Below are positions 1-64,000 of a stretch of 64,000 nt of DNA, one piece after another. How positions within the stretch are numbered: the first letter of the stretch is position 1; each line of letters starts with the position of its first letter. The translations under genes were made by a program, and so were the position numbers. Origin of the DNA: Candidatus Bathyarchaeota archaeon (GTDB taxonomy: Archaea; Thermoproteota; Bathyarchaeia; Bathyarchaeales; Bathycorpusculaceae); assembly GCA_963780185.1 (NCBI GenBank), contig CAWABA010000001.1, positions 224,001 to 288,000 on the forward strand, read 5' to 3'. The notes under the pieces were generated by a model. The model was not told where the DNA came from. It saw nothing but the letters and a program-made list of their open reading frames with translations, and searched no databases.

Positions 1-50
1 TCGATGTTGTTTCCGAATTTTATGGCTGGTCCTTTGATTTTCATGTTCAT
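1..50 (-). CDS. leuD: 3-isopropylmalate dehydratase small subunit, N-terminal part only (runs off window)
   Basis: Minus strand reads MNMKIKGPAIKFGNNID, a typical LeuD/HacB start; ATGA overlap with the leuC stop. Confidence 0.8.
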   Translation of the reverse strand, partial: MNMKIKGPAIKFGNNI

Positions 51-1315
51 GCTTTTGCCTCCAGTTTTCTTGGGTCAGTGATTTTTCCTGTTACTGCCGA
101 AGCGGCTACCGTTGCTGGGGAAGCTAGGAATACGCTGGCTTGGGTGCTGCCCATTCTTCCGATGAAGTTGCGGTTTGAGGTGCTGACGCAAGTTTCGTTT
201 GCCGCCAGTAAGCCGATGTGTCCGCCAAGGCATGGTCCGCATGCTGAACCGCAAACTATTGCGCCTGCGTCAATGAAGATATCCATCAAGCCTTCGTCTA
301 AAGCCTGCTTGTAAACTTCTTGCGACGCCGGAATCACAAGTGCCCGAACGCCGTCTTTTACGCGTCTGCCCTTCAGGACTTGAGCTGCTAAACGTAAATC
401 TTCGATTCTGCCGTTGGTGCATGACCCGATGAAAGCCTGCTCAATCGGAACGTCGCCGACTTCTGAAACAGGTTTCACGTTGTCGACTGATGATGGGCAA
501 GCAATCTGCGGCTCCAACTTTGAAACGTCAAAATCCACTGTCCGTTGGTAAACCGCGTCTTTGTCGCTTTTCAAGTCTTCAAAGTTTGGCAGAGTTTTGA
601 CTCTTCCTTCTAGGAATTTGCGGGTTGTTTCGTCGGGTTCGATGATGCCGTTTTTGGCGCCCATCTCCACCGCCATGTTGCACAGCGTCATTCTTCCCGC
701 TATGCTCATGTCTTTTATTGTTGGACCTGTGAATTCGGCGCTTTCGTAGGTGGCGCCGTCAACGCTTACTTTTCCGATTATTGATAAGATCAGGTCTTTC
801 GCGGTGACGTACTTTGGGAATTTCCCTGTCACGTTTATTTTGACGGCTTCAGGGATTTTGAGCCAAATCTTTCCAGTGGCTAAGACTGCCGCTGCTTCGG
901 TTGAGCCTATTCCTGTTGCGAACGCTCCGAATGCTCCGTAAGTGCATGTGTGCGAGTCGGCGCCGACGATTACTGTTCCTGGAACCACGTGTCCCTTTTC
1001 AGGCATGACTTGATGGCAGATTCCGCCTTTGCCCACGTCGTAAATGCGTAGGTTTTGGTCTTTGGCGAATTGACGCATGGTTTTATGCAGTTCCGCGGCT
1101 TTCACGGATTCAGCTGGCACCTGATGGTCCAGTATAACCACTGCTTTTTTGTTGTCCCAAACTTTCTGTACGCCTATTTTTTTGAAGGCTTCAACGGCTA
1201 ATGGCCCAGTTAAATCGTGCACCATTACCATGTCAACGTTTGCGTCGACTATTTCTCCTGGATGCACGGCTTTTTTTCCTGAGGCTTTAGCCAAGATTTT
1301 TTCTGTTATGTTCAT
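47..1315 (-). CDS. leuC: 3-isopropylmalate dehydratase large subunit (archaeal LeuC/HacA family)
   Basis: GADSHTCT, GSCTNGR, CGPCLG and STSNRNF aconitase motifs; ilvBN context favours leuC over hacA. Confidence 0.9.
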   Translation of the reverse strand: MNITEKILAKASGKKAVHPGEIVDANVDMVMVHDLTGPLAVEAFKKIGVQKVWDNKKAVVILDHQVPAESVKAAELHKTMRQFAKDQNLRIYDVGKGGICHQVMPEKGHVVPGTVIVGADSHTCTYGAFGAFATGIGSTEAAAVLATGKIWLKIPEAVKINVTGKFPKYVTAKDLILSIIGKVSVDGATYESAEFTGPTIKDMSIAGRMTLCNMAVEMGAKNGIIEPDETTRKFLEGRVKTLPNFEDLKSDKDAVYQRTVDFDVSKLEPQIACPSSVDNVKPVSEVGDVPIEQAFIGSCTNGRIEDLRLAAQVLKGRRVKDGVRALVIPASQEVYKQALDEGLMDIFIDAGAIVCGSACGPCLGGHIGLLAANETCVSTSNRNFIGRMGSTQASVFLASPATVAASAVTGKITDPRKLEAKA

Positions 1316-1362
1316 TTTTGATTCTCTTCTTCTAACGATTGATTTTTTTGTTTCTGATAACT

Positions 1363-1378
1363 ATGACAAGTTTGTCAT
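1363..1378. promoter_or_regulatory. Palindrome ATGACAA-GT-TTGTCAT between ilvN and leuC
   Basis: Perfect 7-2-7 inverted repeat about 17 nt downstream (minus strand) of a CCTTAATT TATA-like box. Confidence 0.45.
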
Positions 1379-1422
1379 TCTAAGAAAACTTGAAATTAAG
1401 GGTTTCCGTTCACGGCGACGAT

Positions 1423-1935
1423 TTATTCGTCTATTCTTACCGATTTTGCCCCTCTTGCCAACGCTGTTATGCCTGTTCTTGCGAGTTCAATGACGCCTGT
1501 TGCCTTCATCAAGTTTAGGAACGCGTCGAGTTTGTCAGGTGTACCCGTGATTTCTATGGTTAGGCTGTCAGTGGAGACGTCGATGATTCGTCCGCGGAAG
1601 ACTTCTACGCAGTTTATGATGTCTGAGCGGTCTTTGGCGCTGGGAGAGTTAACTTTTATCAGTGCTAGTTCACGCATTACGTAGGTTCCGGGTTCCAGCT
1701 CTTCGACTTTGAGCACATCGATGAGTTTTGCAACTTGCTGGATGACTTGAATTATTGTTCTTTCATCCTCTTTGACTGTGATGGTCATACGCGCGATGTC
1801 TTTTCGCTCGCTTGGGCCAACCGTGATGCTTTCGATGTTAAAGTTTCTACGTCGGAACAGGTTTGAAACTGCGAAGAGGACACCTGGCTTGTTTTCGACA
1901 AGCACCGAAATTATTTTGGTTCTTCCAGGTTCCAT
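1423..1935 (-). CDS. ilvN: Acetolactate synthase small (regulatory) subunit
   Basis: ACT motif ISVLVENKPGVL...RRNFNIESITVG; C-terminal ELARTG. Confidence 0.95.
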   Translation of the reverse strand: MEPGRTKIISVLVENKPGVLFAVSNLFRRRNFNIESITVGPSERKDIARMTITVKEDERTIIQVIQQVAKLIDVLKVEELEPGTYVMRELALIKVNSPSAKDRSDIINCVEVFRGRIIDVSTDSLTIEITGTPDKLDAFLNLMKATGVIELARTGITALARGAKSVRIDE

Positions 1936-3647
1936 CAGTAGTCACCTCTCTGTTGTGGCAAACCGCAGCCCGGCGGGACGAAGGGTACAACGTCGTGCTC
2001 GGAGCCTATTGGCACATCGATTACCGTGGTAACATTACTGGTAAGCGCTGTCTTAACTGCTTTGTGGAATTCCTCGATTGACGTCGCCCGTAGACCCTGC
2101 GCTCCGTAAGCCTCTGCCAACTTGACAAAGTCAGGTGTTTTGCCTAGGTCAATTGCCATGTAGCGGCGTTTGTAGAGCATTCGTTGCCACTGCGCCACCA
2201 TGCCCAGCACTGAATTGTTAAGCACTATGACGATGACGGGGATCTTTTCAGCTACGGAACACGCGAGTTCTTGCTCGGTCATTAGGAAACTGCCGTCGCC
2301 AGCTATGTCCACGACTGCTCTGTCTGGGCAAGCCACTTTTGCTCCTATAGCCGCTGGGAAACCAAAGCCCATGGTTCCAAGTCCGCCTGAACTGATGAAA
2401 GTTCTCGGCTTCAACGCTTGGAAGTATAGGGCTGACCACATTTGGTTTTGACCAACTTCGGTAGTGACGATGGTGTCCGCAGGTAACAGGTTTCTCAGCT
2501 CCATCAGCAGGGCTTTAGGCACTAAGTCTCTGGGTCTGTCTTTTAGCATTGGGCTTAACTGCTCTTTGGCTTCTCTAACACGCTTAGACCACAAGCTAAC
2601 TTTCATCCTTGGCAGCTTCTTTGTTGTAGCAGCCAGCAGATGCTTCAGCGACACTTTAGCGTCTCCAACGATTGGAACGTCAACTTCAATGTTCTTGCCG
2701 ATTTCCGCCGCATCAATGTCTATGTGAATCTTTTTGGCGTTGGGCGCAAAAGTGTCTAAATTGGCGGTTGCACGGTCAGAAAACCTTGTTCCAATGGCTA
2801 GCAGCACGTCGGCTTCGCCAATCAACCTGTTTGCAGCTGGGTTTCCATGCATCCCTATGCATCCAATTGACAGGGGGTGACATTCAGGAAAAGCGCCCTT
2901 ACCCATGAAAGTTGTCGCAACTGGCGCCATCAACAAATCTGACATCTGCATCAATTCGTCGGAGGCATTGGAAGAAATGACTCCGCCGCCAGCCAGAATC
3001 ATCGGGTATTCAGCCTCCGCCAGTAAATCCGCTGCCGCGCTGATTTTAGACAGGTCTGGCTCTAAGGCTGGTTTGTAGCCTCGGGCTTCGATTTTCTCTG
3101 TAATTCCCAGGTTTACTTCGGCGATGTCTGACTGCACGTTTTTAGGTATATCAATCAGGACTGGTCCAGGTCTGCCTGAGGACGCTATGTAGAATGCGGC
3201 GTTAACCATCGGTTGGATATCCGCGATGCTTCGCGGCTGATAATTATGCTTAGTGATGGGTGTGGTGATGCCGATGATGTCTGCTTCTTGGAAGGCGTCT
3301 CTGCCAATCATGTACGAAGAGTTGACGCCGCTAGAAGGAACCTGCCCTGTTATGGCTATCATCGGCGACGAATCCATAAACGCATTCGCGATTCCCGTAA
3401 CCAAGTTTGTCGCTCCAGGTCCCGACGTTGCCATGCAGACTCCTACTCGTCCGCTGGCTCTTGCGTAGCCTTCGGCGGCGTGTGCTGCTCCTTGCTCGTG
3501 TCTAGCGAGTATGTGCCTGATTTTCTCGTTGCCGCAGAGGGCATCGTACACTGGCAGTATGGCTCCGCCTAAGATGCCGAATATGACGTCGACGTTTTGT
3601 TTTTCAAGGGAATCTAAGAGTACTTTGGCTCCGCTCATTTTAGTCAT
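1935..3647 (-). CDS. ilvB: Acetolactate synthase large subunit
   Basis: RHEQGAAHAAEGYAR, TSGPGATN, and the TPP-binding motif GDGSF...NN. Confidence 0.95.
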   Translation of the reverse strand: MTKMSGAKVLLDSLEKQNVDVIFGILGGAILPVYDALCGNEKIRHILARHEQGAAHAAEGYARASGRVGVCMATSGPGATNLVTGIANAFMDSSPMIAITGQVPSSGVNSSYMIGRDAFQEADIIGITTPITKHNYQPRSIADIQPMVNAAFYIASSGRPGPVLIDIPKNVQSDIAEVNLGITEKIEARGYKPALEPDLSKISAAADLLAEAEYPMILAGGGVISSNASDELMQMSDLLMAPVATTFMGKGAFPECHPLSIGCIGMHGNPAANRLIGEADVLLAIGTRFSDRATANLDTFAPNAKKIHIDIDAAEIGKNIEVDVPIVGDAKVSLKHLLAATTKKLPRMKVSLWSKRVREAKEQLSPMLKDRPRDLVPKALLMELRNLLPADTIVTTEVGQNQMWSALYFQALKPRTFISSGGLGTMGFGFPAAIGAKVACPDRAVVDIAGDGSFLMTEQELACSVAEKIPVIVIVLNNSVLGMVAQWQRMLYKRRYMAIDLGKTPDFVKLAEAYGAQGLRATSIEEFHKAVKTALTSNVTTVIDVPIGSEHDVVPFVPPGCGLPQQRGDY

Positions 3648-3743
3648 TTCATCGTTTCTCCTTTGTGAAAACTATACTCTCGTCTAAAGAAAGAAATGTT
3701 TGAAAATATTTGAGTGGCTGTTTCAGAGGGTTTCCTGGGTGAA

Positions 3744-3800
3744 TCAAAGAATAAGTACCCGACGATCCCAGCGATTGAGGTGACGATCCCTCATTTTCAT
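3744..3800 (-). promoter_or_regulatory. Putative leader-peptide uORF MKMRDRHLNRWDRRVLIL* upstream of ilvB
   Basis: Read directly from the minus strand; GAGG lies 7 nt before the second ATG (3794); last four codons GTA CTT ATT CTT encode V-L-I-L. Confidence 0.55.
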
Positions 3801-3971
3801 GCCTCGTTAAATATTCCTTAAAAATAAACTGCTGAATCAATAAAAAGCTTGTGGTTAACGTTTAGTTGGATTCAATTTTTTGCGGGAAAAACCTTTTGTT
3901 TTTGGAGGTTTTTTCCTATTTTTTGGAAAGCCCTTATTACACAGAACAACTTTTTTCTTAGCTTGACCATT

Positions 3972-4157
3972 ATGTGCGAATTTAACGTTATTCTTGATGG
4001 AAAAACCCAGTTTAAAGATGTGATTTACGTTAAGGTTGACGGCGACAACGTGACGGTGAAGAACATTATGGGCGAATCAAAAGAGTTCAAAGGATGCAAA
4101 ATCACTGAGGTAGACGTCAACTACACTCGGCTGGTACTTGCGCGAGTAAAGCCCTAA
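3972..4157 (+). CDS. CooT-family nickel-binding protein
   Basis: MCE N-terminus, 61 aa, beta-rich; start moved to ATG 3972. Confidence 0.75.
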   Translation: MCEFNVILDGKTQFKDVIYVKVDGDNVTVKNIMGESKEFKGCKITEVDVNYTRLVLARVKP

Positions 4158-4275
4158 TTCTCGTTGATCTTGCGTTCTGAACCTTTTTTACTGCAAAGCA
4201 GCCTTTTGCCTAACGCATATTCAAGCTTTAAACCAAAAAAGCAACCCAAAACAAGCTCTGACGAAAACTCTCTAT

Positions 4276-4340
4276 CGAGGAGGGGTACCCCATTTTTACA
4301 TCAAAAAACCAATGTAAAAATGGGTCAAAAAGACCGAGGG
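4276..4340 (+). repeat. Dispersed intergenic element (AGGGGTACCCCATTTTTACA) with a 13-bp perfect stem
   Basis: 4281-4300 matches the reverse complement of 21260-21279 at 19/20; CCCATTTTTACAT (4289-4301) pairs with ATGTAAAAATGGG (4312-4324). Confidence 0.65.
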
Positions 4341-4551
4341 AGACGGTCCACTGTTTGTGAACCGAAACAACCACAAAAATTATCTACGCTGAAAAAGCAG
4401 GATATTTGCCAAGTTGAGTCAAAGCCTTATCAACTAGCAAGGGTTCAGCCAGTTGTTAACTCAACCTGAAAGTTGGGTTTTCTGGCTTTATATATTTTGA
4501 AACCAAATAGTTTAAGTAAACATGGCAGGTCAACTTGGAAAGGAAGCGTAG

Positions 4552-5232
4552 ATGAGCAGCAGGCAAGAGTTCGAAGAGGACTTAACGTTTTTTCTGTCAA
4601 GGTTAACAGTCGATTCCGATGAGATAGTTAAAAACAAACTTAACGTCCTCAAAAACTGTCTCGTAGACTTGCGGAAAGCAAACATTGTAAAAATCAACCA
4701 TTCCGTGATGGAGCTCGCCTGCGCCAAATACCTAGTCACGAAAGGCTACGAGGTCCAGATCGAACATGTCCTCAACGAGATTTTAACCTGCGACCTGTTC
4801 GCAACCAAAGGCTTGGGAAACCTTATTGTTGAGGTTGAAACAGGCTTCATCCCGCCTGAAAACGCCCTGGCGCCGCTGACGTATACTTCTGCGCGTTTGG
4901 CGAGCAAAATAATCCGTTACAGCAGCTTCGCGGGGAAATTCGCGTTGGGCGTTCCACCCCACTACATCCTGCCTTTCCCCCGCGCTTTAGCTAAGCCGCC
5001 GCGGAACCGTGAAGACTGGGAAATCCAGCAGATAAAGCGGCTCTGCGACGCGTACTATCAGAAGCCGCCTGTGACGATTGAAGAAATAAGAAACGCGCGA
5101 ATCCATGAAATCTACATCATCGACGTGGACCACGCGAAAGTCCAGGAAATCGATCCTGAAGCCTACTTGAAAAGAGCCATTCAAAGAGGCATCGTCTACG
5201 ATTACATGCCCGCCGAGGTAAGGGGGCAATAA
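4552..5232 (+). CDS. Hypothetical protein with PD-(D/E)XK-like core
   Basis: GYEVQIEH...CDLFATKG...IVEVETG pattern; 226 aa. Confidence 0.6.
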   Translation: MSSRQEFEEDLTFFLSRLTVDSDEIVKNKLNVLKNCLVDLRKANIVKINHSVMELACAKYLVTKGYEVQIEHVLNEILTCDLFATKGLGNLIVEVETGFIPPENALAPLTYTSARLASKIIRYSSFAGKFALGVPPHYILPFPRALAKPPRNREDWEIQQIKRLCDAYYQKPPVTIEEIRNARIHEIYIIDVDHAKVQEIDPEAYLKRAIQRGIVYDYMPAEVRGQ

Positions 5233-5235
5233 CCG

Positions 5236-5490
5236 GTGTCTTTCTGCGTTTACATTCTTCTATGCAGCGACGGCAGCTTCTACACGGGCTACACCAAAGA
5301 TTTGGAGGCAAGAACAAAACTGCACCTGAACGGCAACGGAGCAAGATACACCAAATCACACAAGCCAGAGAAAATCGGGTACACGGAGCTGTTCAACTCC
5401 AGAAGCGAAGCGATGAAACGCGAAAGGGAAATAAAAAAGCTAAGCCACCAGCAAAAACAAGACCTTGTCAACTCACAAAACAAGAAATAA
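5236..5490 (+). CDS. GIY-YIG nuclease family protein (UPF0213/YazA-like)
   Basis: VYILLCSDGSFYTGYT...GARYTK...AMKREREIK. Confidence 0.9.
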   Translation: MSFCVYILLCSDGSFYTGYTKDLEARTKLHLNGNGARYTKSHKPEKIGYTELFNSRSEAMKREREIKKLSHQQKQDLVNSQNKK

Positions 5491-5532
5491 CCTTTCCTCA
5501 CCACCAGCGCCTTGGACCTAAAAGCTGCTGTG

Positions 5533-6774
5533 TTAGAGTATTAGCGTTAATGCTGCGCCGGTGATTACTGGAATCAGTACGTTGTCGTTTATCGGCAACG
5601 GGAGCACTTCAACGGTCATTGCTATTGCTGCGCCTGCAAGAGCCACAAGCGGCTTACCCGGTAAGAAGAACATGCCTGCTAAAAACGCGAAAAACAGCCC
5701 TGCCAAAGAGCCCTCCCAAGTTTTTCCCTTGTTAAAAGGCAAAGACGTCGAAATTAAACCTCCGAAAAGTGACGCTGTGCTGTCGCCAAGGCAAAACATG
5801 GCTATTGCCGCGGAACTTGCTTGATGGGGAAAAACAACTAAGGTAAACAGGATGCCGCCGGCAAAATACAGAGGTGCCGCCGCGAATCCGTGCAGTTCAG
5901 ACTGAGACGCTGCATGGCGGGTCACTGCCGAAACAAAAGTCAGATTTCTGCCTTCTAGGCGCCAAAGCTCAGAAATGGTGTATACCAACGCGATTAGGAA
6001 AATTAGGGTGCCGACTGCGGGTACTCCGATTAAGCTGGCGATGACTGGCATGAAAACCCCGGATGCGTGGATGTCTTCTCGAACAAAATCGTTTGTCGAT
6101 GGGAACGAGCGTTTGCGTGGTTTTCCGTCTATTATCGGGATGATTGCGGAAAGCTTGCCGTTTACCACTCTGTCTGCCTTAACCCGTAGGACGAAATCAG
6201 GGTTAAAACCGATTTTCAGCATTCCAGGCAGGTACATGCAGCGGTTGTTTCTGTCGTCAGCAACTACAACGCAGTCCCGCAACCTCAGGTTCTCAGCCGT
6301 CATTATCTGGGCAACAATCTTCAGTTTTCCGTCAGGTTGAATCGCGTCACCCCAGATTTTGCCCGTTAACACGCCATCTGCAGTTTCAACTTCAACCCCG
6401 TAAGCGTACTCCGCACCTAAGGCTGTGGCTAGTTCTTTAACGACAACTGTGGGTAATCCCGAGCTGATTAAGGCAATCTTGCAGTTTCTTGCTTTTATCT
6501 GTGAAAAGATGCCTTTAAGGTAGGTTGTTGACGAGATTTTCTCGAAAGCTTCCGTGAGAACTTCAACCTTAACCCCTTTCAATTCGTTGAACAAGCGGTT
6601 TAGCACTAAATCAAGTCTGAGAATTCCTGTTTCATAGAGGGAACCGAAGAATAGAAGCTTAATCAGCCTAACGAAGCCTAGTTTCTTCCCAACTTCAAAT
6701 AAGAAGCGGTTTTTCGGAACAAGAACCCCTTCAACATCGAATACCACAAGCCTAGTTTTCTCTGACGCAACCAT
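5533..6774 (-). CDS. Fusion of a SerB-like HAD hydrolase and a CTP-dependent polyprenol/phytol/dolichol kinase-like membrane domain
   Basis: N-terminal FDVEGVL, LISSG, K and ADD HAD motifs; C-terminal TM domain with GD..ASLFG, KGKTWEGS and NDN. Confidence 0.75.
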   Translation of the reverse strand: MVASEKTRLVVFDVEGVLVPKNRFLFEVGKKLGFVRLIKLLFFGSLYETGILRLDLVLNRLFNELKGVKVEVLTEAFEKISSTTYLKGIFSQIKARNCKIALISSGLPTVVVKELATALGAEYAYGVEVETADGVLTGKIWGDAIQPDGKLKIVAQIMTAENLRLRDCVVVADDRNNRCMYLPGMLKIGFNPDFVLRVKADRVVNGKLSAIIPIIDGKPRKRSFPSTNDFVREDIHASGVFMPVIASLIGVPAVGTLIFLIALVYTISELWRLEGRNLTFVSAVTRHAASQSELHGFAAAPLYFAGGILFTLVVFPHQASSAAIAMFCLGDSTASLFGGLISTSLPFNKGKTWEGSLAGLFFAFLAGMFFLPGKPLVALAGAAIAMTVEVLPLPINDNVLIPVITGAALTLIL

Positions 6775-6894
6775 TTCTCTCTAAACTCACAAGTCAGCCT
6801 CGCTGCCTAAACAGGAAATGGTAACTTGTTAAAGATAAATTATACTGTCAAGCCGAAAGCAGACGCGAAAGTTTCATTTGAAAATCTGTCGGTG

Positions 6895-7680
6895 CTATTC
6901 TTTTCTGAATTTGGCGGCTCGATTAGCGATTAAAGTTGCTGCTGCGCCCGCTGCGACTCCCGCGTCAATGTTGACGACAGATAAACCCAGCGAGCATGAC
7001 TGCAGCATAGCCATCAGGGTGCTTACTCCTTTTTCGCCGAAGCCGTAGCTGTTGGAGGTTGGAACCGCGATCACGGGAACATTAACCATGCCGGCGACGA
7101 CGGAGGATAGGGCGCCTTCCCTGCCTGCGACGACAACTATGACGTCAACGTCCTTCATGATTAAGTCCTTCAGAGGCGCAAGCAACCTGTGGATGCCTGC
7201 CACACCTAAATCGTAAGAAGCATAAACTTCGCAGCCCATCTCTTCGGCAATAACTTTTGCCTCTTCCGCAACAGGAATGTCAGACGTGCCCGCCGTTAGA
7301 ATCCCCACTTTTCCACCTGTACTTTTCACGGAGAACCCCTTGGTTTTTACGACGGCTATTCTTGCTCTCTCATTCACCGAAAACACCGCCTCTTGAGGTA
7401 ACGCGTTTTTGAGCGCTTGAATTTGCTGTTGGTTGCATCTGCTGACTATGACTCTTCCGCATTCCCCCATCATCCGCAGGGTTATGTCAACAACGTCCTC
7501 TGTCGTCTTGTTTTCCGCCAAGATTACTTCAGGAATGCCTTTTCTCTGTTCCCTGTTAAAATCTATCTTCGCCATACCTTCAAGCTCAGCGACGGCTTGC
7601 AGACGCACAAGTTTTTCGGCTTCTTCAGCCGTCAACTCGCCTTTAGCTGTTTTTTCCAAAATATCCTTCAGCGCGCTCAT
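6895..7680 (-). CDS. larB: Nickel pincer cofactor biosynthesis protein LarB
   Basis: GIPEVI, AGTSDIPVAEEA, DLGVAGIHRL, AGREGAL, PTSNSYG, ML.SCS.G..VVNID. Confidence 0.92.
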   Translation of the reverse strand: MSALKDILEKTAKGELTAEEAEKLVRLQAVAELEGMAKIDFNREQRKGIPEVILAENKTTEDVVDITLRMMGECGRVIVSRCNQQQIQALKNALPQEAVFSVNERARIAVVKTKGFSVKSTGGKVGILTAGTSDIPVAEEAKVIAEEMGCEVYASYDLGVAGIHRLLAPLKDLIMKDVDVIVVVAGREGALSSVVAGMVNVPVIAVPTSNSYGFGEKGVSTLMAMLQSCSLGLSVVNIDAGVAAGAAATLIANRAAKFRKE

Positions 7681-7758
7681 GGATTAGTCACTTGCATAGA
7701 AACCACAAGTAATATATCGTTTTTGCCTTTTTTAATATTAGCAAGCGGTCGAAAGATA

Positions 7759-9009
7759 ATGGTGGAGTTTTCTAAAATAGTTATCGTTGACTGCCAGGTA
7801 GCTGGCGTTTCTGGAGATATGATGCTGGGCGCGTTGCTGGATCTTGGCGCAAACAAAGAGAAAGTTACCGCCGCCATAAAAAGCCTGGAAAACGCCGAAT
7901 GCGGCTACAAAAACGTCGAGGTAAATATCGAGCATGTCATGCGAAGGGGGTTCAGGGCAACCAAAGTCGACGTTACCGCCGAAGGAAAATCAAGAAAAGA
8001 TGGCGCACAACTAATCGCGATTGTTGAGAAAACATCGGAGAAGCTGGAGCTTTCCGCCAAAGCAAGGCAGTTCGCCTCAAACGTCATTCACACGCTCGTT
8101 GACGCTGAAGCGAAACTTCACGGGCACCACTTAGCCGACGTACATCTGCACGAGGTCGGGTTGGTTGATACCGCCGCAGAAATCATCGGGTCGGCAGTTG
8201 CCATGGAAGACCTCGGCTTCTTCAACGCAAAAATTTTTTCGACACCCGTTTCCGTAGGCGGCGGGCTCTTTGAGTTTTCGCATGGCACCGTTTCAAGCCC
8301 CTCGCCCGCGGCTTTAGCCATTTTTCAATCTAAAAATTTCCCGATTAAAGGGGGACCCGTCGAGTCAGAGTTAGCTACACCTACAGGGGCATCATTAATA
8401 GTTAATTTGGCGGAGGAAGTAAGCCGTTTTTACCCTGAGATGGCTCCGCTGAAGGTAGGTTACGGCGCAGGTGGAAAAGATTTTGCTGAGATTCCAAATG
8501 TTCTTCGAATCGTGATAGGTAAACCTTTAGGGAACTGCCTAGTGAATGACCAGATTGCGGAGTTGGAAACTAATATCGATGACGTTTCAGGCGAAATCGT
8601 GGGGCACGCCGTAGATAGGCTTCTCGCTGAAGGGGCAAAGGACGTGTGCGTGATTCCCATGTTCACCAAAAAGAGTAGGCCCGGGCAAATAATCAAAGTC
8701 ATCGCTGACCAAAAAGATGCCAAACGCCTCTCCCGCGTGCTGATCGAAGAGACAGGCACGCTGGGCGTCCGAGTTTCTCTTTGCGAAAGACACATTATGA
8801 ACAGGGAATCATCCTCGGTTGAAATCATCGTCGGCGGAGCAAAGGAGACTGTGAAAGTCAAAATCGCCAAAGACGCACAGGGAAACATCATACGAATAAA
8901 ACCCGAGTACGATGACCTCAAAAAATTGGCGGAAAAAACCCACAAACCGCTTCGAGAGCTTGCTGAGATGGCGGTTTCAAAGGCAAGGGAAGCCTTCATC
9001 AAAGAGTAG
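7759..9009 (+). CDS. larC: Nickel insertion protein LarC (single unsplit ORF)
   Basis: AGVSGDMMLGALLDLG, HLHEVG, ELATPTGA, ETNIDD, ETGTLGVR, KPEYDD; start at ATG 7759. Confidence 0.92.
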   Translation: MVEFSKIVIVDCQVAGVSGDMMLGALLDLGANKEKVTAAIKSLENAECGYKNVEVNIEHVMRRGFRATKVDVTAEGKSRKDGAQLIAIVEKTSEKLELSAKARQFASNVIHTLVDAEAKLHGHHLADVHLHEVGLVDTAAEIIGSAVAMEDLGFFNAKIFSTPVSVGGGLFEFSHGTVSSPSPAALAIFQSKNFPIKGGPVESELATPTGASLIVNLAEEVSRFYPEMAPLKVGYGAGGKDFAEIPNVLRIVIGKPLGNCLVNDQIAELETNIDDVSGEIVGHAVDRLLAEGAKDVCVIPMFTKKSRPGQIIKVIADQKDAKRLSRVLIEETGTLGVRVSLCERHIMNRESSSVEIIVGGAKETVKVKIAKDAQGNIIRIKPEYDDLKKLAEKTHKPLRELAEMAVSKAREAFIKE

Positions 9010-9019
9010 GTTGTCTCGC

Positions 9020-9850
9020 ATGGAAGAGTTAAACGGCAAGCTTGAGCAGCTTCGAGGTTTCATCAGGGAAACTGGGAAAGATGGCGTTGTCATCGCTTTT
9101 TCTGGAGGCGTGGACAGTTCAACTTTGGCTGCGGTAAGTTACGAAGTCATAGGCGGCAAGGTTGTTGCCGTCATCGCTAAGTCCCCAACTTACACCTCCG
9201 AAGAGTTGGAGGACGCCAAGAAAATCGCTAAAGAAATAGGCATCAAACTCTTCATCATCGAAACTAACGAGTTACAAAACGAAGATTTCAGCCGAAACCC
9301 CGAAAACCGTTGTTACTACTGCAAAAAAGAACTCCTCAAAGACCTAAGCGACTTCGCGCATGAACTCGGGTTCAAAGCCGTTTTTGAAGGAACAAACTTC
9401 TCCGATTTAAACGACCACAGACCAGGCTTCAAAGCCGTTAAAGAAGCAAAAAACGTGTTCAGCCCCTGGATGCTCAACAAATTTACCAAGGATGAAATTC
9501 GCCAAGTGGCAAAACAAATGGGACTTAGCGTTCACGATAAGCCTGCCTTAGCCTGTTTAGCGTCGCGGATACCGTTTAACGAGAAAATTACAGCTGAAAA
9601 ACTAATCCGAATCGACAAGGCGGAGCAGGCGGTGAAGGCGTTAACTGGGGTTAAGCAGGTTCGCGTAAGAGACCACAACGGCTTAGCCAGAATTGAAGTT
9701 GGAAAAACGGAGCGCACGCTCTTCTGCCGCGTCGAAGTTTTGGATAAGGTGTCGGAATGCTTGAAAAAACTCGGCTTCAAATACGTGACCTTTGACTTAG
9801 ACGGCTACCAGTCGGGAAGCATGCTTAAGACTTTGGACCCTCAGGAGTAA
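9020..9850 (+). CDS. larE: ATP-dependent sulfur transferase LarE
   Basis: PP-loop AFSGGVDS, RCYYCK, DHRPG, ACLASRIP, VRVRDH. Confidence 0.92.
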   Translation: MEELNGKLEQLRGFIRETGKDGVVIAFSGGVDSSTLAAVSYEVIGGKVVAVIAKSPTYTSEELEDAKKIAKEIGIKLFIIETNELQNEDFSRNPENRCYYCKKELLKDLSDFAHELGFKAVFEGTNFSDLNDHRPGFKAVKEAKNVFSPWMLNKFTKDEIRQVAKQMGLSVHDKPALACLASRIPFNEKITAEKLIRIDKAEQAVKALTGVKQVRVRDHNGLARIEVGKTERTLFCRVEVLDKVSECLKKLGFKYVTFDLDGYQSGSMLKTLDPQE

Positions 9851-9916
9851 AATCAAAGGCTTTTTCTTGTCCCGCAAGCTCGGAAATCCGCTGATATTTG
9901 TATAATTTATATATTA

Positions 9917-10711
9917 ATGGTACATAATCAAGATACCGAGGACAGCTTAGGCATGACTTGGTATGACGATCCCTTAACGGTCATTGCAGTTGCGTTAGTG
10001 ATAATTTTCGCCTGCGCAGTGGTCTTTTACGCCATGCGACGCCTCGGCACCAGTAAAGGACCGCCAAAGAAAAAACCGCAGCAGACCCAAAGGGCAACTG
10101 GGGATCCAAATCTTGATTATTCTGACTCACCGTTCAGAATCTCCAAAAGCGTTCAAGCCTCAACCGCTTCCTCTGCAAAAAATGAGTTGCGGATGCTGGA
10201 TTTGGAGAGGGAAATTTTGGGCGACGCGATTCGTCGTCTTTATGAAGCTCAAGCTGAGGGAAAAATTACCGAGCAAGAACGCGAAAAGCTCGCTGGAACT
10301 TACACGTCAAGAATGATGTCGATTAAAGAATCCATTTCAAAAGACGAATCTATAGTTGCATTGCACGACCTTGAAGACATGCAGGAAGATTTGATGAAGC
10401 TTTTCAGCGAACGCTTCACCGACTTAACCTCCAAGGTTGAAGAGTTAAGGACCCGAATCGACGTCAAGCCGATAAAAGAAATACCAGTAAAAATGCCTAC
10501 GCCCGCTCCTGCTTCCCAGATGGAGAAGATGGATGAGGCGGAAGAGGCTGAAGAGGAAGAAGCCACAGGCGAGGAGAAGCAGAAGCGGAAACGTAAGCCG
10601 CCTGAAGAGAAGCCTGACGCTAAGACTGAGGCTGAGAAGAGGATTGAGTCGATTCGAAGTGAAGTTGAGAAGGTTCTAGATAAGCTGGGGCAGATGGAAA
10701 TTGAAAGTTAA
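9917..10711 (+). CDS. Membrane-anchored coiled-coil hypothetical protein
   Basis: One N-terminal TM helix, helical charged body; overlaps the rpiA start. Confidence 0.7.
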   Translation: MVHNQDTEDSLGMTWYDDPLTVIAVALVIIFACAVVFYAMRRLGTSKGPPKKKPQQTQRATGDPNLDYSDSPFRISKSVQASTASSAKNELRMLDLEREILGDAIRRLYEAQAEGKITEQEREKLAGTYTSRMMSIKESISKDESIVALHDLEDMQEDLMKLFSERFTDLTSKVEELRTRIDVKPIKEIPVKMPTPAPASQMEKMDEAEEAEEEEATGEEKQKRKRKPPEEKPDAKTEAEKRIESIRSEVEKVLDKLGQMEIES

Positions 10712-11411
10712 CCTTGATCCGATTCAAGAGGCAAAACGCAACGCAGCGTTAGCCGCGGTTAAGCATGTTCAAGACGGCTTTATCGTTGGTTTAGGCAGTG
10801 GAAGCACAGCCGCGTTTGCCATCGAAGCTTTAGGCGAAAGAGTAAAACGGGAAAACCTGAAAATAATGGGTATCCCCACCTCGTACCAAGCTTTCCTGCT
10901 GGCGGTCCAATGCGGAATCCCCATCACGACTTTGGATGAACATCCCGAAGTTGACGTAACCATCGACGGAGCCGACCAAGTCACCCCCGAACTGAACTTA
11001 ATCAAAGGCATGGGCGCAGCAATGGCGAGAGAAAAAATAGTTGCCGCATCCTCAAAGCTGAATGTTATCATCGCGGACGAACAGAAGAAAGTCAAGTTGC
11101 TGGGCGAAAAAGGGCAGGTTGTGCCTGTCGAGGTTTTGCCATTTGCAATTTCGCTGGTAAAACGAAAAATCGTTGAGGTCGGCGGGAAACCTACTTTGCG
11201 TGAGGGCAAAGGCAAACTGGGTCCAACCATAACTGATAACGGCAACGCCATTTTAGACACGTATTTCGGCGAAATCCCCAAGCCAGCGGAGTTGGCTGTT
11301 AAGGTGAAGATGATTCCTGGGGTTGTGGAAACAGGGTTTTTTGTCGGCTTAACCGACATTGTCTACGTTGGAAAAGTAGGCGCGGTTGAGAAAATCCAGC
11401 GAAAACATTAA
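10701..11411 (+). CDS. rpiA: Ribose-5-phosphate isomerase A
   Basis: GLGSGST, IDGADQV, IKGMGAA..REKIV, TDNGN, PGVVETG. Confidence 0.95.
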   Translation: MKVNLDPIQEAKRNAALAAVKHVQDGFIVGLGSGSTAAFAIEALGERVKRENLKIMGIPTSYQAFLLAVQCGIPITTLDEHPEVDVTIDGADQVTPELNLIKGMGAAMAREKIVAASSKLNVIIADEQKKVKLLGEKGQVVPVEVLPFAISLVKRKIVEVGGKPTLREGKGKLGPTITDNGNAILDTYFGEIPKPAELAVKVKMIPGVVETGFFVGLTDIVYVGKVGAVEKIQRKH

Positions 11412-11463
11412 GCACAAACCATTTTTGATGGGCGCGCCAAGGCGACAGGCGTTATTGCCTGTT

Positions 11464-11709
11464 TTATTTGCTTCTGGGTTTAGCTGGGTTTTTAATGTGT
11501 GTTATGTGTGAGTGGACGAATTCTTGTTCTGACAGGGTTCTGCCTATTAGGTCTTGGACGGCGGCGTTCAAGTTGCCGTTGTAGTAGGGTCTAACGGTTT
11601 TCTCCATGAATTCGCTGATAAGCGAAGCGGGAACATCGTGAAGCGTCAAGTCAACCTCAAGGTCTTCCTGCTCGGCTAAGATTGCGGTTTTCTTTTTGAT
11701 GTGAATCAC
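11464..11709 (-). CDS. Small hypothetical protein, possible ribbon-helix-helix fold
   Basis: LTLHDVP strand followed by two amphipathic helices (..NLNAAVQDLI). Confidence 0.5.
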   Translation of the reverse strand: MIHIKKKTAILAEQEDLEVDLTLHDVPASLISEFMEKTVRPYYNGNLNAAVQDLIGRTLSEQEFVHSHITHIKNPAKPRSK

Positions 11710-12088
11710 CTGTGAGTCACGCTATCGTTCGGTGTCGGTTAAAAGGCGAACTGAGAAACTACCTTGTAAGGCAGTGGAGAGGTAAGTGAAAGTGAAAAGC
11801 AAAAGCAGATGCCAAAACTGCAAAACACTTACTTCCATGGCAAAAGAAGAGCGTCAACACTGCGAATACGTTAATTCTTAAAAAGCCGATTTTTCGTCTC
11901 TATTTGGCTCTGCTAGATGTGCCTGTTTGGATCCTCTAGAAAACCGTAGGGGTAGCAGGTACGAAAAAGAAAAACGCGAGGACTGAGCGGTTTAAGCAAT
12001 TAAGCCCAAAGGTTCCCGCTGCAAAAGGAAAACGTGCATCACCATTGGACAAATCAACAGATTTAAATTCGCATACCCAAGTTTTGTC

Positions 12089-12442
12089 TTGATGTCAAAC
12101 GATAAAATTTGCTCGCTTGAAGATGCTTTGAAGCATTCGGGTGAACTGAGACTAGAAGCTAAAAAGGCATTGGATTTTGAAAGTGCAGAGCAAAAAGTTA
12201 AGGTTTTCAAGGCTTTTGGTGATGAGATTCGGCTTAGAATTTTGAGTCTTTTGCAGACTCGTGAGATGTGTGTTTGTGAAATTTTGGTTGCTCTTGAATT
12301 AACTCAGCCTACGGCTTCTCACCATTTGGCTATTTTGGAGCAGGCGGGTTTAGTTAAGAAGAGAAAAGAGGGTAAATGGGTTTTCTACCGCGTTAGTTGT
12401 CCTGGTTTGCTGGATAGTTTTCGTAAGGTTGGTCTTTTGTAG
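12089..12442 (+). CDS. arsR: ArsR/SmtB family repressor
   Basis: FKAFGDEIRLRIL, EMCVCEI, SHHLAIL...GKWVFY. Confidence 0.9.
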   Translation: MMSNDKICSLEDALKHSGELRLEAKKALDFESAEQKVKVFKAFGDEIRLRILSLLQTREMCVCEILVALELTQPTASHHLAILEQAGLVKKRKEGKWVFYRVSCPGLLDSFRKVGLL

Positions 12443-12464
12443 TTGATTCGCGTGAAAACGAAGC

Positions 12465-12490
12465 AACATATTTAAATAAATTAATATGTT
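12465..12490. promoter_or_regulatory. Putative ArsR operator overlapping the acr3 TATA box
   Basis: AACATATT-N10-AATATGTT imperfect 12-2-12 palindrome containing TTTAAATA. Confidence 0.6.
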
Positions 12491-12507
12491 CTGTCTGCTA
12501 GACCACT

Positions 12508-13644
12508 TTGAAAAGCCCACAAAAACCAGCAAATCAAGATATCGACCCGAAAAATTTTGATAAACCAAATGCTGAAGGAGGTAGAAAACCCAAAACTCGG
12601 CTCTCATGGCTGAGCAGGTTCTTGACCCTTTGGATTTTCTTAGCGATGATTCTTGGCATCGCGATAGGTTACGTTTACCCACCAGTTTCAAGTGGAATAG
12701 GCTCGCTTAGCGTAGGAACCACGTCTATTCCCATCGCAGTTGGGTTGATTTGGATGATGTATCCTCCGCTTGCCCGAGTAAAGTATGAAGACTTAAAGAA
12801 AATTGTGACTGCCCCCGGTTCAAAGGCTATGCTGTCTGGGTCGCTTACTCTAAACTGGGTGGTTGGACCCCTGTTGATGTTTGCGTTGGCATGGGTTTTT
12901 CTTGGCGCATATCCTGATTTGAGAAATGGGTTAATTCTCATAGGCATAGCCAGATGTATAGCCATGGTTATTGTTTGGAATAACCTTGCGGAAGGGGACA
13001 ATGAATGGACAGCTTTGCTTGTTGCGGTTAATTCGGTTTTTCAGATTTTAATGTATTCTGTTCTGGCGTTCTTTTACATTACAGTGGCTAGCTCATGGAT
13101 TTCTGGTTCAGCGCAGGCGGTAAACATTTCTCTTTTGCAAGTTGCGCAGTCGGTTGGGATTTACCTTGGAATACCCTTCTTTGCGGGGATTGTGACCAGA
13201 TTCTACTTCTTGAAGGCGAAAGGTAGAGATTGGTATGAGCAAAAGTTGATGCCTAAACTTGGACACACGTCGCTGATTGCCCTGTTGTTTACCATCGTTG
13301 TCATGTTCTCACTCAAAGGTCAATACATCCTGAGTTTACCGGTTGACGTCGTGTTGGTTGCCTTACCTCTTCTGTTGTACTTCATGATTATGTTCTTCGG
13401 CTCCTTTGCCCTCGGTTACTTCTCCAAACTTGGGTACAAAAGGACAACTTCACTTTCCTTCACCGCCGCAAGCAACAACTTCGAGTTAGCCATAGCCGTA
13501 GCCGTCGCCGTCTTCGGCTTAGCTTCTCAAGAAGCCTTCGCCGCCGTCATTGGTCCTTTAATAGAAGTTCCCGTAATGATTAGTTTAGTTAACGTTGCCT
13601 TCTGGTTAAGAAAAAGATACTTCAAAGAGGAAAATGCAAAATGA
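12508..13644 (+). CDS. acr3: ACR3 family arsenite efflux transporter
   Basis: GLIWMMYPPLA, ARCIAMV, SNNFELAIAVA, GPLIEVP. Confidence 0.95.
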   Translation: MKSPQKPANQDIDPKNFDKPNAEGGRKPKTRLSWLSRFLTLWIFLAMILGIAIGYVYPPVSSGIGSLSVGTTSIPIAVGLIWMMYPPLARVKYEDLKKIVTAPGSKAMLSGSLTLNWVVGPLLMFALAWVFLGAYPDLRNGLILIGIARCIAMVIVWNNLAEGDNEWTALLVAVNSVFQILMYSVLAFFYITVASSWISGSAQAVNISLLQVAQSVGIYLGIPFFAGIVTRFYFLKAKGRDWYEQKLMPKLGHTSLIALLFTIVVMFSLKGQYILSLPVDVVLVALPLLLYFMIMFFGSFALGYFSKLGYKRTTSLSFTAASNNFELAIAVAVAVFGLASQEAFAAVIGPLIEVPVMISLVNVAFWLRKRYFKEENAK

Positions 13645-14036
13645 AAAAGGTTATGTTTGTTTGTGTTGAGAACGCTGGCAGAAGCCAAATGGCTGAGGCC
13701 TTCGCTAACAAGTACGGGGAAGGAAGGCTGGCTGCGCAGAGTGCAGGGATAAAGCTGGCGCCGAAAGTGAACCCGCTGGTTGTCAAAGCCATGAGTGAAA
13801 AGGGAATTGACATTTCCACGAATAAGCCTAAGCTGCTTACTATGCAGATGGCGAATCAGGCTGACCTCATAGTCACCATGGGATGCGGCGCCTCTGACTT
13901 TTGCCCCGGCCCATTCTTTAAGGAAACCATTGACTGGGCGCTGGAAGACCCCAAAGGCAAACCTATGGAAAAGGTGAGAGAAATCCGAGATGCGATTGAA
14001 GCCAGGGTTCGGCAATTAATTCTACTCGAAAACTAA
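13641..14036 (+). CDS. arsC: Arsenate reductase (LMW-PTP fold)
   Basis: CVENAGRSQMAE, TMGCG...CP, W.LEDP. Confidence 0.9.
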   Translation: MKKVMFVCVENAGRSQMAEAFANKYGEGRLAAQSAGIKLAPKVNPLVVKAMSEKGIDISTNKPKLLTMQMANQADLIVTMGCGASDFCPGPFFKETIDWALEDPKGKPMEKVREIRDAIEARVRQLILLEN

Positions 14037-14137
14037 AGATTGAATTTCGTCATGGCCCAAAATTATTGTGAAAGCCAGACTGTAACCTGATAGGTAAGAA
14101 ACGGGGAGAAGGGGCGTTGTTCTGCGATGGTTCTGGT

Positions 14138-14797
14138 TTAGGATTGGTTTTTGGCTCTTAGCGGGATTCGTGTGAAGGCGTGGATTGTTGATTCGTGGTA
14201 CCATGCGTCTGGGTTTTGGTATTTGACGACGGGTGAAACGTGCCGGATTTTTTCGGCTTCTTTGGATTCGAGGCTGCAGATGACTTCAATGAGGGTTTGG
14301 CGGTGTTTTTCTTTCTCCTCCACAAAAGAATCGAAGATTCGTTTGAAGTTGTTTGAGCTCTGCGGTATCAACGCTGAGAACTCGTCTGCGACAAACTTGG
14401 TTGCTGAGGATTGCAGGTAACCGGTGTAGGTTTCGTTGAGGAGGTCTTCCATGTTGATTAGTTCGCTAAGTATTTCGCAACTAATCAATGGACTCAAATT
14501 GTTTATGTTGGATATTATTTTTGTAAAAGTTGAGATTTGCGCAGCTAACTCTGCTATTTCTTTTTTGCATTCTGCGTCTTCGATTTCCGACAGGTCAAGG
14601 TGACTAAGTATTCCCTGAAGGATCTTGGAGCTTTTAAGGCTGTCATAGGCTAACCCCACGATAAAGCTGCTTTCAGGTTGATTGATTTTTTTTGAAAGGG
14701 CTTCGTAAACGCGGAAGGATTCGATTTCAAGGTTGTTGAAGCATTTTAGATATTGGGCGCTTTCTTGCAGTTTTTCGTTCATATGTGCTGTCTCCAA
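14138..14797 (-). CDS. Hypothetical helical protein, possibly ferritin-like
   Basis: Helical 219 aa with E..Y and EEKEKH-like motifs; no firm family call. Confidence 0.55.
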   Translation of the reverse strand: METAHMNEKLQESAQYLKCFNNLEIESFRVYEALSKKINQPESSFIVGLAYDSLKSSKILQGILSHLDLSEIEDAECKKEIAELAAQISTFTKIISNINNLSPLISCEILSELINMEDLLNETYTGYLQSSATKFVADEFSALIPQSSNNFKRIFDSFVEEKEKHRQTLIEVICSLESKEAEKIRHVSPVVKYQNPDAWYHESTIHAFTRIPLRAKNQS

Positions 14798-14921
14798 AAA
14801 AGGTGTATAGGGAATCTTAATAAGTATTATTTATTTTGTCTTCAACTTCCTGTTTGTTCAACACAACAACAAATAGGCGAGAAAAACAGCTTTCAGCAAC
14901 ATGCAACAGGAGAAAAGTGCC

Positions 14922-15332
14922 TTACGAGCTGCGTAGCACAATCATTGTGTTGGTTTTGACTATGCCTTCAACCATCCGGATTTTTTCGATGGATTCGTTG
15001 ACTTCAGCCATGTTCATGCCCCCGATGACCGCGACAATGTCGTATTCGCCGCTGACTTCGTAGGTTGTTTCAACGTTTGGGATTGCTTGGATTTTCTTTG
15101 ACACTTCCTGCGTTGGATAAGCGGTGTTGGCTGTAAGCAGCGTTATGGCTTGGGCGCCTTCTGCAAGGCTGATTTTAACGGTGAATTTACGGATTACTCC
15201 TTCGTCAGATAATGTTTTTATTCTTTTTCGCACTGCGCCCTCTGATAACCCGATTTTTGTACCTAATTCTCCGTAGCCTGAGCGGGCGTTATCTTTTAGA
15301 AGTTTAATTATTTCTTTGTCTTTTGCATCCAT
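14922..15332 (-). CDS. Lrp/AsnC family regulator (LysM-like), divergent from lysW
   Basis: MDAKDKEII..L..NAR, GLSEGAVRKRIK, SGEYDI; start at ATG 15332. Confidence 0.9.
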   Translation of the reverse strand: MDAKDKEIIKLLKDNARSGYGELGTKIGLSEGAVRKRIKTLSDEGVIRKFTVKISLAEGAQAITLLTANTAYPTQEVSKKIQAIPNVETTYEVSGEYDIVAVIGGMNMAEVNESIEKIRMVEGIVKTNTMIVLRSS

Positions 15333-15467
15333 CAATTGTCGCCGCAGGTATTTGTTTTGGGCAAAATTTAACGTTTTCCCTTGTCGGCTCTTGATGGATG
15401 TTACGTTTTTCGTTAAGCTTAGCATGTTGGTTTACTGGTTCTTGATTTGGGGGTTGCTTGGTTGTGC

Positions 15468-15520
15468 ATCAAATGGGACATTCGCGGTCTAACTTGTAAC
15501 AAATTAGTCACAATGTTTAA
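15468..15520 (+). promoter_or_regulatory. Bipartite operator/promoter element, copy 1 (upstream of the lysW operon)
   Basis: ATCAAATGGGACATT-N13-GTAACAAATTAGTCACAATGTTTAA, near-identical to 43116-43168. Confidence 0.8.
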
Positions 15521-15613
15521 ATTTGGAATTTAATTATTTGAAAGTTCATTTCCGACAAATACTAAAGTGACGAATAAAAAATGATTAAACCTGTAAATTC
15601 AAATTCCCAAGGC

Positions 15614-15787
15614 ATGAAGGCAAAATGTCCTGACTGCGACGCTGAGCTTGATGTTCCGGTTGACGCAGAGAAAGGAGAAATCCTTAGCTGCCCGGGTTGC
15701 GGGCTTGAACTTGAAGTTAAGCAAGTTAAAGGCGGATGCGTGGACCTTCAAGAATTAACAATTGAAGGGGAAGACTGGGGAGAATAA
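15614..15787 (+). CDS. lysW: Amino-group carrier protein LysW
   Basis: CPDC...CPGC zinc ribbon and C-terminal EDWGE. Confidence 0.97.
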   Translation: MKAKCPDCDAELDVPVDAEKGEILSCPGCGLELEVKQVKGGCVDLQELTIEGEDWGE

Positions 15788-15848
15788 GCAGTATTCACCG
15801 CTAAGTCTTCATTTAACTTAGTTTTTTAAGTATCTTTGGTGAATAGCG

Positions 15849-17033
15849 ATGAGCATTGCCCTTTTGTATGAGCGGTCTGAAAACGACGAAAACGGCATCA
15901 AGTTGACCGCGCAGCAACTAGGCATAGACTTGACTTTTCTGCCCTTCAGAAAAATCGCTCTCTCAATTTCTAAAGAAGGATTTTCAGCTAAGACAAAAGG
16001 GAAGGACTACACCGGCATAGTCAAAGACGTCGCGGTTGTTCTTAACCGTGCTCAAAGCAAAAACCGTCGGCTACAAGCCTCCTACCTCATGGAGCAGCTT
16101 GGTAAAAAAACCCTAAACACATCACAAGTCGAATTTGTATGCTACAGCAAACTGCGCACGCTGCTGAATCTCTGGAAGGAAGGTTTGCCGATTCCCAAAA
16201 CCGTTTACGTTCCATGCGACCCAACCGACGCCCTCAAGAACGGGAAAGAAATCCACAACGAGAAAGACATAGCTGAACTGGTTCAGCAAGAGATCCCGCT
16301 GTCAGACGGTATCGTAATTAAGGCTGACGCTGGAACGCATGGCAAGATGATTATGCTGTCTAAAACCAGCGAAGAGCTTATCGCCAACATCAAGGAAACG
16401 AAGCCGTCAATCATTAACCCAGTCGGCGTAGTCGCGCAGGAACTCGTTGAAAAATGGTTTTACGACCTGCGAATAATTGTCTCTAAAGAAAAAGGTAAAC
16501 AACCCGTTTGCTACCCCATTTCGATGGCGCGGGCTGGCTTTAAAGATTTTAGAACAAACACTTTCTTGGGTAACTTGGTTTTCGGTGCCAAGCTTCCGAG
16601 AAGCGTTCAGGAACTGTCGGTGAAATGCGGCAAAACCCTTGGCAAAGGCAGTGAAGCATGGATTTTTGCGTTGGACGCGATGGTGAACGTTAAAGAAAAC
16701 AAGAGCGTGGATGACGCTTACGTTAAGGGTCAGTTGGATAAGGCTGGGCAGGCTTTTTTGGCTGTTCAAAAGGTTAAGCAAGATGAAATGCGTCTGACTG
16801 ATTTTTCAGTATGGACCACCAAGCTTGAGAAGGCTTTCCAGCTCTACGCGAACAGCGAGTGGTACGGAAATACCAAAAACGTCCTTGACGAGAGCATAGA
16901 AAAAAATAAGAGCGCCCTTGTGTTTCATGAATCAAATTCGTGTCCCGAGTTCTGGGAGAACACACGGCTTGCAACGGGGCTTAATGTTGCGGTTCCCTTG
17001 TTGAAGTGTGCTCAAAGCTTAATTGACCGTTAA
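15849..17033 (+). CDS. Divergent ATP-grasp ligase in the LysX/ArgX position
   Basis: Lies between lysW and lysY; IPKT, QELV...DLRI, FRTNT, ESNSCPEF motifs; 394 aa. Confidence 0.75.
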   Translation: MSIALLYERSENDENGIKLTAQQLGIDLTFLPFRKIALSISKEGFSAKTKGKDYTGIVKDVAVVLNRAQSKNRRLQASYLMEQLGKKTLNTSQVEFVCYSKLRTLLNLWKEGLPIPKTVYVPCDPTDALKNGKEIHNEKDIAELVQQEIPLSDGIVIKADAGTHGKMIMLSKTSEELIANIKETKPSIINPVGVVAQELVEKWFYDLRIIVSKEKGKQPVCYPISMARAGFKDFRTNTFLGNLVFGAKLPRSVQELSVKCGKTLGKGSEAWIFALDAMVNVKENKSVDDAYVKGQLDKAGQAFLAVQKVKQDEMRLTDFSVWTTKLEKAFQLYANSEWYGNTKNVLDESIEKNKSALVFHESNSCPEFWENTRLATGLNVAVPLLKCAQSLIDR

Positions 17034-17052
17034 TTAAAATGGCAAAGGAAGG

Positions 17053-18114
17053 ATGGCAATGTTGAGAATTGGAATAATAGGCGGTTCAGGCTACGTTGGC
17101 AGCGAACTTCTGCGGCTGCTGCTTCTTCACCCGCAAGCAGAGGTAACTACGGTTACTTCACGGCAAAGCGCAGGGGAATTTGTTTTTAACGTTCATCCGA
17201 ACCTGCGGGGCTTGACCCAGCTCAAATTCGTGCCTCTAGACATTGCTGAGTTGCAGAAAAACTGCGACTTGATATTTACGGCGACGCCGCATGGGGGCTC
17301 GGTTAATCTTGTTCCCAAACTTTTGGAGGTTGGCTTAAAGGTAATTGATATGAGTGCTGATTTCCGCCTCAAAAAACCAGCCGACTATGAAACTTACTAT
17401 GGTTGGAAGCATGCTCACCCTGAAATGCTAACAGACGCTGCGTACGGGTTGCCAGAGCTTCATCGGGAAGAGATAAAAAAAGCCAAACTTGTAGCTTGCC
17501 CAGGCTGCGAGGCAACAGCCGCCATTTTAGGTTTAGCACCAATAGTGAAGGCTGGGTTTGTTGACAAAGACAAAATCGTGGTAGACCTAAAGGTTGGCTC
17601 TTCTGGAGGCGGAAGTAAACCGTCGCCTGCTTCTCATCATCCAGAGCGGTCTAGTGGAGTGCGTCCGTACAAGGTTGTTGGGCACCGCCACATCGCTGAA
17701 GTTGAACAAGAACTGGATGCCCTGTCCAATGAGCCAGTGATAATCTCTTTCACTCCGCATGCGGTAAACATGGTTCGCGGCATACTTGCAACAATTCACA
17801 CTTTCCCAAAACAGAAACTGGAAAACAAGGATCTTTGGCGTGCTTTCCGCGGAATGTACGGCAATGAACCGTTTGTGCGTATAGTGAAGTATCAGAAGGG
17901 GCCTTACCAGTTGCCTGACCCCAAAGTGACGTTGGGCACGAATTTCTGCGACGTAGGCTTCGAGATTGATGAGCACGCGAATCGGCTTCTGCTTTTCTCC
18001 GCACTCGACAACATGACCAAGGGCGCTTCAGGCCAAGCCGTCCAATGCATGAACATCCAGCTAGGCATTGACGAGACTACTGGCTTGAAGAGCACTGGTT
18101 TTCACCCGATGTGA
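17053..18114 (+). CDS. lysY: [LysW]-aminoadipate/glutamate-phosphate reductase (LysY/ArgC)
   Basis: GGSGYVGSEL, ACPGC, HHPER, HRH..E, DNMTKGASGQA. Confidence 0.9.
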   Translation: MAMLRIGIIGGSGYVGSELLRLLLLHPQAEVTTVTSRQSAGEFVFNVHPNLRGLTQLKFVPLDIAELQKNCDLIFTATPHGGSVNLVPKLLEVGLKVIDMSADFRLKKPADYETYYGWKHAHPEMLTDAAYGLPELHREEIKKAKLVACPGCEATAAILGLAPIVKAGFVDKDKIVVDLKVGSSGGGSKPSPASHHPERSSGVRPYKVVGHRHIAEVEQELDALSNEPVIISFTPHAVNMVRGILATIHTFPKQKLENKDLWRAFRGMYGNEPFVRIVKYQKGPYQLPDPKVTLGTNFCDVGFEIDEHANRLLLFSALDNMTKGASGQAVQCMNIQLGIDETTGLKSTGFHPM

Positions 18115-18929
18115 CCGCTATGCTGCTTGTTATCAAGATGGGCGGAAGCATACTCAAAGAAGGCGCATCCCAAGACCTAGTTGCAGACCTCAAAGAAGTA
18201 GCGAAAACCAACAAAGTCGTGCTGGTCCACGGCGGCGGCGTAGAAGTCACCGAAATAGCCTCAAAACTTGGAAAAGAACAGAAATTCATCGTTTCCCCCG
18301 AAGGCTTCAGAAGCCGCTACACCGACAAAGAAACCATCGAAATCTACACCATGGTTATGGCTGGCAAAATCAACAAACAAATCGTTTTAGCCCTGCAAAG
18401 CCAAGGCATAGCAGCAGTCGGCATAACAGGGTTGGACGCAGCCACCCTAAAGGCGGAGCGAAAAACGAAGCTTATAGCAGTGGACGAGCGGGGACGCAAA
18501 AGAGTCCTCGACGGCGGCTACACAGGAAAAATAACCGAGGTAAACACTGAACTGGTTAATCTTCTACTTGAGAAAGGTTACGTGCCGATAGTGACACCTA
18601 TCGCGCTAAGCCAAGACTGTGAACCCCTAAACGTGGATGGCGACCGAACGGCGGCGATAATTGCAGGCGCGTTGAAAGCGGACCGTTTGATTCTTCTAAC
18701 GGACGTGAAGGGCCTGATGCTTCGCGGCGAATGTGTTCCCAAGATAGCCGCCACCGAAGTTAAAGAGGTCTTGGGCAGCATTGGGCAAGGCATGAGCACC
18801 AAGGTGCATGCGGCGCTTGAGGCGCTAAACCAGGGCGTCAAAGAGGTTCTGGTTACCGCAGGCACGGGGAATGAACCTATAAGTTCAGCTTTAAATCATA
18901 AGGTCGGTACAGTGATAACTGGTGAATGA
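18111..18929 (+). CDS. lysZ: [LysW]-aminoadipate/glutamate kinase (LysZ/ArgB)
   Basis: KMGGS, VHGGG, SPEGFRSRYTD, GGYTGKI, LNVDGDR. Confidence 0.92.
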   Translation: MTAMLLVIKMGGSILKEGASQDLVADLKEVAKTNKVVLVHGGGVEVTEIASKLGKEQKFIVSPEGFRSRYTDKETIEIYTMVMAGKINKQIVLALQSQGIAAVGITGLDAATLKAERKTKLIAVDERGRKRVLDGGYTGKITEVNTELVNLLLEKGYVPIVTPIALSQDCEPLNVDGDRTAAIIAGALKADRLILLTDVKGLMLRGECVPKIAATEVKEVLGSIGQGMSTKVHAALEALNQGVKEVLVTAGTGNEPISSALNHKVGTVITGE

Positions 18930-20136
18930 GCAAGAAATAATTGATATTGAAACGCGGTACATGGCGAATGTTTTCTCCAAAAAACCCGTTGTGTTAACCG
19001 ATGGCAAGGGCGCCCTTGTCTGGGATATTTACGGTAAAGAATACGTTGACTGCTCAACGAGCTACGGCGTCGCGTTGCTGGGGCACTGTCACCCACGAGT
19101 TGTCGCTGCAATCCACGCTCAGGCAGACAAACTCATCACATGCCACGGAGCCTACTACAACGATAAACGCGCAGAATTCGTTGACAAACTTGTCCACATA
19201 ACGCCCAAAGGCTTAGACAAAGTCTTTCTATCCAATAGCGGCGCTGAATCAGTCGAATGCGCCATTAAACTCGCCCGCAAATACACGGGCAAACCAGAAA
19301 TCATCGCTTTGATGGGGGCGTTCCACGGCAAAACCATGGGTGCCCTGTCCGCGACGTGGGACAAAAAGTACCGTGAGCCTTTCATGCCTCTGGTTCCAGA
19401 AATCAAGCATGTCGCCCCTGACAGCGCAGACAGAATCCGCGAGGCTATCAGCGAGAAAACGGCGGCGGTTCTTATGGAGCCTATCCGCGGTGAAGGCGGC
19501 GTTCGGGTTCCTCCTGACGGATACCTGCAAGAGGTACGCAAGATATGCGATGAAAAGAATGTTTTGCTTATTTTCGACGAAGTGCAAACGAGTTTCGGGC
19601 GCACGGGTAAGTTGTTCGGTTGCCAAAACTGGGATGTTACGCCTGACGTGATGTGTTTGGCTAAGCCGTTTGCAGGCGGATTGCCCATCGGCATAACAGT
19701 CGCCAAGGAAAATGTTATGTCAGCCTTCAAAGTTGGTGAGCATTCAACTACGTTTAGCGGCAGCCCCTTGGTCTGTGCTGCTGGGTGCGCGGCGATAGAT
19801 GCTCTTGTTGAAGAAAAGTTGACTGAGCGCGCGCTGCAAATGGGCAGCTACTTTAAGGCTGAGCTGGTGCGGTTGCAAGCTAAGCATAAGGTCGTTAGGG
19901 AAGTTCGCGGTTTAGGTTTGATGCTAGGCATGGAGCTGCGTGTCGATGTTTTGAATGTGATTTTGAAGTCGGCTAAGCAGGGTGTTTTGGTGCTGGATGC
20001 TGGGCGGACCGTGGTTCGGCTGCTGCCGCCTTTGGTGATTTCGAAGGACCAGATTGACCGCGCCGTCATGGTGCTGGATGAAGTTTTGGGGGATGTGGAT
20101 AATGAGCGAGCAGGAAGCAGTGCGGTTTCTAACTAA
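18922..20136 (+). CDS. lysJ: [LysW]-semialdehyde aminotransferase (LysJ/ArgD)
   Basis: Class III PLP motifs NSGAES, FHGKT, FDEVQT.FGRTG, LAK. Confidence 0.9.
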   Translation: MNEQEIIDIETRYMANVFSKKPVVLTDGKGALVWDIYGKEYVDCSTSYGVALLGHCHPRVVAAIHAQADKLITCHGAYYNDKRAEFVDKLVHITPKGLDKVFLSNSGAESVECAIKLARKYTGKPEIIALMGAFHGKTMGALSATWDKKYREPFMPLVPEIKHVAPDSADRIREAISEKTAAVLMEPIRGEGGVRVPPDGYLQEVRKICDEKNVLLIFDEVQTSFGRTGKLFGCQNWDVTPDVMCLAKPFAGGLPIGITVAKENVMSAFKVGEHSTTFSGSPLVCAAGCAAIDALVEEKLTERALQMGSYFKAELVRLQAKHKVVREVRGLGLMLGMELRVDVLNVILKSAKQGVLVLDAGRTVVRLLPPLVISKDQIDRAVMVLDEVLGDVDNERAGSSAVSN

Positions 20137-21229
20137 CCTGCTGGGCATTTACAGCCCTTCAGGGAAAGAAGAAGATGCCGCTAACTTTTTAGCGGTTGAA
20201 ATGAAAAAGATGGGTTTTGAAGTCGGCAAAGACACAATAGGAAACGTAATCGGAGTCGTCGGCGAAGGCGAACCCGTCATTTTGCTGTGCGGTCACATGG
20301 ATACGGTGGCTGGGCATCTGCCGCTTCGCATTGAAGAAGGCAAAATCTACGCCCGCGGCGCCGTCGATGCGAAGGGTCCGCTTGCCGCCATGATTATGGC
20401 TGCGGTTTCTGCTTCGAGGGTGCCTGGTTTTGTAGGTAAAGTTTTGGTTGCAAGCGTGGTTGAAGAGGAAGCGACCAGCCGAGGCGTCAAGCACCTTATC
20501 ACCCAAGGCATTAAAGCCGACTACGCTATTTTCGGTGAACCCAGCGGCGTCGAAAACATAACCGTCGGGTACAAAGGGCAAATCCAACTCAAAATTGTTT
20601 GTAAAACCGAGACGGGGCACTCGTCTACGCCGTGGCTCTACGATAACGCGTTGGAGAAGGCGTATGAGGTTTGGGAGCAAATCAAGGTCGCTTCAGCTTT
20701 TCCGTCACTAGACCCTTCTGAGAGCCCGTTCAACGCGGTTACTGCCTGTTTAGTTAAGGTTGCAGGCGGCAGGGCGATGTCGGTGGTTCCTTTTGAGGCT
20801 GAAATGAACGTTGACGTGCGGGTGCCAATCCAGTTTTCGACGGCTCAGGTTTTTGAGCAGATTGAGAAGATTATCGGGAAGTATCAGGTTGCTAACCCCA
20901 AGGTTTCAGTTAAAGCAACCGTGCTGGATACTGTGGAGCCTTTTGAGGTGAACAAGGCTTCGCCGCTTGTCCACGTGTTTTCTTCCTCTGTGCGAAAAGT
21001 GCTAAACAAGCCAGCTACACTTCTGCGCAAGACGGGCACAGGAGACATGAACATTCTGGGAAAAGCCATGAACCTGCCCATCGTAACTTACGGACCAGGC
21101 AACTCCCGCCTTGATCACACACTGGACGAACACATCGACGTAAGCGAATACCTAACTGCGATTCAAGTCTACAAAGAAACCCTGCTCAAACTATCTGAAC
21201 TCTACAACAACAAGAACCCCACCGAGTAA
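20102..21229 (+). CDS. lysK: [LysW]-lysine/ornithine carboxypeptidase (LysK, M20 family)
   Basis: GHMDTV, RGAVDAKGP, VEEE, GEPS, TGTGDMN, YGPG..LDHT; start at ATG 20102. Confidence 0.92.
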   Translation: MSEQEAVRFLTNLLGIYSPSGKEEDAANFLAVEMKKMGFEVGKDTIGNVIGVVGEGEPVILLCGHMDTVAGHLPLRIEEGKIYARGAVDAKGPLAAMIMAAVSASRVPGFVGKVLVASVVEEEATSRGVKHLITQGIKADYAIFGEPSGVENITVGYKGQIQLKIVCKTETGHSSTPWLYDNALEKAYEVWEQIKVASAFPSLDPSESPFNAVTACLVKVAGGRAMSVVPFEAEMNVDVRVPIQFSTAQVFEQIEKIIGKYQVANPKVSVKATVLDTVEPFEVNKASPLVHVFSSSVRKVLNKPATLLRKTGTGDMNILGKAMNLPIVTYGPGNSRLDHTLDEHIDVSEYLTAIQVYKETLLKLSELYNNKNPTE

Positions 21230-21259
21230 AGCTAACTAGTTTTTGTGGTTGGTTTTGGT

Positions 21260-21323
21260 TGTAAAAATCGGGTACCCCTTTTGAGTCGTGCTCTGTCTCT
21301 CTCACAGCTACCCTCCTCGGTCT
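21260..21323 (-). repeat. Second copy of the GGGGTACCC/CGAGGAGGG intergenic element
   Basis: Minus strand has AGACCGAGGAGGGTA...AGGGGTACCCGATTTTTACA; both modules also occur at 4276-4340. Confidence 0.6.
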
Positions 21324-21441
21324 AATAGATGAACCAAATATGTCCCAAATATGAATCAGCATGCCTCAACGTGCACTCGCCCCGCGTTTTTCCATGTGGA
21401 ATAAGTCTTTTTCAACATCAAATGACCGAATTCGCTTGGTT

Positions 21442-23367
21442 TTATGGCAGGGTTTTGGAGTTTTCTGCAGCTTTCTTTACTTTCTTAACGTAGAGCGCCG
21501 CCACTATGGTTGCCGCCGCCAAGATGGCTATAACCACGTACAAGGCGAGGTTTGGGTTGCCAGGGGTGCTGGTTGGTTTTTGTGTTGTTTGCGGCTGGGG
21601 GCTGGTGTTTGGGGTTTGGATTGCGATGTTTTTGAAGGCGATGGCGGTGTCTTCGTTGTTTGTTAGAAGCAGAACCGCTGGGTTGCTCATGTTTTGGCTG
21701 CTTGCGCTCTGGATTAAGATGCCGTTTTCGTAGCTTAGGCTGGTGGATGCACTGTTGCCGTTTACTGTGGTGGTTATTTGGTACCAGACGTTTTCTTTGA
21801 TGTTTCCTGTGGCGTTTGTGACTGTTGCGGTTGTCTGCATGTTTGAGAGGTCTTCTTGGCTTAGTCCTTTGATGTTTAGGCTGTAGTTGCCTGCGGTGTT
21901 TTGGAGGATAAGGCTGAATTGGTTGTCAAGGGTCTGGTTAAAATCGTCGGGCAACATAAGCGGCTCAAAACCCTGAGGAACATCTAACGGAACCGTTTCG
22001 TTGTGAGCAGGTATCTCCACAGCCATTACTTTTCCATTATGCATAAGCAACCTTTGTACGCTGGCGGACACGCTTACGTTGGTGGTCGGCACGTTTGATA
22101 TGGTTTGTCCAGCCGGCAGCACGATAAAGTTGTAGCTCAAAGAAGCCTCCGAGCCTAACGGTACCGTGAGGAAGCTGTTTGCGCCCTGCATCGCCAGCGT
22201 TGCGAACTCTGACAAGCCGGCTTGCCCAAAGATAAAGTTGTAGCCTATTGAGTTGAACTGGTAATATGATTGGGGCCCAACGAAGATTGGTACGGTTTGG
22301 CTGTCGGTGCATGCGTAGTTTGAAGCGCCGTTCCAGTTTGCCGTTATGTAGTAGGTTCCTGTGGAGGTGAAGTTCCAGGTGAAGATGTAGTTGCCGTCAA
22401 TGTCCGTTACGGCGTTGAGGAAGTTGAGGGATTCACCGTAGCTGGTGCTCGTGTAGATGTATATGTTGACTGTTTGGCTTGGGATCGCCGGGGTAATTGA
22501 GCCTGAGATCGAGATGGATCTTTCGCCGTTAACGTCGGTGCTTGATGCCTGCTGGCTGGGGTTCATTGTTATGGTTGAAGGAACCAGTTTGGTGTTTAAG
22601 CTGGCTGAAATTGCGGCTGGAGGCAGAGAATGCGACTGTGCGGCGTTATCTATGGGGATGATGTTGGCTTCTGCGTTGGCTAATGCTTGGGATTGGTCTC
22701 CGACTTTCCAGTTGCCTTCAGGCGTGGCTTCAGCGGTCCAGTAGGTTTTGTTTTGGTAGGTGACGCTCGTGGGCGATTCGAAGGCGGTGTGAAAGTTCGG
22801 GGTGTAAGGCAGGTAGACTCCGACGTTCATGTGCTGCGGGTTTATGCCTGTGTAGAGAATTAAAACAACGTCTAATCCGCCGGCTTCCATGATGGATGCG
22901 GTGAGAAGCGACAATCCGACACAGTCTCCCCTGTTGGTTGCCAGCGTTTCTACAGGGTACTTGGGATCAGTGATATTGTATGACATTTGATGGACGAATC
23001 CTAGCACGGCATCGGCAAACTGTTCGTCGGGGTTGCGCAGGTTGTCAGTGACTTTAAGAAGAGACTCTGCTATGGGCGCCACTGCCTCCGGCGTGATGAA
23101 CTGTGCGTAGTCGCTGTTGTCGCCTATTGAATGAGTCAAGTTACCGTAATAGTTGACGAGCGACAGCGGGGTTGAGATGTAGAGTTTTTGGTTGTGCCCG
23201 CCAAACAGAAGCCTTGGCTGCACGTTAATGATGCTGTATTGGTGGCTGACAGTAGACGGAGGCTTAATCGTGTAGGTTCTATCAATGTTGCCAACCGCCG
23301 TTAAAGGCATCATGCACGCCGCTAAAAGAATTATGAACAGAAAAACAACAGTTTTCTGATGATCCAA
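21442..23367 (-). CDS. Secreted, C-terminally anchored transglutaminase-like protein with an Ig-like domain
   Basis: Signal peptide; YPVETL...GDC, QHMNVGV and AEAT papain-like triad pattern; C-terminal TM plus basic tail. Confidence 0.7.
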   Translation of the reverse strand: MDHQKTVVFLFIILLAACMMPLTAVGNIDRTYTIKPPSTVSHQYSIINVQPRLLFGGHNQKLYISTPLSLVNYYGNLTHSIGDNSDYAQFITPEAVAPIAESLLKVTDNLRNPDEQFADAVLGFVHQMSYNITDPKYPVETLATNRGDCVGLSLLTASIMEAGGLDVVLILYTGINPQHMNVGVYLPYTPNFHTAFESPTSVTYQNKTYWTAEATPEGNWKVGDQSQALANAEANIIPIDNAAQSHSLPPAAISASLNTKLVPSTITMNPSQQASSTDVNGERSISISGSITPAIPSQTVNIYIYTSTSYGESLNFLNAVTDIDGNYIFTWNFTSTGTYYITANWNGASNYACTDSQTVPIFVGPQSYYQFNSIGYNFIFGQAGLSEFATLAMQGANSFLTVPLGSEASLSYNFIVLPAGQTISNVPTTNVSVSASVQRLLMHNGKVMAVEIPAHNETVPLDVPQGFEPLMLPDDFNQTLDNQFSLILQNTAGNYSLNIKGLSQEDLSNMQTTATVTNATGNIKENVWYQITTTVNGNSASTSLSYENGILIQSASSQNMSNPAVLLLTNNEDTAIAFKNIAIQTPNTSPQPQTTQKPTSTPGNPNLALYVVIAILAAATIVAALYVKKVKKAAENSKTLP

Positions 23368-23562
23368 AATTCATGTGCCTCCTAAAGCATTGCCCGGTGC
23401 CGAACCGACAATAATATGGACATTTGCCATGCATTTATCTTTTATCCCATATTCCCCCAGAAGCATCCCCTATGTTGGTTAACGTAAAAAAGTGGTTGGA
23501 AGCTTCCTTTAGGCAAGGTTTTTGAGCTTTAATGTTACTCTTAATTCTGAAGGTTATTTGTT

Positions 23563-23883
23563 TTGAGCGATGGTTTTGTTGTTTCGATGAAAGAAGACGA
23601 GCTCGGGGAAGGCAAAATGAAAGCCATCCGGCTCAAAGGTAAACCTATCTTGCTGGTAAGGGTCGGCGGCGAAGTTTATGGTGTTTCAAACGTTTGCCCT
23701 CACGCAGGCTGCAGCTTCCAAGCAGGCATCCTGACGGGTTACACGTTGATGTGTCCTTGTCACGGCTGGAAATTCGATGTGCGAAACGGGCAATACCAAG
23801 AAATCCCCAATGTGAAGCTGTCTTGTTACCCCTGCAAGGTCGAAAATGGCAGAATATTTGTGGAAATCGCGAAAGACAAGTAA
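23563..23883 (+). CDS. Rieske [2Fe-2S] ferredoxin
   Basis: CPHAG...CPCHGWKFD. Confidence 0.92.
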   Translation: MSDGFVVSMKEDELGEGKMKAIRLKGKPILLVRVGGEVYGVSNVCPHAGCSFQAGILTGYTLMCPCHGWKFDVRNGQYQEIPNVKLSCYPCKVENGRIFVEIAKDK

Positions 23884-23983
23884 AACTACTTTTGCTTCCG
23901 TAAGAAAAACGGCGCAAATCCTTGAGAACCAAGATAGAAGAAAAATCCTTTAGCGCAATAGGGGGAAATATGCCTAAGTTAGG

Positions 23984-24958
23984 TTAGGCGTTGGGGTTTT
24001 GGCTTAACTGCTGTAGTGCCCTAAGACGCTTGGTTACGTTCGGGTGAGTCGAGAAAGCTTCTGCCACTTTGTCTTTGCCTGTTACTTTTCTCGAAAGGAT
24101 TTCTTGAACCATAAGCTGTGCGTCCCAGCTTTTTGCGGCTTGGTCTGAATCGCCTGGGTCGGATATGAAAAGGCATTTGAAAGCACTTACGCCATTCTGC
24201 TGACCTTGCCCTCTTGACTTGTTTGGTTTCTTTGAGGCGCTGACGATTTTCGCGAGACCCGTCGAAAGCTTCCATGCACCGTTATCCACCACTTGAACGC
24301 TGTTCCTATCTGCGTAGTATTCACGTACTCTGCTGAGCCACAGCGTGAAGAAGGTAAGCAGATAGCCGAATCCCATCAAGCCGATGCCGATGATTGCTCC
24401 GTTGCCGTTGCCGCCGCCGCTTCTTTTGCTTCCGCCCGAAGCCACTCCTGACCACATAAGTGAATATCCAAGGTACATGAAAACAGAAGGCAACACGGAA
24501 ACAGCCATCATAACTTGAACGTCTTTATGTCTAAGATGTCCCAATTCATGTCCTAAAACCGCTTCAACTTCGTCAGTGTTCAGCGCCGTTAGCAACCCCG
24601 GCGTGACTGCGACGCGGCTGCCTGTAAGCGGTGAACCATACGCGAAAGCGTTTGGAACAGGAACCTGAGCTAGCATAAGCTCTGGTGTTTTTATATGGCA
24701 TTTCTGGCTTAGGTTATTGACGATTTGGTGAAGTTGTGGATTTTCTGCTTGAGTTATTTTTCTTATCTTGTAAACAAAGCCAAGCAAGTATGGTGCGAAG
24801 AGCCATTCGGCAATGTTTATGCCTACTACGATTACGCCTACTGCAATTATGTTGAAGACACCGAAGTAGAGCATAATGCCTGTTAAAACTAGCGTTGACA
24901 ACCCGATGATGATGGTGAGGGTTGCCAGCATTGAAAGTCTAAGTTCAACTATACCCAT
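23984..24958 (-). CDS. htpX: Zinc metalloprotease HtpX (M48)
   Basis: PNAFAYG, HELGH, SRVREYYAD, STHP; start placed at ATG 24958. Confidence 0.92.
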   Translation of the reverse strand: MGIVELRLSMLATLTIIIGLSTLVLTGIMLYFGVFNIIAVGVIVVGINIAEWLFAPYLLGFVYKIRKITQAENPQLHQIVNNLSQKCHIKTPELMLAQVPVPNAFAYGSPLTGSRVAVTPGLLTALNTDEVEAVLGHELGHLRHKDVQVMMAVSVLPSVFMYLGYSLMWSGVASGGSKRSGGGNGNGAIIGIGLMGFGYLLTFFTLWLSRVREYYADRNSVQVVDNGAWKLSTGLAKIVSASKKPNKSRGQGQQNGVSAFKCLFISDPGDSDQAAKSWDAQLMVQEILSRKVTGKDKVAEAFSTHPNVTKRLRALQQLSQNPNA

Positions 24959-25179
24959 ATTGGTCTTTATTGGCATGCGCAAAAGCCGCTTATATTTTTT
25001 GCTTATTACAAAGGCTATTTGATAAGGAAATTTGCAAAGGTAGTCGACGTTTTTCTTCGCCAATTCAGACGGCAAGGTACTCTTGGTTTTCTTGAGTAAA
25101 GCGAGCGGTGTGTCGATAGTGTTTAATATTAAAATAGGATGAATTAAGTAACTAATGCAATCGTCATGGGTGAGGATTA

Positions 25180-25605
25180 ATGATGGGCGAAAATAACATG
25201 GATAATTTAGAAATCGAGATTGACCCTCATGCTCTTGAATTCCTTAAGAAAAGCGGCGACGTCTTCGTCCTAACAGATGTTCAAAACCCACAGTACTCCT
25301 ACTACCGGATTAAAGGTTTTGACTCGAACCTTAACGTCAAGTTCGAAGAATTCGTGGAAGTCTGCAAAGGATACCCTGAAGAAGGACCAGCTGACCCAAA
25401 CAACCCAACCCCAGAATTTGTCGTCACCGTATTTAACGTCAATTCGCCCTCAAGCACCATGCCTTCTAACTTGGCATTTTACGTCGCGAAATCTGGTTTC
25501 AAGACGATTGACGACTGGTTAAAAAGCCTAAAAGCCGATGAAATTCCTGATTGCGAAAGCGGATACAAAAAGACGTTCTATCTCTATCGCATACAAACCT
25601 CCTAA
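25180..25605 (+). CDS. Hypothetical protein
   Basis: 141-aa ORF with GGTGAGG SD; no recognised family. Confidence 0.65.
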   Translation: MMGENNMDNLEIEIDPHALEFLKKSGDVFVLTDVQNPQYSYYRIKGFDSNLNVKFEEFVEVCKGYPEEGPADPNNPTPEFVVTVFNVNSPSSTMPSNLAFYVAKSGFKTIDDWLKSLKADEIPDCESGYKKTFYLYRIQTS

Positions 25606-25730
25606 AACCGCTCGGGCTCAAAATTCCCCATTGCGGGACTCGTTGCAACTCACCTTTTCTGAATGGAAAATTTTAAAAGCCATCGTTCAATGTGGTTTAT
25701 TCAATCTAAGTTTATTGAAGATGGACAAAA

Positions 25731-26999
25731 ATGAAGAGATTACTTGCCGTGTTGCTTCTAGGCGTTTTATGTTTGTCGGTTTTTGTAGCATTCGCGCCAA
25801 AAGGAACGGCGCAGCAATCTGTAGACTGGTGGTCCACATTCCGCCATGACCCCGCGCATACAGCCTACTCTACTTCAACTGGACCAACGACAAACACAAT
25901 ACTATGGAGTTACGCGGCCCTCAGTTCTATAGATTACAGTTCCCCCGCCGTTGTCAACGGAGTAGTCTACGTTGCTTCAGACGATCATTACGTTTACGCC
26001 TTAAATGCTGCAAACGGAGGCTACATCTGGAGCTACCACACCGGCGGTTCCATCGATTCTTCCCCAGCAGTCGCCAATGGCCTACTCTATATAGGCTCAG
26101 AGGATCACAAAGTTTACGCCCTAAACGCTACTTCAGGCGTCAAGTTATGGAGCTACTCTACAGGCGACAAGGTCGAATCTTCACCAGCAGTTGTAGACGG
26201 TGTAGTGTATGTTGGTTCGGACGACAGCAAAGTTTACGCGTTAAACGCTCAAACAGGCACCAAAGAGTGGAGTTACAGCACGGGTGACGCGGTTGTTTCC
26301 TCACCTGCAGTTGCAGACGGCGTGGTTTTTGTTGGTTCCGAAGACAAAAACGTGTACGCTTTGAATGCTGCAACGGGCAGTAAAATCTGGAGCTACGCAA
26401 CCACCAACTCAGTAGATTCCTCTCCTGCAGTTTCCAATGGAGTGGTATACATAGGTTCAGATGACGACAACTTGTACGCTATAAGCGTCCAAACTGGCAC
26501 CAGAGTCTGGAGCTTCGGTACAGGTAGCTCAATTGATTCCTGCCCCGCTGTCGCTAACGGCGTTGTTTACGTCGGTTCAGAAGACCAGAACGTTTACGCT
26601 GTGAACGCTTTATCGGGCAGCAAAATATGGAGCTACCCCACAGGTAGCCAAGTTGAGTCTTCTCCCGTCGTAGTTAACGGCTTATTATATGTCGGTTCAG
26701 ACGACGACAACGTGTACGCATTGAATGCTTCAACAGGCACAACAGTTTGGACTTACGGAACTACCAACCTAGTAGATTCTTCCCCTGCAGTCGCAAACGG
26801 CGTAGTCTACGTGGGTTCAGACGACAAAAGCGTCTACGCTTTCGGCACAATTACGGTTTCCCAACCATCCCCGTATGTGCCGCCAGTTCCCGAGTTCCCA
26901 AGCCAAGCAGTTGCCCTGCTATTGGTTGCCTTCGTAGCTTGCACCGCCTTCGCCATATTTGCGGCGAAAAAGAAGCGCGTTTACGGAAAAAGTTTTTAG
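25731..26999 (+). CDS. Secreted eight-bladed PQQ-like (BamB/AfsK-type) beta-propeller with PEF-CTERM-like tail
   Basis: Eight 40-aa repeats SSPAVxNGVVYVGSDDxxVYALNA; VPEFP followed by TM and KKKR. Confidence 0.9.
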   Translation: MKRLLAVLLLGVLCLSVFVAFAPKGTAQQSVDWWSTFRHDPAHTAYSTSTGPTTNTILWSYAALSSIDYSSPAVVNGVVYVASDDHYVYALNAANGGYIWSYHTGGSIDSSPAVANGLLYIGSEDHKVYALNATSGVKLWSYSTGDKVESSPAVVDGVVYVGSDDSKVYALNAQTGTKEWSYSTGDAVVSSPAVADGVVFVGSEDKNVYALNAATGSKIWSYATTNSVDSSPAVSNGVVYIGSDDDNLYAISVQTGTRVWSFGTGSSIDSCPAVANGVVYVGSEDQNVYAVNALSGSKIWSYPTGSQVESSPVVVNGLLYVGSDDDNVYALNASTGTTVWTYGTTNLVDSSPAVANGVVYVGSDDKSVYAFGTITVSQPSPYVPPVPEFPSQAVALLLVAFVACTAFAIFAAKKKRVYGKSF

Positions 27000-27037
27000 C
27001 GAAAGGCAGCCAAAAATTTCTTTGAACCAGCCCTGCG

Positions 27038-27202
27038 TTAAGTTGGTTTCTGCGAAAATTCACGTTGTTTCTGTATTCTGGCGCTGTACCAATTCCAAAT
27101 CTTGTCCGCTGCGTCCTCGGAGTACCCGGAGTTAGCGAGTTCTCTTTTGAACGTGCGTTGAGAAGGCGCCCTCCGCTTTTTAGTGTTCTGCAGCTGTCGC
27201 AT
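27038..27202 (-). CDS. Small 54-aa hypothetical protein (below the ORF-track cutoff)
   Basis: MRQLQNTKKRRAPSQRTFKRELANSGYSEDAADKIWNWYSARIQKQREFSQKPT, preceded by an AT-rich promoter-like tract. Confidence 0.45.
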   Translation of the reverse strand: MRQLQNTKKRRAPSQRTFKRELANSGYSEDAADKIWNWYSARIQKQREFSQKPT

Positions 27203-27574
27203 ACTTTTTCTGCAGTGTAAAAAATAATAAAGGTTGTGAATTTTGAATCAAATTAGTAGATGTGTACAACACAGACACAGCTCGCAATCCCTATCTGCGT
27301 CTTGTGTCATTTCAGCGGGTTCCACGATTTTCCGTTTGCAAGGTGCTCTGCAGAAAATGGGCTGAAACGGCGTCTAAACCGTAAAAAACAATTTTCTAAT
27401 CTTGAACGACCTGAAAGGCTGCCTGAAGATTTTCATTGACCTCGTCTGAAGGCTTTCTTTCATCTGGTGATGGAAAAGGAGAAGATTTAAGAGTCAAACC
27501 TAGGGGTTGCGCATTTTCTGGTTTGAGAACTTTTAAATAATGCATTATTCTGGTAGTTATGTGAGGTTTTTGGT

Positions 27575-28009
27575 TTGTTCGGCGGGTATTTGACTATTGC
27601 GGGGCGCAATGTGGACCTTGCGGGTTTGCTTGTTACTTTGGTTGGGTTGATTATTCTTTGGGTAATCGTTTCGATTCCTGTTTGGCTTGCGGGAAAAGCG
27701 GTTACAGGGGGCAAAGCAACTTTCGGGGATGCGTTGCTTGCGACGCTTGCGGGGCCAATCGTGTACTTCATCGTTTCTTTTTTGGTAGGTTTCTTCCTTA
27801 GTTCGCTGGTTGGGTCAGCTGCCTTGGTCTTCGGCTACATTTTGGCGCTTCTCGCTTGGATCTGGGTTTTCAAAGCCAGCTTCCAGACGGGTTGGCTTAG
27901 GGCAATCGCGATTGCGATTCTAGCATGGGTCCTCTTCATCGTGCTGAGCATTGTGGTAGGCGCGCTGTTCGGAGCAGCGTATCCGGCGCCGTTCTTCCCA
28001 AAAATCTAA
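27575..28009 (+). CDS. Integral membrane hypothetical protein (about 4 TM)
   Basis: Hydrophobic helices; GAGG SD. Confidence 0.75.
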   Translation: MFGGYLTIAGRNVDLAGLLVTLVGLIILWVIVSIPVWLAGKAVTGGKATFGDALLATLAGPIVYFIVSFLVGFFLSSLVGSAALVFGYILALLAWIWVFKASFQTGWLRAIAIAILAWVLFIVLSIVVGALFGAAYPAPFFPKI

Positions 28010-28088
28010 ACCCAAGCCCCGACACGGCAGTGCAGCTTTGCGTTTTTCCAGCAAGCAACTCATTCTGCCGACCCAGCCCGTTTTCCTT

Positions 28089-28210
28089 GACTTTATTTGA
28101 CTATTTGCGACTACTACAGACTATTCAGGACTACTGTTGACTATTAATGACTCAACCCGCAAACACTACAAACCCCAAACCAAAAAAACAACCCAAAACA
28201 CAAACACCAA
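28089..28210 (+). repeat. 122-bp element, copy 1: seven GACT motifs at 10-bp period plus a C/A-rich tail
   Basis: GACT at 28089, 28099, 28109, 28119, 28129, 28139, 28149; matches the reverse complement of 32104-32225 at 118/122. Confidence 0.95.
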
Positions 28211-28267
28211 GCCACGGCGTTTTTAGCTTCGGTTCCTGCAACAGCAACGATTATAGGTTATGATGGG

Positions 28268-28495
28268 TTGGTGACTGTGGTGTGCCAGATGAATTCGTCA
28301 AGCGGTTCTGTTTCAGCTGATATACGAAAAAAGAAGCAGATCATCGGTGTAGTAGCGATTGCGTTAGTGGTGCTGTTCGTTATCCTCCTGTTCTTTAGTA
28401 TTCTAACCATAATTCCCTTTCTCATAGCCGATTTAATCGTCGGGTTAGCAGCTAACTACATTTTCCGAAGGCTCGACAGACAAGCCACCCGATAA
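28268..28495 (+). CDS. Small two-TM membrane protein
   Basis: Basic patch followed by a hydrophobic hairpin. Confidence 0.6.
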   Translation: MVTVVCQMNSSSGSVSADIRKKKQIIGVVAIALVVLFVILLFFSILTIIPFLIADLIVGLAANYIFRRLDRQATR

Positions 28496-28516
28496 AAACT
28501 GCCCCTGCCCCGTTTA

Positions 28517-29158
28517 ATGAGCAGACAATTAAGCAAATTATTTATTCTGGAAGCCGCTGAAACTAGCAAGCAAGTGAACTCGATGAATCCTTTATTGCTA
28601 AAATTCAAGAAGGTAGTTGGAACGGAAGGCTACATACTGGGTGAAATTAACGATTTGCACGTTGACTTCAACTCGTGGCAAGCCACCGCCTTCTACGTCA
28701 TCCTCAGCGATGAGGCAGCCGCAGAACTCAACTTGAAAAAGCCGTTCCTGCGCAGGATAATGGTGTGTCTACCTACAGAGATGATAAAGGCAGTTGGTGA
28801 CGTAGTGACGCTTAAGGAGCCGATAAGAAACCTCAAGGATGTGGCGGAACGGGAGATGCAGGTAAAAATTGTCAAAGTCGAAGGGAAAAGAGTCGTTAGC
28901 CCAAGCGGCTTCGTGGTAGGCGAGGTCGAGGGGATAGACGTTGATTTTAGCAGCTGGCGGGTTAAGGGTTTACAAGTTGCGTTAACTGAAGAAGCCGCGT
29001 TGGAACTCGGGTTCAGCCGACCCTTCCTAAGCAAGGTAGTTGTTGTTGTTCCAAGCACCGTAGTAGGCGCCATCGAAAACTTCGTCACGTTACATGAAGG
29101 CATGGAAAACCTCAAATCACTGGTCGAATGCATAAGATCCTGCCAGCTACAAAAATAG
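28517..29158 (+). CDS. Tandem PRC-barrel domain protein
   Basis: Two repeats of KxVVxxxGxxLGEI/VxxxxVDFxSWxV...AV/IGD/ENxVTL. Confidence 0.8.
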   Translation: MSRQLSKLFILEAAETSKQVNSMNPLLLKFKKVVGTEGYILGEINDLHVDFNSWQATAFYVILSDEAAAELNLKKPFLRRIMVCLPTEMIKAVGDVVTLKEPIRNLKDVAEREMQVKIVKVEGKRVVSPSGFVVGEVEGIDVDFSSWRVKGLQVALTEEAALELGFSRPFLSKVVVVVPSTVVGAIENFVTLHEGMENLKSLVECIRSCQLQK

Positions 29159-29194
29159 AAAAACAGAAGCCGGCTTTTTAGGCAAAACTTTCCT

Positions 29195-29695
29195 TTAGCT
29201 TAATCTGCTGAAGATTTTGCTTCGACGAATAGCCTCTTCTATCGGGAAACCCACAGCGTTTACCGCGATTGCAGACCCTATCAGTATTCCCAATAACCCA
29301 ATTTCCACCGGAACCTGAAATATCACTGCGAGGTATCCTCCAACAATCAAAGAAACCGCTACTGTCTCTGCGACAGTTCCCAGGAACCGCTGGGCTCTGT
29401 TCCCGTTGCGTCCAATATACCATGCCAAAGTACAAGCAACCAGATTTGCTGCTGCACCGCCTACAATATCAATCACGCCTAAGCCGCCATAAACATTAGA
29501 AACTACACATCCCAAACTCAAACCTAAAGCACATGGGAGCCCAAAAATCATCGACAACGGCAACATAGCGTCGGCGACTCTTACTTGCGCCACACCGAAA
29601 CTTATCGGCGCCAAAACGATAACTCCAACTGCATACAAAGCAGCGAAAATAGTGGCAACTGCCAGTTTTTTAGTATTTATCCTCATTTTACTCAA
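29195..29695 (-). CDS. queT: QueT-family queuosine/7-deazaguanine precursor transporter
   Basis: AALYA...LAPISFG..QVRVADA, GC..SN..GGLG..DI..G signature. Confidence 0.85.
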   Translation of the reverse strand: MSKMRINTKKLAVATIFAALYAVGVIVLAPISFGVAQVRVADAMLPLSMIFGLPCALGLSLGCVVSNVYGGLGVIDIVGGAAANLVACTLAWYIGRNGNRAQRFLGTVAETVAVSLIVGGYLAVIFQVPVEIGLLGILIGSAIAVNAVGFPIEEAIRRSKIFSRLS

Positions 29696-29733
29696 TCCGG
29701 GTTTTTTAAGGTAGGTTATATACGGAAACTACC
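29696..29733 (-). ncRNA. Candidate preQ1-I-like riboswitch aptamer
   Basis: GGUAG-UUUCCGUAUAUAAC-CUACC-UUAAAAAA-CCCGGA: 5-bp P1, loop ending in C, A-tract, UCCG/CGGA pseudoknot; fills the queT 5' UTR. Confidence 0.55.
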
Positions 29734-29967
29734 GCTGGGAACGCAACTAACAACCCTGAACTATATTAAATTTCCCCACCAAAACCTCAGCATGGACCAA
29801 TCCAACGACGCCTCGGATGGCGAGTTGTAATTTCAAACGTAATTCAACAGCTACCCTCTATTGAAAAATAACTTCGACCTTGAACCTGAAAATGAGCCTA
29901 ATACTGCGTCAAAACAATTGTTCTGCAGCCCAAACCCTCACAGTTAATAAAAGACGCTAAACTTATA

Positions 29968-32070
29968 GTGAAAACAGGAAGTTCACTTTCTATGCAGCCG
30001 AAACAGGAACCTAAGCCTAACAGGCTCATCAACGAAAAAAGCCCTTACCTTCTCCAGCACGCCTACAACCCAGTGGACTGGTACCCTTGGAGCCAGGAAG
30101 CTTTGGATAAAGCCAAAGCGGAGGACAAACCAATTTTCCTCAGCATAGGCTACTCGACTTGCCACTGGTGCCACGTCATGGAAATGGAGTGCTTCAACGA
30201 CAAGCAAGTTGCGGATTTACTGAACTCAGCGTTTGTATGCATTAAGGTTGACCGGGAAGAAAGACCCGACTTGGACGCTTCGTACATGGCTGTTTGTCAA
30301 GCTATGGGCAGAAACTGCGGCTGGCCCCTCAACATTATAATGACGCCCAAGCTGAACCCGTTCTTTGTCCAAAGCTACATACCTAAACATAGCCGACCCG
30401 GCATAATCGGCATGCTGGATCTTGTGCCCCAAGTCACACAAATATGGAAAACACAGCGTCCCCAAATGGAAATGGTTGGCGCCGACATCAAAGCCCGCAT
30501 AGAAACCATGGAAAAACGAACACCGCAAAATCAACTTAGCGCCGAGGTCCTGCAGGATGGCTTTGACCGACTCAAACTGGATTACGACAAAGAAAACGGC
30601 GGATTCGGCTCAGCACCAAAGTTTCCAACCCCACATAAGATCCTGTTTCTTCTGCGTCTATACTCTCACACGGAGAGAAAAGTGCATTGTCAATTGCTGA
30701 AAATACTCTTCGCAAAATGCGTTTGGGCGGAATCTTTGACCAGCTCGGTTTTGGCTTTCACAGATACAGCACCGACCCAGAATGGCTGATTCCCCACTAC
30801 GAAAAAACCCTTTATGACCAAGCGCTGCTGACGCTGGCGTATGTTGAGGCATATCAGGTGACAGGCGCCCCTAAGTTTAAGATTACTGCAAAGGAAACAT
30901 TGGAATACGTTCTTCGCGACTTGGCTGCAGGTGGGGAAGGCGGGTTTTATTCGGCTCAGGACGCTGACTCGGAGGGTGAAGAAGGAAAATTTTACCTCTG
31001 GACAGTCGATGAAGTTCTCGATGTTCTGGCTCCTGCAGATGCTGAACTGGCAGTTCATCTCTACGGTCTGAAGCCCGAAGGCAACTTCCCTGACGAGATG
31101 GGTCATGCGAACGGCAAAAACATATTGCACATTGCGGAGCCGCTTGAAGACCTTGCAGCATACAAGGGTTTAACAGTCGATGAACTGATTATGCAGATGG
31201 GCAAAATCCAGAACGCCCTTTTTGAGGCAAGAAAAAAACGGATTGCTCCAGCGGTGGATGACAAGGTCTTAGCTGACTGGAACGGCCTGATGATTGCGGC
31301 TTTAGCCAAAGCGGGCAGCGTCTTCGATAATTCAGCGTATATTGAGGCGGCGATAAAGACAGCTGATTTTTGCTGAACCGTATGAGGAAAGGTGATGTGC
31401 TGTATCATCGCTACGCGAAAGGCGAAGTGGCTGTAGAGGGATTTCTGGATGACTACGCCTTCACAGTGTACGGGCTGGTACAGCTGTATGAGGCAACGTT
31501 CAGTGAAGCGTATCTTCAAGCAGCCGCTGACCTGACTAAAAACATGATAAGCAGGTTTTGGGACCAGCGACAACGGCGGATTTTACCAAACACAAAGCGT
31601 GCAGGCGGGCATGCCGAAAATCAAACAGCTCTATGACGGTGCAACTCCTTCGGGCAACTCGGTGGCGCTGCATGACCTACTGTGGCTTAGCCGCTTAACC
31701 AACGAGCCCACGTACGAGCAGATGGCTAAGCAGATGACTGAAATCTTCGCTGAAGAAGTCGAAGGCGCACCCGACGCATACATCTTCTTCCTATCAGCAC
31801 TTGACTTCCAACTCGGCCCATCCTACAGCGTTACAGTAGTCGGTGACTTAGAAGGTAAGGATACGCTGGAGATGCTCAAGACGCTAAGGCGCCTGATACC
31901 TGCCGACCGCCGTAATCCAGCTTAAACGGCCCGACAACGCAGGCTTAGGCTATCGGCAAATCGAAGGAAAAGCAACCGCTTACGTATGCCGCGACCAAAC
32001 ATGCCTACCCCCCACCAACAGCCTCACGGTTATGCTGGAGCAACTGGGCATAAAGGAAGAGAAAGGTTAG
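29968..32070 (+). CDS. Thioredoxin domain/(alpha/alpha)6 protein, YyaL/SPATA20 family; 4 frameshifts (probably sequence errors)
   Basis: [62 protein letters not shown]; shifts near 30672, 31370, 31565, 31896. Confidence 0.88.
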
Positions 32071-32103
32071 GTCGCAAGGCTGTCGCCGTTTTTTTCTGCG
32101 GCT

Positions 32104-32225
32104 TTGGTGTTTGTGTTTTGGGTTGTTTTTTTGGTTTGGGGTTTGTAGTGTTTGCGGGTTGAGTCATTAATAGTCAATAGTAGTCTGTAATAGTCTGTAG
32201 TAGTCGCAAATAGTCAAATAAAGTC
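32104..32225 (-). repeat. 122-bp element, copy 2 (inverted relative to copy 1)
   Basis: AGTC every 10 bp from 32162 to 32225, preceded by a G/T-rich tract. Confidence 0.95.
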
Positions 32226-32320
32226 TCGGTTGCCATCGGCGCCCCGCGCACAACGGAACAATGATGCTTGAGTCTCTACGCGCCTGCAGCCTTAGCATAG
32301 TAAATTACGGGTTTGCTTGC

Positions 32321-33305
32321 TTAGAACGTTGACAGGTACTGCTGCGGGGTAGGCCACTTATCAGGAATCTTTCTGGCGCCCGCCTCAATCTTTGTTATGC
32401 CGTTGATTCGGGAGATTTCGTCTTGAATTTCAAACGATTGAGCTGTGTCTCTAATCATCGCCGAGAACTGCAGGTCGTAGTCGCCGCTTGTCTTCGTAAT
32501 AATTATGACATCTGGGATTTTAGCGAGCGACTCAACCAGCGGGTTAGACACGTCGCCGGGCGTGGTGAAAGCAATGTTGAAGTCCAAAATGGAGGTGTAC
32601 CCAATCCTATTCGGATTAATCTGAATTGAAACCTTCATCGCGCCTTTTTCCTTAAGCTTATGATACCTCTTAACAACCGTATCCGTTGACAACTCCATTT
32701 CCCGTAGCGATCTTGCTAAACGACGCCCGCCCATCAACCGCAAGCTTAGCAACTATCTTCTTATCCAACTCATCAATAACAACTCTCTCACTTACCTTAC
32801 TCGCGGCTGCACTTGGGTTTTGTTGATTTGTTTCGGCGTGGGTTTTCTGGGTTTGGGCGAAATCCATGTTTTCAGGGATGTTTCTAACACCCGTCCAGAT
32901 GTAGCTTTTTAGCCCCGTAGTCGGAAGCTTCCGCCGAATAACCTGCTTCACATGATCCAACTCGTTAAGGTTCCTCAGCGTCACAACCCCACGAATATTA
33001 TAAACACTATTATACTGCCGGTAAGCACGGACCTCAATTATTTTTCCAATAAGCTCCATTGACTGCTCAAGCTGCTGCGCCTCAACGCTTAAAAGCAAAG
33101 TAGCCAACGCATCAAACCCGAAAACACCAAAATTAATCTGCACAGTCGCACCGCTAATTATCCCCTTCTTCTCCATCGCCCTGCAGCGTTTCCACACTTT
33201 GTTTTTCGACACACCGCATTGGTCGGCTATTTCGTAATAGCCTGTTCGGCCGTCCCTCAGCAGACTTTTGAGGATCTTCGAATCGAGTTCTTTGATTTTA
33301 AGCAC
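32321..33305 (-). CDS. Double-domain Lrp/AsnC regulator, one frameshift near 32706
   Basis: Two HTH+RAM units; joins ORFs 32670-33305 and 32321-32752; ends KWPTPQQYLSTF like its neighbour. Confidence 0.8.
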
Positions 33306-33445
33306 TGTTCCTTCCTTTTGTCTTATTTAGTGCGGATTTTCATGATTTAAAAATTTCGCATTTTCTCGCATTATGGCGCTTGAAACTGCCAATACTACTC
33401 GATTTCTGGCGAAATTGTTAAGTCATGAACGGCAACAATAACCTG

Positions 33446-34387
33446 TTAAAATGTGGATATATACTGGCGTGGACTTGGCCATTTTCCCACTCTGTCCAAT
33501 GCTCCTATTTCCACTTCCATTTTCGTTATTCCCTGAATTTTCCCCAGTTGCTTTTGAACCGAAAGTAACTGACCCAAATCTTTAACCATTACATATATTT
33601 GCAAGTCCGAGTTCCCAGTTGTTTTCATAATGCTTATAACATCGGGTATTCTGCTAATTTCTTCGATAATTTCTAAAGAATTTTCATTTGAGGTCACTAT
33701 GAAGAAAATGCAGAGGGCTTCGTACCCGATCTTGTTTGGGTTAACTTGAATTGTGACTTTCAAAACTCCGTTTTTCTTTAGCTTTTCATATCTTCTTTTG
33801 GCGGTGTCGGATGAAATTCCGATTTCTCTGCCAAGCGTCTCCATGGATACTCGTCCATTCTCAGAAAGTTTATCAGCTATTTTATGGTCAATACCATTGA
33901 GAATCATTGGTTGGGGGCTACTTCTCTGAGCTTTTACGTGATAATTGACTGCTTCCTCTCTTTTTTCCGAATTAGCACTTATTATTGCCAAGTTGTAATT
34001 CATTTCTTTAACGTCTGTCCAGATTGCGGTTCTCATTTCCAAAATCGAAAAGCATCTTTTGAATTCGTCTTTAATGACGTTTAACTTTTCAAGTGTTTCA
34101 AGGATTACGATTACATCAAAGTTTCCTTTGACTCCTCTGTTGTAGAATGAGTAAATCTCTGGCATTTTCTTCAGGAAACTGACAAGTTGGCCTTCTTGCT
34201 TCGAGTCAATGTTAATTAAAATGTGCGCTACTGCCTTGAAACCGAAACTCTTGTAGTTAATGTGTGTTGTCGCACCGGTAATTATTCCAGTTTCTTGCAT
34301 TTTGCTGAGGTTTTTTTTTACACTTTCTTTTGTTTCGCCTATTTTTTGGGCAACTTGATTATCAGTCTGGCGTCCGTCTGCTAGCAA
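33446..34387 (-). CDS. Double-domain Lrp/AsnC regulator
   Basis: Two HTH+RAM units; ends KWPSPRQYISTF; frame open upstream to about 34441. Confidence 0.85.
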   Translation of the reverse strand: MLADGRQTDNQVAQKIGETKESVKKNLSKMQETGIITGATTHINYKSFGFKAVAHILINIDSKQEGQLVSFLKKMPEIYSFYNRGVKGNFDVIVILETLEKLNVIKDEFKRCFSILEMRTAIWTDVKEMNYNLAIISANSEKREEAVNYHVKAQRSSPQPMILNGIDHKIADKLSENGRVSMETLGREIGISSDTAKRRYEKLKKNGVLKVTIQVNPNKIGYEALCIFFIVTSNENSLEIIEEISRIPDVISIMKTTGNSDLQIYVMVKDLGQLLSVQKQLGKIQGITKMEVEIGALDRVGKWPSPRQYISTF

Positions 34388-34679
34388 CTCTTTGAGGATT
34401 TTGGCTTGGATCAGGCTTATTTGCTCGGTTAAGACTAGTATCCCTCATTGACATTCATGGTACTTTTTTCATTCTATATAAATTAATCGCACATTTTTCT
34501 TTTCAATTTTTGGAAAGTCCATGTAATCGTTTCTCTCACGTAATCTGACACAGCCTATGTTATTGCCTTTTTTGGCAAAAAATAGGGATTTTGTTCGATT
34601 GTTCTGGAATTTTTACAAAGTCTTATATAAACTGCAAGCAACAGCTTGTGCATCGAATTAAGGAGAGAGAATAGAAATA

Positions 34680-37574
34680 ATGAATATCTCAAAAAACAAA
34701 ACTATGACCATTCTGCTAGCAGTCTTTTTCGCAACTCTAATGGCATCTTCAATGGTACTAATACCGAACGCAAACGCACATTCACCTCCAATCACTATTC
34801 CAACGTTCGCTTATATCTCGGCTACCCCCGACCCCGTCGGTGTCGGCCAAACCGTCAGCGTTTACATGTGGCTTAACCAGATCTACGGAGTAGGATACGC
34901 GTCAACACCAGTCTCATATTCAGCACTATACAACAACTACAGATTCCAAAACTACAACCTTACCATAATTGATCCGAACGGAAATGCCACAACAAAAATC
35001 TTTGCAACCATCCAAGACCCAACCGCAAACCAGTTCGACACATACACCCCAAGCATAGTAGGCACCTACGTGTTCATCTTCACATTCCCAGGGCAATATT
35101 ACGGCGCTAACGGAGATGGTCTACAAAACCAGACAACCGCAGGCAATCCACCACCAACAGTCTACGGCGACTATTACTCGCCAAGTCAAGCAACAACCAC
35201 AATCACAGTACAGCAAAACCCAATCCCGTCAGCCCTAGGCAGCTCACCTTTACCAACTGCCTTCTGGACACGGCCAATCTACGGTGAAAACACCTATTGG
35301 TACACCGTATCGTCTAACTGGCTTGGAACTGGCGCACCCGTCAGTTCAGTCACAGGGTCCGGCGACCTAACAGCCTTCTCCACCGGTTCAGGTGGTTGGG
35401 GTTCAGACATGGAACGGTACCCAGGCGACGCTGTAGGTCCATTAACAGGACACATCATGTGGACAAAGCCGATTCAGGAAGGCGGAGTAGTGGGCGGCAA
35501 TCTGTTCCAAACAGGACAGGGCGCAGGCTACTTTGAGGGATCAGCGTACTGCCAAAGAATGACCAACATAATCATCTGCAACGGCATAATATACTACAAC
35601 CCGCCAATTTCATTCTACGGATCACAAACTGCACCATGCACTGCAGTAGATTTGACAACAGGCAAGACCCTTTGGACCTCAACCCAGATAGGCACTCTGT
35701 CGTTCGCATACATCTACGATGTTTGGCAATCTGACCAACACGGAGTCTACCCAGCAATCCTCTTCACAAGCAACTTCGCCAACGCATATGACGCATATAC
35801 AGGCTACAAACTGTTCAGCGTCTCAAGCGCACCTTCAGGCTACGAAGCTTTGGGTGTAATGGGTGAACACTTAAGATACATCTTCAACAACATCGGAACA
35901 AGCTCAGCACCAAACTGGATGCTAGGCGAATGGAACTCATCCCGACTATGGGACCAAACCTTCAGCCCATGGAACTCACAGTCAATTGACAGCACACCAA
36001 CACTCTACAACATGTCCACCGCATCAGGCGCAGCCATAACCGCAACCCAGGCCGCTTACGTCACCGGCGGAACACAACCATCGATAGGCAGCTTTGCATC
36101 ATACGATCTTAACTACCCCGCAGGCGTCACCGATGCCTACAATGGAGCAAACTACAACACCTACAACTATACCGTCTACGGAAACGTAGTCAACCCAACC
36201 AGCCCACTGTACATGTACGACTGGAACGTAACAGTACCAGGCGTTAACGACCTAGGTACAGCACCAACTATTGAGGCCGCAATTCCTGGGTATATGATGA
36301 TTGTCGAAAGAGGCGCATTCCCAGCCAGCCCCGGATCATTTACCACCGCAAGCTGGACACCATACACATACTACGGCATCAGCCTGGCACCTGGTAGCAT
36401 TGGCAAACTCTTATGGACAGCACCCGAAACAGCACCTCTAGGAAACGTTACTGTCTTCTACGCAGGCTGCGACCCAACCACGCACACATTCTTCGAGGCA
36501 CACGATGAAACCCTTAACTTCATCGGATACAGCATGGACACAGGAAAACAGATCTTCACCACCTCCCAATTAACCTCATGGGACTACTACGGCCAACCAG
36601 CGCCAGCACAAACCTACATCCAAGCAGCAGACGGTAACATCTTATCCAGCGCTTTCGGAGGAGTTCTCTTCTGCTGGAACGACACAACCGGCAAACTCGA
36701 ATGGACCTTCGGCAACGGACCTTTTGGCAGCGACAACAGCACCAAAGCAGGCTTAAACGTCTTCTACGGTGACTATCCAACATTCATCAACGCAGTCGGC
36801 GGCGGCGTAATATACCTCGTCACAACCGAACACACAATCACCGACCCAATCTACAAGGGAGCAATGGCACGTGCAATAAACGAAACTACTGGCCAACAAA
36901 TCTGGAAAGTATCTGACTACACAGGCGAATTCTCCGCAATGAGCTACGCTATGGCAGACGGCTTCTCAGTATACCCCAACGGCTACGACAACCAAATCTA
37001 CTGCATAGGCCGCGGACCAAGCGTCACAACAGTCGCAGCACCAAACGCAGGCTTAGCATCTGGACAATCAGCAGTAATAAGCGGCACAGTGATGGATGTT
37101 TCAGCAGGAACAACGCAAACACAACAAGCAGCCGACTTTGCAAACGGAGTTCCAGTTTCATCTGAAGCAAGCATGAGCGACTGGATGGGCTACGTATACC
37201 AGCAACAACCTATGCCAACCAACTTCACAGGCGTACCAGTTACGTTATCAGTCTTAGACTCTAACGGTAACTACAGAGCCATTGGCACAGTCAACACCGA
37301 CCAAACCGGCACTTACAGCCTCTCTTGGAAACCAGACATCGCAGGCAACTTCACAGTCTACGCCACCTTCGCAGGAAGCAGCGGCTACTGGCCATCATCA
37401 GCTGAAACCCACCTCTTCGTCGAAAACGCTCAACCAACCGCTTCACCAACCGCCTCACCAATCAGCCTGGCACCAACCCAAAACGCTATCATGTACATCG
37501 GTGTAGCAATCATCGTCGTCATAGTCATAATCGGCGCAGTACTCGCAATGCTCATCACCAGAAAACACGCATAA
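34680..37574 (+). CDS. Large secreted, membrane-anchored surface protein with degenerate PQQ-like propeller and Ig-like domains
   Basis: Signal peptide; PDPVGVGQ; xxTTGxxLWT repeats; many N-x-S/T sequons; C-terminal TM plus RKH. Confidence 0.85.
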   Translation: MNISKNKTMTILLAVFFATLMASSMVLIPNANAHSPPITIPTFAYISATPDPVGVGQTVSVYMWLNQIYGVGYASTPVSYSALYNNYRFQNYNLTIIDPNGNATTKIFATIQDPTANQFDTYTPSIVGTYVFIFTFPGQYYGANGDGLQNQTTAGNPPPTVYGDYYSPSQATTTITVQQNPIPSALGSSPLPTAFWTRPIYGENTYWYTVSSNWLGTGAPVSSVTGSGDLTAFSTGSGGWGSDMERYPGDAVGPLTGHIMWTKPIQEGGVVGGNLFQTGQGAGYFEGSAYCQRMTNIIICNGIIYYNPPISFYGSQTAPCTAVDLTTGKTLWTSTQIGTLSFAYIYDVWQSDQHGVYPAILFTSNFANAYDAYTGYKLFSVSSAPSGYEALGVMGEHLRYIFNNIGTSSAPNWMLGEWNSSRLWDQTFSPWNSQSIDSTPTLYNMSTASGAAITATQAAYVTGGTQPSIGSFASYDLNYPAGVTDAYNGANYNTYNYTVYGNVVNPTSPLYMYDWNVTVPGVNDLGTAPTIEAAIPGYMMIVERGAFPASPGSFTTASWTPYTYYGISLAPGSIGKLLWTAPETAPLGNVTVFYAGCDPTTHTFFEAHDETLNFIGYSMDTGKQIFTTSQLTSWDYYGQPAPAQTYIQAADGNILSSAFGGVLFCWNDTTGKLEWTFGNGPFGSDNSTKAGLNVFYGDYPTFINAVGGGVIYLVTTEHTITDPIYKGAMARAINETTGQQIWKVSDYTGEFSAMSYAMADGFSVYPNGYDNQIYCIGRGPSVTTVAAPNAGLASGQSAVISGTVMDVSAGTTQTQQAADFANGVPVSSEASMSDWMGYVYQQQPMPTNFTGVPVTLSVLDSNGNYRAIGTVNTDQTGTYSLSWKPDIAGNFTVYATFAGSSGYWPSSAETHLFVENAQPTASPTASPISLAPTQNAIMYIGVAIIVVIVIIGAVLAMLITRKHA

Positions 37575-37606
37575 ACTGCAACCAAAAAACAACAACCCAA
37601 AATAAG

Positions 37607-37634
37607 GTAAGTTTCCAAACTTACTTCTTTTTTT
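37607..37634 (+). terminator. Hairpin plus T-tract after the surface protein gene
   Basis: GTAAGTTT-CC-AAACTTAC followed by TTCTTTTTTT. Confidence 0.55.
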
Positions 37635-38141
37635 AATTTAATTATCTGAAACCACGTGATAGTTGGATTCTTGCGAGCTGTTGCTTGACGATCTGACTCT
37701 TTGTTTAGTGATTTTTCTTACACAGTTGCCCCTTTTCATGTGCGATGGCAATTTTATTTGGTAATTTTGGGATTTTTGCAAAGTCTTAAATATAAAATTC
37801 CTGAAACCCTTGAACACCGAAAAGGTAGATGAAAAAGAGATGCGGCTGAGAAGGCTCTGGTTAATTCGAAATTGCAATAGCAAGTGTGATTTAGATTTTC
37901 TTTTTTCTCCTTAAATTAAAAGAATCATCTCCAGAGCCTCAGCAATCCTCTCTCTTTCTAAATCTCCAAAATTAACACGCATGACGGTTAATTCAAAACT
38001 TTTGCCTCAAGATTCCCTCTGAGGCTTGCGCGAACCTAGCCAAGAGACAAAACAACAGCACCGAGCATCCAAAAAAGCTAAACGAAGGGCTTCAAATAAT
38101 CCAAATAGCAATTCTCGTTAATGTGGAGCGGGCGAACCTGA

Positions 38142-38651
38142 ATGTTTAGAAACAGAGAACAGATGTGGCGGCGGATTCAGGAGTTAGTCCAGAAGTTCAA
38201 GGAGAGGGGCGCGACAACCCCTGAGAAAGCGTTGACTGCGCAGGAGTTGGGTTTGCCGCCGCGTTTCGAGCAAGCTATGCGTCGAAGACTCGGTCAAACA
38301 GGCATCTTCGTTGAAACTAACGGCAAATACTACCTAAACGAGGAGCGGCTTAGGCAAATCCAGCAGCAACATGCAGATGGGGCAGGGGGCGGGGGCGGCG
38401 GGTTTAGCAGGCAGGCTGCTCCAGCTTGGATACGCTACGGTGGAATTTTGCTTGCGTTGCCGCTCGGCATCATCGTTGTTGCTTTTTTAGTGTTTTATTT
38501 TAACATTTACAGTGGCGCCGGATACTTTCCAGGCGAAATAATCCTCATCTTGCTTGTTGTCTTGGTGGTGCTGTTTGTTGTTAGGATGCTGTTCTGGCGG
38601 GCAAAGAGAAAATACCTGCGCGACCGCTGGATGCAAAATAAAACGGCTTAA
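38142..38651 (+). CDS. Hypothetical protein: small soluble N-domain, Gly linker, two TM helices
   Basis: 169-aa ORF with clear domain structure. Confidence 0.7.
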   Translation: MFRNREQMWRRIQELVQKFKERGATTPEKALTAQELGLPPRFEQAMRRRLGQTGIFVETNGKYYLNEERLRQIQQQHADGAGGGGGGFSRQAAPAWIRYGGILLALPLGIIVVAFLVFYFNIYSGAGYFPGEIILILLVVLVVLFVVRMLFWRAKRKYLRDRWMQNKTA

Positions 38652-38704
38652 TTGGGACAAAGAAAAGGTTTGGGGTGATGCCCGACTTATTTTTGCGTTG
38701 GTTT

Positions 38705-40116
38705 CTATATTTTGTCTAGGTTGAATGCTTCGTGGATGGCTCGTACAACTGCTTCGCCGTCTTTTTCTTTAACGACAAACGAAATGTTTAGTTCTGAGCT
38801 GCCCTGCGCGATCATTCGGATGTTGATGCCTTTTTGGGCGACGGTTGTGAATATTTTTGAGGCTACGCCTAAGGTGCCTTTCATGTTGGCGCCGACAACC
38901 GCGATGACTGCAACGTCGTCTTCTGAGGAGATGTCGCTTACTAAGCCACCTCTGTCCAACAACGCAATTTCAAGATTGCTAATAGCCCTGCCTAAAAGCC
39001 CCCGCCTAATAATCATTGATATGTTGGCTTCTGAGGCTGCGGTGGATATCATCATCACGTTGATGTTGTTTTTTCCCAGCACATCAAACACTTTAGCGTA
39101 GCTTCCAGGCGCCCCAACCATTCCCGCCCCGCTAACGTTGAGCATGGCAACATCCTTTAATCATCGCCACAGCTTTCACGGCTTCCTTAGCGTCGGCGTC
39201 AGGTTCCCCCGTAATCAGCGTGCCCGGGTTTTCCGGGTGAAAAACGCTCCGTATCCTCACAGGGACGTTTTCTTTGATGACGGGTTCCAGAGCTCGTGGA
39301 TGCATGGCTTTTGCGCCGAAAATCGCCATTTCAGCCGCTTCCTGATAGCTAAGATGCGGCAGCATTTTGGCGGATGGAACTATCTTGGGGTCCGTGGTCA
39401 TTATGCCGTCCACGTCCGTCCATATCCACACCTCGTCAACGCCCAACGCAACGCCCAGAATTGTGGCTGTGTAATCTGACCCGCCCCTTCCCACCGTGGT
39501 TACGACTCCGTTTTGGTCTGCGGCGATGTAGCCTGTCACAACCGGGATGACGCCTTTTTCCAGCAGCGGACTGAGCCTTTCATGGATTAGGTGCGTCGTG
39601 AAGTTCATTAGGGGGTCTGCTTCGCCGAAGTTTGAGTCGGTCACGATGCCCGCTTCTTTGCCCGTGAAGCATTGCGTTTCAATTTTGCGGTCTTTTATGG
39701 CTCCCCAAACGATGGGTGCCGAAAGCCGCTCGCCGAACGACAGGACATAATCTTTTGATTTCGGCGTCAACTCGCCCACGTAGCAGATGCCCGTTAACAC
39801 TTTTTCCAGTTCCGCGATGGTTTTCTCCGTGATTTGGGTTACTTCTTCCTGTATCGGCTTGCTGGTTATGGCTGATTCGATTGCCGCCAGATGCTTCTTT
39901 AAAAGGGTGGCTGGTGAAGGCTTGAACATGTTTTTCGTCGTTTTTCTTTGCGTGCTCGGCGACTTCGATTAGGCTGTTAGTTACTCCTGCCAACGCGGAT
40001 ACAACTACGGCGATTTTGCAGTTGTTTTTGGCGTTTTGAGTCACTATGTCGCTTACGTGGCGTATGTTTTCGCCTGTGGCTACGCTGCTTCCGCCAAACT
40101 TCATGACGATTTTCAT
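38705..40116 (-). CDS. lysC: Aspartate kinase with two ACT domains; 2 frameshifts (near 39912 and 39156)
   Basis: MKFGGSSV, SFGERLS, GRGGSDYTA, WTDVDG, QGSSELNISF distributed across three ORFs. Confidence 0.9.
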
Positions 40117-40119
40117 TTT

Positions 40120-41164
40120 CTAGGACTCCGAGTTTTCATATAGCATTCGATTTGCCAACTTATGTCTAATATCTAGGAGGTCTCTTAAAACTGCACTGGC
40201 AGTCTCGATTCCGCCTGCGCCCTTGCCAATGATGGTTTCTTCGCCCGCATATTCAGTGAAGAAAGTTACTGCGTTCAAGACTCCGCTCACGCAAAGGGGG
40301 CTGTTTTTCGCTATTTCCATAGGTTTCACTGATGGCTCCGTCGCTGTCAACTGAGCCGATGAGTTTGATTGTGTTTCCTCTCTTTGACGCTTCATCAAGC
40401 GCCTCCAGCGAAACTCCGCGGATACCCGTGATATCAACGTCTTTAAGAGTAATTTTCTTGTTGAGTATCCAGTTCGCCAAGATGACTACTTTGCATGCGG
40501 CGTCGAATCCGTCAACATCCATCGATGGCTCCCGTTCAGCGTACCCGAGCTTCTGAGCGTTCGTCAAGGCTTCTTGGAAGGTTATGCGGTTTTGAGCCAT
40601 TTCAGTCAGGATGTAGTTGGTTGTGCCGTTTAGGATGCCTCGTATGGCTAAGATTTTGTCTCCTGCCAAGCAACGTTTCGCAAATTCGAGGACGGGTGTT
40701 CCGCCGCCGACGGTTCCGCTGAATCGAAGATACACGTTGTTGTATTCTGCGAGTTCCGTGAGGGCTGGCATGGCTAAGGCTAAGGGTCCTTTGTTGGTTG
40801 TGACGACGTGTTTTCCTGTTTTGAAGGCTTTAGTTATGTGGGATAGGGCTGGCTCAGCGTTTTTGATGTTGACAGGTGTTACTTCCACAACTACTTCTGC
40901 CTCAACCGACTCGATAACATCTGACACCGACATTCCCGGGTGACCAAACTCAGGGTCTTTAGATATCGGGAAACCTCTTTGCCTGATTTCAGCTAGTTTT
41001 TCTGGGCTAAGACCTTTCGGGTTTATGACTGCGCCGTCTATGTCCGCTATGGCGACGATTTTTGGGTTAAACCCGTAATCCTTAGTTTTCTCCACATACC
41101 TCTTCGCCAAAATGGTGGTAACGCTTTTCCCAACTACTCCGAAGCCGACTAAGATTATCCTCAT
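40120..41164 (-). CDS. hom: Homoserine dehydrogenase; frameshift near 40338
   Basis: GFGVVG, TNKGPL, GILNGTTNYIL, DVDGFDAACK, then GKGAGGIETASAV in the second frame. Confidence 0.9.
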
Positions 41165-41171
41165 TTCATCT

Positions 41172-42422
41172 TCACCTTGCAAGAATGACTCTTTGAGTTT
41201 TCAACCCCAGAGCCTGCTCAATCGTCATCATGTCCGCGTCTACCTCAACAGGCTTCTCACATTGTTTTATGGCTGTGTCTGGGTCTTTTAAGCCGTGCCC
41301 CGTGGTTATGCATACAACTCTCTCGTCCTTGTCTATAACGCCGTTCTGAACCAGCTTCTTTAGTCCCGCGATTGACGAGGCGCTTGCAGGCTCCACAAAG
41401 ATGCCTTCGATTCGCGCCAGCATCTTCTGTGCATCCAAAATTTCGTCGTCGGTAACGGTTTCAGCGGTGCCGTGCGATTCGCGGATGGCGTTGACGGCTT
41501 TTTTCCAGCTTACAGGAGCGCCAATTCGGATGGCTGTGGCGACTGTTTCAGGATGTTCAACAGGAATGATTTTGTCGCTGTTGGTTTTGATTGCTTGCGC
41601 GATGGGCGCCGACCCAGTTGCCTGTATGCCCGTCATCTTCGGCAGTTTCTTTATGAATCCCAGCTTGTGGAATTCGGTTAAGCCTTTCCAGACTGCGCTT
41701 ATGTTTCCCGCGTTGCCGACGGGTATTATGATTCTGTCTGGGACTTCGTAGTTGAGTTGCTCGCAGATTTCGTAGCCTAACGATTTTTGTCCTTCAATGC
41801 GGAACGGGTTAATTGAGTTAAGTAGGTAAATGCTCTTGTGTTTCTCCGCCAGCTTGAGGACGAATTCTAAGGATTGGTCAAAGTTTCCGCGGACTTGCAG
41901 GACTTTGGCGCCGTGGATCATGGCTTGCGCGAGTTTGCCGTAGGCAATCTTGCCTGAGGGAATTAGAACGGTGCATTTTATTCCTGCCCTTGCAGCATAA
42001 GCAGCTAAGCTGGCGCTGGTGTTTCCTGTTGAAGCGCAAATCACATGTCTGGCTCCAAGCTCGACGGCTTTTGTGACTCCGACGGTCATGCCTCGGTCTT
42101 TGAAGCTGCCTGTGGGGTTCTCGCCTTCATTTTTAACGTACACTTCTTTGAGCCCTACTTCTTCGCCCAGATGACGGGAACGATGCAAGCCAGTTCCTCC
42201 TTCGCCAAGCGTGACTACATTTGCGGTTTCATGTATGGGCATGAAGTCGCGGTACCGCCAAACGGAGAGAGGCTTTGTTTTCCAGTCGCTGCCTTTGAGG
42301 GTTTGCGCTAGCTCTTTGAAATCAAATTTTATCTCTAGAATGTCTCCGCATTTTTTGCAGAAGTAGACAATCTCGTCGATGTCGTATCTTGTTTTGCAGT
42401 TAATACATTCTTGATGTACCAT
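41172..42422 (-). CDS. thrC: Threonine synthase
   Basis: NPTGSFKDRG, ASTGNTSAS, PVGNAGN, TGHGLKD. Confidence 0.95.
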   Translation of the reverse strand: MVHQECINCKTRYDIDEIVYFCKKCGDILEIKFDFKELAQTLKGSDWKTKPLSVWRYRDFMPIHETANVVTLGEGGTGLHRSRHLGEEVGLKEVYVKNEGENPTGSFKDRGMTVGVTKAVELGARHVICASTGNTSASLAAYAARAGIKCTVLIPSGKIAYGKLAQAMIHGAKVLQVRGNFDQSLEFVLKLAEKHKSIYLLNSINPFRIEGQKSLGYEICEQLNYEVPDRIIIPVGNAGNISAVWKGLTEFHKLGFIKKLPKMTGIQATGSAPIAQAIKTNSDKIIPVEHPETVATAIRIGAPVSWKKAVNAIRESHGTAETVTDDEILDAQKMLARIEGIFVEPASASSIAGLKKLVQNGVIDKDERVVCITTGHGLKDPDTAIKQCEKPVEVDADMMTIEQALGLKTQRVILAR

Positions 42423-42521
42423 CTTGTTAGGTCTCCCTTTGGCAAGCGCCTTAGCTACGTTAATGAAGGCTTCTGTGAATTATCTACTCAGACGTTATTA
42501 ATTTTGTTGCTTGCATTCCCA

Positions 42522-43100
42522 CTAGCCTACAAGGTTGGATAAGGTTTCATAGACTTTCAAGCTGTCTTTTTTCTCAATAACAATGATAGTTTCAGTCCAG
42601 CAGGAAATGAACTCAACGATGTTCACGCTTTGCTCAGCCAACAGAGTAGCTATGAATGAGACAACTCCAGGCGTAGCCTCCAACTCCTCAGGCGAATGCA
42701 CAACAATCATGGTGCAGTTGTCATGTTTCATGAGGGCGTTTACTCGTTCAGGCAAATCGCTTCTGTCAAGCAAATAAACGAATTTATCAAGCAAATCCAC
42801 CTTCATGCCCGTTTTGGAATTAAATTCTTTACCCGTGATTATAACGGATTTGCGGTCGTACACGGCTATGCTGCTGCGTTTGAGAAGAAGAAGCACTTTT
42901 TCTTCTCTTTTCTGCTTGTGCTTCTGCAGCTCCTCCGAGTAGCGGCGCAGAGCGGCTTTTATCGCGCTTGGGTCATTGGTTTTTAGTTCTTTCTGTATCT
43001 GCCTTGCCAACTCGCTGAGGTTCACGATGCCTTTTTCGAGGGCTTCAAGTAGGTAAGGCTTGTTTTTTAGGTAATTTCTGACTCTTTGAGCTACACTCAT
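42522..43100 (-). CDS. Protein with putative N-terminal HTH and C-terminal ACT domain
   Basis: NLSELARQI...SAIKAALRRY helix pair; ATPGVV...VNIVEFISCWTE ACT-like C-terminus. Confidence 0.75.
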   Translation of the reverse strand: MSVAQRVRNYLKNKPYLLEALEKGIVNLSELARQIQKELKTNDPSAIKAALRRYSEELQKHKQKREEKVLLLLKRSSIAVYDRKSVIITGKEFNSKTGMKVDLLDKFVYLLDRSDLPERVNALMKHDNCTMIVVHSPEELEATPGVVSFIATLLAEQSVNIVEFISCWTETIIVIEKKDSLKVYETLSNLVG

Positions 43101-43115
43101 GTCACTCCAAGATGT

Positions 43116-43168
43116 ATCAAATGGGACATTTAAGTTTTCTTAAGTAACAAAAAAGTCACAAGGTTTAA
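43116..43168 (+). promoter_or_regulatory. Bipartite operator/promoter element, copy 2 (between the HTH-ACT gene and argG)
   Basis: ATCAAATGGGACATT-N13-GTAACAAAAAAGTCACAAGGTTTAA. Confidence 0.8.
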
Positions 43169-43226
43169 GAAGACAGGGTTCGAGGTTAGGGAAACAGTCC
43201 TAGCCAAAAAAAGGGGGAGCAAAAAA

Positions 43227-44457
43227 ATAACTGAAAAAATAGTGTTAGCTTACTCAGGCGGATTAGACACATCCGTGCTAGTCAAGTATCTCCAAGAAAA
43301 ATATGATGCACAAGTAATTACTGTTACCGTTGATGTTGGCCAACAGGAAGATCTGAAAGCAGCTGGCGAAAAAGCCAAGAAACTCGGGGTTTTGAAGCAT
43401 TTCTCAATCGATGCGAAAGACGAGTTCGCAAAAGACTACATTTTCCCAGCCATAAAAGCCAACGCCCTCTACGAGGGAAAATACCCGATAAGCACAAGTC
43501 TCTCGCGTCCGCTCATTGCGGCAAAGATGGTTGAAGTCGCTGAAAAAGAAGGCGCAACAGCTCTGGCGCACGGCTGCACAGGCAGAGGAAACGACCAAGT
43601 GCGCTTCGACGTAACCCTCGGCTCTTTGGCACCTGGCAGAAAAATCATTGCGCCCGTGCGTGAATGGGGAATGACCCGTGAAGAAGAAATCGCTTACGCA
43701 AAAACCAAAGGCATCCCTGTCAGCAACGCAGCCAAAAAATACAGCATAGATGCAAGCGTCTGGGGAAGAGCCATCGAATGCGGTTTGCTTGAAGATGCAA
43801 GCCAAGCGCCTCCTGAAGACGCCTACGAATGGACAATTTCACCTGAAAAAGCGCCAAACACAGCCGGAAATTCGTCACTATACAATTTGAGGCTGGCGTG
43901 CCCGTGGCAGTAAACGGCAAATCCATGTTGCCTCTGGAGCTTATTGAGGAAATGAATAAGATTGCTGGCAGAAACGGCGTTGGCAGAATCGACCACATCG
44001 AAGACCGGCTTGTCGGCATAAAGTCAAGGGAAGTTTACGAGTGCCCAGCCGCGACCGTGATTTTGGAAGCTCATAAAGACCTTGAAAAAATGGTTATGAC
44101 TCGGCATCAAGTTCTGTTTAAGCAGCAAATTGATGCGGAATGGGTGTTCTTGGCTTACGCGGGTTTATGGGTTGACCCGCTTAAAGACGACTTGGATGCA
44201 TTCATCAACAAGTCGCAGGAAAACGTGACTGGCGAAGTTAAGCTTAAGCTGTACAAGGGCAGCATGCAGGTTATCGGACGTTCCTCGGCAATGTCGCTCT
44301 ATGACAAGAACCTGGCGAACTACAACATCAAAACCAGCTTTTGACCAGTCGTACTCGCAAGGGCTTTATTGAACTGTGGGGGCTCCAAACAAGAATGTAC
44401 AATGCCCTCAAGAAAACCAGCAAAAAACCCGCTGAGAAAGGCAAGAAAACCAAGTAG
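43227..44457 (+). CDS. argG: Argininosuccinate synthase; frameshifts near 43865, 44340, 44358
   Basis: [49 protein letters not shown]. Confidence 0.92.
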
Positions 44458-44484
44458 TAAACCTGGAAACGGAGAAGCTGAGAA

Positions 44485-46004
44485 GTGTCGAAGATACTGC
44501 ATGGTGGGCGGCTCTCGTCTATGCGTGAAGACGTAGCAAAGTTTACTTCTTCCCGAAAAGACGACGAACGCTTAGCCAACGCGGTAGTCGACATCAACCT
44601 AGCCCACGTTGTAATGCTCATAGAGCAGAAAATAATTCAGCCGCAAGATGGAGGCAAAATCCTCAAAGCCCTCCAAAAACTCGCAAACGCCCCGCTTGAC
44701 CCTGCAGCTGAAGACGTTCACATGGCGGTTGAAGAAGCCGTCCTCAAAGCGACAGGACCAGAAGTCGGCGGAAACCTTCACATCGCAAAAAGCAGAAACG
44801 ACCAAGTCACAACAGCCATTCGCATGCAGCTCCGAAATGAACTCGTCGGGCTTATGCTTCAGGTGCTTCAAATGCAGGAAAGCCTCTTGGAAGCCGCGGG
44901 TAAACACGTCGACACCGTCATTTTGGAGTACACTCACTTGCAGGCGGCGCAACCCGTCACGTTCGCCCACTACCTGCTATCACACGTTCAAGCTTTGGAA
45001 CGGGACTTGAAGCGGCTTGTAAGGCGCTTATGAACGGGTTAACCTGTGTCCTCTTGGCGCAGGCGCGTTGGCCACGACAAGTTTTCCGATAAACCGTGAA
45101 AGAACCGCCGCCCTCTTGGGGTTCAATTCGGTGCTGGAGAACTCGATTGACGCGGTTGGCAGCCGAGACTTCATCCTTGAAACTCAAGGCGCACTCACCC
45201 TGCTGGCGATAAATCTGAGTCGTCTGGCGGAGGATTTGATAATTTGGAGTTCACAAGAGTTCGGCACGGTTGAGTTGCCTGACGAATTCACCTCTACAAG
45301 CAGCATTATGCCGCAGAAGAAGAATCCTGAGGTGCTCGAAGTGATTCGTGCAAGAGCCAGCTACGCCCTTGGCGATTTCGTAGCCTCAGCCGCAGCCCTC
45401 AAAAGCCTGCCGACAGTTTACAACTTGGATTTTCAAGAGGTAACACCCAAACTTTGGGCTTCAACAAACAACCTCTCCAGCCTCACTTGCCATATTCACT
45501 TCGCTTATCCCCCAGCTTAAGGTGTCCTCAAACGTAGAAGCCAAAGCCGCGGCATCCTTCGCGGGTGCAACGGAGCTTGCAAACATGCTTGTACTGAAGT
45601 ACAATGTTGCGTTCCGAACGTCGCATAAGATTGTGGGTGCTCTTGTTAAGTCGCTTGTTGATTCAAAGAAGACTTTGCTGGATGCAACGCCCCAACTGCT
45701 TCAGACGATAGCTCAGGAAGCTGCAGGCGTAAAGTTGTCTGTTAAAATGGAAGACATCGTTGACTGCACGGATCCCCGCAAACTAGTCGAAACATATAAG
45801 GTGCTTGGGGGGCCTTCAGCCGTCGAGGTTGAAAGAAGCATAAAAACAAGCAAGAAAAACATGGCAGATGCCAAAAGCAACATAGTTAAACTTAAAAACA
45901 AGATTGCAGATGCACAAAGGAACCTTAACAGCGTCGCGGAATCTTACACTTCAAACACGCGGTCCGTAACTGAAAACGTAAGATTTAAAAATCCAAACTT
46001 ATAG
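44485..46004 (+). CDS. argH: Argininosuccinate lyase; frameshifts near 45018 and 45485-45515
   Basis: [36 protein letters not shown]. Confidence 0.92.
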
Positions 46005-46005
46005 G

Positions 46006-47164
46006 TTGAATAGGGCTTTGGTCCCACAACATAGCACGTTCGAAAAAAGTAAAAAAGCAATTCTGCTTCTCGAAGACGGAACGTCATTTGTCGGTAACGG
46101 TTTTGGAGCAACAGGAAAAATCTCAGGCGAGGTTGTTTTCTCAACTCAGATGGTTGGCTATCCAGAAGCGTTAACTGACCCATCGTATAAAGGTCAAGTT
46201 TTAACCCTGACTTACCCGATGATAGGCAACTACGGCGTTCCATCAAACGAGTTGAACCTTGGCTTACCGCTTTACTTTGAATCAGACCACATTCAAGTTC
46301 AAGGATTAGTAATCCACGAATTATGCCACCAACCTTTCCATTGGGCATCAACAAGAACCCTGGACAAGTGGCTGCTTGACGAAGGCATCCCCGGAATATA
46401 CGGCGTAGACACTCGGCGCCTAACAAAGAAACTGAGAACCCACGGTGTCATGCTGGGGGTTCTGCAGGTTTTCGATGAGGGCGAAAAACCAGATTTGGAA
46501 GCCGTCCTAAAAGACGGGAAAAACATAGCTGATCCCAACTTGACCGACTTAGTTAAGGAAGTGTCCGTGAAGCAACCCGTCAAGTATGAGTGTAGATGGC
46601 AGAAAAACCGTTGTTTTAATTGACTGCGGAGTAAAATACAGCATCATCCGCAACCTGCTTAAACGAGGCATAAACGTTGTCCGCGTGCCCTATGACACTT
46701 CAGCCAGTGAAGTTTTAGCTTACAACCCCGACGGCGTCTTCCTAAGCAACGGACCAGGCGACCCGAAAAAATGCGTGAAAACAATCAACTGCGTCCGCGA
46801 AGTAGTCGACAAAGTTCCGTTCATGGGCATCTGCCTTGGCGCCCAAATCCTTGCATTGGCTATGGGAGGCGATACGTACAAGTTGAAGTTCGGTCACCGC
46901 GCACAGAACCAGCCCGCTCTTGACCTGAGCAGTCAGAGATGCTACATCACAACTCAAAATCACGGTTACGCAGTCAACATCGAATCCCTAAAGAAAACCC
47001 CGCTTGAAACATGGTTCCTAAACCCCAACGACAAAACAACGGAAGGCGTCAAACACAAAAACAAACCCGTCTTCGCGGTGCAGTGGCACCCTGAAGCTTC
47101 TCCGGGACCATACGACACCGAGTTGCTGTTTGACAAATTCGCCAAAACCTTGGAGGCTCCTTAA
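46006..47164 (+). CDS. carA: Carbamoyl-phosphate synthase small chain; frameshift near 46588
   Basis: GYPEALTDPSY, SNGPGDP, GICLG, QNHG, QWHPE. Confidence 0.93.
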
Positions 47165-50100
47165 ATGCCGAAGTTTGACTGGATTAAGAAGGTGCTGGTT
47201 CTCGGAAGTGGCGCCATAAAAATCGGGGAAGCAGCCGAATTTGACTATTCAGGAAGCCAATGCCTCAAGGCTCTCAAAGAAGAAGGCATAGAAACCGTTT
47301 TGGTTAACCCTAACATAGCGACTATTCAGACTGACCCGCGGCTCTCAGGAAAAGTCTACCTTTTACCCGTTACACCCGAATACGTCGAGCGCGTTATCGA
47401 GAAAGAACGTCCCGACGGTATCCTGCTGGGTTTCGGCGGACAAACCGCCCTTAACTGCGGTCTCGAACTTGACAAGAAAGGCATTCTGCAGAAGTATAAC
47501 GTTAAGGTTTTAGGTACTCCCATTCACTCGATTGAAGATACAGGTGACCGCGAACGGTTCCGCCAAGCGATGCTTAAAGCAGATGTTCCGCCCCTTAACA
47601 GCAAGTCAGCCACCACCGTTGAGCAAGCTTTGAACGTGGCGGCAGAGATCGGTTACCCCGTCATCGTTCGTGTTGCTTATACTCTCGGCGGCAAAGGCGC
47701 AGGTGTATGCCGCAACCCTGAGGAACTCAAGGAAACTGCCACGCGCGGGTTGGCTCAGAGCAGAATCAGCCAGATACTTATTGAAGAGTATGTTGGGCAC
47801 TGGAAAGAAGTCGAATACGAGGTTATGCGTGACTACGCAGACAACTGCTTAACGGTCTGCAACATGGAGAACTTTGACCCGATGGGCGTCCACACGGGAG
47901 ACTCAATCGTTGTTGCACCGTCGCAGACCATGAGCAACCGCGAATATCACCTTATCCGCTCAACCTCAATAAACGCCATACGCGCCCTGGGTATTGTGGG
48001 CGAATGCAACATACAGTGGGCTCTGCATCCACGCTCTGAAGAGTACCGTGTCATCGAAGTTAACTCACGCATGTCCCGAAGCAGCGCGTTAGCCAGCAAA
48101 GTCACAGGCTACCCGTTGGCGTACATCGCCACGAAGCTCACTTTGGGTTACTTGCTTCCTGAACTCATCAACAAAGTAACCGAAGTCACAACCGCCTGCT
48201 TCGAACCCGCCCTGGACTACATAACCGTGAAGATTCCGCGTTGGGACCTGCAGAAATTCAAGAACGCTGACCGCCATGTTGGTCCCCAGATGCGTTCCGT
48301 CGGCGAAGTGATGGCTATCGGACGCTGCTTTGAAGAGGCACTGCAGAAAGCCGTCCGCATGCTCGACACAGGCAAAATAGGTTTGGTATGCAACCCTGAA
48401 GATGACGAACCTGAAAGCGAGGCGCGGATACGCGATGCAGTCGAAAACCCCACTGACGAACGGCTCTACAAGCTTGTTAAAGCCCTGAAAATGGGCATAT
48501 CCGTCGCTGAAATTTACCGTTTAAGCGGCGTCGACCCATTCTTTCTCTACAAAATCCAAAACATCATCGACATGGAAACCAAGCTGCGCGGGTTAAACTT
48601 GGCTGATGATTCGGCGGCGGAAGTGATCCGTGAAGCTAAACGCTTAGGTTTCTCAGATGAGCAAATCGCTGTCTGCCAAAAGACCGATGAATTCACAATC
48701 AGGGGCTATCGCAAGGGCGCAAACATAGTTCCAGTTATCAAACAGATTGACACGTTGGCGGCGGAGTGGCCTGCAAAAACCAACTATCTCTACTTGACCT
48801 ACGGCGGCGACGAAGACGACATCGAACTGAAAAACGACGTAAGCAAAGTCATCGTGCTTGGCGCAGGCGTTTTTCGGATAGGTTCAAGCGTCGAGTTTGA
48901 CTGGTGCGGCGTAAACACGATTTGGGCGCTGAAGAAGAACGGTATCCAAGAAGCAATCATGGTTAACTACAACCCTGAAACCGTCTCCACCGACTACGAC
49001 GTGTCCGACAAACTATACTTCGAAGAACTCTCAATCGAACGCATACTGGACATTTACGAGAAAGAGAACCCGATGGGCGTCATCACCAGCGTCGGCGGAC
49101 AAATCCCAAACAACCTTGCAATGGGGCTTTCCCAAAAAGGCGTCAAACTTCTGGGCACCTCAGCTGAAAACGTTGATTTAGCTGAAGACCGCTCAAAATT
49201 CAGCGCACTTCTGGATCAACTTCAAATCTGCCAGCCAAGCTGGAGTAAACTCCTCTCCATCAGCGAGGCGAAGCGGTTTGCGGAAAAGATCGGTTACCCC
49301 GTTCTTGTGCGTCCAAGCTACGTGCTGTCAGGTTCAGCTATGCGTGTGGCTTACAATGAGACAGCGCTTGAGAACTTTTTGAAGTTAGCGGCGAAGGTTT
49401 CACGTGACCACCCCGTTGTCATCAGCAAATTCATCGACCACGCCAAAGAGGTTGAGGTAGACGGGGTTTCAGACGGAGAAAACGTCCTTATCGGCGCCAT
49501 CATGGAGCATGTGGAGTACGCGGGCGTGCACAGCGGCGACGCAACCATGACTATCCCGCCTCAGGCACTAAAGGTTGAGGTTCAGCAGAACATCGCGAAC
49601 TGCACGGAACGTATCGTCAGAGCGCTTAACATCCATGGACCCTACAACATCCAGTACCTGGTTAAAGACGACGTCGTCAACGTCATCGAATGCAACCTCC
49701 GCGCATCCCGATCAATGCCCTTCGTCAGCAAAACAAGAGGAATAAACCTGATTGAGCTGGCGACTTTGGCGATGCTGGGCAAAAAAATCGACGTGCTCAA
49801 ACTGTCGCCTATGACCACGGCTAAACACGTCGGCGTGAAGGTTCCTCAGTTCAGTTTCATGCGTTTAGCGGTGCTGATCCTGTGTTGGGCGTTGAAATGC
49901 TTAGCACAGGCGAGGTCGCTTGTTTAGGTGAAAACTTCTCCGATGCCTTCTCCAAGGCGCTGCGTTCCGCGGAATTCAGCATACCTGACAGGGACGGCTC
50001 GGTTTTCATAAGCGTCGGCGGCAGCATCGAACGCAAAAAGAGAGTCGTGCCTATCGCCCAGGCTTTTGTGGACTTGGGCTTCAAGATCTACGCGACGGAC

Positions 50101-50439
50101 CACACGGCTGACGTGCTTTGCGGTTCAGGCGTTGCTGCTGTAAAGCTCTTTAAGGTGAAGGAGGCTGGGGCTACGCCTAACGTGTTGGATTATTTGCAGG
50201 AACGCAAAATCGATTTGGTCATCAACGTGCCTATGGCTAATCGGCAGACCAGCATCAGCGAAATCTTGACCGATGGCTACATTATTCGGCGTCAAGCCGT
50301 AGAATTCAACGTGCCCGTCATAACTAACCTGCAGTTAGCCGCCGCTCTCGTCGAAGTGCTTAAGCATAAAAGCAAGAACGGCACCACTATCCGTAGCCTA
50401 AACGAGTACATGGATGATTTGCCCTGGAAAATGTGGTAG
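47165..50439 (+). CDS. carB: Carbamoyl-phosphate synthase large chain; frameshift near 49868
   Basis: GEAAEFDYSG, IEVNSRMSRSS, NYNPETVSTD, LGVEM.STGEVA and an MGS domain. Confidence 0.95.
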
Positions 50440-50516
50440 CTCAACCCCGTTTTTTAGGAGTTTTGCACGCAATGTTTTATCAATCAACGCCTCCATAATT
50501 ACCCGCGGCGAAAGTT

Positions 50517-51050
50517 GTGCTTTACAAAACCGCTACATTGAAAAATGGGCAAACTGCGTCTTTGAGTTGGCTCTCTGAAGCTGACCTTGCCGAAGTCGTT
50601 GCGGCTCTCAACAGCGTGATTCGAGAACAAAAGTATCTGCTGCAGGTCAACGAGATACGTGACCTTGACGCTGAGCGGCGCTGGTTTTTGGATGCGGAAG
50701 AAGCTGGGATGCGTTACCTCGTTGCCCGAGTAGACGGCAAAGTAGTCGGCGGAGCAAACATAGCGCCCCGCGCAGGCAAAAGAAGCCACATCGCCGAATT
50801 CGGCATCTACATAATCAAAAGCCACCGCGACCTCGGACTCGGAACCATCCTAACCAAAGCATTCATCGACTTCGCCAAAAAAAGCCAATTCGAAATCATC
50901 CAACTATCCCTATTCTCCACCAACAAACGCGCACTGCACGTCTACAAAAAATGCGGCTTCAGAAAAATCGGAAAACTAACCCACGACATCAAACTCCCCG
51001 ACCAAACCTACACCGACAGAATCATAATGGAACAACTCCTAACCCACTAG
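50517..51050 (+). CDS. GNAT family N-acetyltransferase
   Basis: HRDLGLGT, N..ALHVYKKCGF. Confidence 0.88.
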   Translation: MLYKTATLKNGQTASLSWLSEADLAEVVAALNSVIREQKYLLQVNEIRDLDAERRWFLDAEEAGMRYLVARVDGKVVGGANIAPRAGKRSHIAEFGIYIIKSHRDLGLGTILTKAFIDFAKKSQFEIIQLSLFSTNKRALHVYKKCGFRKIGKLTHDIKLPDQTYTDRIIMEQLLTH

Positions 51051-51295
51051 CCTTTCCTAATTCTGGGATTCCGTGAAGCCTTAAACAAGAACCCTTTTAA
51101 AAGCTTTCATAAAAACGATTCAAGGAAGCTTTTCTTTTATTCTTCTTGTTGGTGTGCTATTGCAGTCACAAACTTTAATTAGTTTTCATTGAAAATTCAA
51201 ATACAGATTAATGAGTCACAGGCTCTTTATTGCTGAGATAATTAACTATTAATTTGCTAAGTTCGCAAAACTTAAATACCAAGAGGGTTTAAACC

Positions 51296-51613
51296 TTGAA
51301 ACTCGATAAGAAAACAGCAAGGGAAAAAAAGAAGAGAGAGAATATGCCGCTCTTGGTTGAAACGCCTAATTCCGAACCAAACATGTCGCAACAACGTGAA
51401 AATCTGCGAGCCGATTACAAGTGGATTTCCACACAAGAAGAAACTTTGCGTAAAAAATACCTTAACAAGTACGTTGCAGTTAAAAACAAAGAAGTTTTGT
51501 TTGCTGATGACAATGCTTACACGCTGATTGATAATCTTAAAGCTAAAGGCATCTCAGTCAGCAATACCGCCATAAAATTCCTTAGCGACCACCCTACTTG
51601 TTTCCTACTGTAG
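51296..51613 (+). CDS. Small DUF5678-like protein
   Basis: W.....LRKKYLNKYVAVKNKEVL..D pattern. Confidence 0.65.
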   Translation: MKLDKKTAREKKKRENMPLLVETPNSEPNMSQQRENLRADYKWISTQEETLRKKYLNKYVAVKNKEVLFADDNAYTLIDNLKAKGISVSNTAIKFLSDHPTCFLL

Positions 51614-51697
51614 AGCGCTTTTTTTGTCTGTAATAGCTGATATTTACCCCAGTTCGCCTGCTCGCCACCAAATTGGCACGCGCAAATAATTGGCACT

Positions 51698-52114
51698 TTG
51701 AAATGTGCTTGTTTACATAGAGTTAATTCGGAAAACATTACCTTTTTTGTGGATTCAGGCTCATCCGTTACCACCTTGTTGCCTTTTGATGTCGATAGAC
51801 TCGGAATAGACTATAATGCGTTACGCTATGCAGACGATCCATGCACTACTGCAACGGGCGAAAGAGTTTTCCCAAAAATCCTACCAAAAGTAGAATTAAC
51901 CCTAAATTCGTTTGATGCGAACGGTAAAAGCAAAGAGGATATTTTTGTTCTGCCCTACGTTAACTGTATGAAACCGCCTCAGGCACTTGACAGACGACTT
52001 CCCTCTGAAATTTTCACATACAGCCTATTGGGTATGGATGTTCTCCATAATTTTAGAGAGTGGCATTGGGATTTTGATGCTGGAGAATTGCGTCTAAGTT
52101 ATAACACTAAATGA
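51698..52114 (+). CDS. Retropepsin-like (clan AA) aspartic protease
   Basis: FFVDSGSSVT, TATG flap, LLGMDVL; start uncertain. Confidence 0.8.
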   Translation: MKCACLHRVNSENITFFVDSGSSVTTLLPFDVDRLGIDYNALRYADDPCTTATGERVFPKILPKVELTLNSFDANGKSKEDIFVLPYVNCMKPPQALDRRLPSEIFTYSLLGMDVLHNFREWHWDFDAGELRLSYNTK

Positions 52115-52145
52115 ATGAGCGCAAATTGAAAGACATCTAAATTGC

Positions 52146-52691
52146 TTATGATGTAGTGGAATTTAGGATTCCGATGATTCTTTGGCATTTGTCGTTGACC
52201 AATTTCCAAAATGTCTCAAGCTCGTCCACTGCGGCAAGCTTGGAGTATCCAGCTGGAGGCGCTCTTGGATCTAAAACTAAACTGGCGCCTGGTTTCGCTC
52301 CCGCACGAAAATGGAAAGGGTTCACCCCGCAGTGATTAACCCAAATGTTGAAAACTACAATTCTAAAATGGCTTCCCTCCTCCGAATAAGGGTCACGGGG
52401 AAGAGGCAGCCAACGCTGGTCACCCGACCTAGTAGTCGGATACAACTCGCTTAACAGAGATTTTATCGGGTCACTAGCCGCTAATCTGGCTGATACCGTT
52501 CTCACACCTGCCCGTTCAGGGTCCAAGCCAAGGCTTCGTTTTTCGTTGATTACTTGAGCAAGAATCTCTACCGCCCCGACGAGATGAAAGAAAAACTCCT
52601 CAATCAGCATCTGCCTATCCTCAGATTTCGTACCCACCAAATCTCCGCCATTAAGCATCTGCAAGTCATCTAATCTTCGGTGAGCAAACAA
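52146..52691 (-). CDS. Hypothetical helical protein, possibly HEPN-like
   Basis: EEFFFHLVGAVEILAQ.IN helix and N...NH; canonical Rx4-6H not intact. Confidence 0.55.
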   Translation of the reverse strand: MFAHRRLDDLQMLNGGDLVGTKSEDRQMLIEEFFFHLVGAVEILAQVINEKRSLGLDPERAGVRTVSARLAASDPIKSLLSELYPTTRSGDQRWLPLPRDPYSEEGSHFRIVVFNIWVNHCGVNPFHFRAGAKPGASLVLDPRAPPAGYSKLAAVDELETFWKLVNDKCQRIIGILNSTTS

Positions 52692-52902
52692 AAGATTGTC
52701 ACTTACTGCATGAACATCCGTAACTTTTGCACCTTAGCTAATGAACTGCATAACAAAGATATTAAATTTAAATTTACGATTTTTCACCTGAACCCCGAAA
52801 CTAGAAAACCAGCGGAAAAATGTGGAACAATCATCGGAGGGGCAAATGGAAAACGCGAGCAAAGAAATGGAAAAAAGAATATAACTGGTTGTTATTTTCG
52901 TT

Positions 52903-53407
52903 TTATTCCATGGTGATGTTGCCTGAGTCATCTATACGGGCTACTTGCCACTCATATTTGTATGAGTCAACTGCTTTCTTGATTTGGTTTCGAATAGGAG
53001 CAAGCGTTTTACATTGCTCTCTAGGCTAACAGAAGAATGTCACTGATTTCTTCTTCGTTTGTCATGCCATTAAATGCAATAAAGTCTATTGGATTGAATA
53101 TTGGCTTTACATCATAGGGGTTAAGTTTTAGCCTCTGCAAGGATGGGCATATTGCCTTGTAGAACGCTTTTTCAGCTTCTTTCCTCCCTTTTTCTATTTC
53201 TTCCTGCCGCATCTTCTCCTTCTGTTCGCTAAAGGCTTGTTCTTCAAGAGATAGCTTGGTGCTATCAATGTCAAATTGGTCTAACCACGTTTTTTCCGCC
53301 GTTTCAGCCTTAGATTTTAACTGTAAGTCTGATACACGGTGTAGCTTTCCACAGGGGCAGACAGCCAGAATTTTTCTGAATTGTTGATATTCTTCAAAAA
53401 GGCTCAT
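52903..53407 (-). CDS. Holliday-junction-resolvase-like endonuclease paralog lacking E-x-K; one extra base at about 53023
   Basis: CPCG, coiled coil, NPIDFIAFNG; removing one base extends it to ...IKKAVDSYKYEWQVARI..ME*. Confidence 0.7.
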
Positions 53408-53409
53408 TT

Positions 53410-53898
53410 TTACTCAAACACTCCGTAGGAGACCTTGTGGTTGGCTATTGCGTCGCGGATCGACTTCTGGTGTTCATTTAGCCTGGCGGCTCCGCTTTTA
53501 ACTTCCACAAAACTTAGTGATTCTACTTTTCCGTTTGACAAGCCGTTAAAGATTAGCATATCGATGGGGTCACCTAATACTTTGGTGTCTGGCACCACCC
53601 ATTTGAAGTCTTTTGCAACTGGCAGTACTTTTTCTAGGGTCTTGCCGATGTTGACGCCTGCGGTTATTTTTGCTGTCCTTTCGGTTATTTGCTTCAGTTG
53701 TTTTGCTAATTCGGCTTTTCGTTCCTCTATTGTTTTTTGATATTCAGTTTGTACTTCAATTGCCTGTTTTGGAAAGGGTTTTGTGCCATCAAATAGAAAG
53801 GCGTCTGAAATCAAAAATTCCTCTCCACAAGGGCATATGGCAGAAAGCCCAGACGTTTTCAAATTCTCAATAACTTGCTTCGTTTCCAACTCTCTCAC
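53410..53898 (-). CDS. Holliday-junction-resolvase-like endonuclease (Endonuc_Holl type)
   Basis: GKTLEKVLP, LGDPIDMLIFNGL, FVEVKSG.ARLN.HQKSIRDAI. Confidence 0.85.
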   Translation of the reverse strand: MRELETKQVIENLKTSGLSAICPCGEEFLISDAFLFDGTKPFPKQAIEVQTEYQKTIEERKAELAKQLKQITERTAKITAGVNIGKTLEKVLPVAKDFKWVVPDTKVLGDPIDMLIFNGLSNGKVESLSFVEVKSGAARLNEHQKSIRDAIANHKVSYGVFE

Positions 53899-54130
53899 CT
53901 ATCGCTTGCCTATTGACTTGTTCTAAGCTTAAATTTATTGTATTTCTGGGGCTAACTATACTAAATCAAAATTAAGCTCTATCAAACAAAAAATAATATC
54001 GAAAAAGACTTATCACCCGAAAATTTACAGCCTTAACCATCGCCTAAGTTATCAGGACGACGACCATTGTTCGGTTGTTTTAAATAGCTCTTACTTGAAT
54101 AGGTGATTAAAGTAAAAATTGGGCTAAGAT

Positions 54131-54544
54131 ATGGAAATCGATACTGTTTTAGCCATAATCACGGCTCTAACGTCATTTACTACAGCCACCGTTCTCATTT
54201 TTACGTATCGTCTAGATAAGAAAAGGGATTTGCCTCAGTTTGCGCTAATTGCTCTTAGTTTTGGTCGTCCACCCAATAGCAAGCCATATGGCATTCACAT
54301 ACAAAATCCTACCAAGCCTATCAATCGCTGTCAAATCTTTTGCAATGGTTTTGCTCTTGATGTATTAAATGTCGCATATCTCAAAAAGTGGGTATATGTC
54401 CATGTAGGTGGTGAAGCAACCTTCAGCTTACCCAACAATCTGACTGACTTAGACAATGCAGTTATTGTTATAAAAGATGGAAAAAAGAATATTTACCCAA
54501 AAGTCAAATTCAAGGATATACCTTGCAACGTAACCGCCATCTGA
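54131..54544 (+). CDS. Hypothetical protein with an N-terminal TM helix
   Basis: AT-rich 137-aa ORF. Confidence 0.6.
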   Translation: MEIDTVLAIITALTSFTTATVLIFTYRLDKKRDLPQFALIALSFGRPPNSKPYGIHIQNPTKPINRCQIFCNGFALDVLNVAYLKKWVYVHVGGEATFSLPNNLTDLDNAVIVIKDGKKNIYPKVKFKDIPCNVTAI

Positions 54545-54598
54545 ATAATGTCTCAATTTTGCAAAACATGAGGAAGGCGATGGCGGAATAGAATATTC

Positions 54599-54684
54599 AT
54601 CCCACGAAAGTTAACAGTTTCATTCTTGGAGAAATTCTTATCCCACGAAACTTAACGGAAAAGTTCATCCCTTAAGAACTTCAC
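54599..54684 (+). repeat. Short degenerate direct repeats ATCCCACGAAASTTAAC
   Basis: 54599-54615 and 54640-54656 match at 16/17; a weaker third copy at 54667-54684. Confidence 0.6.
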
Positions 54685-54753
54685 AGAACCTGATTTCGTA
54701 ATGCTTTTATGTTTCTGTTTCATTTGGAATGGTTTGAAAAGGTTTGCAGGTGT

Positions 54754-54817
54754 GCGCTTTGGATGGCGCTTGTTTTCTTTTGCCGCCTTTGAGTGGCGTT
54801 AGCTGATTTTTTGCGTG
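54754..54817 (+). repeat. Structured ~63-bp direct repeat, copy A
   Basis: GCGC..GGCGC, T-tract, GCCGCCT..GAGTGGC; similar to 55493-55555. Confidence 0.7.
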
Positions 54818-54877
54818 GGGTATAGACAAGTCGCGCACGTTTTTCATATGATTTATAAGCGAAGAGCGCTTAGCTGA

Positions 54878-55492
54878 TTGCTAGGAGAGGAGATTACGAG
54901 GAAAACAATCGGTCTATTCGCAACTTTAACAGTTATAGTTCTATTATTAGCGGTGCCTTTTTTGGCGGGTCCAGCAAAAGCGTCTATCGTGGCTCACGAG
55001 ACTGTGGACATCAAAGTTGATTCTTCTGACTTGTGCATTCTGGTAACTAACCCTGCCAACGGACAACAAGCAGGTTACACCTCGCTCACAGGTTCAGAAA
55101 TCAATACTTTTATTGGTGGTTCTGTCTGGGCAGTCGTGGTAAGCCCTCAGGAAGTCCAATTGTGCTCAGCGAACGGCTTTGAAGGCACCAACTCAATCGA
55201 TTTCAACATTCTGCTATCTGACCCTCCGGCAACTTTCACGTTAACAGTAACCCACCTTGGCTTTAATGGCAATGATGTGTGGGGTCCTAAGACTTGGAGT
55301 GGAACCATATCTCCGGGACAGACATTTACCGCTCAGTCTGGAATCGATGACAACGGCTTTGTCAAAGGCGACGGCACCTTATTTGCAGCTCCCGAGTACG
55401 CTTTAGGCGGTTTAATCGCTTTAGCAGCCAGCTTAACGGCTTTCGTGCTGTTCAAAAAACGCCAAAGCCTCCCACTGTTCAAAAAATATTAA
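54878..55492 (+). CDS. Secreted protein with PEY (PEF-CTERM-like) sorting tail
   Basis: Signal peptide; APEYALGG followed by TM and KKR. Confidence 0.75.
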   Translation: MLGEEITRKTIGLFATLTVIVLLLAVPFLAGPAKASIVAHETVDIKVDSSDLCILVTNPANGQQAGYTSLTGSEINTFIGGSVWAVVVSPQEVQLCSANGFEGTNSIDFNILLSDPPATFTLTVTHLGFNGNDVWGPKTWSGTISPGQTFTAQSGIDDNGFVKGDGTLFAAPEYALGGLIALAASLTAFVLFKKRQSLPLFKKY

Positions 55493-55555
55493 GCGCCTTC
55501 AAGGCGCCGTTTCTTTTTGCCGCCTAAGAGTGGCATCCAGCAGACATTTTGCCTG
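55493..55555 (+). repeat. Structured ~63-bp direct repeat, copy B
   Basis: GCGCC-TTCAA-GGCGC, T-tract, GCCGC-CTAAGA-GTGGC immediately after the stop codon. Confidence 0.7.
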
Positions 55556-55680
55556 AAGTAGATTAGGGATTGAGGGGTTTTTCGTTCGGTTTTTCTTGCA
55601 TTGATTTTGCGATTTTGCGCTTTATTTTCGATTAGCAGTTTCTTAAATGGACATTAACTTTTTGGGAGGTGAAATTTGGT

Positions 55681-56085
55681 ATGAGTAGTAAGCAGGGTTT
55701 TACTGTTCAGGTGTATCGGCGTATTTGTCATCTTCAGGATAATGTGAAGGTTGACACGCAGGTTATGAGGGACCGCTGGATTGGCGAACTTGATGAGTTG
55801 TTTGGCATGGCTACTTCGATTGCGAAAGGCAAGGTTACGCAGCAGCAGGTTGGCGACAAGGTGCAGGCTATTTCTCCGAAGGAGAGGCAGATGTGGGCGC
55901 AGATAGCGGCGAACATCGGCATGGTTATGGGGAATTTGTCACATCGGTACGACGAGCGGCAAATCGACAAAGACTTAGACGAACTGGAAAGATTGCTTGA
56001 AGAAGTTAAAGGGGCACAGGCCAACGAAACAAAGAATCCATCGACAGAAACGAAACCGCCCAAAGAAGACCGAACCCAGCTGTAA
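55681..56085 (+). CDS. Hypothetical helical protein
   Basis: Strong GGAGGTG SD before ATG 55681. Confidence 0.7.
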   Translation: MSSKQGFTVQVYRRICHLQDNVKVDTQVMRDRWIGELDELFGMATSIAKGKVTQQQVGDKVQAISPKERQMWAQIAANIGMVMGNLSHRYDERQIDKDLDELERLLEEVKGAQANETKNPSTETKPPKEDRTQL

Positions 56086-56282
56086 GCGGCTTTTTGGTAA
56101 AGCTTTTGTTTCCATATTTTTATTAAATTTTTTTACATTTCATTTCTGTTGCAATGGCTTAAAATCAAATTATCTATATTATGCTGTTTCAGTACGTAGT
56201 CGAAAAACCCTTTTTTGTTGGTTTTGCGCAAAAAATATATCCTTGCGAAGCCTTTTCGATTGGCATTAAAGGGTAAGGCTAA

Positions 56283-57785
56283 TTGTCCAAACAAGCTAAG
56301 ACTCGGACAGTAGAAGAGATTAACCAAAAAATCCGTAAAGGCGACGCGCAGGTCCTAACCGCTGAAGAAATGAAGAAGCTGGTGGAGAGCAGCGGGGTTG
56401 CGGTTGCTTTTAAAGAGGTTGATGTGGTTACAACGGGAACTTTTGGCGCCATGTGCAGCAGCGGCGCAGTCATCAACTTGGGTCATTCTGACCCGCCGAT
56501 AAAGATTGACCATGCATGGATGAACGACGTGGAAGTTTGCCATCCAGGCGCCGCAGTGGACCTGTACATTGGAGCAACGAACATGTCGACTAAGCAGCCG
56601 TTTGAGTACGGCGGAGGACACGTCATCCAAGACCTCGTCGCAGGAAAAGAAGTCGAGCTGCATGCCACGGCTTACGGAACCGACTGCTACCCAAGAACCC
56701 AACTTAAAACCAACATAACCAAAGACGACCTTAACCAGTTCCAGCTCCTCAACTTCCGCAACTGTTACCAACGCTACAACTGCGCGGTAAACACAAGCGA
56801 CGAAACAATTTACACTTACATGAGCAAGCTTTTGCCGAGGCTGCGCAACGCCACGTTTTCAGGCGCAGGCGAACTCAACCCGCTCATGAACGACCCTGAC
56901 TACGAAACCATCGGCATGGGCACCCGCATCTTCCTCGGCGGGGCTCAAGGCTACGTCATCGGCGAGGGAACCCAGCATAGCCCCAAAAACCTAAACGGCA
57001 CCCTTATGGTGAAGGGCGATGCGAAGAAGATGTCGCCTGAGTTTTTGCAGGGCGCGGCTTTCACGCGTTACGGCACCTCGATGTATGTTGGCTTAGGCAT
57101 CCCCATCCCGATACTTAACGAGGGCTTAGCCAAGAAAACTGGGATTCGTGACAGCGAAATCTTCACAGACGTAGTTGACTACAGTGTGCCGCGTCGAGAC
57201 CGCCCCAAACTTCGGCAGGTAAGCTACAAAGAACTCAAATCAGGCTCAATAGTGGTCAACGACAAAAAAATTAGGGTCAGCAGCCTCAGCAGCATAAAGA
57301 TGGCGAAGAAAGTCAGCCAGACGCTTAAGTCATGGATTGAGGACGGCTCTTTCCTGTTGACTTCACCCATCGAGCGATTGCCCCTCGACACCGTGTTTAA
57401 GCCGATGCGGCAGACTGAGGAAATTCCCTTCGTTGTCTCAGTTATGCATCCAGCGGTTACATGCACGGAGGATGAGAAGATTCAGGCGATTGCTGAACGT
57501 ATCGTCACAAAATCGGTTAACCACATCGTCGTTATCGACGGCGCAGGCAAACTCCGCGGCATAGTTACTTCATGGGACGTTACCAGAGCTATGGCTGAAG
57601 GCAAAAAAGCATTAGCCGACATCGAAACCCACAACGTTGTGACTGCCAAGCCTGATGAGCCTCTCGAGATTGCGTCTAAGAGGATGGCTGAGCATAACAT
57701 TTCAGCGCTGCCAGTGATTGACATCGAAAAGAAAGTGCTGGGAATAGTCACAGCTGAAGACGTGGCTGAACTGTTAGGACGGTAA
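56283..57785 (+). CDS. L-aspartate semialdehyde sulfurtransferase (DUF39 plus two CBS; MA1821/MJ0100 family)
   Basis: VDVVTTGTFGAMCSSG, YGGGHVI, GTDCYPR; C-terminal CBS pair. Confidence 0.92.
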   Translation: MSKQAKTRTVEEINQKIRKGDAQVLTAEEMKKLVESSGVAVAFKEVDVVTTGTFGAMCSSGAVINLGHSDPPIKIDHAWMNDVEVCHPGAAVDLYIGATNMSTKQPFEYGGGHVIQDLVAGKEVELHATAYGTDCYPRTQLKTNITKDDLNQFQLLNFRNCYQRYNCAVNTSDETIYTYMSKLLPRLRNATFSGAGELNPLMNDPDYETIGMGTRIFLGGAQGYVIGEGTQHSPKNLNGTLMVKGDAKKMSPEFLQGAAFTRYGTSMYVGLGIPIPILNEGLAKKTGIRDSEIFTDVVDYSVPRRDRPKLRQVSYKELKSGSIVVNDKKIRVSSLSSIKMAKKVSQTLKSWIEDGSFLLTSPIERLPLDTVFKPMRQTEEIPFVVSVMHPAVTCTEDEKIQAIAERIVTKSVNHIVVIDGAGKLRGIVTSWDVTRAMAEGKKALADIETHNVVTAKPDEPLEIASKRMAEHNISALPVIDIEKKVLGIVTAEDVAELLGR

Positions 57786-57790
57786 AAGGC

Positions 57791-58228
57791 ATGGTTCGAA
57801 TTCTACTAAGGTTCTCGGAAGAACAAGTCTCGCAGCCAATAGCAAGCCAAATAATCATTGAATATAAAATTCCCATGGTAATTCTGTCAGCGCACATAAA
57901 CTCCAAAGGCGGAGAAATAATCGCTGAAATCCCGGATGAAGCACAGGAAAAAATAATCAAGGCTTTCCGAGAAAAAGGCATCTCGGCAACGGTGCCAAAG
58001 CTAATCGAGGTTGACGCTGAAAAATGCTTCAGCTGCGGCTCATGCGTTGCCCTCTGCCCCGTCGAAGCCATAAGCATCGACAAAGATTCAGCGGTCCAAT
58101 TTAACAAAGAGAAATGCGTCGGCAGCACCTGCAGCATCTGCGTAGACGCGTGCCCAGCAAGAGCCATAAAATCCATCAAGCAAACCAACGGCGACCACCC
58201 AACCACAGACAGGAAAAAAACAAGTTGA
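57791..58228 (+). CDS. NIL domain plus 2x[4Fe-4S] ferredoxin (MA1822/MJ0099-like partner)
   Basis: CFSCGSCVALCP and CVGSTCSICVDACP. Confidence 0.88.
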   Translation: MVRILLRFSEEQVSQPIASQIIIEYKIPMVILSAHINSKGGEIIAEIPDEAQEKIIKAFREKGISATVPKLIEVDAEKCFSCGSCVALCPVEAISIDKDSAVQFNKEKCVGSTCSICVDACPARAIKSIKQTNGDHPTTDRKKTS

Positions 58229-58944
58229 CAAAAAAACTCCTCAAAGAAACATTTGCCCTCAAAGAAACCCAATGCACCATAATTTCCGACAAAGCAGAAG
58301 GCATCAAGGCAGCCAAGGAATCAATCGCGCGCAGCAGGCAAGAACTCGAAATCTACATAAAAACTAACCCCAAGTTTCTCTACACGCTCAAACCGTACCC
58401 GCCGCCCCAAAAGCCGCTGGTGGCTAAACTGATGGCTCAAGCCGCGCATCAGGCAGATGTTGGACCTATGGCGGCGGTTGCAGGGGCAATTGCGGACCTT
58501 GCCGTCGACGAGATGAAGCGTGTAGGTTGCGAGGTTGCGGTGGTGGAGGATGGCGGAGAAATCTCCGCAGCTTCTAATGCGCCTGTCGACGTAGCGGTCG
58601 CGGCTGGAGATGAACCCCTGTCGAGGCGCTTCGGCTTTAGGCTCACAGAATTTCCCATAGGCGTCGCCACAAGTTCAGGGCGTTTCAGCCACGCGTTAAG
58701 CTTCGGGGACGCCGAGGCGGCGACGGTTTTCTGCAGGAACGCGGGTTTGGCGGATGCGGCAGCCACAGCCGTCGGCAACGCTGTCAAGGGCGACGCGGTT
58801 GCGGGAATTAAGGCGGGAATCAACAGGGGAATGGCAATCGAAGGCGTCGAGGGCGTGTTGATAATTTTTATGGGAAAGGTTGGGATGGCAGGCAAGATTC
58901 CTGAAATAATCAAAGTGGAACCTGAAGGCGAATTTGTCCTTTAA
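58225..58944 (+). CDS. UPF0280/ApbE-like protein (COG2122)
   Basis: VGPMAAVAGAIA, GGEI, GVATSSG...HALSFG.A, ADAAATAVGN; TTG start overlaps the upstream TGA. Confidence 0.88.
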   Translation: MTKKLLKETFALKETQCTIISDKAEGIKAAKESIARSRQELEIYIKTNPKFLYTLKPYPPPQKPLVAKLMAQAAHQADVGPMAAVAGAIADLAVDEMKRVGCEVAVVEDGGEISAASNAPVDVAVAAGDEPLSRRFGFRLTEFPIGVATSSGRFSHALSFGDAEAATVFCRNAGLADAAATAVGNAVKGDAVAGIKAGINRGMAIEGVEGVLIIFMGKVGMAGKIPEIIKVEPEGEFVL

Positions 58945-59067
58945 TCTGCGTTGGGTTGGTTGTTGCTGAGAATAGCGTAAACTTAAAGAACATAGCTGTC
59001 GAGCACAGCTTTATGAAACTAAGCAGAAAGTCGGGTTCCACACAGAAACCTCACGCTAGCTGATTGC

Positions 59068-61171
59068 ATGACGGAAAAAATTTTCAGCCCTACCGAAATC
59101 ACAACGCTGACCATAGCAGTGATTCTGGTTTTCAGTTGCTTCGCGGGTACGCTTACTCCCGCAGGTGCGCAACCGCCTATCTTTCCAGCCCAACCCGCGG
59201 GTTCGGCTTCTGAAATTGCCGCTTTGGAAGCCACCGTGGAGGCTAATGGCGGCTGGAACAGCAGCTTGCAGACGCTTTACGACGGAATTGTACTGGGGCA
59301 AACAACCGTCGGTGAACTGCAAAACGCCGTGGACGCCATTGATGTTACTTCTACATCTGCAGCCGAAACCGTTTTCTACTGGTATTTTGAATTGAGCAAA
59401 TTCGGGGTTCCCATCAATGAGACAACTATTGAAGCAGCGTTAAAAGTAACGACTATGTTGCCGAACATCGGCGGGTTACCTGACGACTACTCCAACTCGG
59501 GCGTTGCCTCTTTTCTTGTATACAACAGGTACGATTTGTATGCTTACCAATGGGCTGCCCAGTTGGGTTATGAAACATCCAAATGGAACCTAACTCAAGC
59601 CTACACGGTGTTCAACAACGGCGTCAGCGAAAACGGCAAACCAGTTCTTTGTGTTGGGTCTAATGGGCAAGGCTGGGGAATAAACTACGGACCCAGATAC
59701 TACGATGAAAGCGCAGAAACCATCGATATGTACCTCACTTTTTATCAACTCGGAGTACCTGCGGCATTAACGCAAGCCGAAGACTGGTGGAACTGGACAA
59801 ACTCCAACCTTTGGGAAATCGACAGCTCCACAGGCGCTGGCTACTACAAATATGCGGTCAACTGGAACACTTTTGAATGCGAGGTCGGCGGGTTTGACCA
59901 GATTACATGGAAATTATACAACGATGACCCATCAATAACAAACGTGTCAAACTTGTTTACGGACTTGGAGACACGCGCTCTCAGCAAAGGCTGGGGCAGT
60001 CCACAATGGGGCAACTACGTCGCTGTTCACGCTGCAGATAATTCGCAAGAGCGGCTAGAAAACACTATAATGCTTTGGTCTTCTCTGCTTGGGTTCTACG
60101 GCGACATGAACCTTACTATGCAAAGCCAAGTGCAAGGCTTATTAGACGGCTCCGAGGGTCCAAGTCCAGCTTGGAGTTTGCTCACTCAAAGTCAACTGTA
60201 CGACAATTCAACGGACATGTTCAGAATGCAATCGTCTGGGCCTAACAGTTCAGGCAGCGCTGAAGCGACGGCGGACGCAGCCGTATTAATGATGCTTCTG
60301 TCCACTATTCCTTGGCGGATCACTGGCGGTGCCTCAGCAAGATTGTATCTACGAGGACATCAACAACATAATTGACGGAGGCATCAGCGGCATCAACCTG
60401 GCATCTGAAACCGTGAATGTGAGCGTCGCTCAGCCGGGCACGTTCCTTTCAACATTCGGAACGAACATTTTCCAGTACACTTTGGGCAGCAGTGGAGTTT
60501 GGCAGTTGACTTTTAGCAAAGACTGGAATAGCCTCATGAGCGAGGTTTTTGTTTCTCCGCTTCCCACTTCGAGGACCTACCTTGGGACAAACAAAAACAG
60601 CGTAATGATAAATGCCTCAAGCGACGGCGGCAGCGCAATAGCGCCGTCAGGCTTGGTCTACGTTACCCTAGGCGACAATCAAACCTTCAGTTACTCATCT
60701 GACAACGGCTACACAATTAGCCAAGTCTTAGTTGACGGTTCCCCAGTTTCAATTACAGGAACCTACACGTTCACAGACCTTCAAACCCCTCAAACTATTT
60801 CAGTGACAAGCTCTCCCGCTCCTACCCCAACCCCTAGTCCATCATCGACTCCCACTCCAAGTCCATCGCCCTCGCCGACACCAACGCCTTCGCCAACTCC
60901 CAGTCCAGAGACCTCAGCTAATCCAACTCCCACGCCAACGGCTTCTCCCACTCCAACAGCTTCTCCAACACCTACGCCAGCAACAAGCCCAACTTCAAGC
61001 CCCACCCCGACTCCATCAACACCTGGCTTCACACGACTCTCGATTGGTCTGCCTGAACTTTTAGGAGTCGTAATCTTTGTGGCTGCGGTTTTGGCTGTCT
61101 CAATGTTGGTGCCGCATTACGTTAAGTCGCGGAGAATCGGAAGCGGCGAAATGGAGAAGACATCGACTTAG
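59068..61171 (+). CDS. Large secreted surface protein with Pro/Thr/Ser linker and C-terminal TM; frameshift near 60313
   Basis: Signal peptide, aromatic-rich domain, small beta-repeat domain, PTPS linker, LPELLG plus TM. Confidence 0.75.
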
Positions 61172-61360
61172 CCATGGAGCCTCAGGCTGCGGCGTGGAGT
61201 ACGCTGTTTTTGCGGCGTAAATGGAGCGTTTAGATGCCAGATGGGGCTGTTTCAGCTTGCGGACTGGGTTTTATTTTGGGGTTGGAAAACGGTGAAACCC
61301 TGATTGGTTTATGAAAACTCTTAAATTATACAATTCCCAACTGAATGCAAGGTCTCTTTC

Positions 61361-62374
61361 ATGTCATCAGACACTAACAAGCTTGAAATCCAAAGCTATG
61401 ACGAAAACGCAAAAATGTTTTATGTTAAGTCGCCCAACGGAAACGTCGTGCAGGTCCAAGACACCTTCGCAGAAATGTTTCCATTGTGGGTCGGAAGAGT
61501 TCTAATCACCGCTCAAAACGAGAAATGGGCACTAATCGCCGCAAGCCTAACCACGGGTTTTGCCACAAGCGTAATTGAGGCAACTGCGGAAGCCGCAATC
61601 GAACGACCTGTTCCAGCAGACCAAACCCCAGACAAACGACCCGGCGTATACATTCAAATTTATAATCGTGACCGTTTTGAACTTAAGCATCAACTTATGC
61701 AGCGTATCGGCCAATGCACCCTTACTTGCCCAACAACCGCAGCCTTCAACGGCTTAGTCGGCAAACGCACGTTGGACGTCGGCAACAGCCTACGCTACTT
61801 CGGCGACGGCTACCAGAAAAAAGCCATGGTCGGCGGAAGAAAATGCTGGAGAATCCCCGTGATGGAGGGCGACTTCATCGTTGAAAACGGGTTTGGCGCT
61901 ATGGAAGCGGTTGCAGGCGGCAACTTTATGATTTTCGCACAAGACCAGCCTTCGGGGCTCAAAGCGGCTGAGGCGGCTGCAGACGCCATCCGAGCAAATG
62001 CTCCTGACGTAATCATGCAGTTTCCAGGCGGCGTTTGCCGTGCAGGAAGCAAAGCTGGCTCACTCAAATACAAACTGAAGGCTTCAACTAACCACCCGTA
62101 CTGCCCAACCTTGCGTACGCTTGTGCCTGACACTGTTGTTCCAGAAGGCGTAACTTGCGTTTATGAAATTGTCATGAACGGCTTAACATTGGACGCAGTT
62201 AAAAAAGGCATGAAAGAGGGTGTAACCGCAGCCATCGGCGTGCCCGGTGTCGTCAAGATTTCATCTGGCAACTATGGCGGCAAGCTGGGGCCATTCAAAG
62301 CATACCTGCGAGAAGCCATCGGCGTTCCTATGCCACCGCCCGCAGCGGCTCCGCCAGCGAAGCCAAAAGCCTAA
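61361..62374 (+). CDS. ftr: Formylmethanofuran--tetrahydromethanopterin N-formyltransferase
   Basis: DTFAE, TGFATSVI, TPDKRPG, RIGQC.LTCPTT, YFGDG, VAGGNF, GNYGGKLG. Confidence 0.95.
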   Translation: MSSDTNKLEIQSYDENAKMFYVKSPNGNVVQVQDTFAEMFPLWVGRVLITAQNEKWALIAASLTTGFATSVIEATAEAAIERPVPADQTPDKRPGVYIQIYNRDRFELKHQLMQRIGQCTLTCPTTAAFNGLVGKRTLDVGNSLRYFGDGYQKKAMVGGRKCWRIPVMEGDFIVENGFGAMEAVAGGNFMIFAQDQPSGLKAAEAAADAIRANAPDVIMQFPGGVCRAGSKAGSLKYKLKASTNHPYCPTLRTLVPDTVVPEGVTCVYEIVMNGLTLDAVKKGMKEGVTAAIGVPGVVKISSGNYGGKLGPFKAYLREAIGVPMPPPAAAPPAKPKA

Positions 62375-62448
62375 CGTTCCGTTTTTTGAGTCGGAACTTT
62401 TATTTGGTTCATTTTAACGTTAGTTAATCCGATTAAAGACAGAATTAT

Positions 62449-63726
62449 GTGAAGTCTTTGAGTACTGCCAAAAAATCGTCCCTTGAACTGTTCCGTTTAC
62501 GGAAAATGCTAAATGCCCTAGCGAGCAAAGAAGGCAGCCACACGGAACTCATCACGGTTTATGTTCCTCCAGGCAAACAAATCAGCGACGCCTTGAGCCT
62601 GCTGCGCAACGAATATGGCACAGCAAGCAACATCAAATCAAACGTTACACGCAAAAACGTTCTGGACGCCATCACTAAAGCCCAGCAGAAACTCAAACTC
62701 TTCAAAGACCCAGGAGAAAAAGGCATAATCATTTTTACAGGCGCACTTCTACCCGAAGGCGGCGGACCAGGCACCGAACGCATGGAAGCCTACGTCATCG
62801 TCCCGCCTGAACCAATCAAGATTTTCCTTTACCGCTGCGATTCACGGTTCCACACCGAGCATCTGCAGGAGATGCTTAGGGAAAAAGAAACCTACGGCAT
62901 TCTGCTGGTAGACGCCAACAACGCCACCATCGCAACCCTTCAGGGTAAACGGCTAGACATTGTGCGTCAAATGCATTCGGGTGTCACAGGCAAAACCAAG
63001 GCAGGCGGGCAGTCAGCTCGGCGGTATGAGCGTTTGCGGGACATGCAGCTTAACGAGTATTTTACCCGTGTTGGTGCGCATGCGAATGAGACTTTTCTGC
63101 CGATTGACACTCTGAAAGGTATTATTCTTGGTGGTCCGGGACCGACAAAGTATGATTTTGAGAAAGGCGGCTACCTCAATTATCAGTTGAAAGACAAGAT
63201 TTTGGATGTTGTTGACACGGCTTACGTGGAGGAGCAGGGCGTTAAGGAAGTGATGGATAAAGCGCCTGAAATCATGAAGAAGGTCCGCTACATCGAAGAG
63301 AAAGCCATCATGCAGAAATTCCTCTACGAAGTCGGCCATGACACAGGAATGATAACTTACGGCGAAGCCGAAGTTAGGCGGCTTCTGCAGTCGGGCGCTG
63401 TCCGTTTGCTCATCTTGTCTGAAAGCTTGGATCTGGTTCGCTTAACAGTGAAATGCGGCGCCTGCGGCGACGAGGAGCAGCACACCGTGAAAGCACAGGA
63501 AGTTGTGGCTTTCGAGCAGGGACTCGTCGGCAAACCCTGCGCAAAATGCAGCGCCCCATCCATGACGGTGCTTGAGAAAAAAGACGTCGTTGACGACTTA
63601 GCAGAGTTGGCGGAGCTTGGCAACACCGATGTCGAGGTCATTTCAACTGAAACCGAAGAGGGGCAAATGCTTAAAAACGCCTTCGGCGGCATAGCCGCAA
63701 TGCTACGCTTCAAACAGCAAGGCTAA
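62449..63726 (+). CDS. prf1: Peptide chain release factor aRF1
   Basis: TASNIKS, YRCD, GGQS, AFGGIAAMLRF. Confidence 0.97.
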   Translation: MKSLSTAKKSSLELFRLRKMLNALASKEGSHTELITVYVPPGKQISDALSLLRNEYGTASNIKSNVTRKNVLDAITKAQQKLKLFKDPGEKGIIIFTGALLPEGGGPGTERMEAYVIVPPEPIKIFLYRCDSRFHTEHLQEMLREKETYGILLVDANNATIATLQGKRLDIVRQMHSGVTGKTKAGGQSARRYERLRDMQLNEYFTRVGAHANETFLPIDTLKGIILGGPGPTKYDFEKGGYLNYQLKDKILDVVDTAYVEEQGVKEVMDKAPEIMKKVRYIEEKAIMQKFLYEVGHDTGMITYGEAEVRRLLQSGAVRLLILSESLDLVRLTVKCGACGDEEQHTVKAQEVVAFEQGLVGKPCAKCSAPSMTVLEKKDVVDDLAELAELGNTDVEVISTETEEGQMLKNAFGGIAAMLRFKQQG

Positions 63727-63798
63727 ACAGACACCAGAGTTAACCCGAAGTAAGGGTTCAAATTGACACGATGTCGCTTCTAGTTGTTTTCCCGGTCT

Positions 63799-64000
63799 TT
63801 AGTCGGCTACGCTAATAAACTTTCTTTCAAAGTCTGGAAGCAGAAACAAGTTCTCGTCGTTGTAGTCGGCTTTTTTTGCGGGTATGGTTATTTGGAATAT
63901 TGCCCCTTTTCCGGGAGTTCCCACTTCTTTTATGGTCCACCCGTAGGCTTCAATCATTTTCTGGACCAGTTTAAGCCCAAGTCCTGAGCCGTTGCCTGTC
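63799..64000 (-). CDS. Sensor histidine kinase, C-terminal HATPase end (partial)
   Basis: Minus strand reads TGNGSGLGLKLVQKMIEAYGWTIKEVGTPGKGAIFQITIP. Confidence 0.85.
   Translation of the reverse strand, partial: TGNGSGLGLKLVQKMIEAYGWTIKEVGTPGKGAIFQITIPAKKADYNDENLFLLPDFERKFISVAD

Follow-up and report, generated by a model that had tools for sequence, protein, structure and literature searches.

A conserved leader open reading frame upstream of the ilvB operon of a Bathyarchaeia archaeon: a candidate one-codon sensor of charged tRNA

Introduction

Does the short upstream open reading frame (uORF) in front of the ilvB operon of this archaeon serve as a ribosome-based sensor of branched-chain amino acids, and, if it does, which of its codons are read? 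Leader-peptide attenuation is a textbook bacterial mechanism, represented by ilvL, ivbL, leuL, hisL, and trpL of E. coli. A preliminary description of the window (the whole stretch of 64,000 nucleotides analyzed here) proposed such a mechanism for ilvB, with the last four codons of the uORF, Val-Leu-Ile-Leu (VLIL), as the sensor, and named no established archaeal example. Full-text literature searches bore out the latter point and surfaced no archaeal leader-peptide attenuator. In passages of the archaeal Ribo-seq papers PMC11456600 and PMC10117724, uORFs are mentioned only in general terms, and a passage of PMC13158618 cites attenuation for bacteria.

Results

A conserved leader ORF precedes the ilvB operon

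Analysis of the region upstream of the ilvB operon revealed a uORF, M(KM)RDRHLNRWDRRVLIL, on the minus strand, with the stop codon TGA at 3746-3744. In the minus-strand reading, the elements named in the preliminary description were all recovered in place: the uORF with its GAGG Shine-Dalgarno (SD) motif, a TATA-like box, both copies of GGGAUCGUC, and the segments of complementarity. The locus comprises the following features.

47..3647, minus strand: genes proposed to be regulated, ilvB (3647-1935), ilvN (1935-1423), and a leuC/hacA-family gene (1315-47), assigned by NCBIfam matches
3657..3662, minus strand: ilvB SD motif AGGAGA, kept as AGGAGA in the genus alignment
3680..3684, minus strand: GACGA box, complementary to the first UCGUC (uORF codons 3-5), 90% of cells paired
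3685..3707, minus strand: U/C-rich tract (UUUUCAAACAUUUCUUUCUUU), partner of the ilvB SD and start in the minimum-free-energy fold
3725..3739, minus strand: CCCAG and CCCUCU segments, complementary to CUGGG and GAGGG, 91-94% of cells paired in 34 sequences
3744..3794, minus strand: leader ORF MRDRHLNRWDRRVLIL with its stop codon, found in 30/30 same-genus and 86/88 order loci
3802..3805, minus strand: upstream SD motif GAGG of the leader ORF, with AGAGG conserved 7 nt 5' of the ATG
3839..3846, minus strand: TATA-like box TTTTTATT, predicted promoter of the leader transcript, from a 30-sequence alignment

The NCBIfam matches identified ilvB as the acetolactate synthase large subunit (TIGR00118, 746 bits), ilvN as the small subunit (TIGR00119), and the third gene (1315-47) as a member of the isopropylmalate (IPM) dehydratase large subunit family (leuC/hacA). 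The operon extends past the window with a split leuB (fragments) and then a leuA-like ORF. The ilvB start codon ATG lies at 3647 on the minus strand, which leaves a 96-nt spacer between the uORF and ilvB. The two copies of GGGAUCGUC are positioned at 3790-3782 and 3769-3761 of the same strand. Two complementary pairs connect the uORF with the spacer on this strand, CUGGG (3771-3767) with CCCAG (3739-3735) and GAGGG (3792-3788) with CCCUC (3730-3726).

The leader ORF with its upstream SD was present at all 30 same-genus ilvB loci in the frame MRDRHLNSWDRRV plus three codons, and 32 of the 35 genus leaders are 16 codons long. Of the two in-frame ATG codons, 3794 is the conserved start, in contrast to 3800. 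Within the genus, ATGAGGGATCGTCACCTCAATAGCTGGGATCGTCGGGTA is nearly invariant, third codon positions included, and the stretch from ATG 3794 to GGGUA is conserved above the level of the ilvB start. The core CTTTTTAT of the TATA-like box shows no or almost no variation among the 30 aligned sequences, and the box is predicted to direct transcription initiation of the leader at a start position deduced from it.

In the same order, the leader ORF was found at 86 of the 88 sampled ilvB loci. Both this count and that of the genus include only frames selected for an SD word. The start codon of these 86 leaders is ATG in 48 and GTG in 38 cases, and a TATA-like word lies upstream of 79 of them, with a median distance of 55 nt from the uORF start. 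In further genera and families of the order, the frame opens with RUG-AGG-GAU and has an SD 5 to 10 nt and a TATA-like box about 55 nt upstream (13/15 and 40/40 loci). Where ilvB is preceded by the isopropylmalate-synthase gene, the leader is placed ahead of the latter gene. In a set of 80 ilvB loci of greater distance, drawn from bacteria and other archaea, the leader was detected only in three close Bathyarchaeia (L048-L050); the other regex matches in this set lacked the leader context.

The recurrence at 30/30 genus and 86/88 order loci indicates that the leader ORF is conserved beyond chance, which agrees with the proposal of an SD-bearing leader ORF ahead of a branched-chain operon. All genomes are uncultured assemblies, and owing to the common descent of related genomes the counts overstate the number of independent events.

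Codons 6 and 13 are fixed and the tail is variable

Comparison of the leader ORFs revealed two similar units, each of which ends in a fixed branched-chain codon, followed by a variable tail.

3785..3792, minus strand: unit 1 SD-like module GAGGGAUC, last AUG base and codons 2-4, recognized by predicted 16S-tail pairing and recurrence in the family
3777..3779, minus strand: Leu codon CUC at position 6, putative sensor of unit 1, CTC in 35/35 genus leaders
3761..3771, minus strand: unit 2 module CUGGGAUCGUC, an in-frame fused repeat of the module without a start of its own, second-best predicted 16S-tail pairing site
3756..3758, minus strand: Val codon GUA at position 13, putative sensor of unit 2, GTA in 35/35 genus leaders
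3747..3755, minus strand: tail codons CUU AUU CUU (Leu-Ile-Leu), variable, LIL in 11/35

Codon 6 of the 86 order leaders upstream of ilvB is always a branched-chain codon, Leu in 67 and Val in 19. GGGTA around codon 13 forms an invariant column block in the genus alignment, and in families f5, f11, and f12 an equivalent GGGAU-NNN-CGG-GUA unit places Val at codon 6. The 19 leaders with Val at codon 6 contain a second unit with Leu at codon 12 in 14 cases and with Ile in 2 cases; in the remaining three, an internal AUG opens a unit ending in Ile. Some leaders have several units with one branched-chain codon each, for example V, L, and I at locus L206 and V and I at L200, L201, and L065. In contrast to the fused second unit of the window, that of relatives retains a separate AUG or GUG, as in MRDHWVSERHE-MGDRFIR and in tandem MGYRFV/MGYRFI frames. 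In family f24, successive units are joined directly, stop codon to AUG. Such stop-AUG junctions are a signature of translation.

These data bear on the reading in which the leader senses through its terminal VLIL run, like bacterial ilvL, ivbL, and leuL, and in which stalling at the run controls a U-tract terminator. VLIL ends the window's leader, 10 other same-genus leaders, and 2 leaders from other genera, Val13 is invariant, and spacers of the order contain more U-runs than expected; moreover, in leaders of other Bathyarchaeia orders a long Ile/Leu/Val run closes the peptide immediately ahead of a GC hairpin. However, codons 14 to 16 vary freely within the genus (QLF, FIL, HFY, QIL, QLL, LFL, YFF, PRN, and more), with three, two, one, and no Ile/Leu/Val residues in 12, 9, 8, and 6 of the 35 leaders, respectively. 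The Ile/Leu/Val-run score, defined as the maximum number of these residues per 8-codon window in any ORF within 300 nt upstream, was 3.96 in the order, compared to 4.14 in the antisense and 3.89 in the shuffled controls, and thus revealed no enrichment. A terminator-like hairpin was not found either. Of the four terminal codons only Val13 is fixed, and the proposal that all four form the sensor is not sustained; we consider this reading unlikely.

Codon 6 corresponds to the pathway of the downstream genes

To compare leaders of different operons, the same regex (a start codon, RGG, and four sense codons) was applied to the upstream regions of ilvB, hisG, and trpE from across the class. The ilvB regions (125 loci, 117 matches) had Leu at codon 6 in 69, Val in 19, and Ile in 9 matches, i.e., a branched-chain codon in 97/117, and neither His nor Trp occurred. 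The hisG regions (30 loci, 32 matches) had His at codon 6 in 25 matches, corresponding to 25/30 loci. The trpE regions (30 loci, 45 matches) had Trp at codon 6 in 28 matches, corresponding to 26/30 loci from seven families. On the antisense strand, the regex yielded 33, 5, and 3 matches for ilvB, hisG, and trpE, respectively, none of them with His or Trp. Upstream of short-type thrS, the leaders MRDLETER, MGDLETHL, and MGNLETQL have Thr at codon 6 in 3/3 loci; a further thrS locus (L326) was discarded as mislocated.

The exceptions were as follows. No comparable uORF was found at the long-type thrS loci L321, L323, and L324. A tRNA gene lies upstream of hisG at L275 and L276, and L263, L264, and L279 are ambiguous. 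The trpE loci L295, L300, and L306 have no such leader, and L290 has Trp at codon 4.

The frame of the hisG leaders in family f24 is exactly MRE(Y/R)(V/I)H-stop. Relatives contain extra copies of the module, MRD(Q/R)VH... before hisG and MRDRFW... before trpE. In genus g16, a second copy, MRDRFLxR, is located 138 nt before the leuC/hacA-family gene at 4/5 loci, the fifth (L218) being at a contig end. In the window's own genome, hisG is preceded by MRDCVH..., trpE by MGNRLW..., and an isopropylmalate-synthase gene by MGYCFI-stop. A search for the module pattern in the order gave matches in 224/301 genomes, and matches of the reversed control were rare.

Less specific scans of the window's genome were also performed. 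In a scan for leader ORFs with runs of Trp, His, Phe, Thr, and the like, the four candidates checked were located inside long ORFs or near unrelated genes and were rejected. Relaxed motif scans were noisy, and none of the ORFs downstream of 8 candidates, judged by eye from their first residues, resembled an amino-acid gene.

Conservation of the leader, the fixed position of codon 6, and its match with the downstream pathway are seen directly in these comparisons. As judged from the sequences, the independent evidence lies in the concordance of four gene families and six amino acids. It points to a module family in which codon 6 specifies the amino acid that the downstream genes produce and to a probable ribosome-based mode of sensing.

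The triplet at +16 to +18 might instead be the specifier for the anticodon of an uncharged tRNA in a small T-box-like RNA, in which the conserved 5' segment would be part of a tRNA-binding fold and translation would be dispensable. The match between triplet and pathway and the set of genes (ilv, leu, his, trp, and thrS) resemble those of T-boxes in Firmicutes, and the conservation is at the nucleotide level. Yet an in-frame ATG, GTG, or TTG stands exactly five codons before the triplet in every member counted, an upstream SD is present in most members, a stop codon directly follows the triplet in the six-codon forms, and the tandem forms have stop-AUG junctions. The conserved part comprises only about 20 nt, and the fold of the leader is not unusually stable. 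An Rfam scan of positions 3300-4300 with E values up to 10 gave chance-level matches only, with no T-box or other leader family. We regard a T-box-like RNA as quite unlikely.

An SD-like module is predicted to pair with the 16S rRNA 3' tail

The conserved module consists of RUG-RGG-NAU and two codons, followed by the fixed sixth codon. The consensus in the ilv, his, and trp leaders is RUG-RGG-(G/U/A)AU-YGY, and the thrS leaders keep only RUG-RGG-NAU. The 16S rRNA of the window's genome ends in GGAUCACCUCCU. The unit 1 module is the strongest predicted partner of this 3' tail in the whole window leader (-12.6 kcal/mol), and the unit 2 copy ranks second (-10.8 kcal/mol). In the mean pairing profile of 136 leaders, the deepest minimum is located at +1 to +12 (mean energies of -10.7, -8.7, and -8.1 for ilv, his, and trp, respectively), below that at the upstream SD, where the minimum lies at -19 to -13 (-7.7, -6.7, and -6.3); SD-likeness of the module is favored partly by construction, since the family regex requires RGG. 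From the geometry, we infer that pairing of the 16S tail at the module would place the P site at about codon 5 and the A site at codon 6, with the ribosome parked on the sensor codon.

Across families, the residues encoded by the module interchange (R/G, D/Y/N/E, and R/C/S/Q) while the nucleotides remain similar. The changes R/G, D/Y/N, and R/C indicate that the constraint acts on nucleotides, which by itself is no proof of translation. They also weigh on the reading in which the leader encodes a nascent-peptide sensor of the free amino acid, of the type of TnaC, SpeFL, or the fungal arginine attenuator peptide, with a stall that represses the operon. The very short frames have a fixed N-terminal pattern, and some consist of exactly six codons with the cognate residue last, as such a peptide might. 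The residue swaps do not fit it, and neither does the identity of the last residue with the ligand in six amino-acid systems, which a ligand pocket leaves unexplained and which is explained by reading of a codon by its tRNA. The signature of arrest peptides, a kept peptide with varying synonymous sites, was not observed; third codon positions are fixed within the genus. A nascent-peptide sensor is thus improbable.

RNA structure of the leader

The whole window leader folds with a minimum free energy of -34.2 kcal/mol (z = +0.74) and is not more stable than shuffled sequences. RNAalifold predicted 15 pairs, with no compensatory changes among them. Folding of the window leader revealed no strong, terminator-like hairpin with a U-run. 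In the minimum-free-energy fold, the pyrimidine tract is predicted to pair with the SD and start codon of ilvB.

The three helices GAGGG:CCCUC, first UCGUC:GACGA, and CUGGG:CCCAG were 92% paired in 34 sequences, compared to 41 to 57% when slid, a percentage that is biased upward because the helices were drawn from the same sequences. CUGGG:CCCAG shows one compensatory pair (G-C to A-U) and UCGUC:GACGA another (C-G to U-A), in 4 related sequences each. The variation in GAGGG:CCCUC consists of C-to-U changes only, which retain G-U pairs. The complementary segments of the proposed uORF-leader pairings are thus present, but these two compensatory changes are the only ones in the genus. The complementarity between the 5' core of the uORF and the downstream leader was not enriched in 83 order leaders (mean z = -0.15); in the trp leaders it was weakly enriched (mean z = -0.43; 6/26 below -1.5). 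A general GAGG:CCUC hairpin was considered and then abandoned, as it is missing from the his, trp, and thrS leaders.

The U-rich tract of the preliminary description exists at 3707-3685. The window's own spacer contains a U4 only, although runs of at least five T residues occur in 29 of the 83 order spacers, compared to 9.7 expected from shuffled sequences (about 3-fold). In the trpE and isopropylmalate-synthase leaders, the uORF adjoins or overlaps the main ORF, which has no nearby canonical start, and several trp leaders can form 8 to 13 bp between the 5' segment of the uORF and the start region of the main ORF. Abutment and overlap favor translational coupling in the trp and isopropylmalate-synthase leaders.

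The least credible reading is a DNA operator, in which a transcription factor recognizes the two copies of GGGATCGTC (21 bp apart) downstream of the promoter, the reading frame being incidental: the direct repeat at two-turn spacing, the conservation at the nucleotide level, and a 17-mer of the leader that is single copy in the window's genome would suit it, but it leaves unexplained why ilv, his, trp, and thrS leaders share a start codon at a fixed distance and a cognate sixth codon, the site lies about 30 to 70 nt downstream of the predicted transcription start, and the changes opposite G are C-to-U, which retains G-U pairs on this strand only.

Discussion

Proposed mechanism

We consider it probable, on the comparative evidence, that the uORF is translated and serves as a leader in which the single hungry codons Leu6 and Val13 sense charged tRNA. 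The idea of ribosome-mediated sensing of the cognate amino acids is thereby strengthened, with Leu6 and Val13 in place of VLIL as the putative sensors. Translation of the uORF, a pause caused by its SD-like segment, and the way in which the output responds, in direction and in level, are our inferences.

According to this model, the leader would consist of two fused units, each of which opens with a G-rich segment complementary to the 16S tail (GAGGGAUC and then CUGGGAUC), followed by two codons and the sensor codon (Leu CUC at position 6 and Val GUA at position 13). After initiation, the anti-SD tail of the elongating ribosome would re-pair with the SD-like segment while the sensor codon occupies the A site. 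If Leu-tRNA or Val-tRNA is scarce, the ribosome would remain at the sensor codon and block the pairing of GAGGG, UCGUC, and CUGGG with CCCUC, GACGA, and CCCAG. The 96-nt spacer would then refold, and the SD and start of ilvB, otherwise tied to the pyrimidine tract, would be exposed and/or the U-rich tract would be read through, so that expression of the operon would rise. With ample Leu and Val, the ribosome would terminate and depart, and the closed state would return.

As the output of the leader, translational unmasking comes close to an even prospect. Premature termination is a more tentative candidate, and the remainder falls to both or to another route. Archaeal intrinsic termination needs no hairpin. 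For ilvB, with thin evidence from the window itself, unmasking is ranked slightly above premature termination.

Beyond this locus, it seems rather likely that ribosome-mediated sensing of amino acids by one-codon leader ORFs is a general and modular system in Bathyarchaeia. It would be the first leader-peptide attenuation system in Archaea and would operate by re-pairing of the anti-SD tail, which parks the ribosome on the sensor codon. In such a system, swapping of codon 6 would retarget the module to Leu/Ile/Val, His, and Trp genes and to threonyl-tRNA synthetase. The Leu/Ile/Val targets would be the ilvB, leuC, and isopropylmalate-synthase operons, and units could be chained, as in the window, where Leu is followed by Val.

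Comparison with known systems

Like the attenuators of E. coli, the locus has a short ORF with a start codon and an SD before an amino-acid operon, and its codons name the product; the same match of putative regulatory codons with the amino acids of the operon was found for ilvB, hisG, trpE, and short thrS. Several branched-chain amino acids would be read by one leader, and alternative pairings would involve the ORF, as in E. coli. In contrast to those attenuators, each unit has one sensor codon at a fixed position (6, and 13 in the fused unit) and no run of cognate codons; such runs were absent from the window's order and present in other orders (22/40). The conserved SD-like module before the sensor, the apparent lack of a terminator hairpin with a U-run, and the archaeal host are further differences. 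One sensor codon per unit is unusual for attenuators and counts against the sensing reading.

In translational attenuation of ermC and cat, as proposed here, an early-stalled ribosome remodels the RNA and frees a downstream ribosome-binding site. The signal would differ, being a lack of charged tRNA and not a drug, and sequestration of the ilvB SD is a prediction from the fold. T-box riboswitches likewise specify the amino acid by one triplet and control similar genes, including those for aminoacyl-tRNA synthetases; the leaders described here differ by the lack of an Rfam match, of a Stem I, and of a T-box sequence and by a triplet in frame with a start codon and an SD. The frameshift site of RF2 (prfB) and SD-induced pausing offer a parallel for an internal SD-like segment a few nucleotides before a waiting codon, although no frameshift is implied for the window and pausing of archaeal ribosomes is hypothetical here.

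The locus may be one of a family of Bathyarchaeia leaders with one-codon sensors, whose repertoire would include at least Leu, Ile, Val, His, Trp, and Thr. If this is true, control of genes by tRNA charging through translation exists in Archaea, a compact, reprogrammable amino-acid sensor can be built on one codon, and internal SD-like sequences have a testable role in pausing of archaeal ribosomes. Leaders of Bathyarchaeia would become annotatable, and the amino acid regulating an operon could be predicted from a single codon.

Leaders in other Bathyarchaeia orders

At 40 ilvB loci of other Bathyarchaeia families, two types of leaders were found. The first consists of one to three tandem MGYRF(V/I/L) frames of 6 to 15 codons with stop-AUG junctions and alternative GGGG/CCCC pairings. 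The second encodes a leader peptide of about 30 residues with a terminal Ile/Leu/Val run (LIVIVILI, LVVLLIVVVLLV) and a GC-rich hairpin directly after the stop codon. At least 6 of 8 codons were Ile/Leu/Val at 22/40 of these other-order loci, compared to 3/40 in the antisense control. The run leaders suggest that ribosome-based sensing before ilvB is recurrent in the class, and the occurrence of several independent ribosome-based designs at this position makes the sensing reading of the window's leader more credible. The run leaders differ from the latter by their long terminal runs, the GC-rich hairpin after the stop codon, and the absence of an RGG-NAU module. They share with it the place ahead of ilvB and the class of the host, and the region around their start codon is complementary to their own Leu/Ile/Val codons, a further likeness to the window's leader.

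Main-gene starts downstream of the leaders

Inspection of the isopropylmalate-synthase genes that follow MGYCFI or MGDRFI leaders revealed, in several genomes, neither a canonical start nor an SD beside the conserved DTTLRDGEQ N-terminus (loci L328, L165-L167, L213, L216, L219, L221 and L222). One of these loci belongs to the genome that contains the window:

L328 1440-1640, contig C1, about 39 kb past the window end: isopropylmalate-synthase locus.

At these loci, the uORF either stops 17 to 25 nt upstream or is overlapped by a long frame. The trpE gene in the window's genus likewise has no canonical start or SD nearby. The missing starts at the isopropylmalate-synthase genes and trpE may be a sign of termination-reinitiation coupling.

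Tandem mini-ORFs were found at six loci, drawn from family f24 and a related genome (L200, L201, L202, L206, L208 and L065). At all six, the stop codon immediately adjoins the next AUG (UAAAUG, UGAAUG or UAGAUG). L206 carries three such units, whose codons 6 encode Val, Leu and Ile.

Sequence elements of other leaders and promoters

In the Ile/Leu/Val-run leaders of families f26 and f30 (L172-L174, L177, L183 and L184), a box, GACGAUGAG, spans the AUG start codon and has its complement in CUCAUCGUC, the stretch encoding Leu-Ile-Val within that ORF. The stop codon of these leaders is followed within a few nucleotides by a strong GC hairpin.

The hisG leader of the window's own genome (L285, contig C7) contains a direct repeat, GATTGCGTTCAT, with copies about 20 nt apart, and a complementary GCAATCC downstream. 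The ilvB leader shows a parallel arrangement in its two copies of GGGATCGTC.

The trpE promoters of L298 (region upstream of trpE on contig C5 of the window's genome), L297, L302, L305 and L313 carry TGTACA inverted repeats, spaced by 5 to 6 nt, immediately 5' of the CCTTAAATA box. These repeats are similar to the TRP boxes that TrpY binds in Methanothermobacter. A repressor may act alongside the Trp-codon leader at trpE.

Other ORFs in and beside the window

Two further features were recorded:

Window 3972-4157, plus strand: divergent 61-codon ORF (MCEFNVILDG...).
L168 9299-11548, minus strand, just past the window start: leuB/leuA-like region.

The 61-codon ORF had no match in an NCBIfam search, and its adjacency to the leader is not kept in relatives. 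In the second region, leuB is divided between two ORFs that overlap, and the N-terminal portion of the leuA-like ORF is missing. Both anomalies are frameshifts of this genome or errors in its assembly.

Follow-up and report, generated by a model that had tools for sequence, protein, structure and literature searches.

Our analysis suggests, with a probability of about 0.6, that a 53-bp element found twice in a 64,000-nucleotide stretch of Candidatus Bathyarchaeota DNA (hereafter the window) is a composite operator through which one shared regulator governs both halves of arginine synthesis, and that this regulator is not the LysM-like protein encoded beside one of the two copies. The element exists, is confined to two promoter classes and is selectively conserved in relatives; that it functions as a shared, protein-binding operator is a prediction we regard as highly likely. 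Two boxes of ∼18 bp, each bound by protein, would make up the identical operator that a clade of Bathyarchaeales carries before lysW-lysX-argC-lysZ-lysJ-lysK and before argG-argH-carAB, and, since the operator is common to both operons, one sequence-specific, probably amino-acid-sensing regulator would set the two half-pathways jointly.

Structure of the element at the lysW and argG promoters

Direct reading of the window shows 40 of 53 bases to be identical between positions 15468-15520 and 43116-43168. Box 1, ATCAAATGGGACATT, is the same in the lysW and argG copies (15/15), box 2 together with the TATA box, GTAACAAAWWAGTCACAAKGTTTAA, agrees at 22 of 25 positions, and the 13-nt spacer agrees at 3 of 13, so that the near-identical bipartite element described in an earlier note on this DNA is borne out. 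Because the identity of box 1 runs 3 nt further left (TGY), we place this box at 15465-15482 (TGCATCAAATGGGACATT) and 43113-43130 (TGTATCAAATGGGACATT), both on the plus strand, as are the features that follow it. At the lysW promoter these are a spacer of fixed length and variable sequence (15483-15494), box 2 (TGTAACAAATTAGTCACAA, 15495-15513), whose 3' end abuts the BRE position, and TTTAAAT at 15516-15522, which its position and conservation mark as the probable TATA box of the lysW operon. At the argG promoter, box 2 (AGTAACAAAAAAGTCACAA, 43143-43161) is followed by TTTAAG (43164-43169), the putative TATA box of argG-argH-carA-carB. Another TTTAAG, on the minus strand within the argG spacer (43129-43134), is the probable TATA box of a divergent gene encoding a DUF7523-ACT protein; at this locus, box 1 separates that TATA-like hexamer from the divergent gene's start, and box 2 stands near the midpoint of the stretch between the two opposed TATA-like boxes.

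The exact 15-mer occurring twice in 64 kb is unremarkable by itself, given that up to three mismatches it has four matches compared to 1.98 expected. The second block, with 22 of 25 identities at an equal offset, has a chance probability of ∼2e-10; the box 2 pattern matches the window twice and 100 shuffles not once, and a combined 19-position pattern, with three mismatches allowed, gives two matches compared to 0.05 expected. Position weight matrices built from 50 related sites match the window at these two places only (box 1, 31.9 bits at lysW and 32.4 at argG; box 2, 29.5 bits at lysW and 33.5 at argG), the runners-up scoring 6.5 and 12.2 bits and shuffled sequences reaching 14 to 16. No further copy of the element was found in the 64-kb window, nor in 179 kb of related flanks.

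The starts of the two ∼18-bp boxes differ by 30 bp, roughly three helical turns, which leaves 12 bp between the boxes. Neither is a clean dyad: the pseudo-palindrome TGTAAC-N6-GTCACA previously ascribed to box 2 holds at five of six positions in site 1 and four of six in site 2, and the dyad character of box 1 comes down to 3-nt arms, so both symmetries are weaker than claimed. With its end 5 nt ahead of TTTAA, box 2 borders the BRE position or overlaps it slightly, and does not cover it as had been proposed. Compared with each other at offset 30, boxes 1 and 2 are alike at 11 and 10 of 18 positions in the two sites (corrected P of ∼0.04), a likeness so weak that a single protein species on both boxes is not assured.

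The lysW operon (15581-21229, plus strand) comprises, by Pfam and NCBIfam assignments, lysW, a lysX-like ATP-grasp gene, argC/lysY, lysZ/argB, lysJ/argD and lysK. It is of the LysW/ArgW carrier-protein type: Pfam Zn_ribbon_LysW and the NCBIfam LysW/ArgW carrier model are both matched, the LysW C-terminus is the acidic EDWGE, and kinase, reductase, aminotransferase and hydrolase genes are present. The LysZ model NF010662 (300 bits), argC (434 bits), argD and TIGR01902 all score above their cut-offs. The 394-aa lysX-like ligase reaches 80 bits against a LysX_arch cut-off of 275.6 and matches solved LysX/ArgX chains in its N-terminal part only (E of ∼6e-6). The argG-argH-carA-carB operon (43227-50439, plus strand; Pfam, NCBIfam), in which each of the four genes is split by indels in the window, probably starts with an ATA codon at 43227. 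The earlier suggestion that this LysW pathway serves ornithine/arginine synthesis is in keeping with the shared operator, which fits a LysW operon making ornithine for arginine.

Conservation of the element in relatives

A window-derived pattern, run against 185,579 species genomes, matched 95 loci, which we sorted by tblastn against 13 window proteins. This yielded 50 Bathyarchaeal loci in 45 assemblies, of which 21 precede lysW-lysX-argC and 29 precede argG-argH; the remaining 45 are without such neighbors, many of them being tandem repeats, mostly in bacterial records. No third target class appears among the 50 Bathyarchaeal loci at scan stringency, and the additional matches that had been expected at argF and arginine transporters did not turn up. 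Both sites were recovered in only 5 of the 45 assemblies at this stringency, a figure to be read with the origin of the pattern, since diverged copies, and species with a diverged element, are invisible to a scan that starts from the window.

The region sets (22 lysW-type and 30 argG-type, hence 52 sites) show a fixed architecture: in 52/52 sites, the starts of the two boxes are 30 bp apart, with box 1 first, and 5 bp lead from the end of box 2 to TTTAA. Numbered from the G of box 1, TTTAAA stands at +50 in all 22 lysW-type regions and TTTAA[AG] at +50 in all 30 argG-type regions, and the lysW start codon, ATG at +115, is likewise conserved. Box 1 is kept as TGCAYCAAATGRGACATT in 22/22 lysW-type regions, and GTAAC and GTCA of box 2 are invariant in all 52 sites, including positions that the search pattern did not force. 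Overall, 34 columns carry the same base at a frequency of at least 90% in both classes, 15 of them unforced. At unforced columns, identity within the classes is 0.77/0.95 for box 1 and 0.86/0.99 for box 2, compared to 0.36 in the left flank and 0.58 to 0.61 at third codon positions; between the classes, it is 0.66 to 0.76 for the boxes and TATA compared to 0.17 to 0.32 for spacer and flanks.

The spacer behaves differently in the two classes. In the lysW type, positions +15 to +23 take the form of 18 different 9-mers among 22 regions, with a pairwise identity of 0.65 (0.32 against the argG class). In the argG type, the whole intergenic region is conserved (0.74 to 0.87), so that this class alone cannot separate boxes from background. 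The window and its closest representative are 87 to 92% identical in DNA, yet share 68 identical nt at the argG element. In the argG type, TTTAA[AG] occupies +15 to +20 in 30/30 regions, a position that is variable in the lysW type. The argument from conserved boxes and a diverged spacer thus stands for the lysW class and falls for the argG class, whose spacer is conserved and resembles the TATA box of the divergent gene. Still, conservation within each class and across the two is seen for boxes and TATA but not for the flanks and the lysW-type spacer, which argues for a real, shared cis-regulatory operator; and since the boxes are kept at the lysW and argG promoters across 45 assemblies, the two operons very probably share a regulator. 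These predicted protein-binding sites agree with the earlier note, which had preferred binding sites to a duplication.

Candidate regulators and other readings

Given that a LysM-like Lrp/AsnC (FFRP) gene (14925-15332, minus strand; Pfam) lies divergent from lysW and adjoins 21/21 lysW-type sites, its product might bind both boxes and control lysW and argG, as Sulfolobus LysM acts upstream of lysW. We consider this unlikely, with some points in its favor. The gene probably starts at M32 of the long ORF, judging from in-frame stop codons upstream of MDEKD in four orthologues, and its product scores 155.5 bits with the NCBIfam LysM model, below the cut-off of 180. Both boxes have an AAT or AAA center, as in FFRP sites. 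Sulfolobus LysM has numerous targets and is responsive to lysine as well as arginine (PMC3597687), and Lrp-like activators typically combine a site a few base pairs upstream of BRE with sites two or three helical turns off (PMC2995911); two sites three turns apart next to BRE reproduce that layout and keep an Lrp-type binder alive.

The base preferences point the other way. According to the published FFRP contact code, sites are dyads of 13 to 15 bp and of the form abcde-WWW-edcba in which residues 24, 35 and 39 set bases c and d, with C-G for Tyr/Glu/Arg (PMC2715240). The recognition residues of the LysM-like protein (Tyr24, Ser34, Glu35, Gly36, Ala37 and Arg39) predict TACGA-WWW-TCGTA, and in LysM the C/G at these positions is the most discriminating (PMC3597687). 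Neither box contains a CG, so both lack what an FFRP/LysM site would be expected to show; the lysW box 2 13-mer agrees with TACGAWWWTCGTA at 9 of 13 positions, and the best match to the LysM-like optimum anywhere in the argG regions is 8 to 9 of 13. A box of the predicted type is conserved separately at lysW and is lacking at argG: the candidate LysM-like operator TACGTTTTTCGTT at 15402-15414, 50 bp further upstream and outside the 53-bp element, agrees with TACGA-WWW-TCGTA at 11 of 13 positions, and T[AG]CG-N5-CGT occurs at -57 to -68 in 18/22 lysW-type compared to 1/30 argG-type regions. Moreover, no Lrp gene adjoins the argG sites. Since its residues predict a CG-type site that is conserved elsewhere, at 15402-15414, the LysM-like protein is probably not the binder of the 53-bp element. 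Between this site and the LysM-like gene, the block AAATTTAACGTTTTCC (15364-15381, minus strand), near-invariant in the 22 lysW-type regions, is probably the BRE/TATA of that gene.

The fixed distance at which box 2 abuts BRE/TATA in 52/52 sites would also suit a module that sets promoter strength constitutively. Such an extended BRE or upstream element, read by TFB/TBP or a chromatin protein, would give both operons equal basal strength without regulation. A partial match, GTCACAA-N2-TTTAA, at a third promoter-like site (51164) favors this reading as well, yet that site aside, the box is missing from every other promoter-like TATA site detected in the 41 upstream regions of the window. Box 1 lies ∼45 bp upstream of the TATA box, beyond the reach of TFB/TBP, and the element is limited to two functionally linked operons across 45 assemblies, which together make such a module quite improbable. 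Two long, near-identical blocks within one genome could further be a functionless remnant of promoter duplication or gene conversion between the loci, a reading we consider very improbable, because spacer (3/13) and flanks are no more alike than unrelated sequence, the boxes are the same in both classes and the two-locus arrangement is kept where third-position identity is only 0.58 to 0.61, and the distance and relative orientation of the loci vary (21 to 37 kb, with opposite strands in one case). We give hardly any credence to an action as RNA (leader, riboswitch, small RNA or leader peptide): both window sites do contain an 8-codon ORF from an ATG in box 1 to a TAA in box 2, but this mini-ORF has only 3 codons in relatives reading ATGAGACATTAA, the element lies upstream of the lysW and argG TATA boxes, it folds no better than shuffles (z of +0.51 and -0.21), and no Rfam 15 model matches over it at E up to 1, the one match (E of 0.66, chance level) lying outside.

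For the shared composite operator, the best candidate binder, named tentatively, is the DUF7523 + ACT_7 protein encoded divergently from argG (42525-43100, minus strand; 192 aa; Pfam); a factor encoded elsewhere has about the same probability, or a higher one. Several observations point toward the DUF7523-ACT protein: (i) its gene adjoins 28 of 29 argG-type loci; (ii) it joins a basic N-terminal domain (net charge +1 to +15, mostly at least +5, among the 40 members listed) to an ACT sensor, with ACT_7 found in 65 of 70 members at E up to 0.001 and profile matches to aspartokinase ACT domains and CASTOR1; (iii) box 1 overlaps its own predicted promoter, the start codon lying 11 to 17 nt left of the element in relatives; and (iv) thrC, downstream of it, has a separate conserved promoter-like block. 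PDB profile matches reach the ACT part only and did not establish a DNA-binding fold for the N-terminal domain; Pfam PSK_trans_fac, a transcription-factor family, gave weak matches in 6 of 70 members (best E of 0.0021). To our knowledge, DUF7523-ACT proteins (859 clusters at 50% identity) are widespread in archaea without a known function, and we know of no arginine regulator identified in archaea. It may be, though less likely than not, that these proteins of ∼200 aa, with a strongly basic helical N-terminal domain and an ACT sensor, form a new family of amino-acid-sensing transcription factors, the Bathyarchaeales member binding both boxes as a two-headed oligomer with heads 30 bp apart, controlling lysW and argG-carAB and repressing its own gene; if true, DUF7523-ACT would be the so-far missing arginine regulator of archaea.

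Whatever its identity, the regulator would act at the lysW and argG promoters through recruitment or occlusion of TBP/TFB, and at the argG locus an occupied box 1 would also close the nearly leaderless promoter of the divergent gene, a layout resembling that of a divergently transcribed, autoregulated local regulator. The sign may be activation relieved by the end product, or repression. The earlier note had the two loci co-repressed, of which the shared regulation is upheld and the repression is not supported, as box 2 and box 1 would lie near -43 and -73, the geometry of archaeal activators (PMC2995911). Box 2 leaves no gap before the BRE position, however, so that occlusion is as possible as recruitment.

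Comparison with known systems

The lysW locus resembles the Sulfolobus LysM/lysWXJK system in having a conserved operator directly before BRE/TATA and an adjoining LysM-like gene, and in that the end-product amino acid is the expected effector. In Sulfolobus, one 15-bp dyad, GTWCG-N5-CGWAC, lies 11 bp upstream of BRE/TATA (PMC3597687); here, in contrast, there are two ∼18-bp boxes without CG, 30 bp apart and present also at argG-argH-carAB, and the predicted CG-type site at 15402-15414 forms a third conserved block, distinct from both. The clustering of lysW/argW, argX/lysX, argB, argC, argD and argE-like genes is shared with the ArgW/LysW pathway of Natrinema gari, where the cluster serves arginine only, and of hyperthermophiles, where the pathway serves arginine and lysine (PMC10433800). 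A difference lies in the ligase, which in this operon is an ATP-grasp protein of 394 aa and of an unusual kind. With Methanocaldococcus Ptr2 and other Lrp-like activators, the element shares a BRE-adjacent site and an upstream site two or three turns off on the same DNA face, an arrangement that activates by TBP recruitment (PMC2995911). The Ptr2 consensus is GGACGA-WWW-TCGTCC (PMC2715240). The boxes are unrelated to it, and, unlike with Ptr2, no gap separates box 2 from the BRE position.

Pairs of ∼18-bp boxes at arginine-biosynthesis promoters also recall bacterial ArgR, which exerts coordinated end-product control from paired ∼18-bp boxes at several arginine promoters, including argG and carAB. 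ARG boxes are two 18-bp palindromes, 2 to 3 bp apart, that overlap the promoter, whereas the boxes described here are 12 bp apart, weak dyads at best and placed upstream of the TATA box in an archaeal BRE/TATA promoter, and only two operons carry them. A Pfam scan of 103 window ORFs (42 + 27 + 34) turned up no Arg_repressor domain. In LysR-type layouts, a divergent, autoregulated local regulator acts through a distal and a proximal site, and regulators of the NikR type are tetramers that combine DNA binding (ribbon-helix-helix) with an ACT-like sensor on a bipartite operator. We found no homology of DUF7523-ACT to LysR or NikR (hhalign of a 70-member alignment against E. coli NikR, probability of 0.2), and neither box is an inverted copy of the other. 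The arrangement is nevertheless LysR-like, in that argG has a divergent ACT-sensor gene with its own putative promoter under the distal box and the proximal box adjoining the target promoter, and NikR-like, in that an oligomer with two DNA-binding heads would be suited to a pair of boxes whose distance is fixed and whose spacer is free.

Conservation of the element in Bathyarchaeal relatives

We read the 53-bp bipartite element (box 1, spacer, box 2 and TATA box) as the putative operator of a transcription factor, which would define a small amino-acid regulon. Its first copy (15468-15520) lies between a divergent gene for a LysM-like Lrp/AsnC regulator (ORF 14925-15425, start probably 15332) and the lysW-lysX-like-argC/lysY-lysZ-lysJ-lysK operon, and its second (43116-43168) between a divergent gene for a 192-aa DUF7523+ACT_7 protein, DUF7523-ACT (42525-43100, minus strand, followed on that strand by thrC and the genes for homoserine dehydrogenase and aspartokinase), and argG-argH-carA-carB. 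The earlier note had claimed a near-identical bipartite element at both operons, and the comparison confirms it: 40 of 53 positions are identical (15/15 in box 1, 3/13 in the spacer and 22/25 in box 2 plus TATA), and the identity runs 3 bases further left (TGY). Taken alone, a shared exact 15-mer is unremarkable within 64 kb (47.7% G+C); the 22/25 block at equal offset has P ~2e-10, and degenerate patterns matched in the window only at these two sites, against 0 to 0.05 expected. That box 1 and box 2 are copies of one box is a weak possibility only, with 11/18 and 10/18 agreement at offset 30 (corrected P ~0.04) and just 4.3 bits for box 2 under the box 1 PWM.

We scanned 185,579 species genomes with a 19-position pattern (G.A.CAAAT..G.CA-N15-G.A.CAAA...G.CA) made of the positions that box 1 and box 2 have in common in the window, and sorted the 95 matching loci by tblastn with 13 window proteins. 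The element stands between a LysM-like gene and lysW-lysX-argC at 21 loci and ahead of argG-argH, divergent from DUF7523-ACT where that gene is present, at 29; the other 45, which are without any such neighbours, are chance matches, many of them tandem repeats, mostly in bacterial records. All but one of the 50 element-bearing loci are labelled Bathyarchaeota, Bathyarchaeia or uncultured archaeon (L021 is Candidatus Bathycorpusculum), and in the genome collection the window is closest to Bathyarchaeal MAG contigs, above all CAWGMZ010000020.1 (87-92% DNA identity). Locus L022 (DATHCJ010000026.1) is filed in a Limnocylindrales (bacterial) bin, probably through a binning error; it carries the element together with Bathyarchaeal DUF7523-ACT/thrC/argG/argH at 82-93% identity. 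The 50 loci come from 45 assemblies, with both sites in 5, lysW alone in 16 and argG alone in 24; since so few gave both sites, the exact pattern is a stringent sieve that misses species whose element has diverged. Where both sites share a contig (locus pairs L007/L039, L065/L069, L011/L082 and L087/L053), the linkage is loose, at 21-37 kb (27.6 kb in the window), and in one genome the sites are on opposite strands.

Conservation was judged at the columns not forced by the scan pattern, in 22 lysW-type and 30 argG-type regions. Fifteen of these show one and the same base in both classes at 90% conservation or above, giving 34 columns in all (consensus TG.A.CAAATG.GACATT ... GTAACAAA...GTCA.AA..TTTAA). 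Identity within the lysW class, within the argG class and between the classes is 0.77, 0.95 and 0.66 in box 1; 0.86, 0.99 and 0.70 in box 2; 0.86, 0.87 and 0.76 in the BRE/TATA segment; 0.65, 0.85 and 0.32 in the spacer; 0.36, 0.36 and 0.22 in the left flank; and 0.59, 0.74 and 0.17 downstream of the TATA box, while identity at the third codon positions of lysW and argG is 0.58-0.61. This excess of box identity over flanks and third codon positions, together with a distance from element to TTTAA[AG] that is fixed in 52 of 52 sites, argues that the boxes are under selection at both loci. Because almost the entire intergenic region is conserved in the argG class, it is the between-class comparison that carries the argument. 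Phylogenetic footprinting in relatives, which the earlier note had proposed, finds the boxes conserved, among the loci that the exact pattern retrieved, at orthologous promoters of both classes.

Layout of the two control regions

Counting from the G of box 1 (position 0), box 1 covers -1 to +16 and box 2 +29 to +47, and the putative TATA box of the lysW and argG operons starts at +50; the lysW ATG lies at +115 and the argG start in the window near +113 (ATA at 43227), with the first aligned ArgG residues of relatives at +128 to +130. At the usual archaeal TATA-to-start distance, the centres of box 2 and box 1 would fall at about -43 and -73. The spacer opens with TTTAA[AG] (+15 to +20) in all 30 argG-type regions and is variable in the lysW type. 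Given the conservation of this hexamer and a DUF7523-ACT start codon 11-17 nt left of the element, we take it for the TATA box of the DUF7523-ACT gene, which would be nearly leaderless. Box 1 of argG-type regions would then fall between the TATA box of the divergent gene and its start site, and box 2 about midway between both divergent TATA boxes. At locus L035 (CAWGYA010000008.1) the argG element is intact, spacer TTTAAA included, the DUF7523-ACT gene is absent, and upstream its place is taken by a co-directional ORF whose family is unknown.

Further along the minus strand, a conserved promoter-like block, AAAATTAATAAT, belongs to thrC itself and comes with a GGAGA ribosome-binding motif, so that the DUF7523-ACT gene looks monocistronic; thrC and the genes for homoserine dehydrogenase and aspartokinase probably have a promoter of their own. 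Between the DUF7523-ACT stop and the thrC start, AGCAnCAAAATTAATAAT is conserved and followed by GGAGA (42491-42511, minus strand). On the other side of the element, the codon at the apparent argG start, 8-9 nt past a conserved GGGGGAG, reads ATA in 28 of 30 regions, ATG in L069 and ACG in L063; nine argG sequences have no in-frame ATG, GTG or TTG ahead of the conserved LAYSGG motif, and argG appears to be initiated at ATA (43227-43229 in the window). Many genes are split into 2-3 frames, namely, argG, argH, carA, carB and those for aspartokinase, homoserine dehydrogenase and a DUF255 thioredoxin-domain protein (38708-41182, 29968-31373 and 43242-50439, with breaks including 43867 and 45019). 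The argG/argH breaks coincide with 1-2-nt insertions missing in three close relatives, and the lysW operon is intact; the breaks look like assembly indel error more than biology, with pseudogenes as the alternative.

The window, which derives from a member of the Bathyarchaeales, also codes for formylmethanofuran-H4MPT formyltransferase, HcyBio and Lar-type genes, the last in a LarB/LarC/LarE-like nickel-pincer cofactor cluster (6898-9847; AIRC, Ni_insertion and NAD_synthase-type domains). An arsenic-resistance-like cluster (12089-14033) comprises an ArsR-family regulator (12089-12439), an ACR3/SBF-family transporter (12508-13641) and a low-molecular-weight phosphatase or arsenate reductase (13641-14033), and three adjacent ORFs at 32324-34387 have an AsnC-type HTH and weak siroheme-decarboxylase (AhbA/B) similarity.

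Candidate binding proteins

DUF7523-ACT belongs to an apparently archaeal family of ~200-aa proteins (1,497 matches at 90% clustering, 859 clusters at 50%), whose members are named in the sources just "ACT domain-containing protein," "aspartokinase" or "hypothetical"; we found no report on DUF7523 in the literature collection searched. Residues 1-75 have a net charge of +1 to +15, mostly at least +5, among the 40 listed members of a 70-member alignment, and beyond this N-domain, which has the conserved motif GIxNxSxLARxI...AIKxALRR, the proteins are neutral to acidic. An ACT_7 domain makes up the C-terminal half; it is akin to the ACT domains of aspartokinases and has weak similarity to the arginine sensor CASTOR1. 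A basic N-domain joined to an amino-acid sensor, in a gene that is divergent from argG and has its putative promoter under box 1, would fit the classical picture of a local autoregulated regulator, and nothing beyond it. By sequence, the N-domain matches no solved structure, hhalign against NikR gave a probability of 0.2, and 6 of 70 members show weak matches to a transcription-factor family. For a 93% identical homologue the Atlas returned same-family clusters only, with nothing of use over residues 1-80; longer fusion proteins did not turn up, a weak line of evidence, and one 237-aa relative has a SAP domain ahead of the N-domain. We give DUF7523-ACT roughly one chance in three of being the binder, a tentative assignment that would provide a role for a family of 859 sequence clusters of unknown function; the remainder of the probability goes to an unlinked factor. 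On a bolder reading, the binder would found a new regulator family.

The LysM-like protein, an obvious candidate, could itself bind the element, whose layout, with one site beside the BRE and another three turns upstream, matches exactly that of the archaeal Lrp-type activators Ptr2, LysM and Ss-LrpB (PMC2995911, in part). We consider this unlikely, since neither box contains CG and the predicted CG-type site of the protein lies elsewhere. Aligned to Pyrococcus FL11 (chains 2cyy_A and 1ri7_A), it has Tyr, Ser, Glu, Gly, Ala and Arg at residues 24, 34, 35, 36, 37 and 39. Among the archaeal FFRP contacts laid out in an excerpt of PMC2715240, C-G-A at bases c, d and e goes with Tyr/Glu/Arg (the case of LysM and Ptr2), T at base a with Ser34/Ala37 and A at base b with Gly36; from these contacts and the residues of the LysM-like protein, the predicted site is TACGA-WWW-TCGTA. 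At 15402-15414, TACGTTTTTCGTT agrees with it at 11 of 13 positions, as one of only two such sites in 64 kb. In lysW-type regions, T[AG]CG-N5-CGT stands at this position (-57 to -68) in 18 of 22 and CG-N5-CG in 20 of 22, and of the argG-type regions 1 of 30 has it; for Sulfolobus LysM, C and G are the most discriminating bases, with sites GTWCG-N5-CGWAC (PMC3597687, in part). Based on this conserved CG-type box and its absence from boxes 1 and 2, an operator of its own is most likely for the LysM-like protein, and the shared element would belong to another factor.

About 8 of 22 relatives also carry a weaker second half-box, ~31 bp downstream of the 15402-15414 box. Phasing of LysM-type boxes with the element was rejected, as the spacings (31, ~36 and 30 bp) give no single phase, and covariation of recognition residues with the LysM-type box gave no signal in the 17 of 22 orthologues that were readable, the loop GLSEGA[VI]R being invariant. 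Another conserved block of the lysW control region, AAATTTAACGTTTTCC at 15364-15381, is probably the BRE/TATA of the LysM-like gene.

Regulon, pathway and sign of control

The exact-pattern scan shows no third kind of Bathyarchaeal context among the 50 loci, PWMs from 50 sites give no further copy within the window, and only two marginal 16-bit scores arise in 179 kb of related flanks. No box is seen at other promoter-like TATA sites of the window's 41 upstream regions, a partial match at 51164 apart. This match, AGTCACAAACTTTAA (51164-51178), resembles the 3' end of box 2 plus TATA (GTCACAA-N2-TTTAA) with 1 mismatch to the pattern, has neither box 1 nor the GTAAC half, and lies ~120 nt upstream of a small DUF5678 ORF (51296-51610). 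Among the window ORFs scanned there is no ornithine carbamoyltransferase gene. With neither a third class nor a further copy in the window, the matches that had been predicted at argF and transporters are not borne out at this stringency. As for other readings of the element, we rejected a generic BRE on the missing box at the window's other promoter-like sites, a duplication remnant on the window comparison of both sites and their conservation in relatives, and a leader peptide (box 1 ATG to box 2 TAA) on relatives that terminate after 3 codons; an RNA element or RNA/DNA structure was likewise rejected.

An operator in common with argGH-carAB argues for a role of the lysW operon in arginine synthesis and backs its annotation in these archaea as an ornithine/arginine branch; the operon may or may not serve lysine as well. 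Elsewhere, LysW-type clusters make arginine only in Natrinema gari and arginine plus lysine in hyperthermophiles (PMC10433800, in part). Its kinase scores above the cut-off of the bifunctional [LysW]-aminoadipate/[LysW]-glutamate kinase model, its argC and argD products likewise exceed model cut-offs, and an aconitase-family gene (50-1315) scores on both LeuC-type and HacA-type models, which does not separate the two roles. The "LysX" of the operon (15849-17033), 394 aa long, is an ATP-grasp protein that has diverged strongly from canonical LysX/ArgX (80 bits, cut-off 275.6; E ~6e-6 to solved structures, N-terminal part only) and is 73-89% identical in relatives.

To our knowledge, no ArgR-type system has been described for archaeal arginine biosynthesis, and the literature collection searched yielded neither such control nor a report on lysW/arginine regulation in Bathyarchaeota or on the element itself. 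Bathyarchaeia, an uncultured lineage, are abundant in soils, peat and sediments. The element supplies a defined 53-bp probe, two promoters expected to respond jointly and two cloned-gene candidates, DUF7523-ACT and the LysM-like Lrp (the latter with a separate predicted site), so that in vitro testing is possible without culturing the organism.

As an operator common to both operons, the element would place the lysW operon, as the ornithine branch, and argGH-carAB, which covers citrulline to arginine plus carbamoyl-phosphate synthesis, under joint control, and occupancy of box 1 at argG would repress the divergent DUF7523-ACT gene. We hold activation and repression at even odds. Since there is no gap between box 2 and the BRE position, a factor bound at box 2 could equally well occlude TFB. 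Positions near -43 and -73 would favour activation that is lost once the end product binds. Activation of this kind has been proposed for LysM (PMC2995911, in part).

Follow-up and report, generated by a model that had tools for sequence, protein, structure and literature searches.

Does the queT gene of this Bathyarchaeia archaeon begin with an archaeal relative of the bacterial preQ1 riboswitches? The gene lies on the minus strand of the window, i.e., the whole stretch of 64,000 nucleotides that was analysed, and the first-pass annotation read its leader as a preQ1-I-like riboswitch, of a class not known to be demonstrated in archaea. The latter statement agrees with our literature searches, which surfaced no archaeal preQ1 riboswitch. 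Riboswitches are rare in archaea. Those described as archaeal by McCown (2017, PMC5473149) are the TPP and fluoride classes and occasional FMN, Mg2+-I and guanidine-II representatives, and the word "archaea" is absent from the main text of the 2024 review of the preQ1 family (PMC11625349). QueT itself is described as a classic target of preQ1 riboswitches (PMC5372724, PMC11625349). If a preQ1-like switch on an archaeal QueT is true, the smallest known riboswitch fold reaches a second domain of life, probably also with a different natural ligand (preQ0 for archaeosine vs. preQ1 for queuosine), and the masking of a Shine-Dalgarno sequence via a metabolite-bound pseudoknot operates in archaea.

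The leader sequence at window positions 29686-29770 (minus strand) matches its first description exactly, and the locus has the following features:

29763-29770, minus strand: TATA-like box TTTAATAT, read from the sequence
29729-29733, minus strand: P1 5' strand GGUAG, complementary to 29710-29714
29729, minus strand: G, candidate for a closing G-C pair with C29714 (the pocket floor in class I)
29715-29728, minus strand: 14-nt loop between the P1 strands, UUUCCGUAUAUAAC
29727-29728, minus strand: L1 "UU" atop the P1 5' strand, invariant in 55/55 copies
29723-29726, minus strand: proposed P2 5' strand UCCG, of which CCG is complementary to CGG at 29697-29699 (putative pairing)
29715-29722, minus strand: L2, UAUAUAAC, 8 nt, with an invariant terminal AAC and a varying middle
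29715, minus strand: C at the position of the class I specificity cytosine, a role suggested by the description in PMC11625349
29710-29714, minus strand: P1 3' strand CUACC, of which CUAC is invariant in 55/55 copies
29702-29709, minus strand: L3, UUAAAAAA, UU plus an invariant A6 tract
29700-29701, minus strand: spacer CC from the A-tract to the P2 3' strand, one invariant C and one optional or variable nucleotide
29696-29699, minus strand: proposed P2 3' strand CGGA, with CGG invariant and GGA opening the Shine-Dalgarno-like stretch
29691-29698, minus strand: Shine-Dalgarno-like stretch GGAUUGAG
Minus strand, between CGGA and the AUG at 29686-29684: UUGAGUAAA
29195-29686, minus strand: queT CDS, ECF-type S component (PF06177, E 4.8e-26), ATG at 29686-29684

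Based on the position of the TATA-like box, the transcript is predicted to start at about 29734-29741, a few nucleotides 5' of P1, which accommodates the start near 29736 that had been proposed from the same box. This promoter spacing recurs among the relatives: 40 of the 54 distinct upstream regions have a TATA-like A/T octamer whose end lies 22-33 nt ahead of P1, with a mode of 27-28 nt. The queT start codon is also kept in the relatives, in which CGG runs directly into Shine-Dalgarno-type sequences (GGUGA or GGGGUGA) that are complementary to the 16S 3' end, GGAUCACCUCCU, of the genome that holds the window.

The element of ~40 nt, hereafter type A, is real and very strongly conserved, and 55 distinct copies of it were found across Bathyarchaeia genomes and metagenomes. 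A covariance model that was built from 21 distinct copies gave the window site 71.6 bits, while the runner-up site in the 2.75-Mb genome reached 18.7 bits. Weak matches of the model, two in the same genome (17-19 bits) and six in five genomes of the class sample (21-26 bits), fell in AT-rich or apparently coding sequence, had no CCG loop and were dismissed as chance. A protein scan of genome contigs covered only six loci, and the order-wide genome search was richer. The scan of the metagenomes used a pattern without constraint on either P1 strand and returned at least 120 loci. Among the matches listed, 42 had GUAG (one GCAG) 5' and CUAC 3' of the loop, and a QueT ORF lay directly downstream in 41 of these 42, the remaining one stopping at a contig end; among the other pattern matches listed, this was the case in 0/78. 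QueT was also directly downstream of all 21 distinct genome copies. Thus, the claim of a conserved queT-leader RNA was borne out, with every checkable copy sitting directly before QueT. Across the 55 copies, little or no variation was seen in the inner four pairs of P1, at either end of the loop, in the A6 tract or in CCG/CGG, the mean major-allele frequency being 0.48 in the 30 nt upstream of the element and 0.57 at third codon positions. GUAG of the P1 5' strand was invariant in 54/55 copies and the loop CCG in 55/55. Variation was found in the middle of L2 (UAU, AAU, CAU, GAU, UUU, AAA or AU) and in the linker before the A6 tract, which spans 2 to 10 nt in divergent copies. The spacer was CC in 28 copies, C in 26 and GC in one, and A6+A+C was also found. 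The two extra C residues had been suspected of being an indel error; their recurrence in 55 independent sequences marks the spacer as a conserved feature instead.

The consensus that divides class I into three types reportedly comes from the 2014 work of McCown et al. As described in PMC11625349, ligand recognition in class I involves a closing G-C pair in P1, a U as the first L1 nucleotide, an "AC" that immediately precedes the 3' strand of P1 and an A-rich L3, and P2 overlaps the first Shine-Dalgarno nucleotides; the same source places a UU motif on the P1 5' strand in types I and III. The specificity cytosine 5' of the P1 3' strand is described as part of AC in types II and III and of UC in type I, and type III as having a variable linker and poly-A (PMC10622847). 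In type A, UUU follows the P1 5' strand in 55/55 copies, which supplies the first L1 uridine; AAC precedes CUAC in 55/55, which supplies the cytosine; the closing G29729-C29714 pair is invariant in 55/55; and the element is placed, like class I, before a queuosine/7-deazaguanine gene. The class I layout that was initially described was found again in the relatives, with a G-C-closed P1 of 5 bp, a UU on top of its 5' strand, an "AC" ahead of its 3' strand, the A6 tract and a CCG/CGG complement touching the Shine-Dalgarno sequence. The A-rich L3 does not abut the P2 3' strand, with C, CC, GC or AC always standing between A6 and CGG. In solved class I members, an adenine adjoining P2 touches the ligand.

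Based on these features, we lean towards type A being a class I preQ1-like translational OFF switch at the 5' end of the queT mRNA, with preQ0 as the candidate ligand. The leader would fold into an H-type pseudoknot, in which GGUAG and CUACC form P1, the loop CCG pairs with the tail CGG as P2 and the A6 tract runs along P1. A 7-deazaguanine would sit between P1 and P2, where it would pair with C29715. This ligand would most likely be preQ0, the archaeosine precursor, which is favoured because no QueF was found in the genome using Pfam PF14489; arcTGT, PTPS/QueD and a QueC-like gene are encoded. Binding would lock P2 and hide the first Shine-Dalgarno Gs, and hence less transporter would be translated when the precursor is abundant. 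We infer the pseudoknot, the ligand and the direction of regulation from sequence. The original preQ1-I-like reading stands in part: the class I hallmarks and the queT-specific conserved leader support it, whereas P1 and P2 show no covariation and the Rfam model gives no match.

Covariation had been named as a check of P1 and P2, and none was found, as all P2 pairs are constant and so are four of the five pairs of P1. At the outer P1 pair, 48 of the 55 copies have G-C, one has A-U and six have a mismatch; within P1, a C.A mismatch occurs in one copy. The complementarity of CCG to CGG holds in 55/55 copies without any variation. The covariation score of type A was no better than that of shuffles (136/500 shuffles), and RNAalifold recovered the P1 helix with a covariation term of ~0. 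P1 is missing from the minimum-energy fold of the single leader sequence, whose stability does not exceed that of shuffles (z 0.26); this fold, which pairs bases of the non-conserved 5' flank, was rejected as uninformative for a 35-nt pseudoknot. The proposed search with the Rfam PreQ1 model (RF00522, gathering score 39 bits) also gave no match at E<=10, either in 301 nt or in a 50-nt slice. In the whole-genome scan, RF00522 did not match the window site and scored at best 16.5 bits elsewhere, and 0/151 genomes of the order had a match above the cut-off. At E<=10, the same scan also returned nothing for the yhhQ leader of E. coli K-12, which is described as a crystallised type III member (PMC10622847), and hence its power to detect divergent class I types is low. 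Models of preQ1-II (RF01054) and preQ1-III (RF02680) matched none of 16 loci at E<=1 and, at E<=5, none of 15 loci that covered types A, B and C (B and C being the two other QueT leaders described below). Rfam matches to PYLIS_6, mir-BART21, rli53, sn2903 and U6atac were at chance level.

Among the known systems, the E. coli K-12 yhhQ leader has the order 5-bp stem, UU, pyrimidine run, AC, stem, linker, A-run and Shine-Dalgarno GG. With type III (E. coli/Shigella yhhQ), as far as it is described in PMC10622847, type A, in its proposed fold, shares the 5-bp G-C-closed P1, UU atop the P1 5' strand, "AC", a loop whose P2 strand is rich in pyrimidines, a linker of variable length ahead of a conserved A-run and a P2 3' strand that consists of the first Shine-Dalgarno Gs. 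Type III exerts translational control of a 7-deazaguanine importer, and the same is proposed for type A. Type A differs in its archaeal host, in its transporter, an ECF-type QueT and not YhhQ, and in having a 14-nt loop with an 8-nt L2, a P2 of CCG/CGG instead of CCU/AGG, one or two extra nucleotides (C, CC or GC) between the A-run and P2 and a P1 frozen as GUAG/CUAC. They are linked neither by the Rfam model nor by the type A model, which does not pick up the riboswitch of E. coli. Types I and II (Carnobacterium, Thermoanaerobacter, B. subtilis), according to the description in PMC11625349, resemble the proposed fold of type A in the H-type pseudoknot, the A-rich L3, the specificity C adjoining P1 and the burial of only the first two Shine-Dalgarno nucleotides in P2, with queT as a common target; type II is said there to bind preQ0 well and type I to have a conserved C in its 3' tail. 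Type A differs from them in the lengths of the loop and tail and in the lack of an Rfam match, and type I has UC, not AC.

Type A proved to be a minority form among the QueT leaders, which is invisible from a single sequence. One of three conserved leaders stands before almost all QueT genes that were examined in Bathyarchaeia and in several further lineages of Thermoproteota. Most Bathyarchaeia QueT genes have a different, longer leader, type B, which was found in 92 of the 151 sampled genomes (~60%) and also in other Thermoproteota classes. It shares the A-rich/CCCGG tail with type A, and its conserved nucleotides are GCG..GU, CCGUU and AAA-N-CCC. The covariation score observed for its P1 and anti-SD:SD helix was reached by 0/500 shuffles; for instance, pair 7-39 is G-C in 85 sequences and C-G in 15. 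On this comparative evidence, both helices can be regarded as proven, and since they covary, control via the Shine-Dalgarno sequence is established for type B. Types B and C are clearly structured RNAs that mask the Shine-Dalgarno sequence. An alternative type B helix, CGGGUG/CACCCG, was rejected in favour of P1, as it is broken without compensation in G>C variants. Two weak type B matches (L348 and L349) precede a secreted-looking protein, not QueT, and were set aside. No partner of the AAA-N-CCC(GG) tail was found by covariation on 74 and 100 sequences because the tail is invariant. In one divergent type B sequence (L103), CCCG is changed to CCAG together with a change of CCCGG to CCUGG, which would restore a 4-bp loop-tail helix in a slipped register; as a single case, this double change is suggestive of loop-tail pairing. 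The CCG/CGG pairing is not universal in type B, as one subgroup (L181-L185) has no GG.

Type B had no Rfam match at the loci tested above, and the motif lists of Weinberg 2017 or the sRk28 alignment could hold a similar motif. Its nearest counterpart in design is preQ1-II (RF01054; queT of Streptococcaceae/Lactobacillales), which is described as having a larger pseudoknot and a loop anti-SD that pairs with the whole Shine-Dalgarno sequence (PMC11625349). Unlike preQ1-II, type B has no Rfam match, no U-rich strand for U.A-U triples and no P4 hairpin, and it has conserved nucleotides of its own. In Thermococcales, Phok et al. (2011, PMC3124441) described sRk28, a conserved archaeal RNA of ~70 nt with a proposed pseudoknot that lies beside a QueC-like gene and, according to the authors, "shares several features with the bacterial preQ1 riboswitch". 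As described there, sRk28 is a candidate only; it differs in being euryarchaeal and in lying beside queC, not queT, and the comparison with types A and B is one of descriptions.

The relationship between the two leaders bears on what type A is. In the genome of the window, the sole match of the type B model at E<=1 is the type A site, where the stems and the A-rich/CCCGG tails of the two leaders are aligned with each other, and the spacer C or Cs of type A, which do not fit class I, line up with the invariant CCC of type B. In the QueT tree, the type A proteins form one clade (100/89 support) that is sister to type C and nested among type B. The tree shows that the type A leader had a single origin inside a larger group of type B-bearing QueT, and type B is its likely ancestor. 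Type B itself lacks the class I pocket nucleotides, having UU, not C, before the P1 3' strand and G, not U, after the P1 5' strand, and its closing P1 pair flips to C-G. Because the likely ancestor is without the class I nucleotides, the class I look of type A could be convergent or coincidental. Type A might then be a ligand-sensing leader for the same precursor that is a cut-down descendant of type B, with the common A-rich/CCC(GG) tail and CCG contributing to another pocket. We consider this rather unlikely: all of the class I hallmark nucleotides are invariant in type A, which would be much for an accident, its loop is not derivable from that of type B via a simple deletion, and covariation gives the type B tail no partner.

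The class I-like reading of type A was also weighed against a riboswitch of the same shape that serves another cargo of the QueT subfamily, such as guanine, another 7-deazapurine, the archaeosine base or queuine. The substrate of archaeal QueT is assigned through PF06177 membership alone, purine-type aptamers are described as being retuned by small sequence changes (PMC11625349), and the loop and spacer of type A are unlike those of all three described class I types. However, the C at the specificity position suits a guanine-like face, a sister leader controls queC, which encodes the preQ0-making enzyme, and preQ0 is the free 7-deazaguanine that is expected where no QueF is found; another cargo is thus improbable. 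Equally improbable is a leader that is read by a protein or a small RNA, or that acts as a stability or processing element without metabolite binding. Invariant P1 and P2 "strands" would also be expected of a sequence-specific binding site, and both covariation and a thermodynamic signal are absent in type A. Nonetheless, no candidate regulator gene is linked to the locus, next to which lie a PRC-barrel protein and a DUF255 thioredoxin-like gene on the other strand; QueT always follows type A directly, although the genomic surroundings and the families differ; and both sister leaders, B and C, are clearly structured and mask the Shine-Dalgarno sequence. A chance resemblance without function, in sequence of recent common descent, would fit the confinement of all copies to one Bathyarchaeia order and one QueT clade, but it is very improbable given that the QueT proteins of this clade have diverged to 51-89% identity and the adjacent 30 nt are scrambled while the core is invariant.

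Taken jointly, the three leaders allow a wider but tentative reading that we regard as possible. At least three leader RNAs would govern QueT in Thermoproteota, all sensing preQ0. Type B would be a riboswitch class of its own, with a pocket formed by the invariant GU/CCGUU/AAA-N-CCC, type A, which replaced type B once, would have arrived at the class I preQ1 pocket anew and independently in archaea, and type C would be yet another solution. Were this to hold, the metabolism of archaeal tRNA modification would have its first native family of metabolite riboswitches. The wider result may outweigh that on type A, as type B is abundant and uncatalogued and its helices are proven. With lengths of ~40 to 110 nt, the leaders are well-defined short RNAs and candidates for a new riboswitch class, and the QueT leaders offer a natural case of the replacement of a regulatory RNA before the same gene. 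Type B sometimes heads a queT-queC operon, and a queT-queC-queT case was also seen.

On the minus strand of the window, the leader letters that the first-pass annotation had read as a preQ1-I-like riboswitch upstream of queT match the sequence exactly. The leader element of about 40 nt, here called type A, and its surroundings comprise the following parts, all read from the window sequence except where a Pfam family is given:

29770-29763, minus: TATA-like octamer TTTAATAT
29733-29729, minus: 5' strand of helix P1, GGUAG
29728-29715, minus: loop UUUCCGUAUAUAAC between the P1 strands
29714-29710, minus: 3' strand of P1, CUACC
29709-29702, minus: UUAAAAAA, including the A-tract, 3' of P1
29701-29700, minus: spacer CC
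29699-29696, minus: CGGA
minus: UUGAGUAAA, then the start codon AUG (29686-29684)
29195-29686, minus: queT ORF, transporter (PF06177, E 4.8e-26)

Of 54 distinct upstream regions, 40 have a TATA-like octamer ending 22-33 nt before P1 (mode 27-28), a spacing that fits a predicted transcript start a few nucleotides 5' of P1. The CGG of type A continues directly into Shine-Dalgarno (SD) sequences of the GGUGA type, which are complementary to the 16S 3' end GGAUCACCUCCU of the window's genome. The divergent neighbour of queT is a DUF255/thioredoxin-like gene (29968-31636, plus strand; PF03190, E 2e-72) that seems to run on in two more overlapping frames, 30687-31376 and 31370-31636, pointing to frameshifts or indels in the assembly.

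Of 61 related genomes, 50 contain a QueT homologue; across the order, 85 of 401 genomes have one at E<=1e-25. When the DNA upstream of QueT was inspected at 30 and then 72 loci, type A was found almost unchanged in sequence ahead of the nearest QueT orthologues, at seven of the first and 13 of the next set, and it precedes QueT in all six loci of a species-representative collection. A covariance model built from 21 distinct copies scored 71.6 bits at the window site, and the best match elsewhere in the 2.75-Mb genome reached 18.7 bits. Metagenomes were scanned with a pattern in which the loop and tail letters were fixed and both P1 strands were left free, which returned at least 120 loci. Among the matches listed, 42 had GUAG (one GCAG) and CUAC flanking the loop; a QueT ORF lies directly 3' in 41 of these, the remaining one ending with its contig, and in none of the 78 other loci. 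The core shows little or no variation among 55 distinct copies, while the mean major-allele frequency beside it falls to 0.48 in the 30 nt upstream and 0.57 at third codon positions, and the QueT proteins downstream of these copies share just 51-89% identity with the query QueTs; type A is therefore under strong selection. A divergent subclade (loci L053, L070, L074, L225, L276, L303 and L325) has a longer P1 (GAGGUAG/CUACCUC), a lengthened linker to the A-tract and a hairpin 30-50 nt upstream, 5' of P1, whose sequence varies between copies with its self-complementarity kept.

Class I preQ1 aptamers are described as H-type pseudoknots with a closing G-C pair of P1 beneath the ligand, an initial U in loop L1, a cytosine immediately 5' of the P1 3' strand (AC in types II and III), an A-rich L3 alongside P1 and a P2 helix that buries the first SD nucleotides (PMC11625349, PMC10622847). 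The part of the class I assignment that stood is its hallmark letters, since the closing G-C, UU, AC and A6 tract occur in all 55 type A copies, together with the SD overlap. The Rfam match and an A-tract directly before P2 did not hold, and the covariation analysis gave no signal. The Rfam PreQ1 model left type A unmatched at E<=10, whether given 301 nt, 50 nt or the window site in its genome, and had no match above its cut-off across 151 genomes of the order. However, the same scan also missed at E<=10 the E. coli K-12 yhhQ leader (locus L350:9160-9215), which displays the published type III layout, so the Rfam result is weak evidence against type A, and negative results of this kind should be read with caution for class I variants. 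The type A model did not recognise the E. coli leader either; the likeness is therefore one of plan, not detectable at the sequence level. As for covariation, four of the five P1 pairs and the CCG/CGG pairing never vary, and shuffles score just as high; at the outer P1 pair, 48 copies have G-C, one has A-U and six are mismatched. An RNAalifold consensus includes P1, and both putative helices are compatible with the data, though unproven. The extra C residues, for which an indel error had been offered as one explanation, are no assembly error, since the spacer recurs across 55 independent sequences (CC in 28, C in 26, GC in one), and the spacer between the A-tract and CGG is a real departure from class I, in which an adenine adjoining P2 is a defining feature that type A lacks. 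The class I reading of type A is thus partly supported: it resembles these aptamers in look and proposed working, and it fails the sole formal family model.

The likeliest mechanism, which we hold with moderate confidence, would be a ligand-locked class I-like pseudoknot that lowers QueT translation. Transcription would start just 5' of P1, and P1 and the A-tract would form a platform on which a 7-deazaguanine could pair with C29715 and stack on the G-C pair. The CCG/CGG pairing would then form above the ligand and hide the first Gs of the SD, so that less QueT would be translated when the precursor is plentiful. The likely ligand is preQ0, because the window's genome (93% complete) has arcTGT (282 bits), PTPS/QueD (140 bits) and a QueC-like gene (92 bits), with no QueF found using Pfam PF14489, and because good preQ0 binding is reported for class I type II aptamers (PMC11625349).

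The first-pass annotation had treated such a class as not known to be demonstrated in archaea, and our literature search likewise turned up no archaeal preQ1 or preQ0 riboswitch. McCown 2017 (PMC5473149) lists TPP and fluoride riboswitches for archaea, and occasionally FMN, Mg2+-I and guanidine-II; the word 'archaea' is absent from the main text of the 2024 preQ1 family review (PMC11625349), and queT is unmentioned in that of Weinberg 2017. The nearest precedent is sRk28, a conserved RNA with a proposed pseudoknot beside a QueC-like gene in Thermococcales, of which its authors remarked that it 'shares several features with the bacterial preQ1 riboswitch' (Phok et al. 2011, PMC3124441).

More distant QueT genes are preceded by a different, longer leader, type B, a phylum-wide, uncatalogued element with proven helices that is notable by itself. 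Its parts and examples (alignments A2, A3, A5 and A6) are:

5' to 3': stem GGCGG/CCGCC; conserved GUGAG; loop with an anti-SD; CCCGUU; A-rich stretch; AAACCCCGG; SD
L017:1434-1512, plus: type B leader
L018:1970-2048, minus: type B leader
L064:198-276, plus: type B leader
about 150 more loci: type B leaders

The tail reads AAA-N-CCC(GG), and the anti-SD of the loop pairs with the SD. Type B stands directly before QueT in 20 of the first 30 loci, heading an operon in two more, and in 54 of the next 72. Covariation supports both P1 and the anti-SD:SD helix in a set of 74 sequences, with both sides changed in six pairs and none of 500 shuffles reaching the observed score. In a wider set (n=100), 85 sequences have G-C as the closing pair and 15 have C-G, and the outer pair is G-C in 63, A-U in 22, G.U in seven, U-A in two, C-G in one and mismatched in five. 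Of the 151 genomes sampled from the class Bathyarchaeia, 92 matched the type B model, mostly once each; in the sample from the phylum Thermoproteota it matched 27 of 151, including families outside Bathyarchaeia (f44, 9/15; f56, 3/3; f60, 2/2). A QueT-like ORF lies directly 3' in 60 of 65 further class matches and in 15 of 17 from non-Bathyarchaeia genomes of the phylum sample; one class match precedes a weak QueT fragment and three a membrane protein without family assignment. This polytopic protein (L166:1565-2260, L209:108-572 and L206:108-572, all plus strand), for which Pfam gave no family and tblastn with three QueT queries no match at E<=1e-3, may be another 7-deazaguanine carrier. In an operon of one lineage (L022:278-2596, plus strand) type B is followed by a QueT paralogue, QueC (PF06508, E 5e-62), a second QueT and an HD-domain protein, an arrangement repeated at L020, which ties type B directly to preQ0 synthesis. 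Type B leaders had no Rfam match, and type B is a candidate new riboswitch class. A divergent copy (L103:54-133, minus strand) has six changed positions that can be matched as three compensatory pairs, including loop CCCG>CCAG with tail CCCGG>CCUGG and CCUCC>CCUCU with GGGAGG>AGAGG; it offers the sole hint to a possible pairing partner of the invariant tail. Two weak matches of 21-27 bits (L348:61-135, plus; L349:601-671, minus), both with a stem, a AAAACCCC tail and GGAG, precede paralogous secreted-looking proteins, not QueT, and are probably false positives.

A third leader, type C, of about 110 nt, precedes QueT in one genus (six sequences), so that one gene family, QueT, is preceded by three alternative leaders. 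The type C loci are:

L015:1387-1500, plus
L077:155-268, plus
L079:65-178, minus
L082:59-172, minus
L087:154-267, plus
L094:154-267, plus

Of its three hairpins, the last masks the SD by pairing GCCUCC with GGGGGU; compensatory changes are few, and no Rfam family matched.

The type A site is the only match of the type B model in the window's genome at E<=1, aligning stem to stem and A-rich/CCCGG tail to tail. A strong type B match occurs in one of seven type A genomes checked (G030), where it precedes the second QueT gene, and another (G114) has a weak one only (19 bits, E 0.008). A maximum-likelihood analysis of 57 QueT proteins, with the tree rooted at the midpoint only, groups all 12 type A rows in a single clade (100/89) whose sister is the one type C row; the type A clade itself falls among rows of type B. 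Type A therefore had a single origin, within a QueT lineage already equipped with a leader, which it replaced or remodelled. The letters of the class I pocket are absent from type B, where UU precedes the P1 3' strand, G follows the 5' strand and the closing pair can flip. The resemblance of type A to class I is thus either a convergent re-invention or a coincidence.
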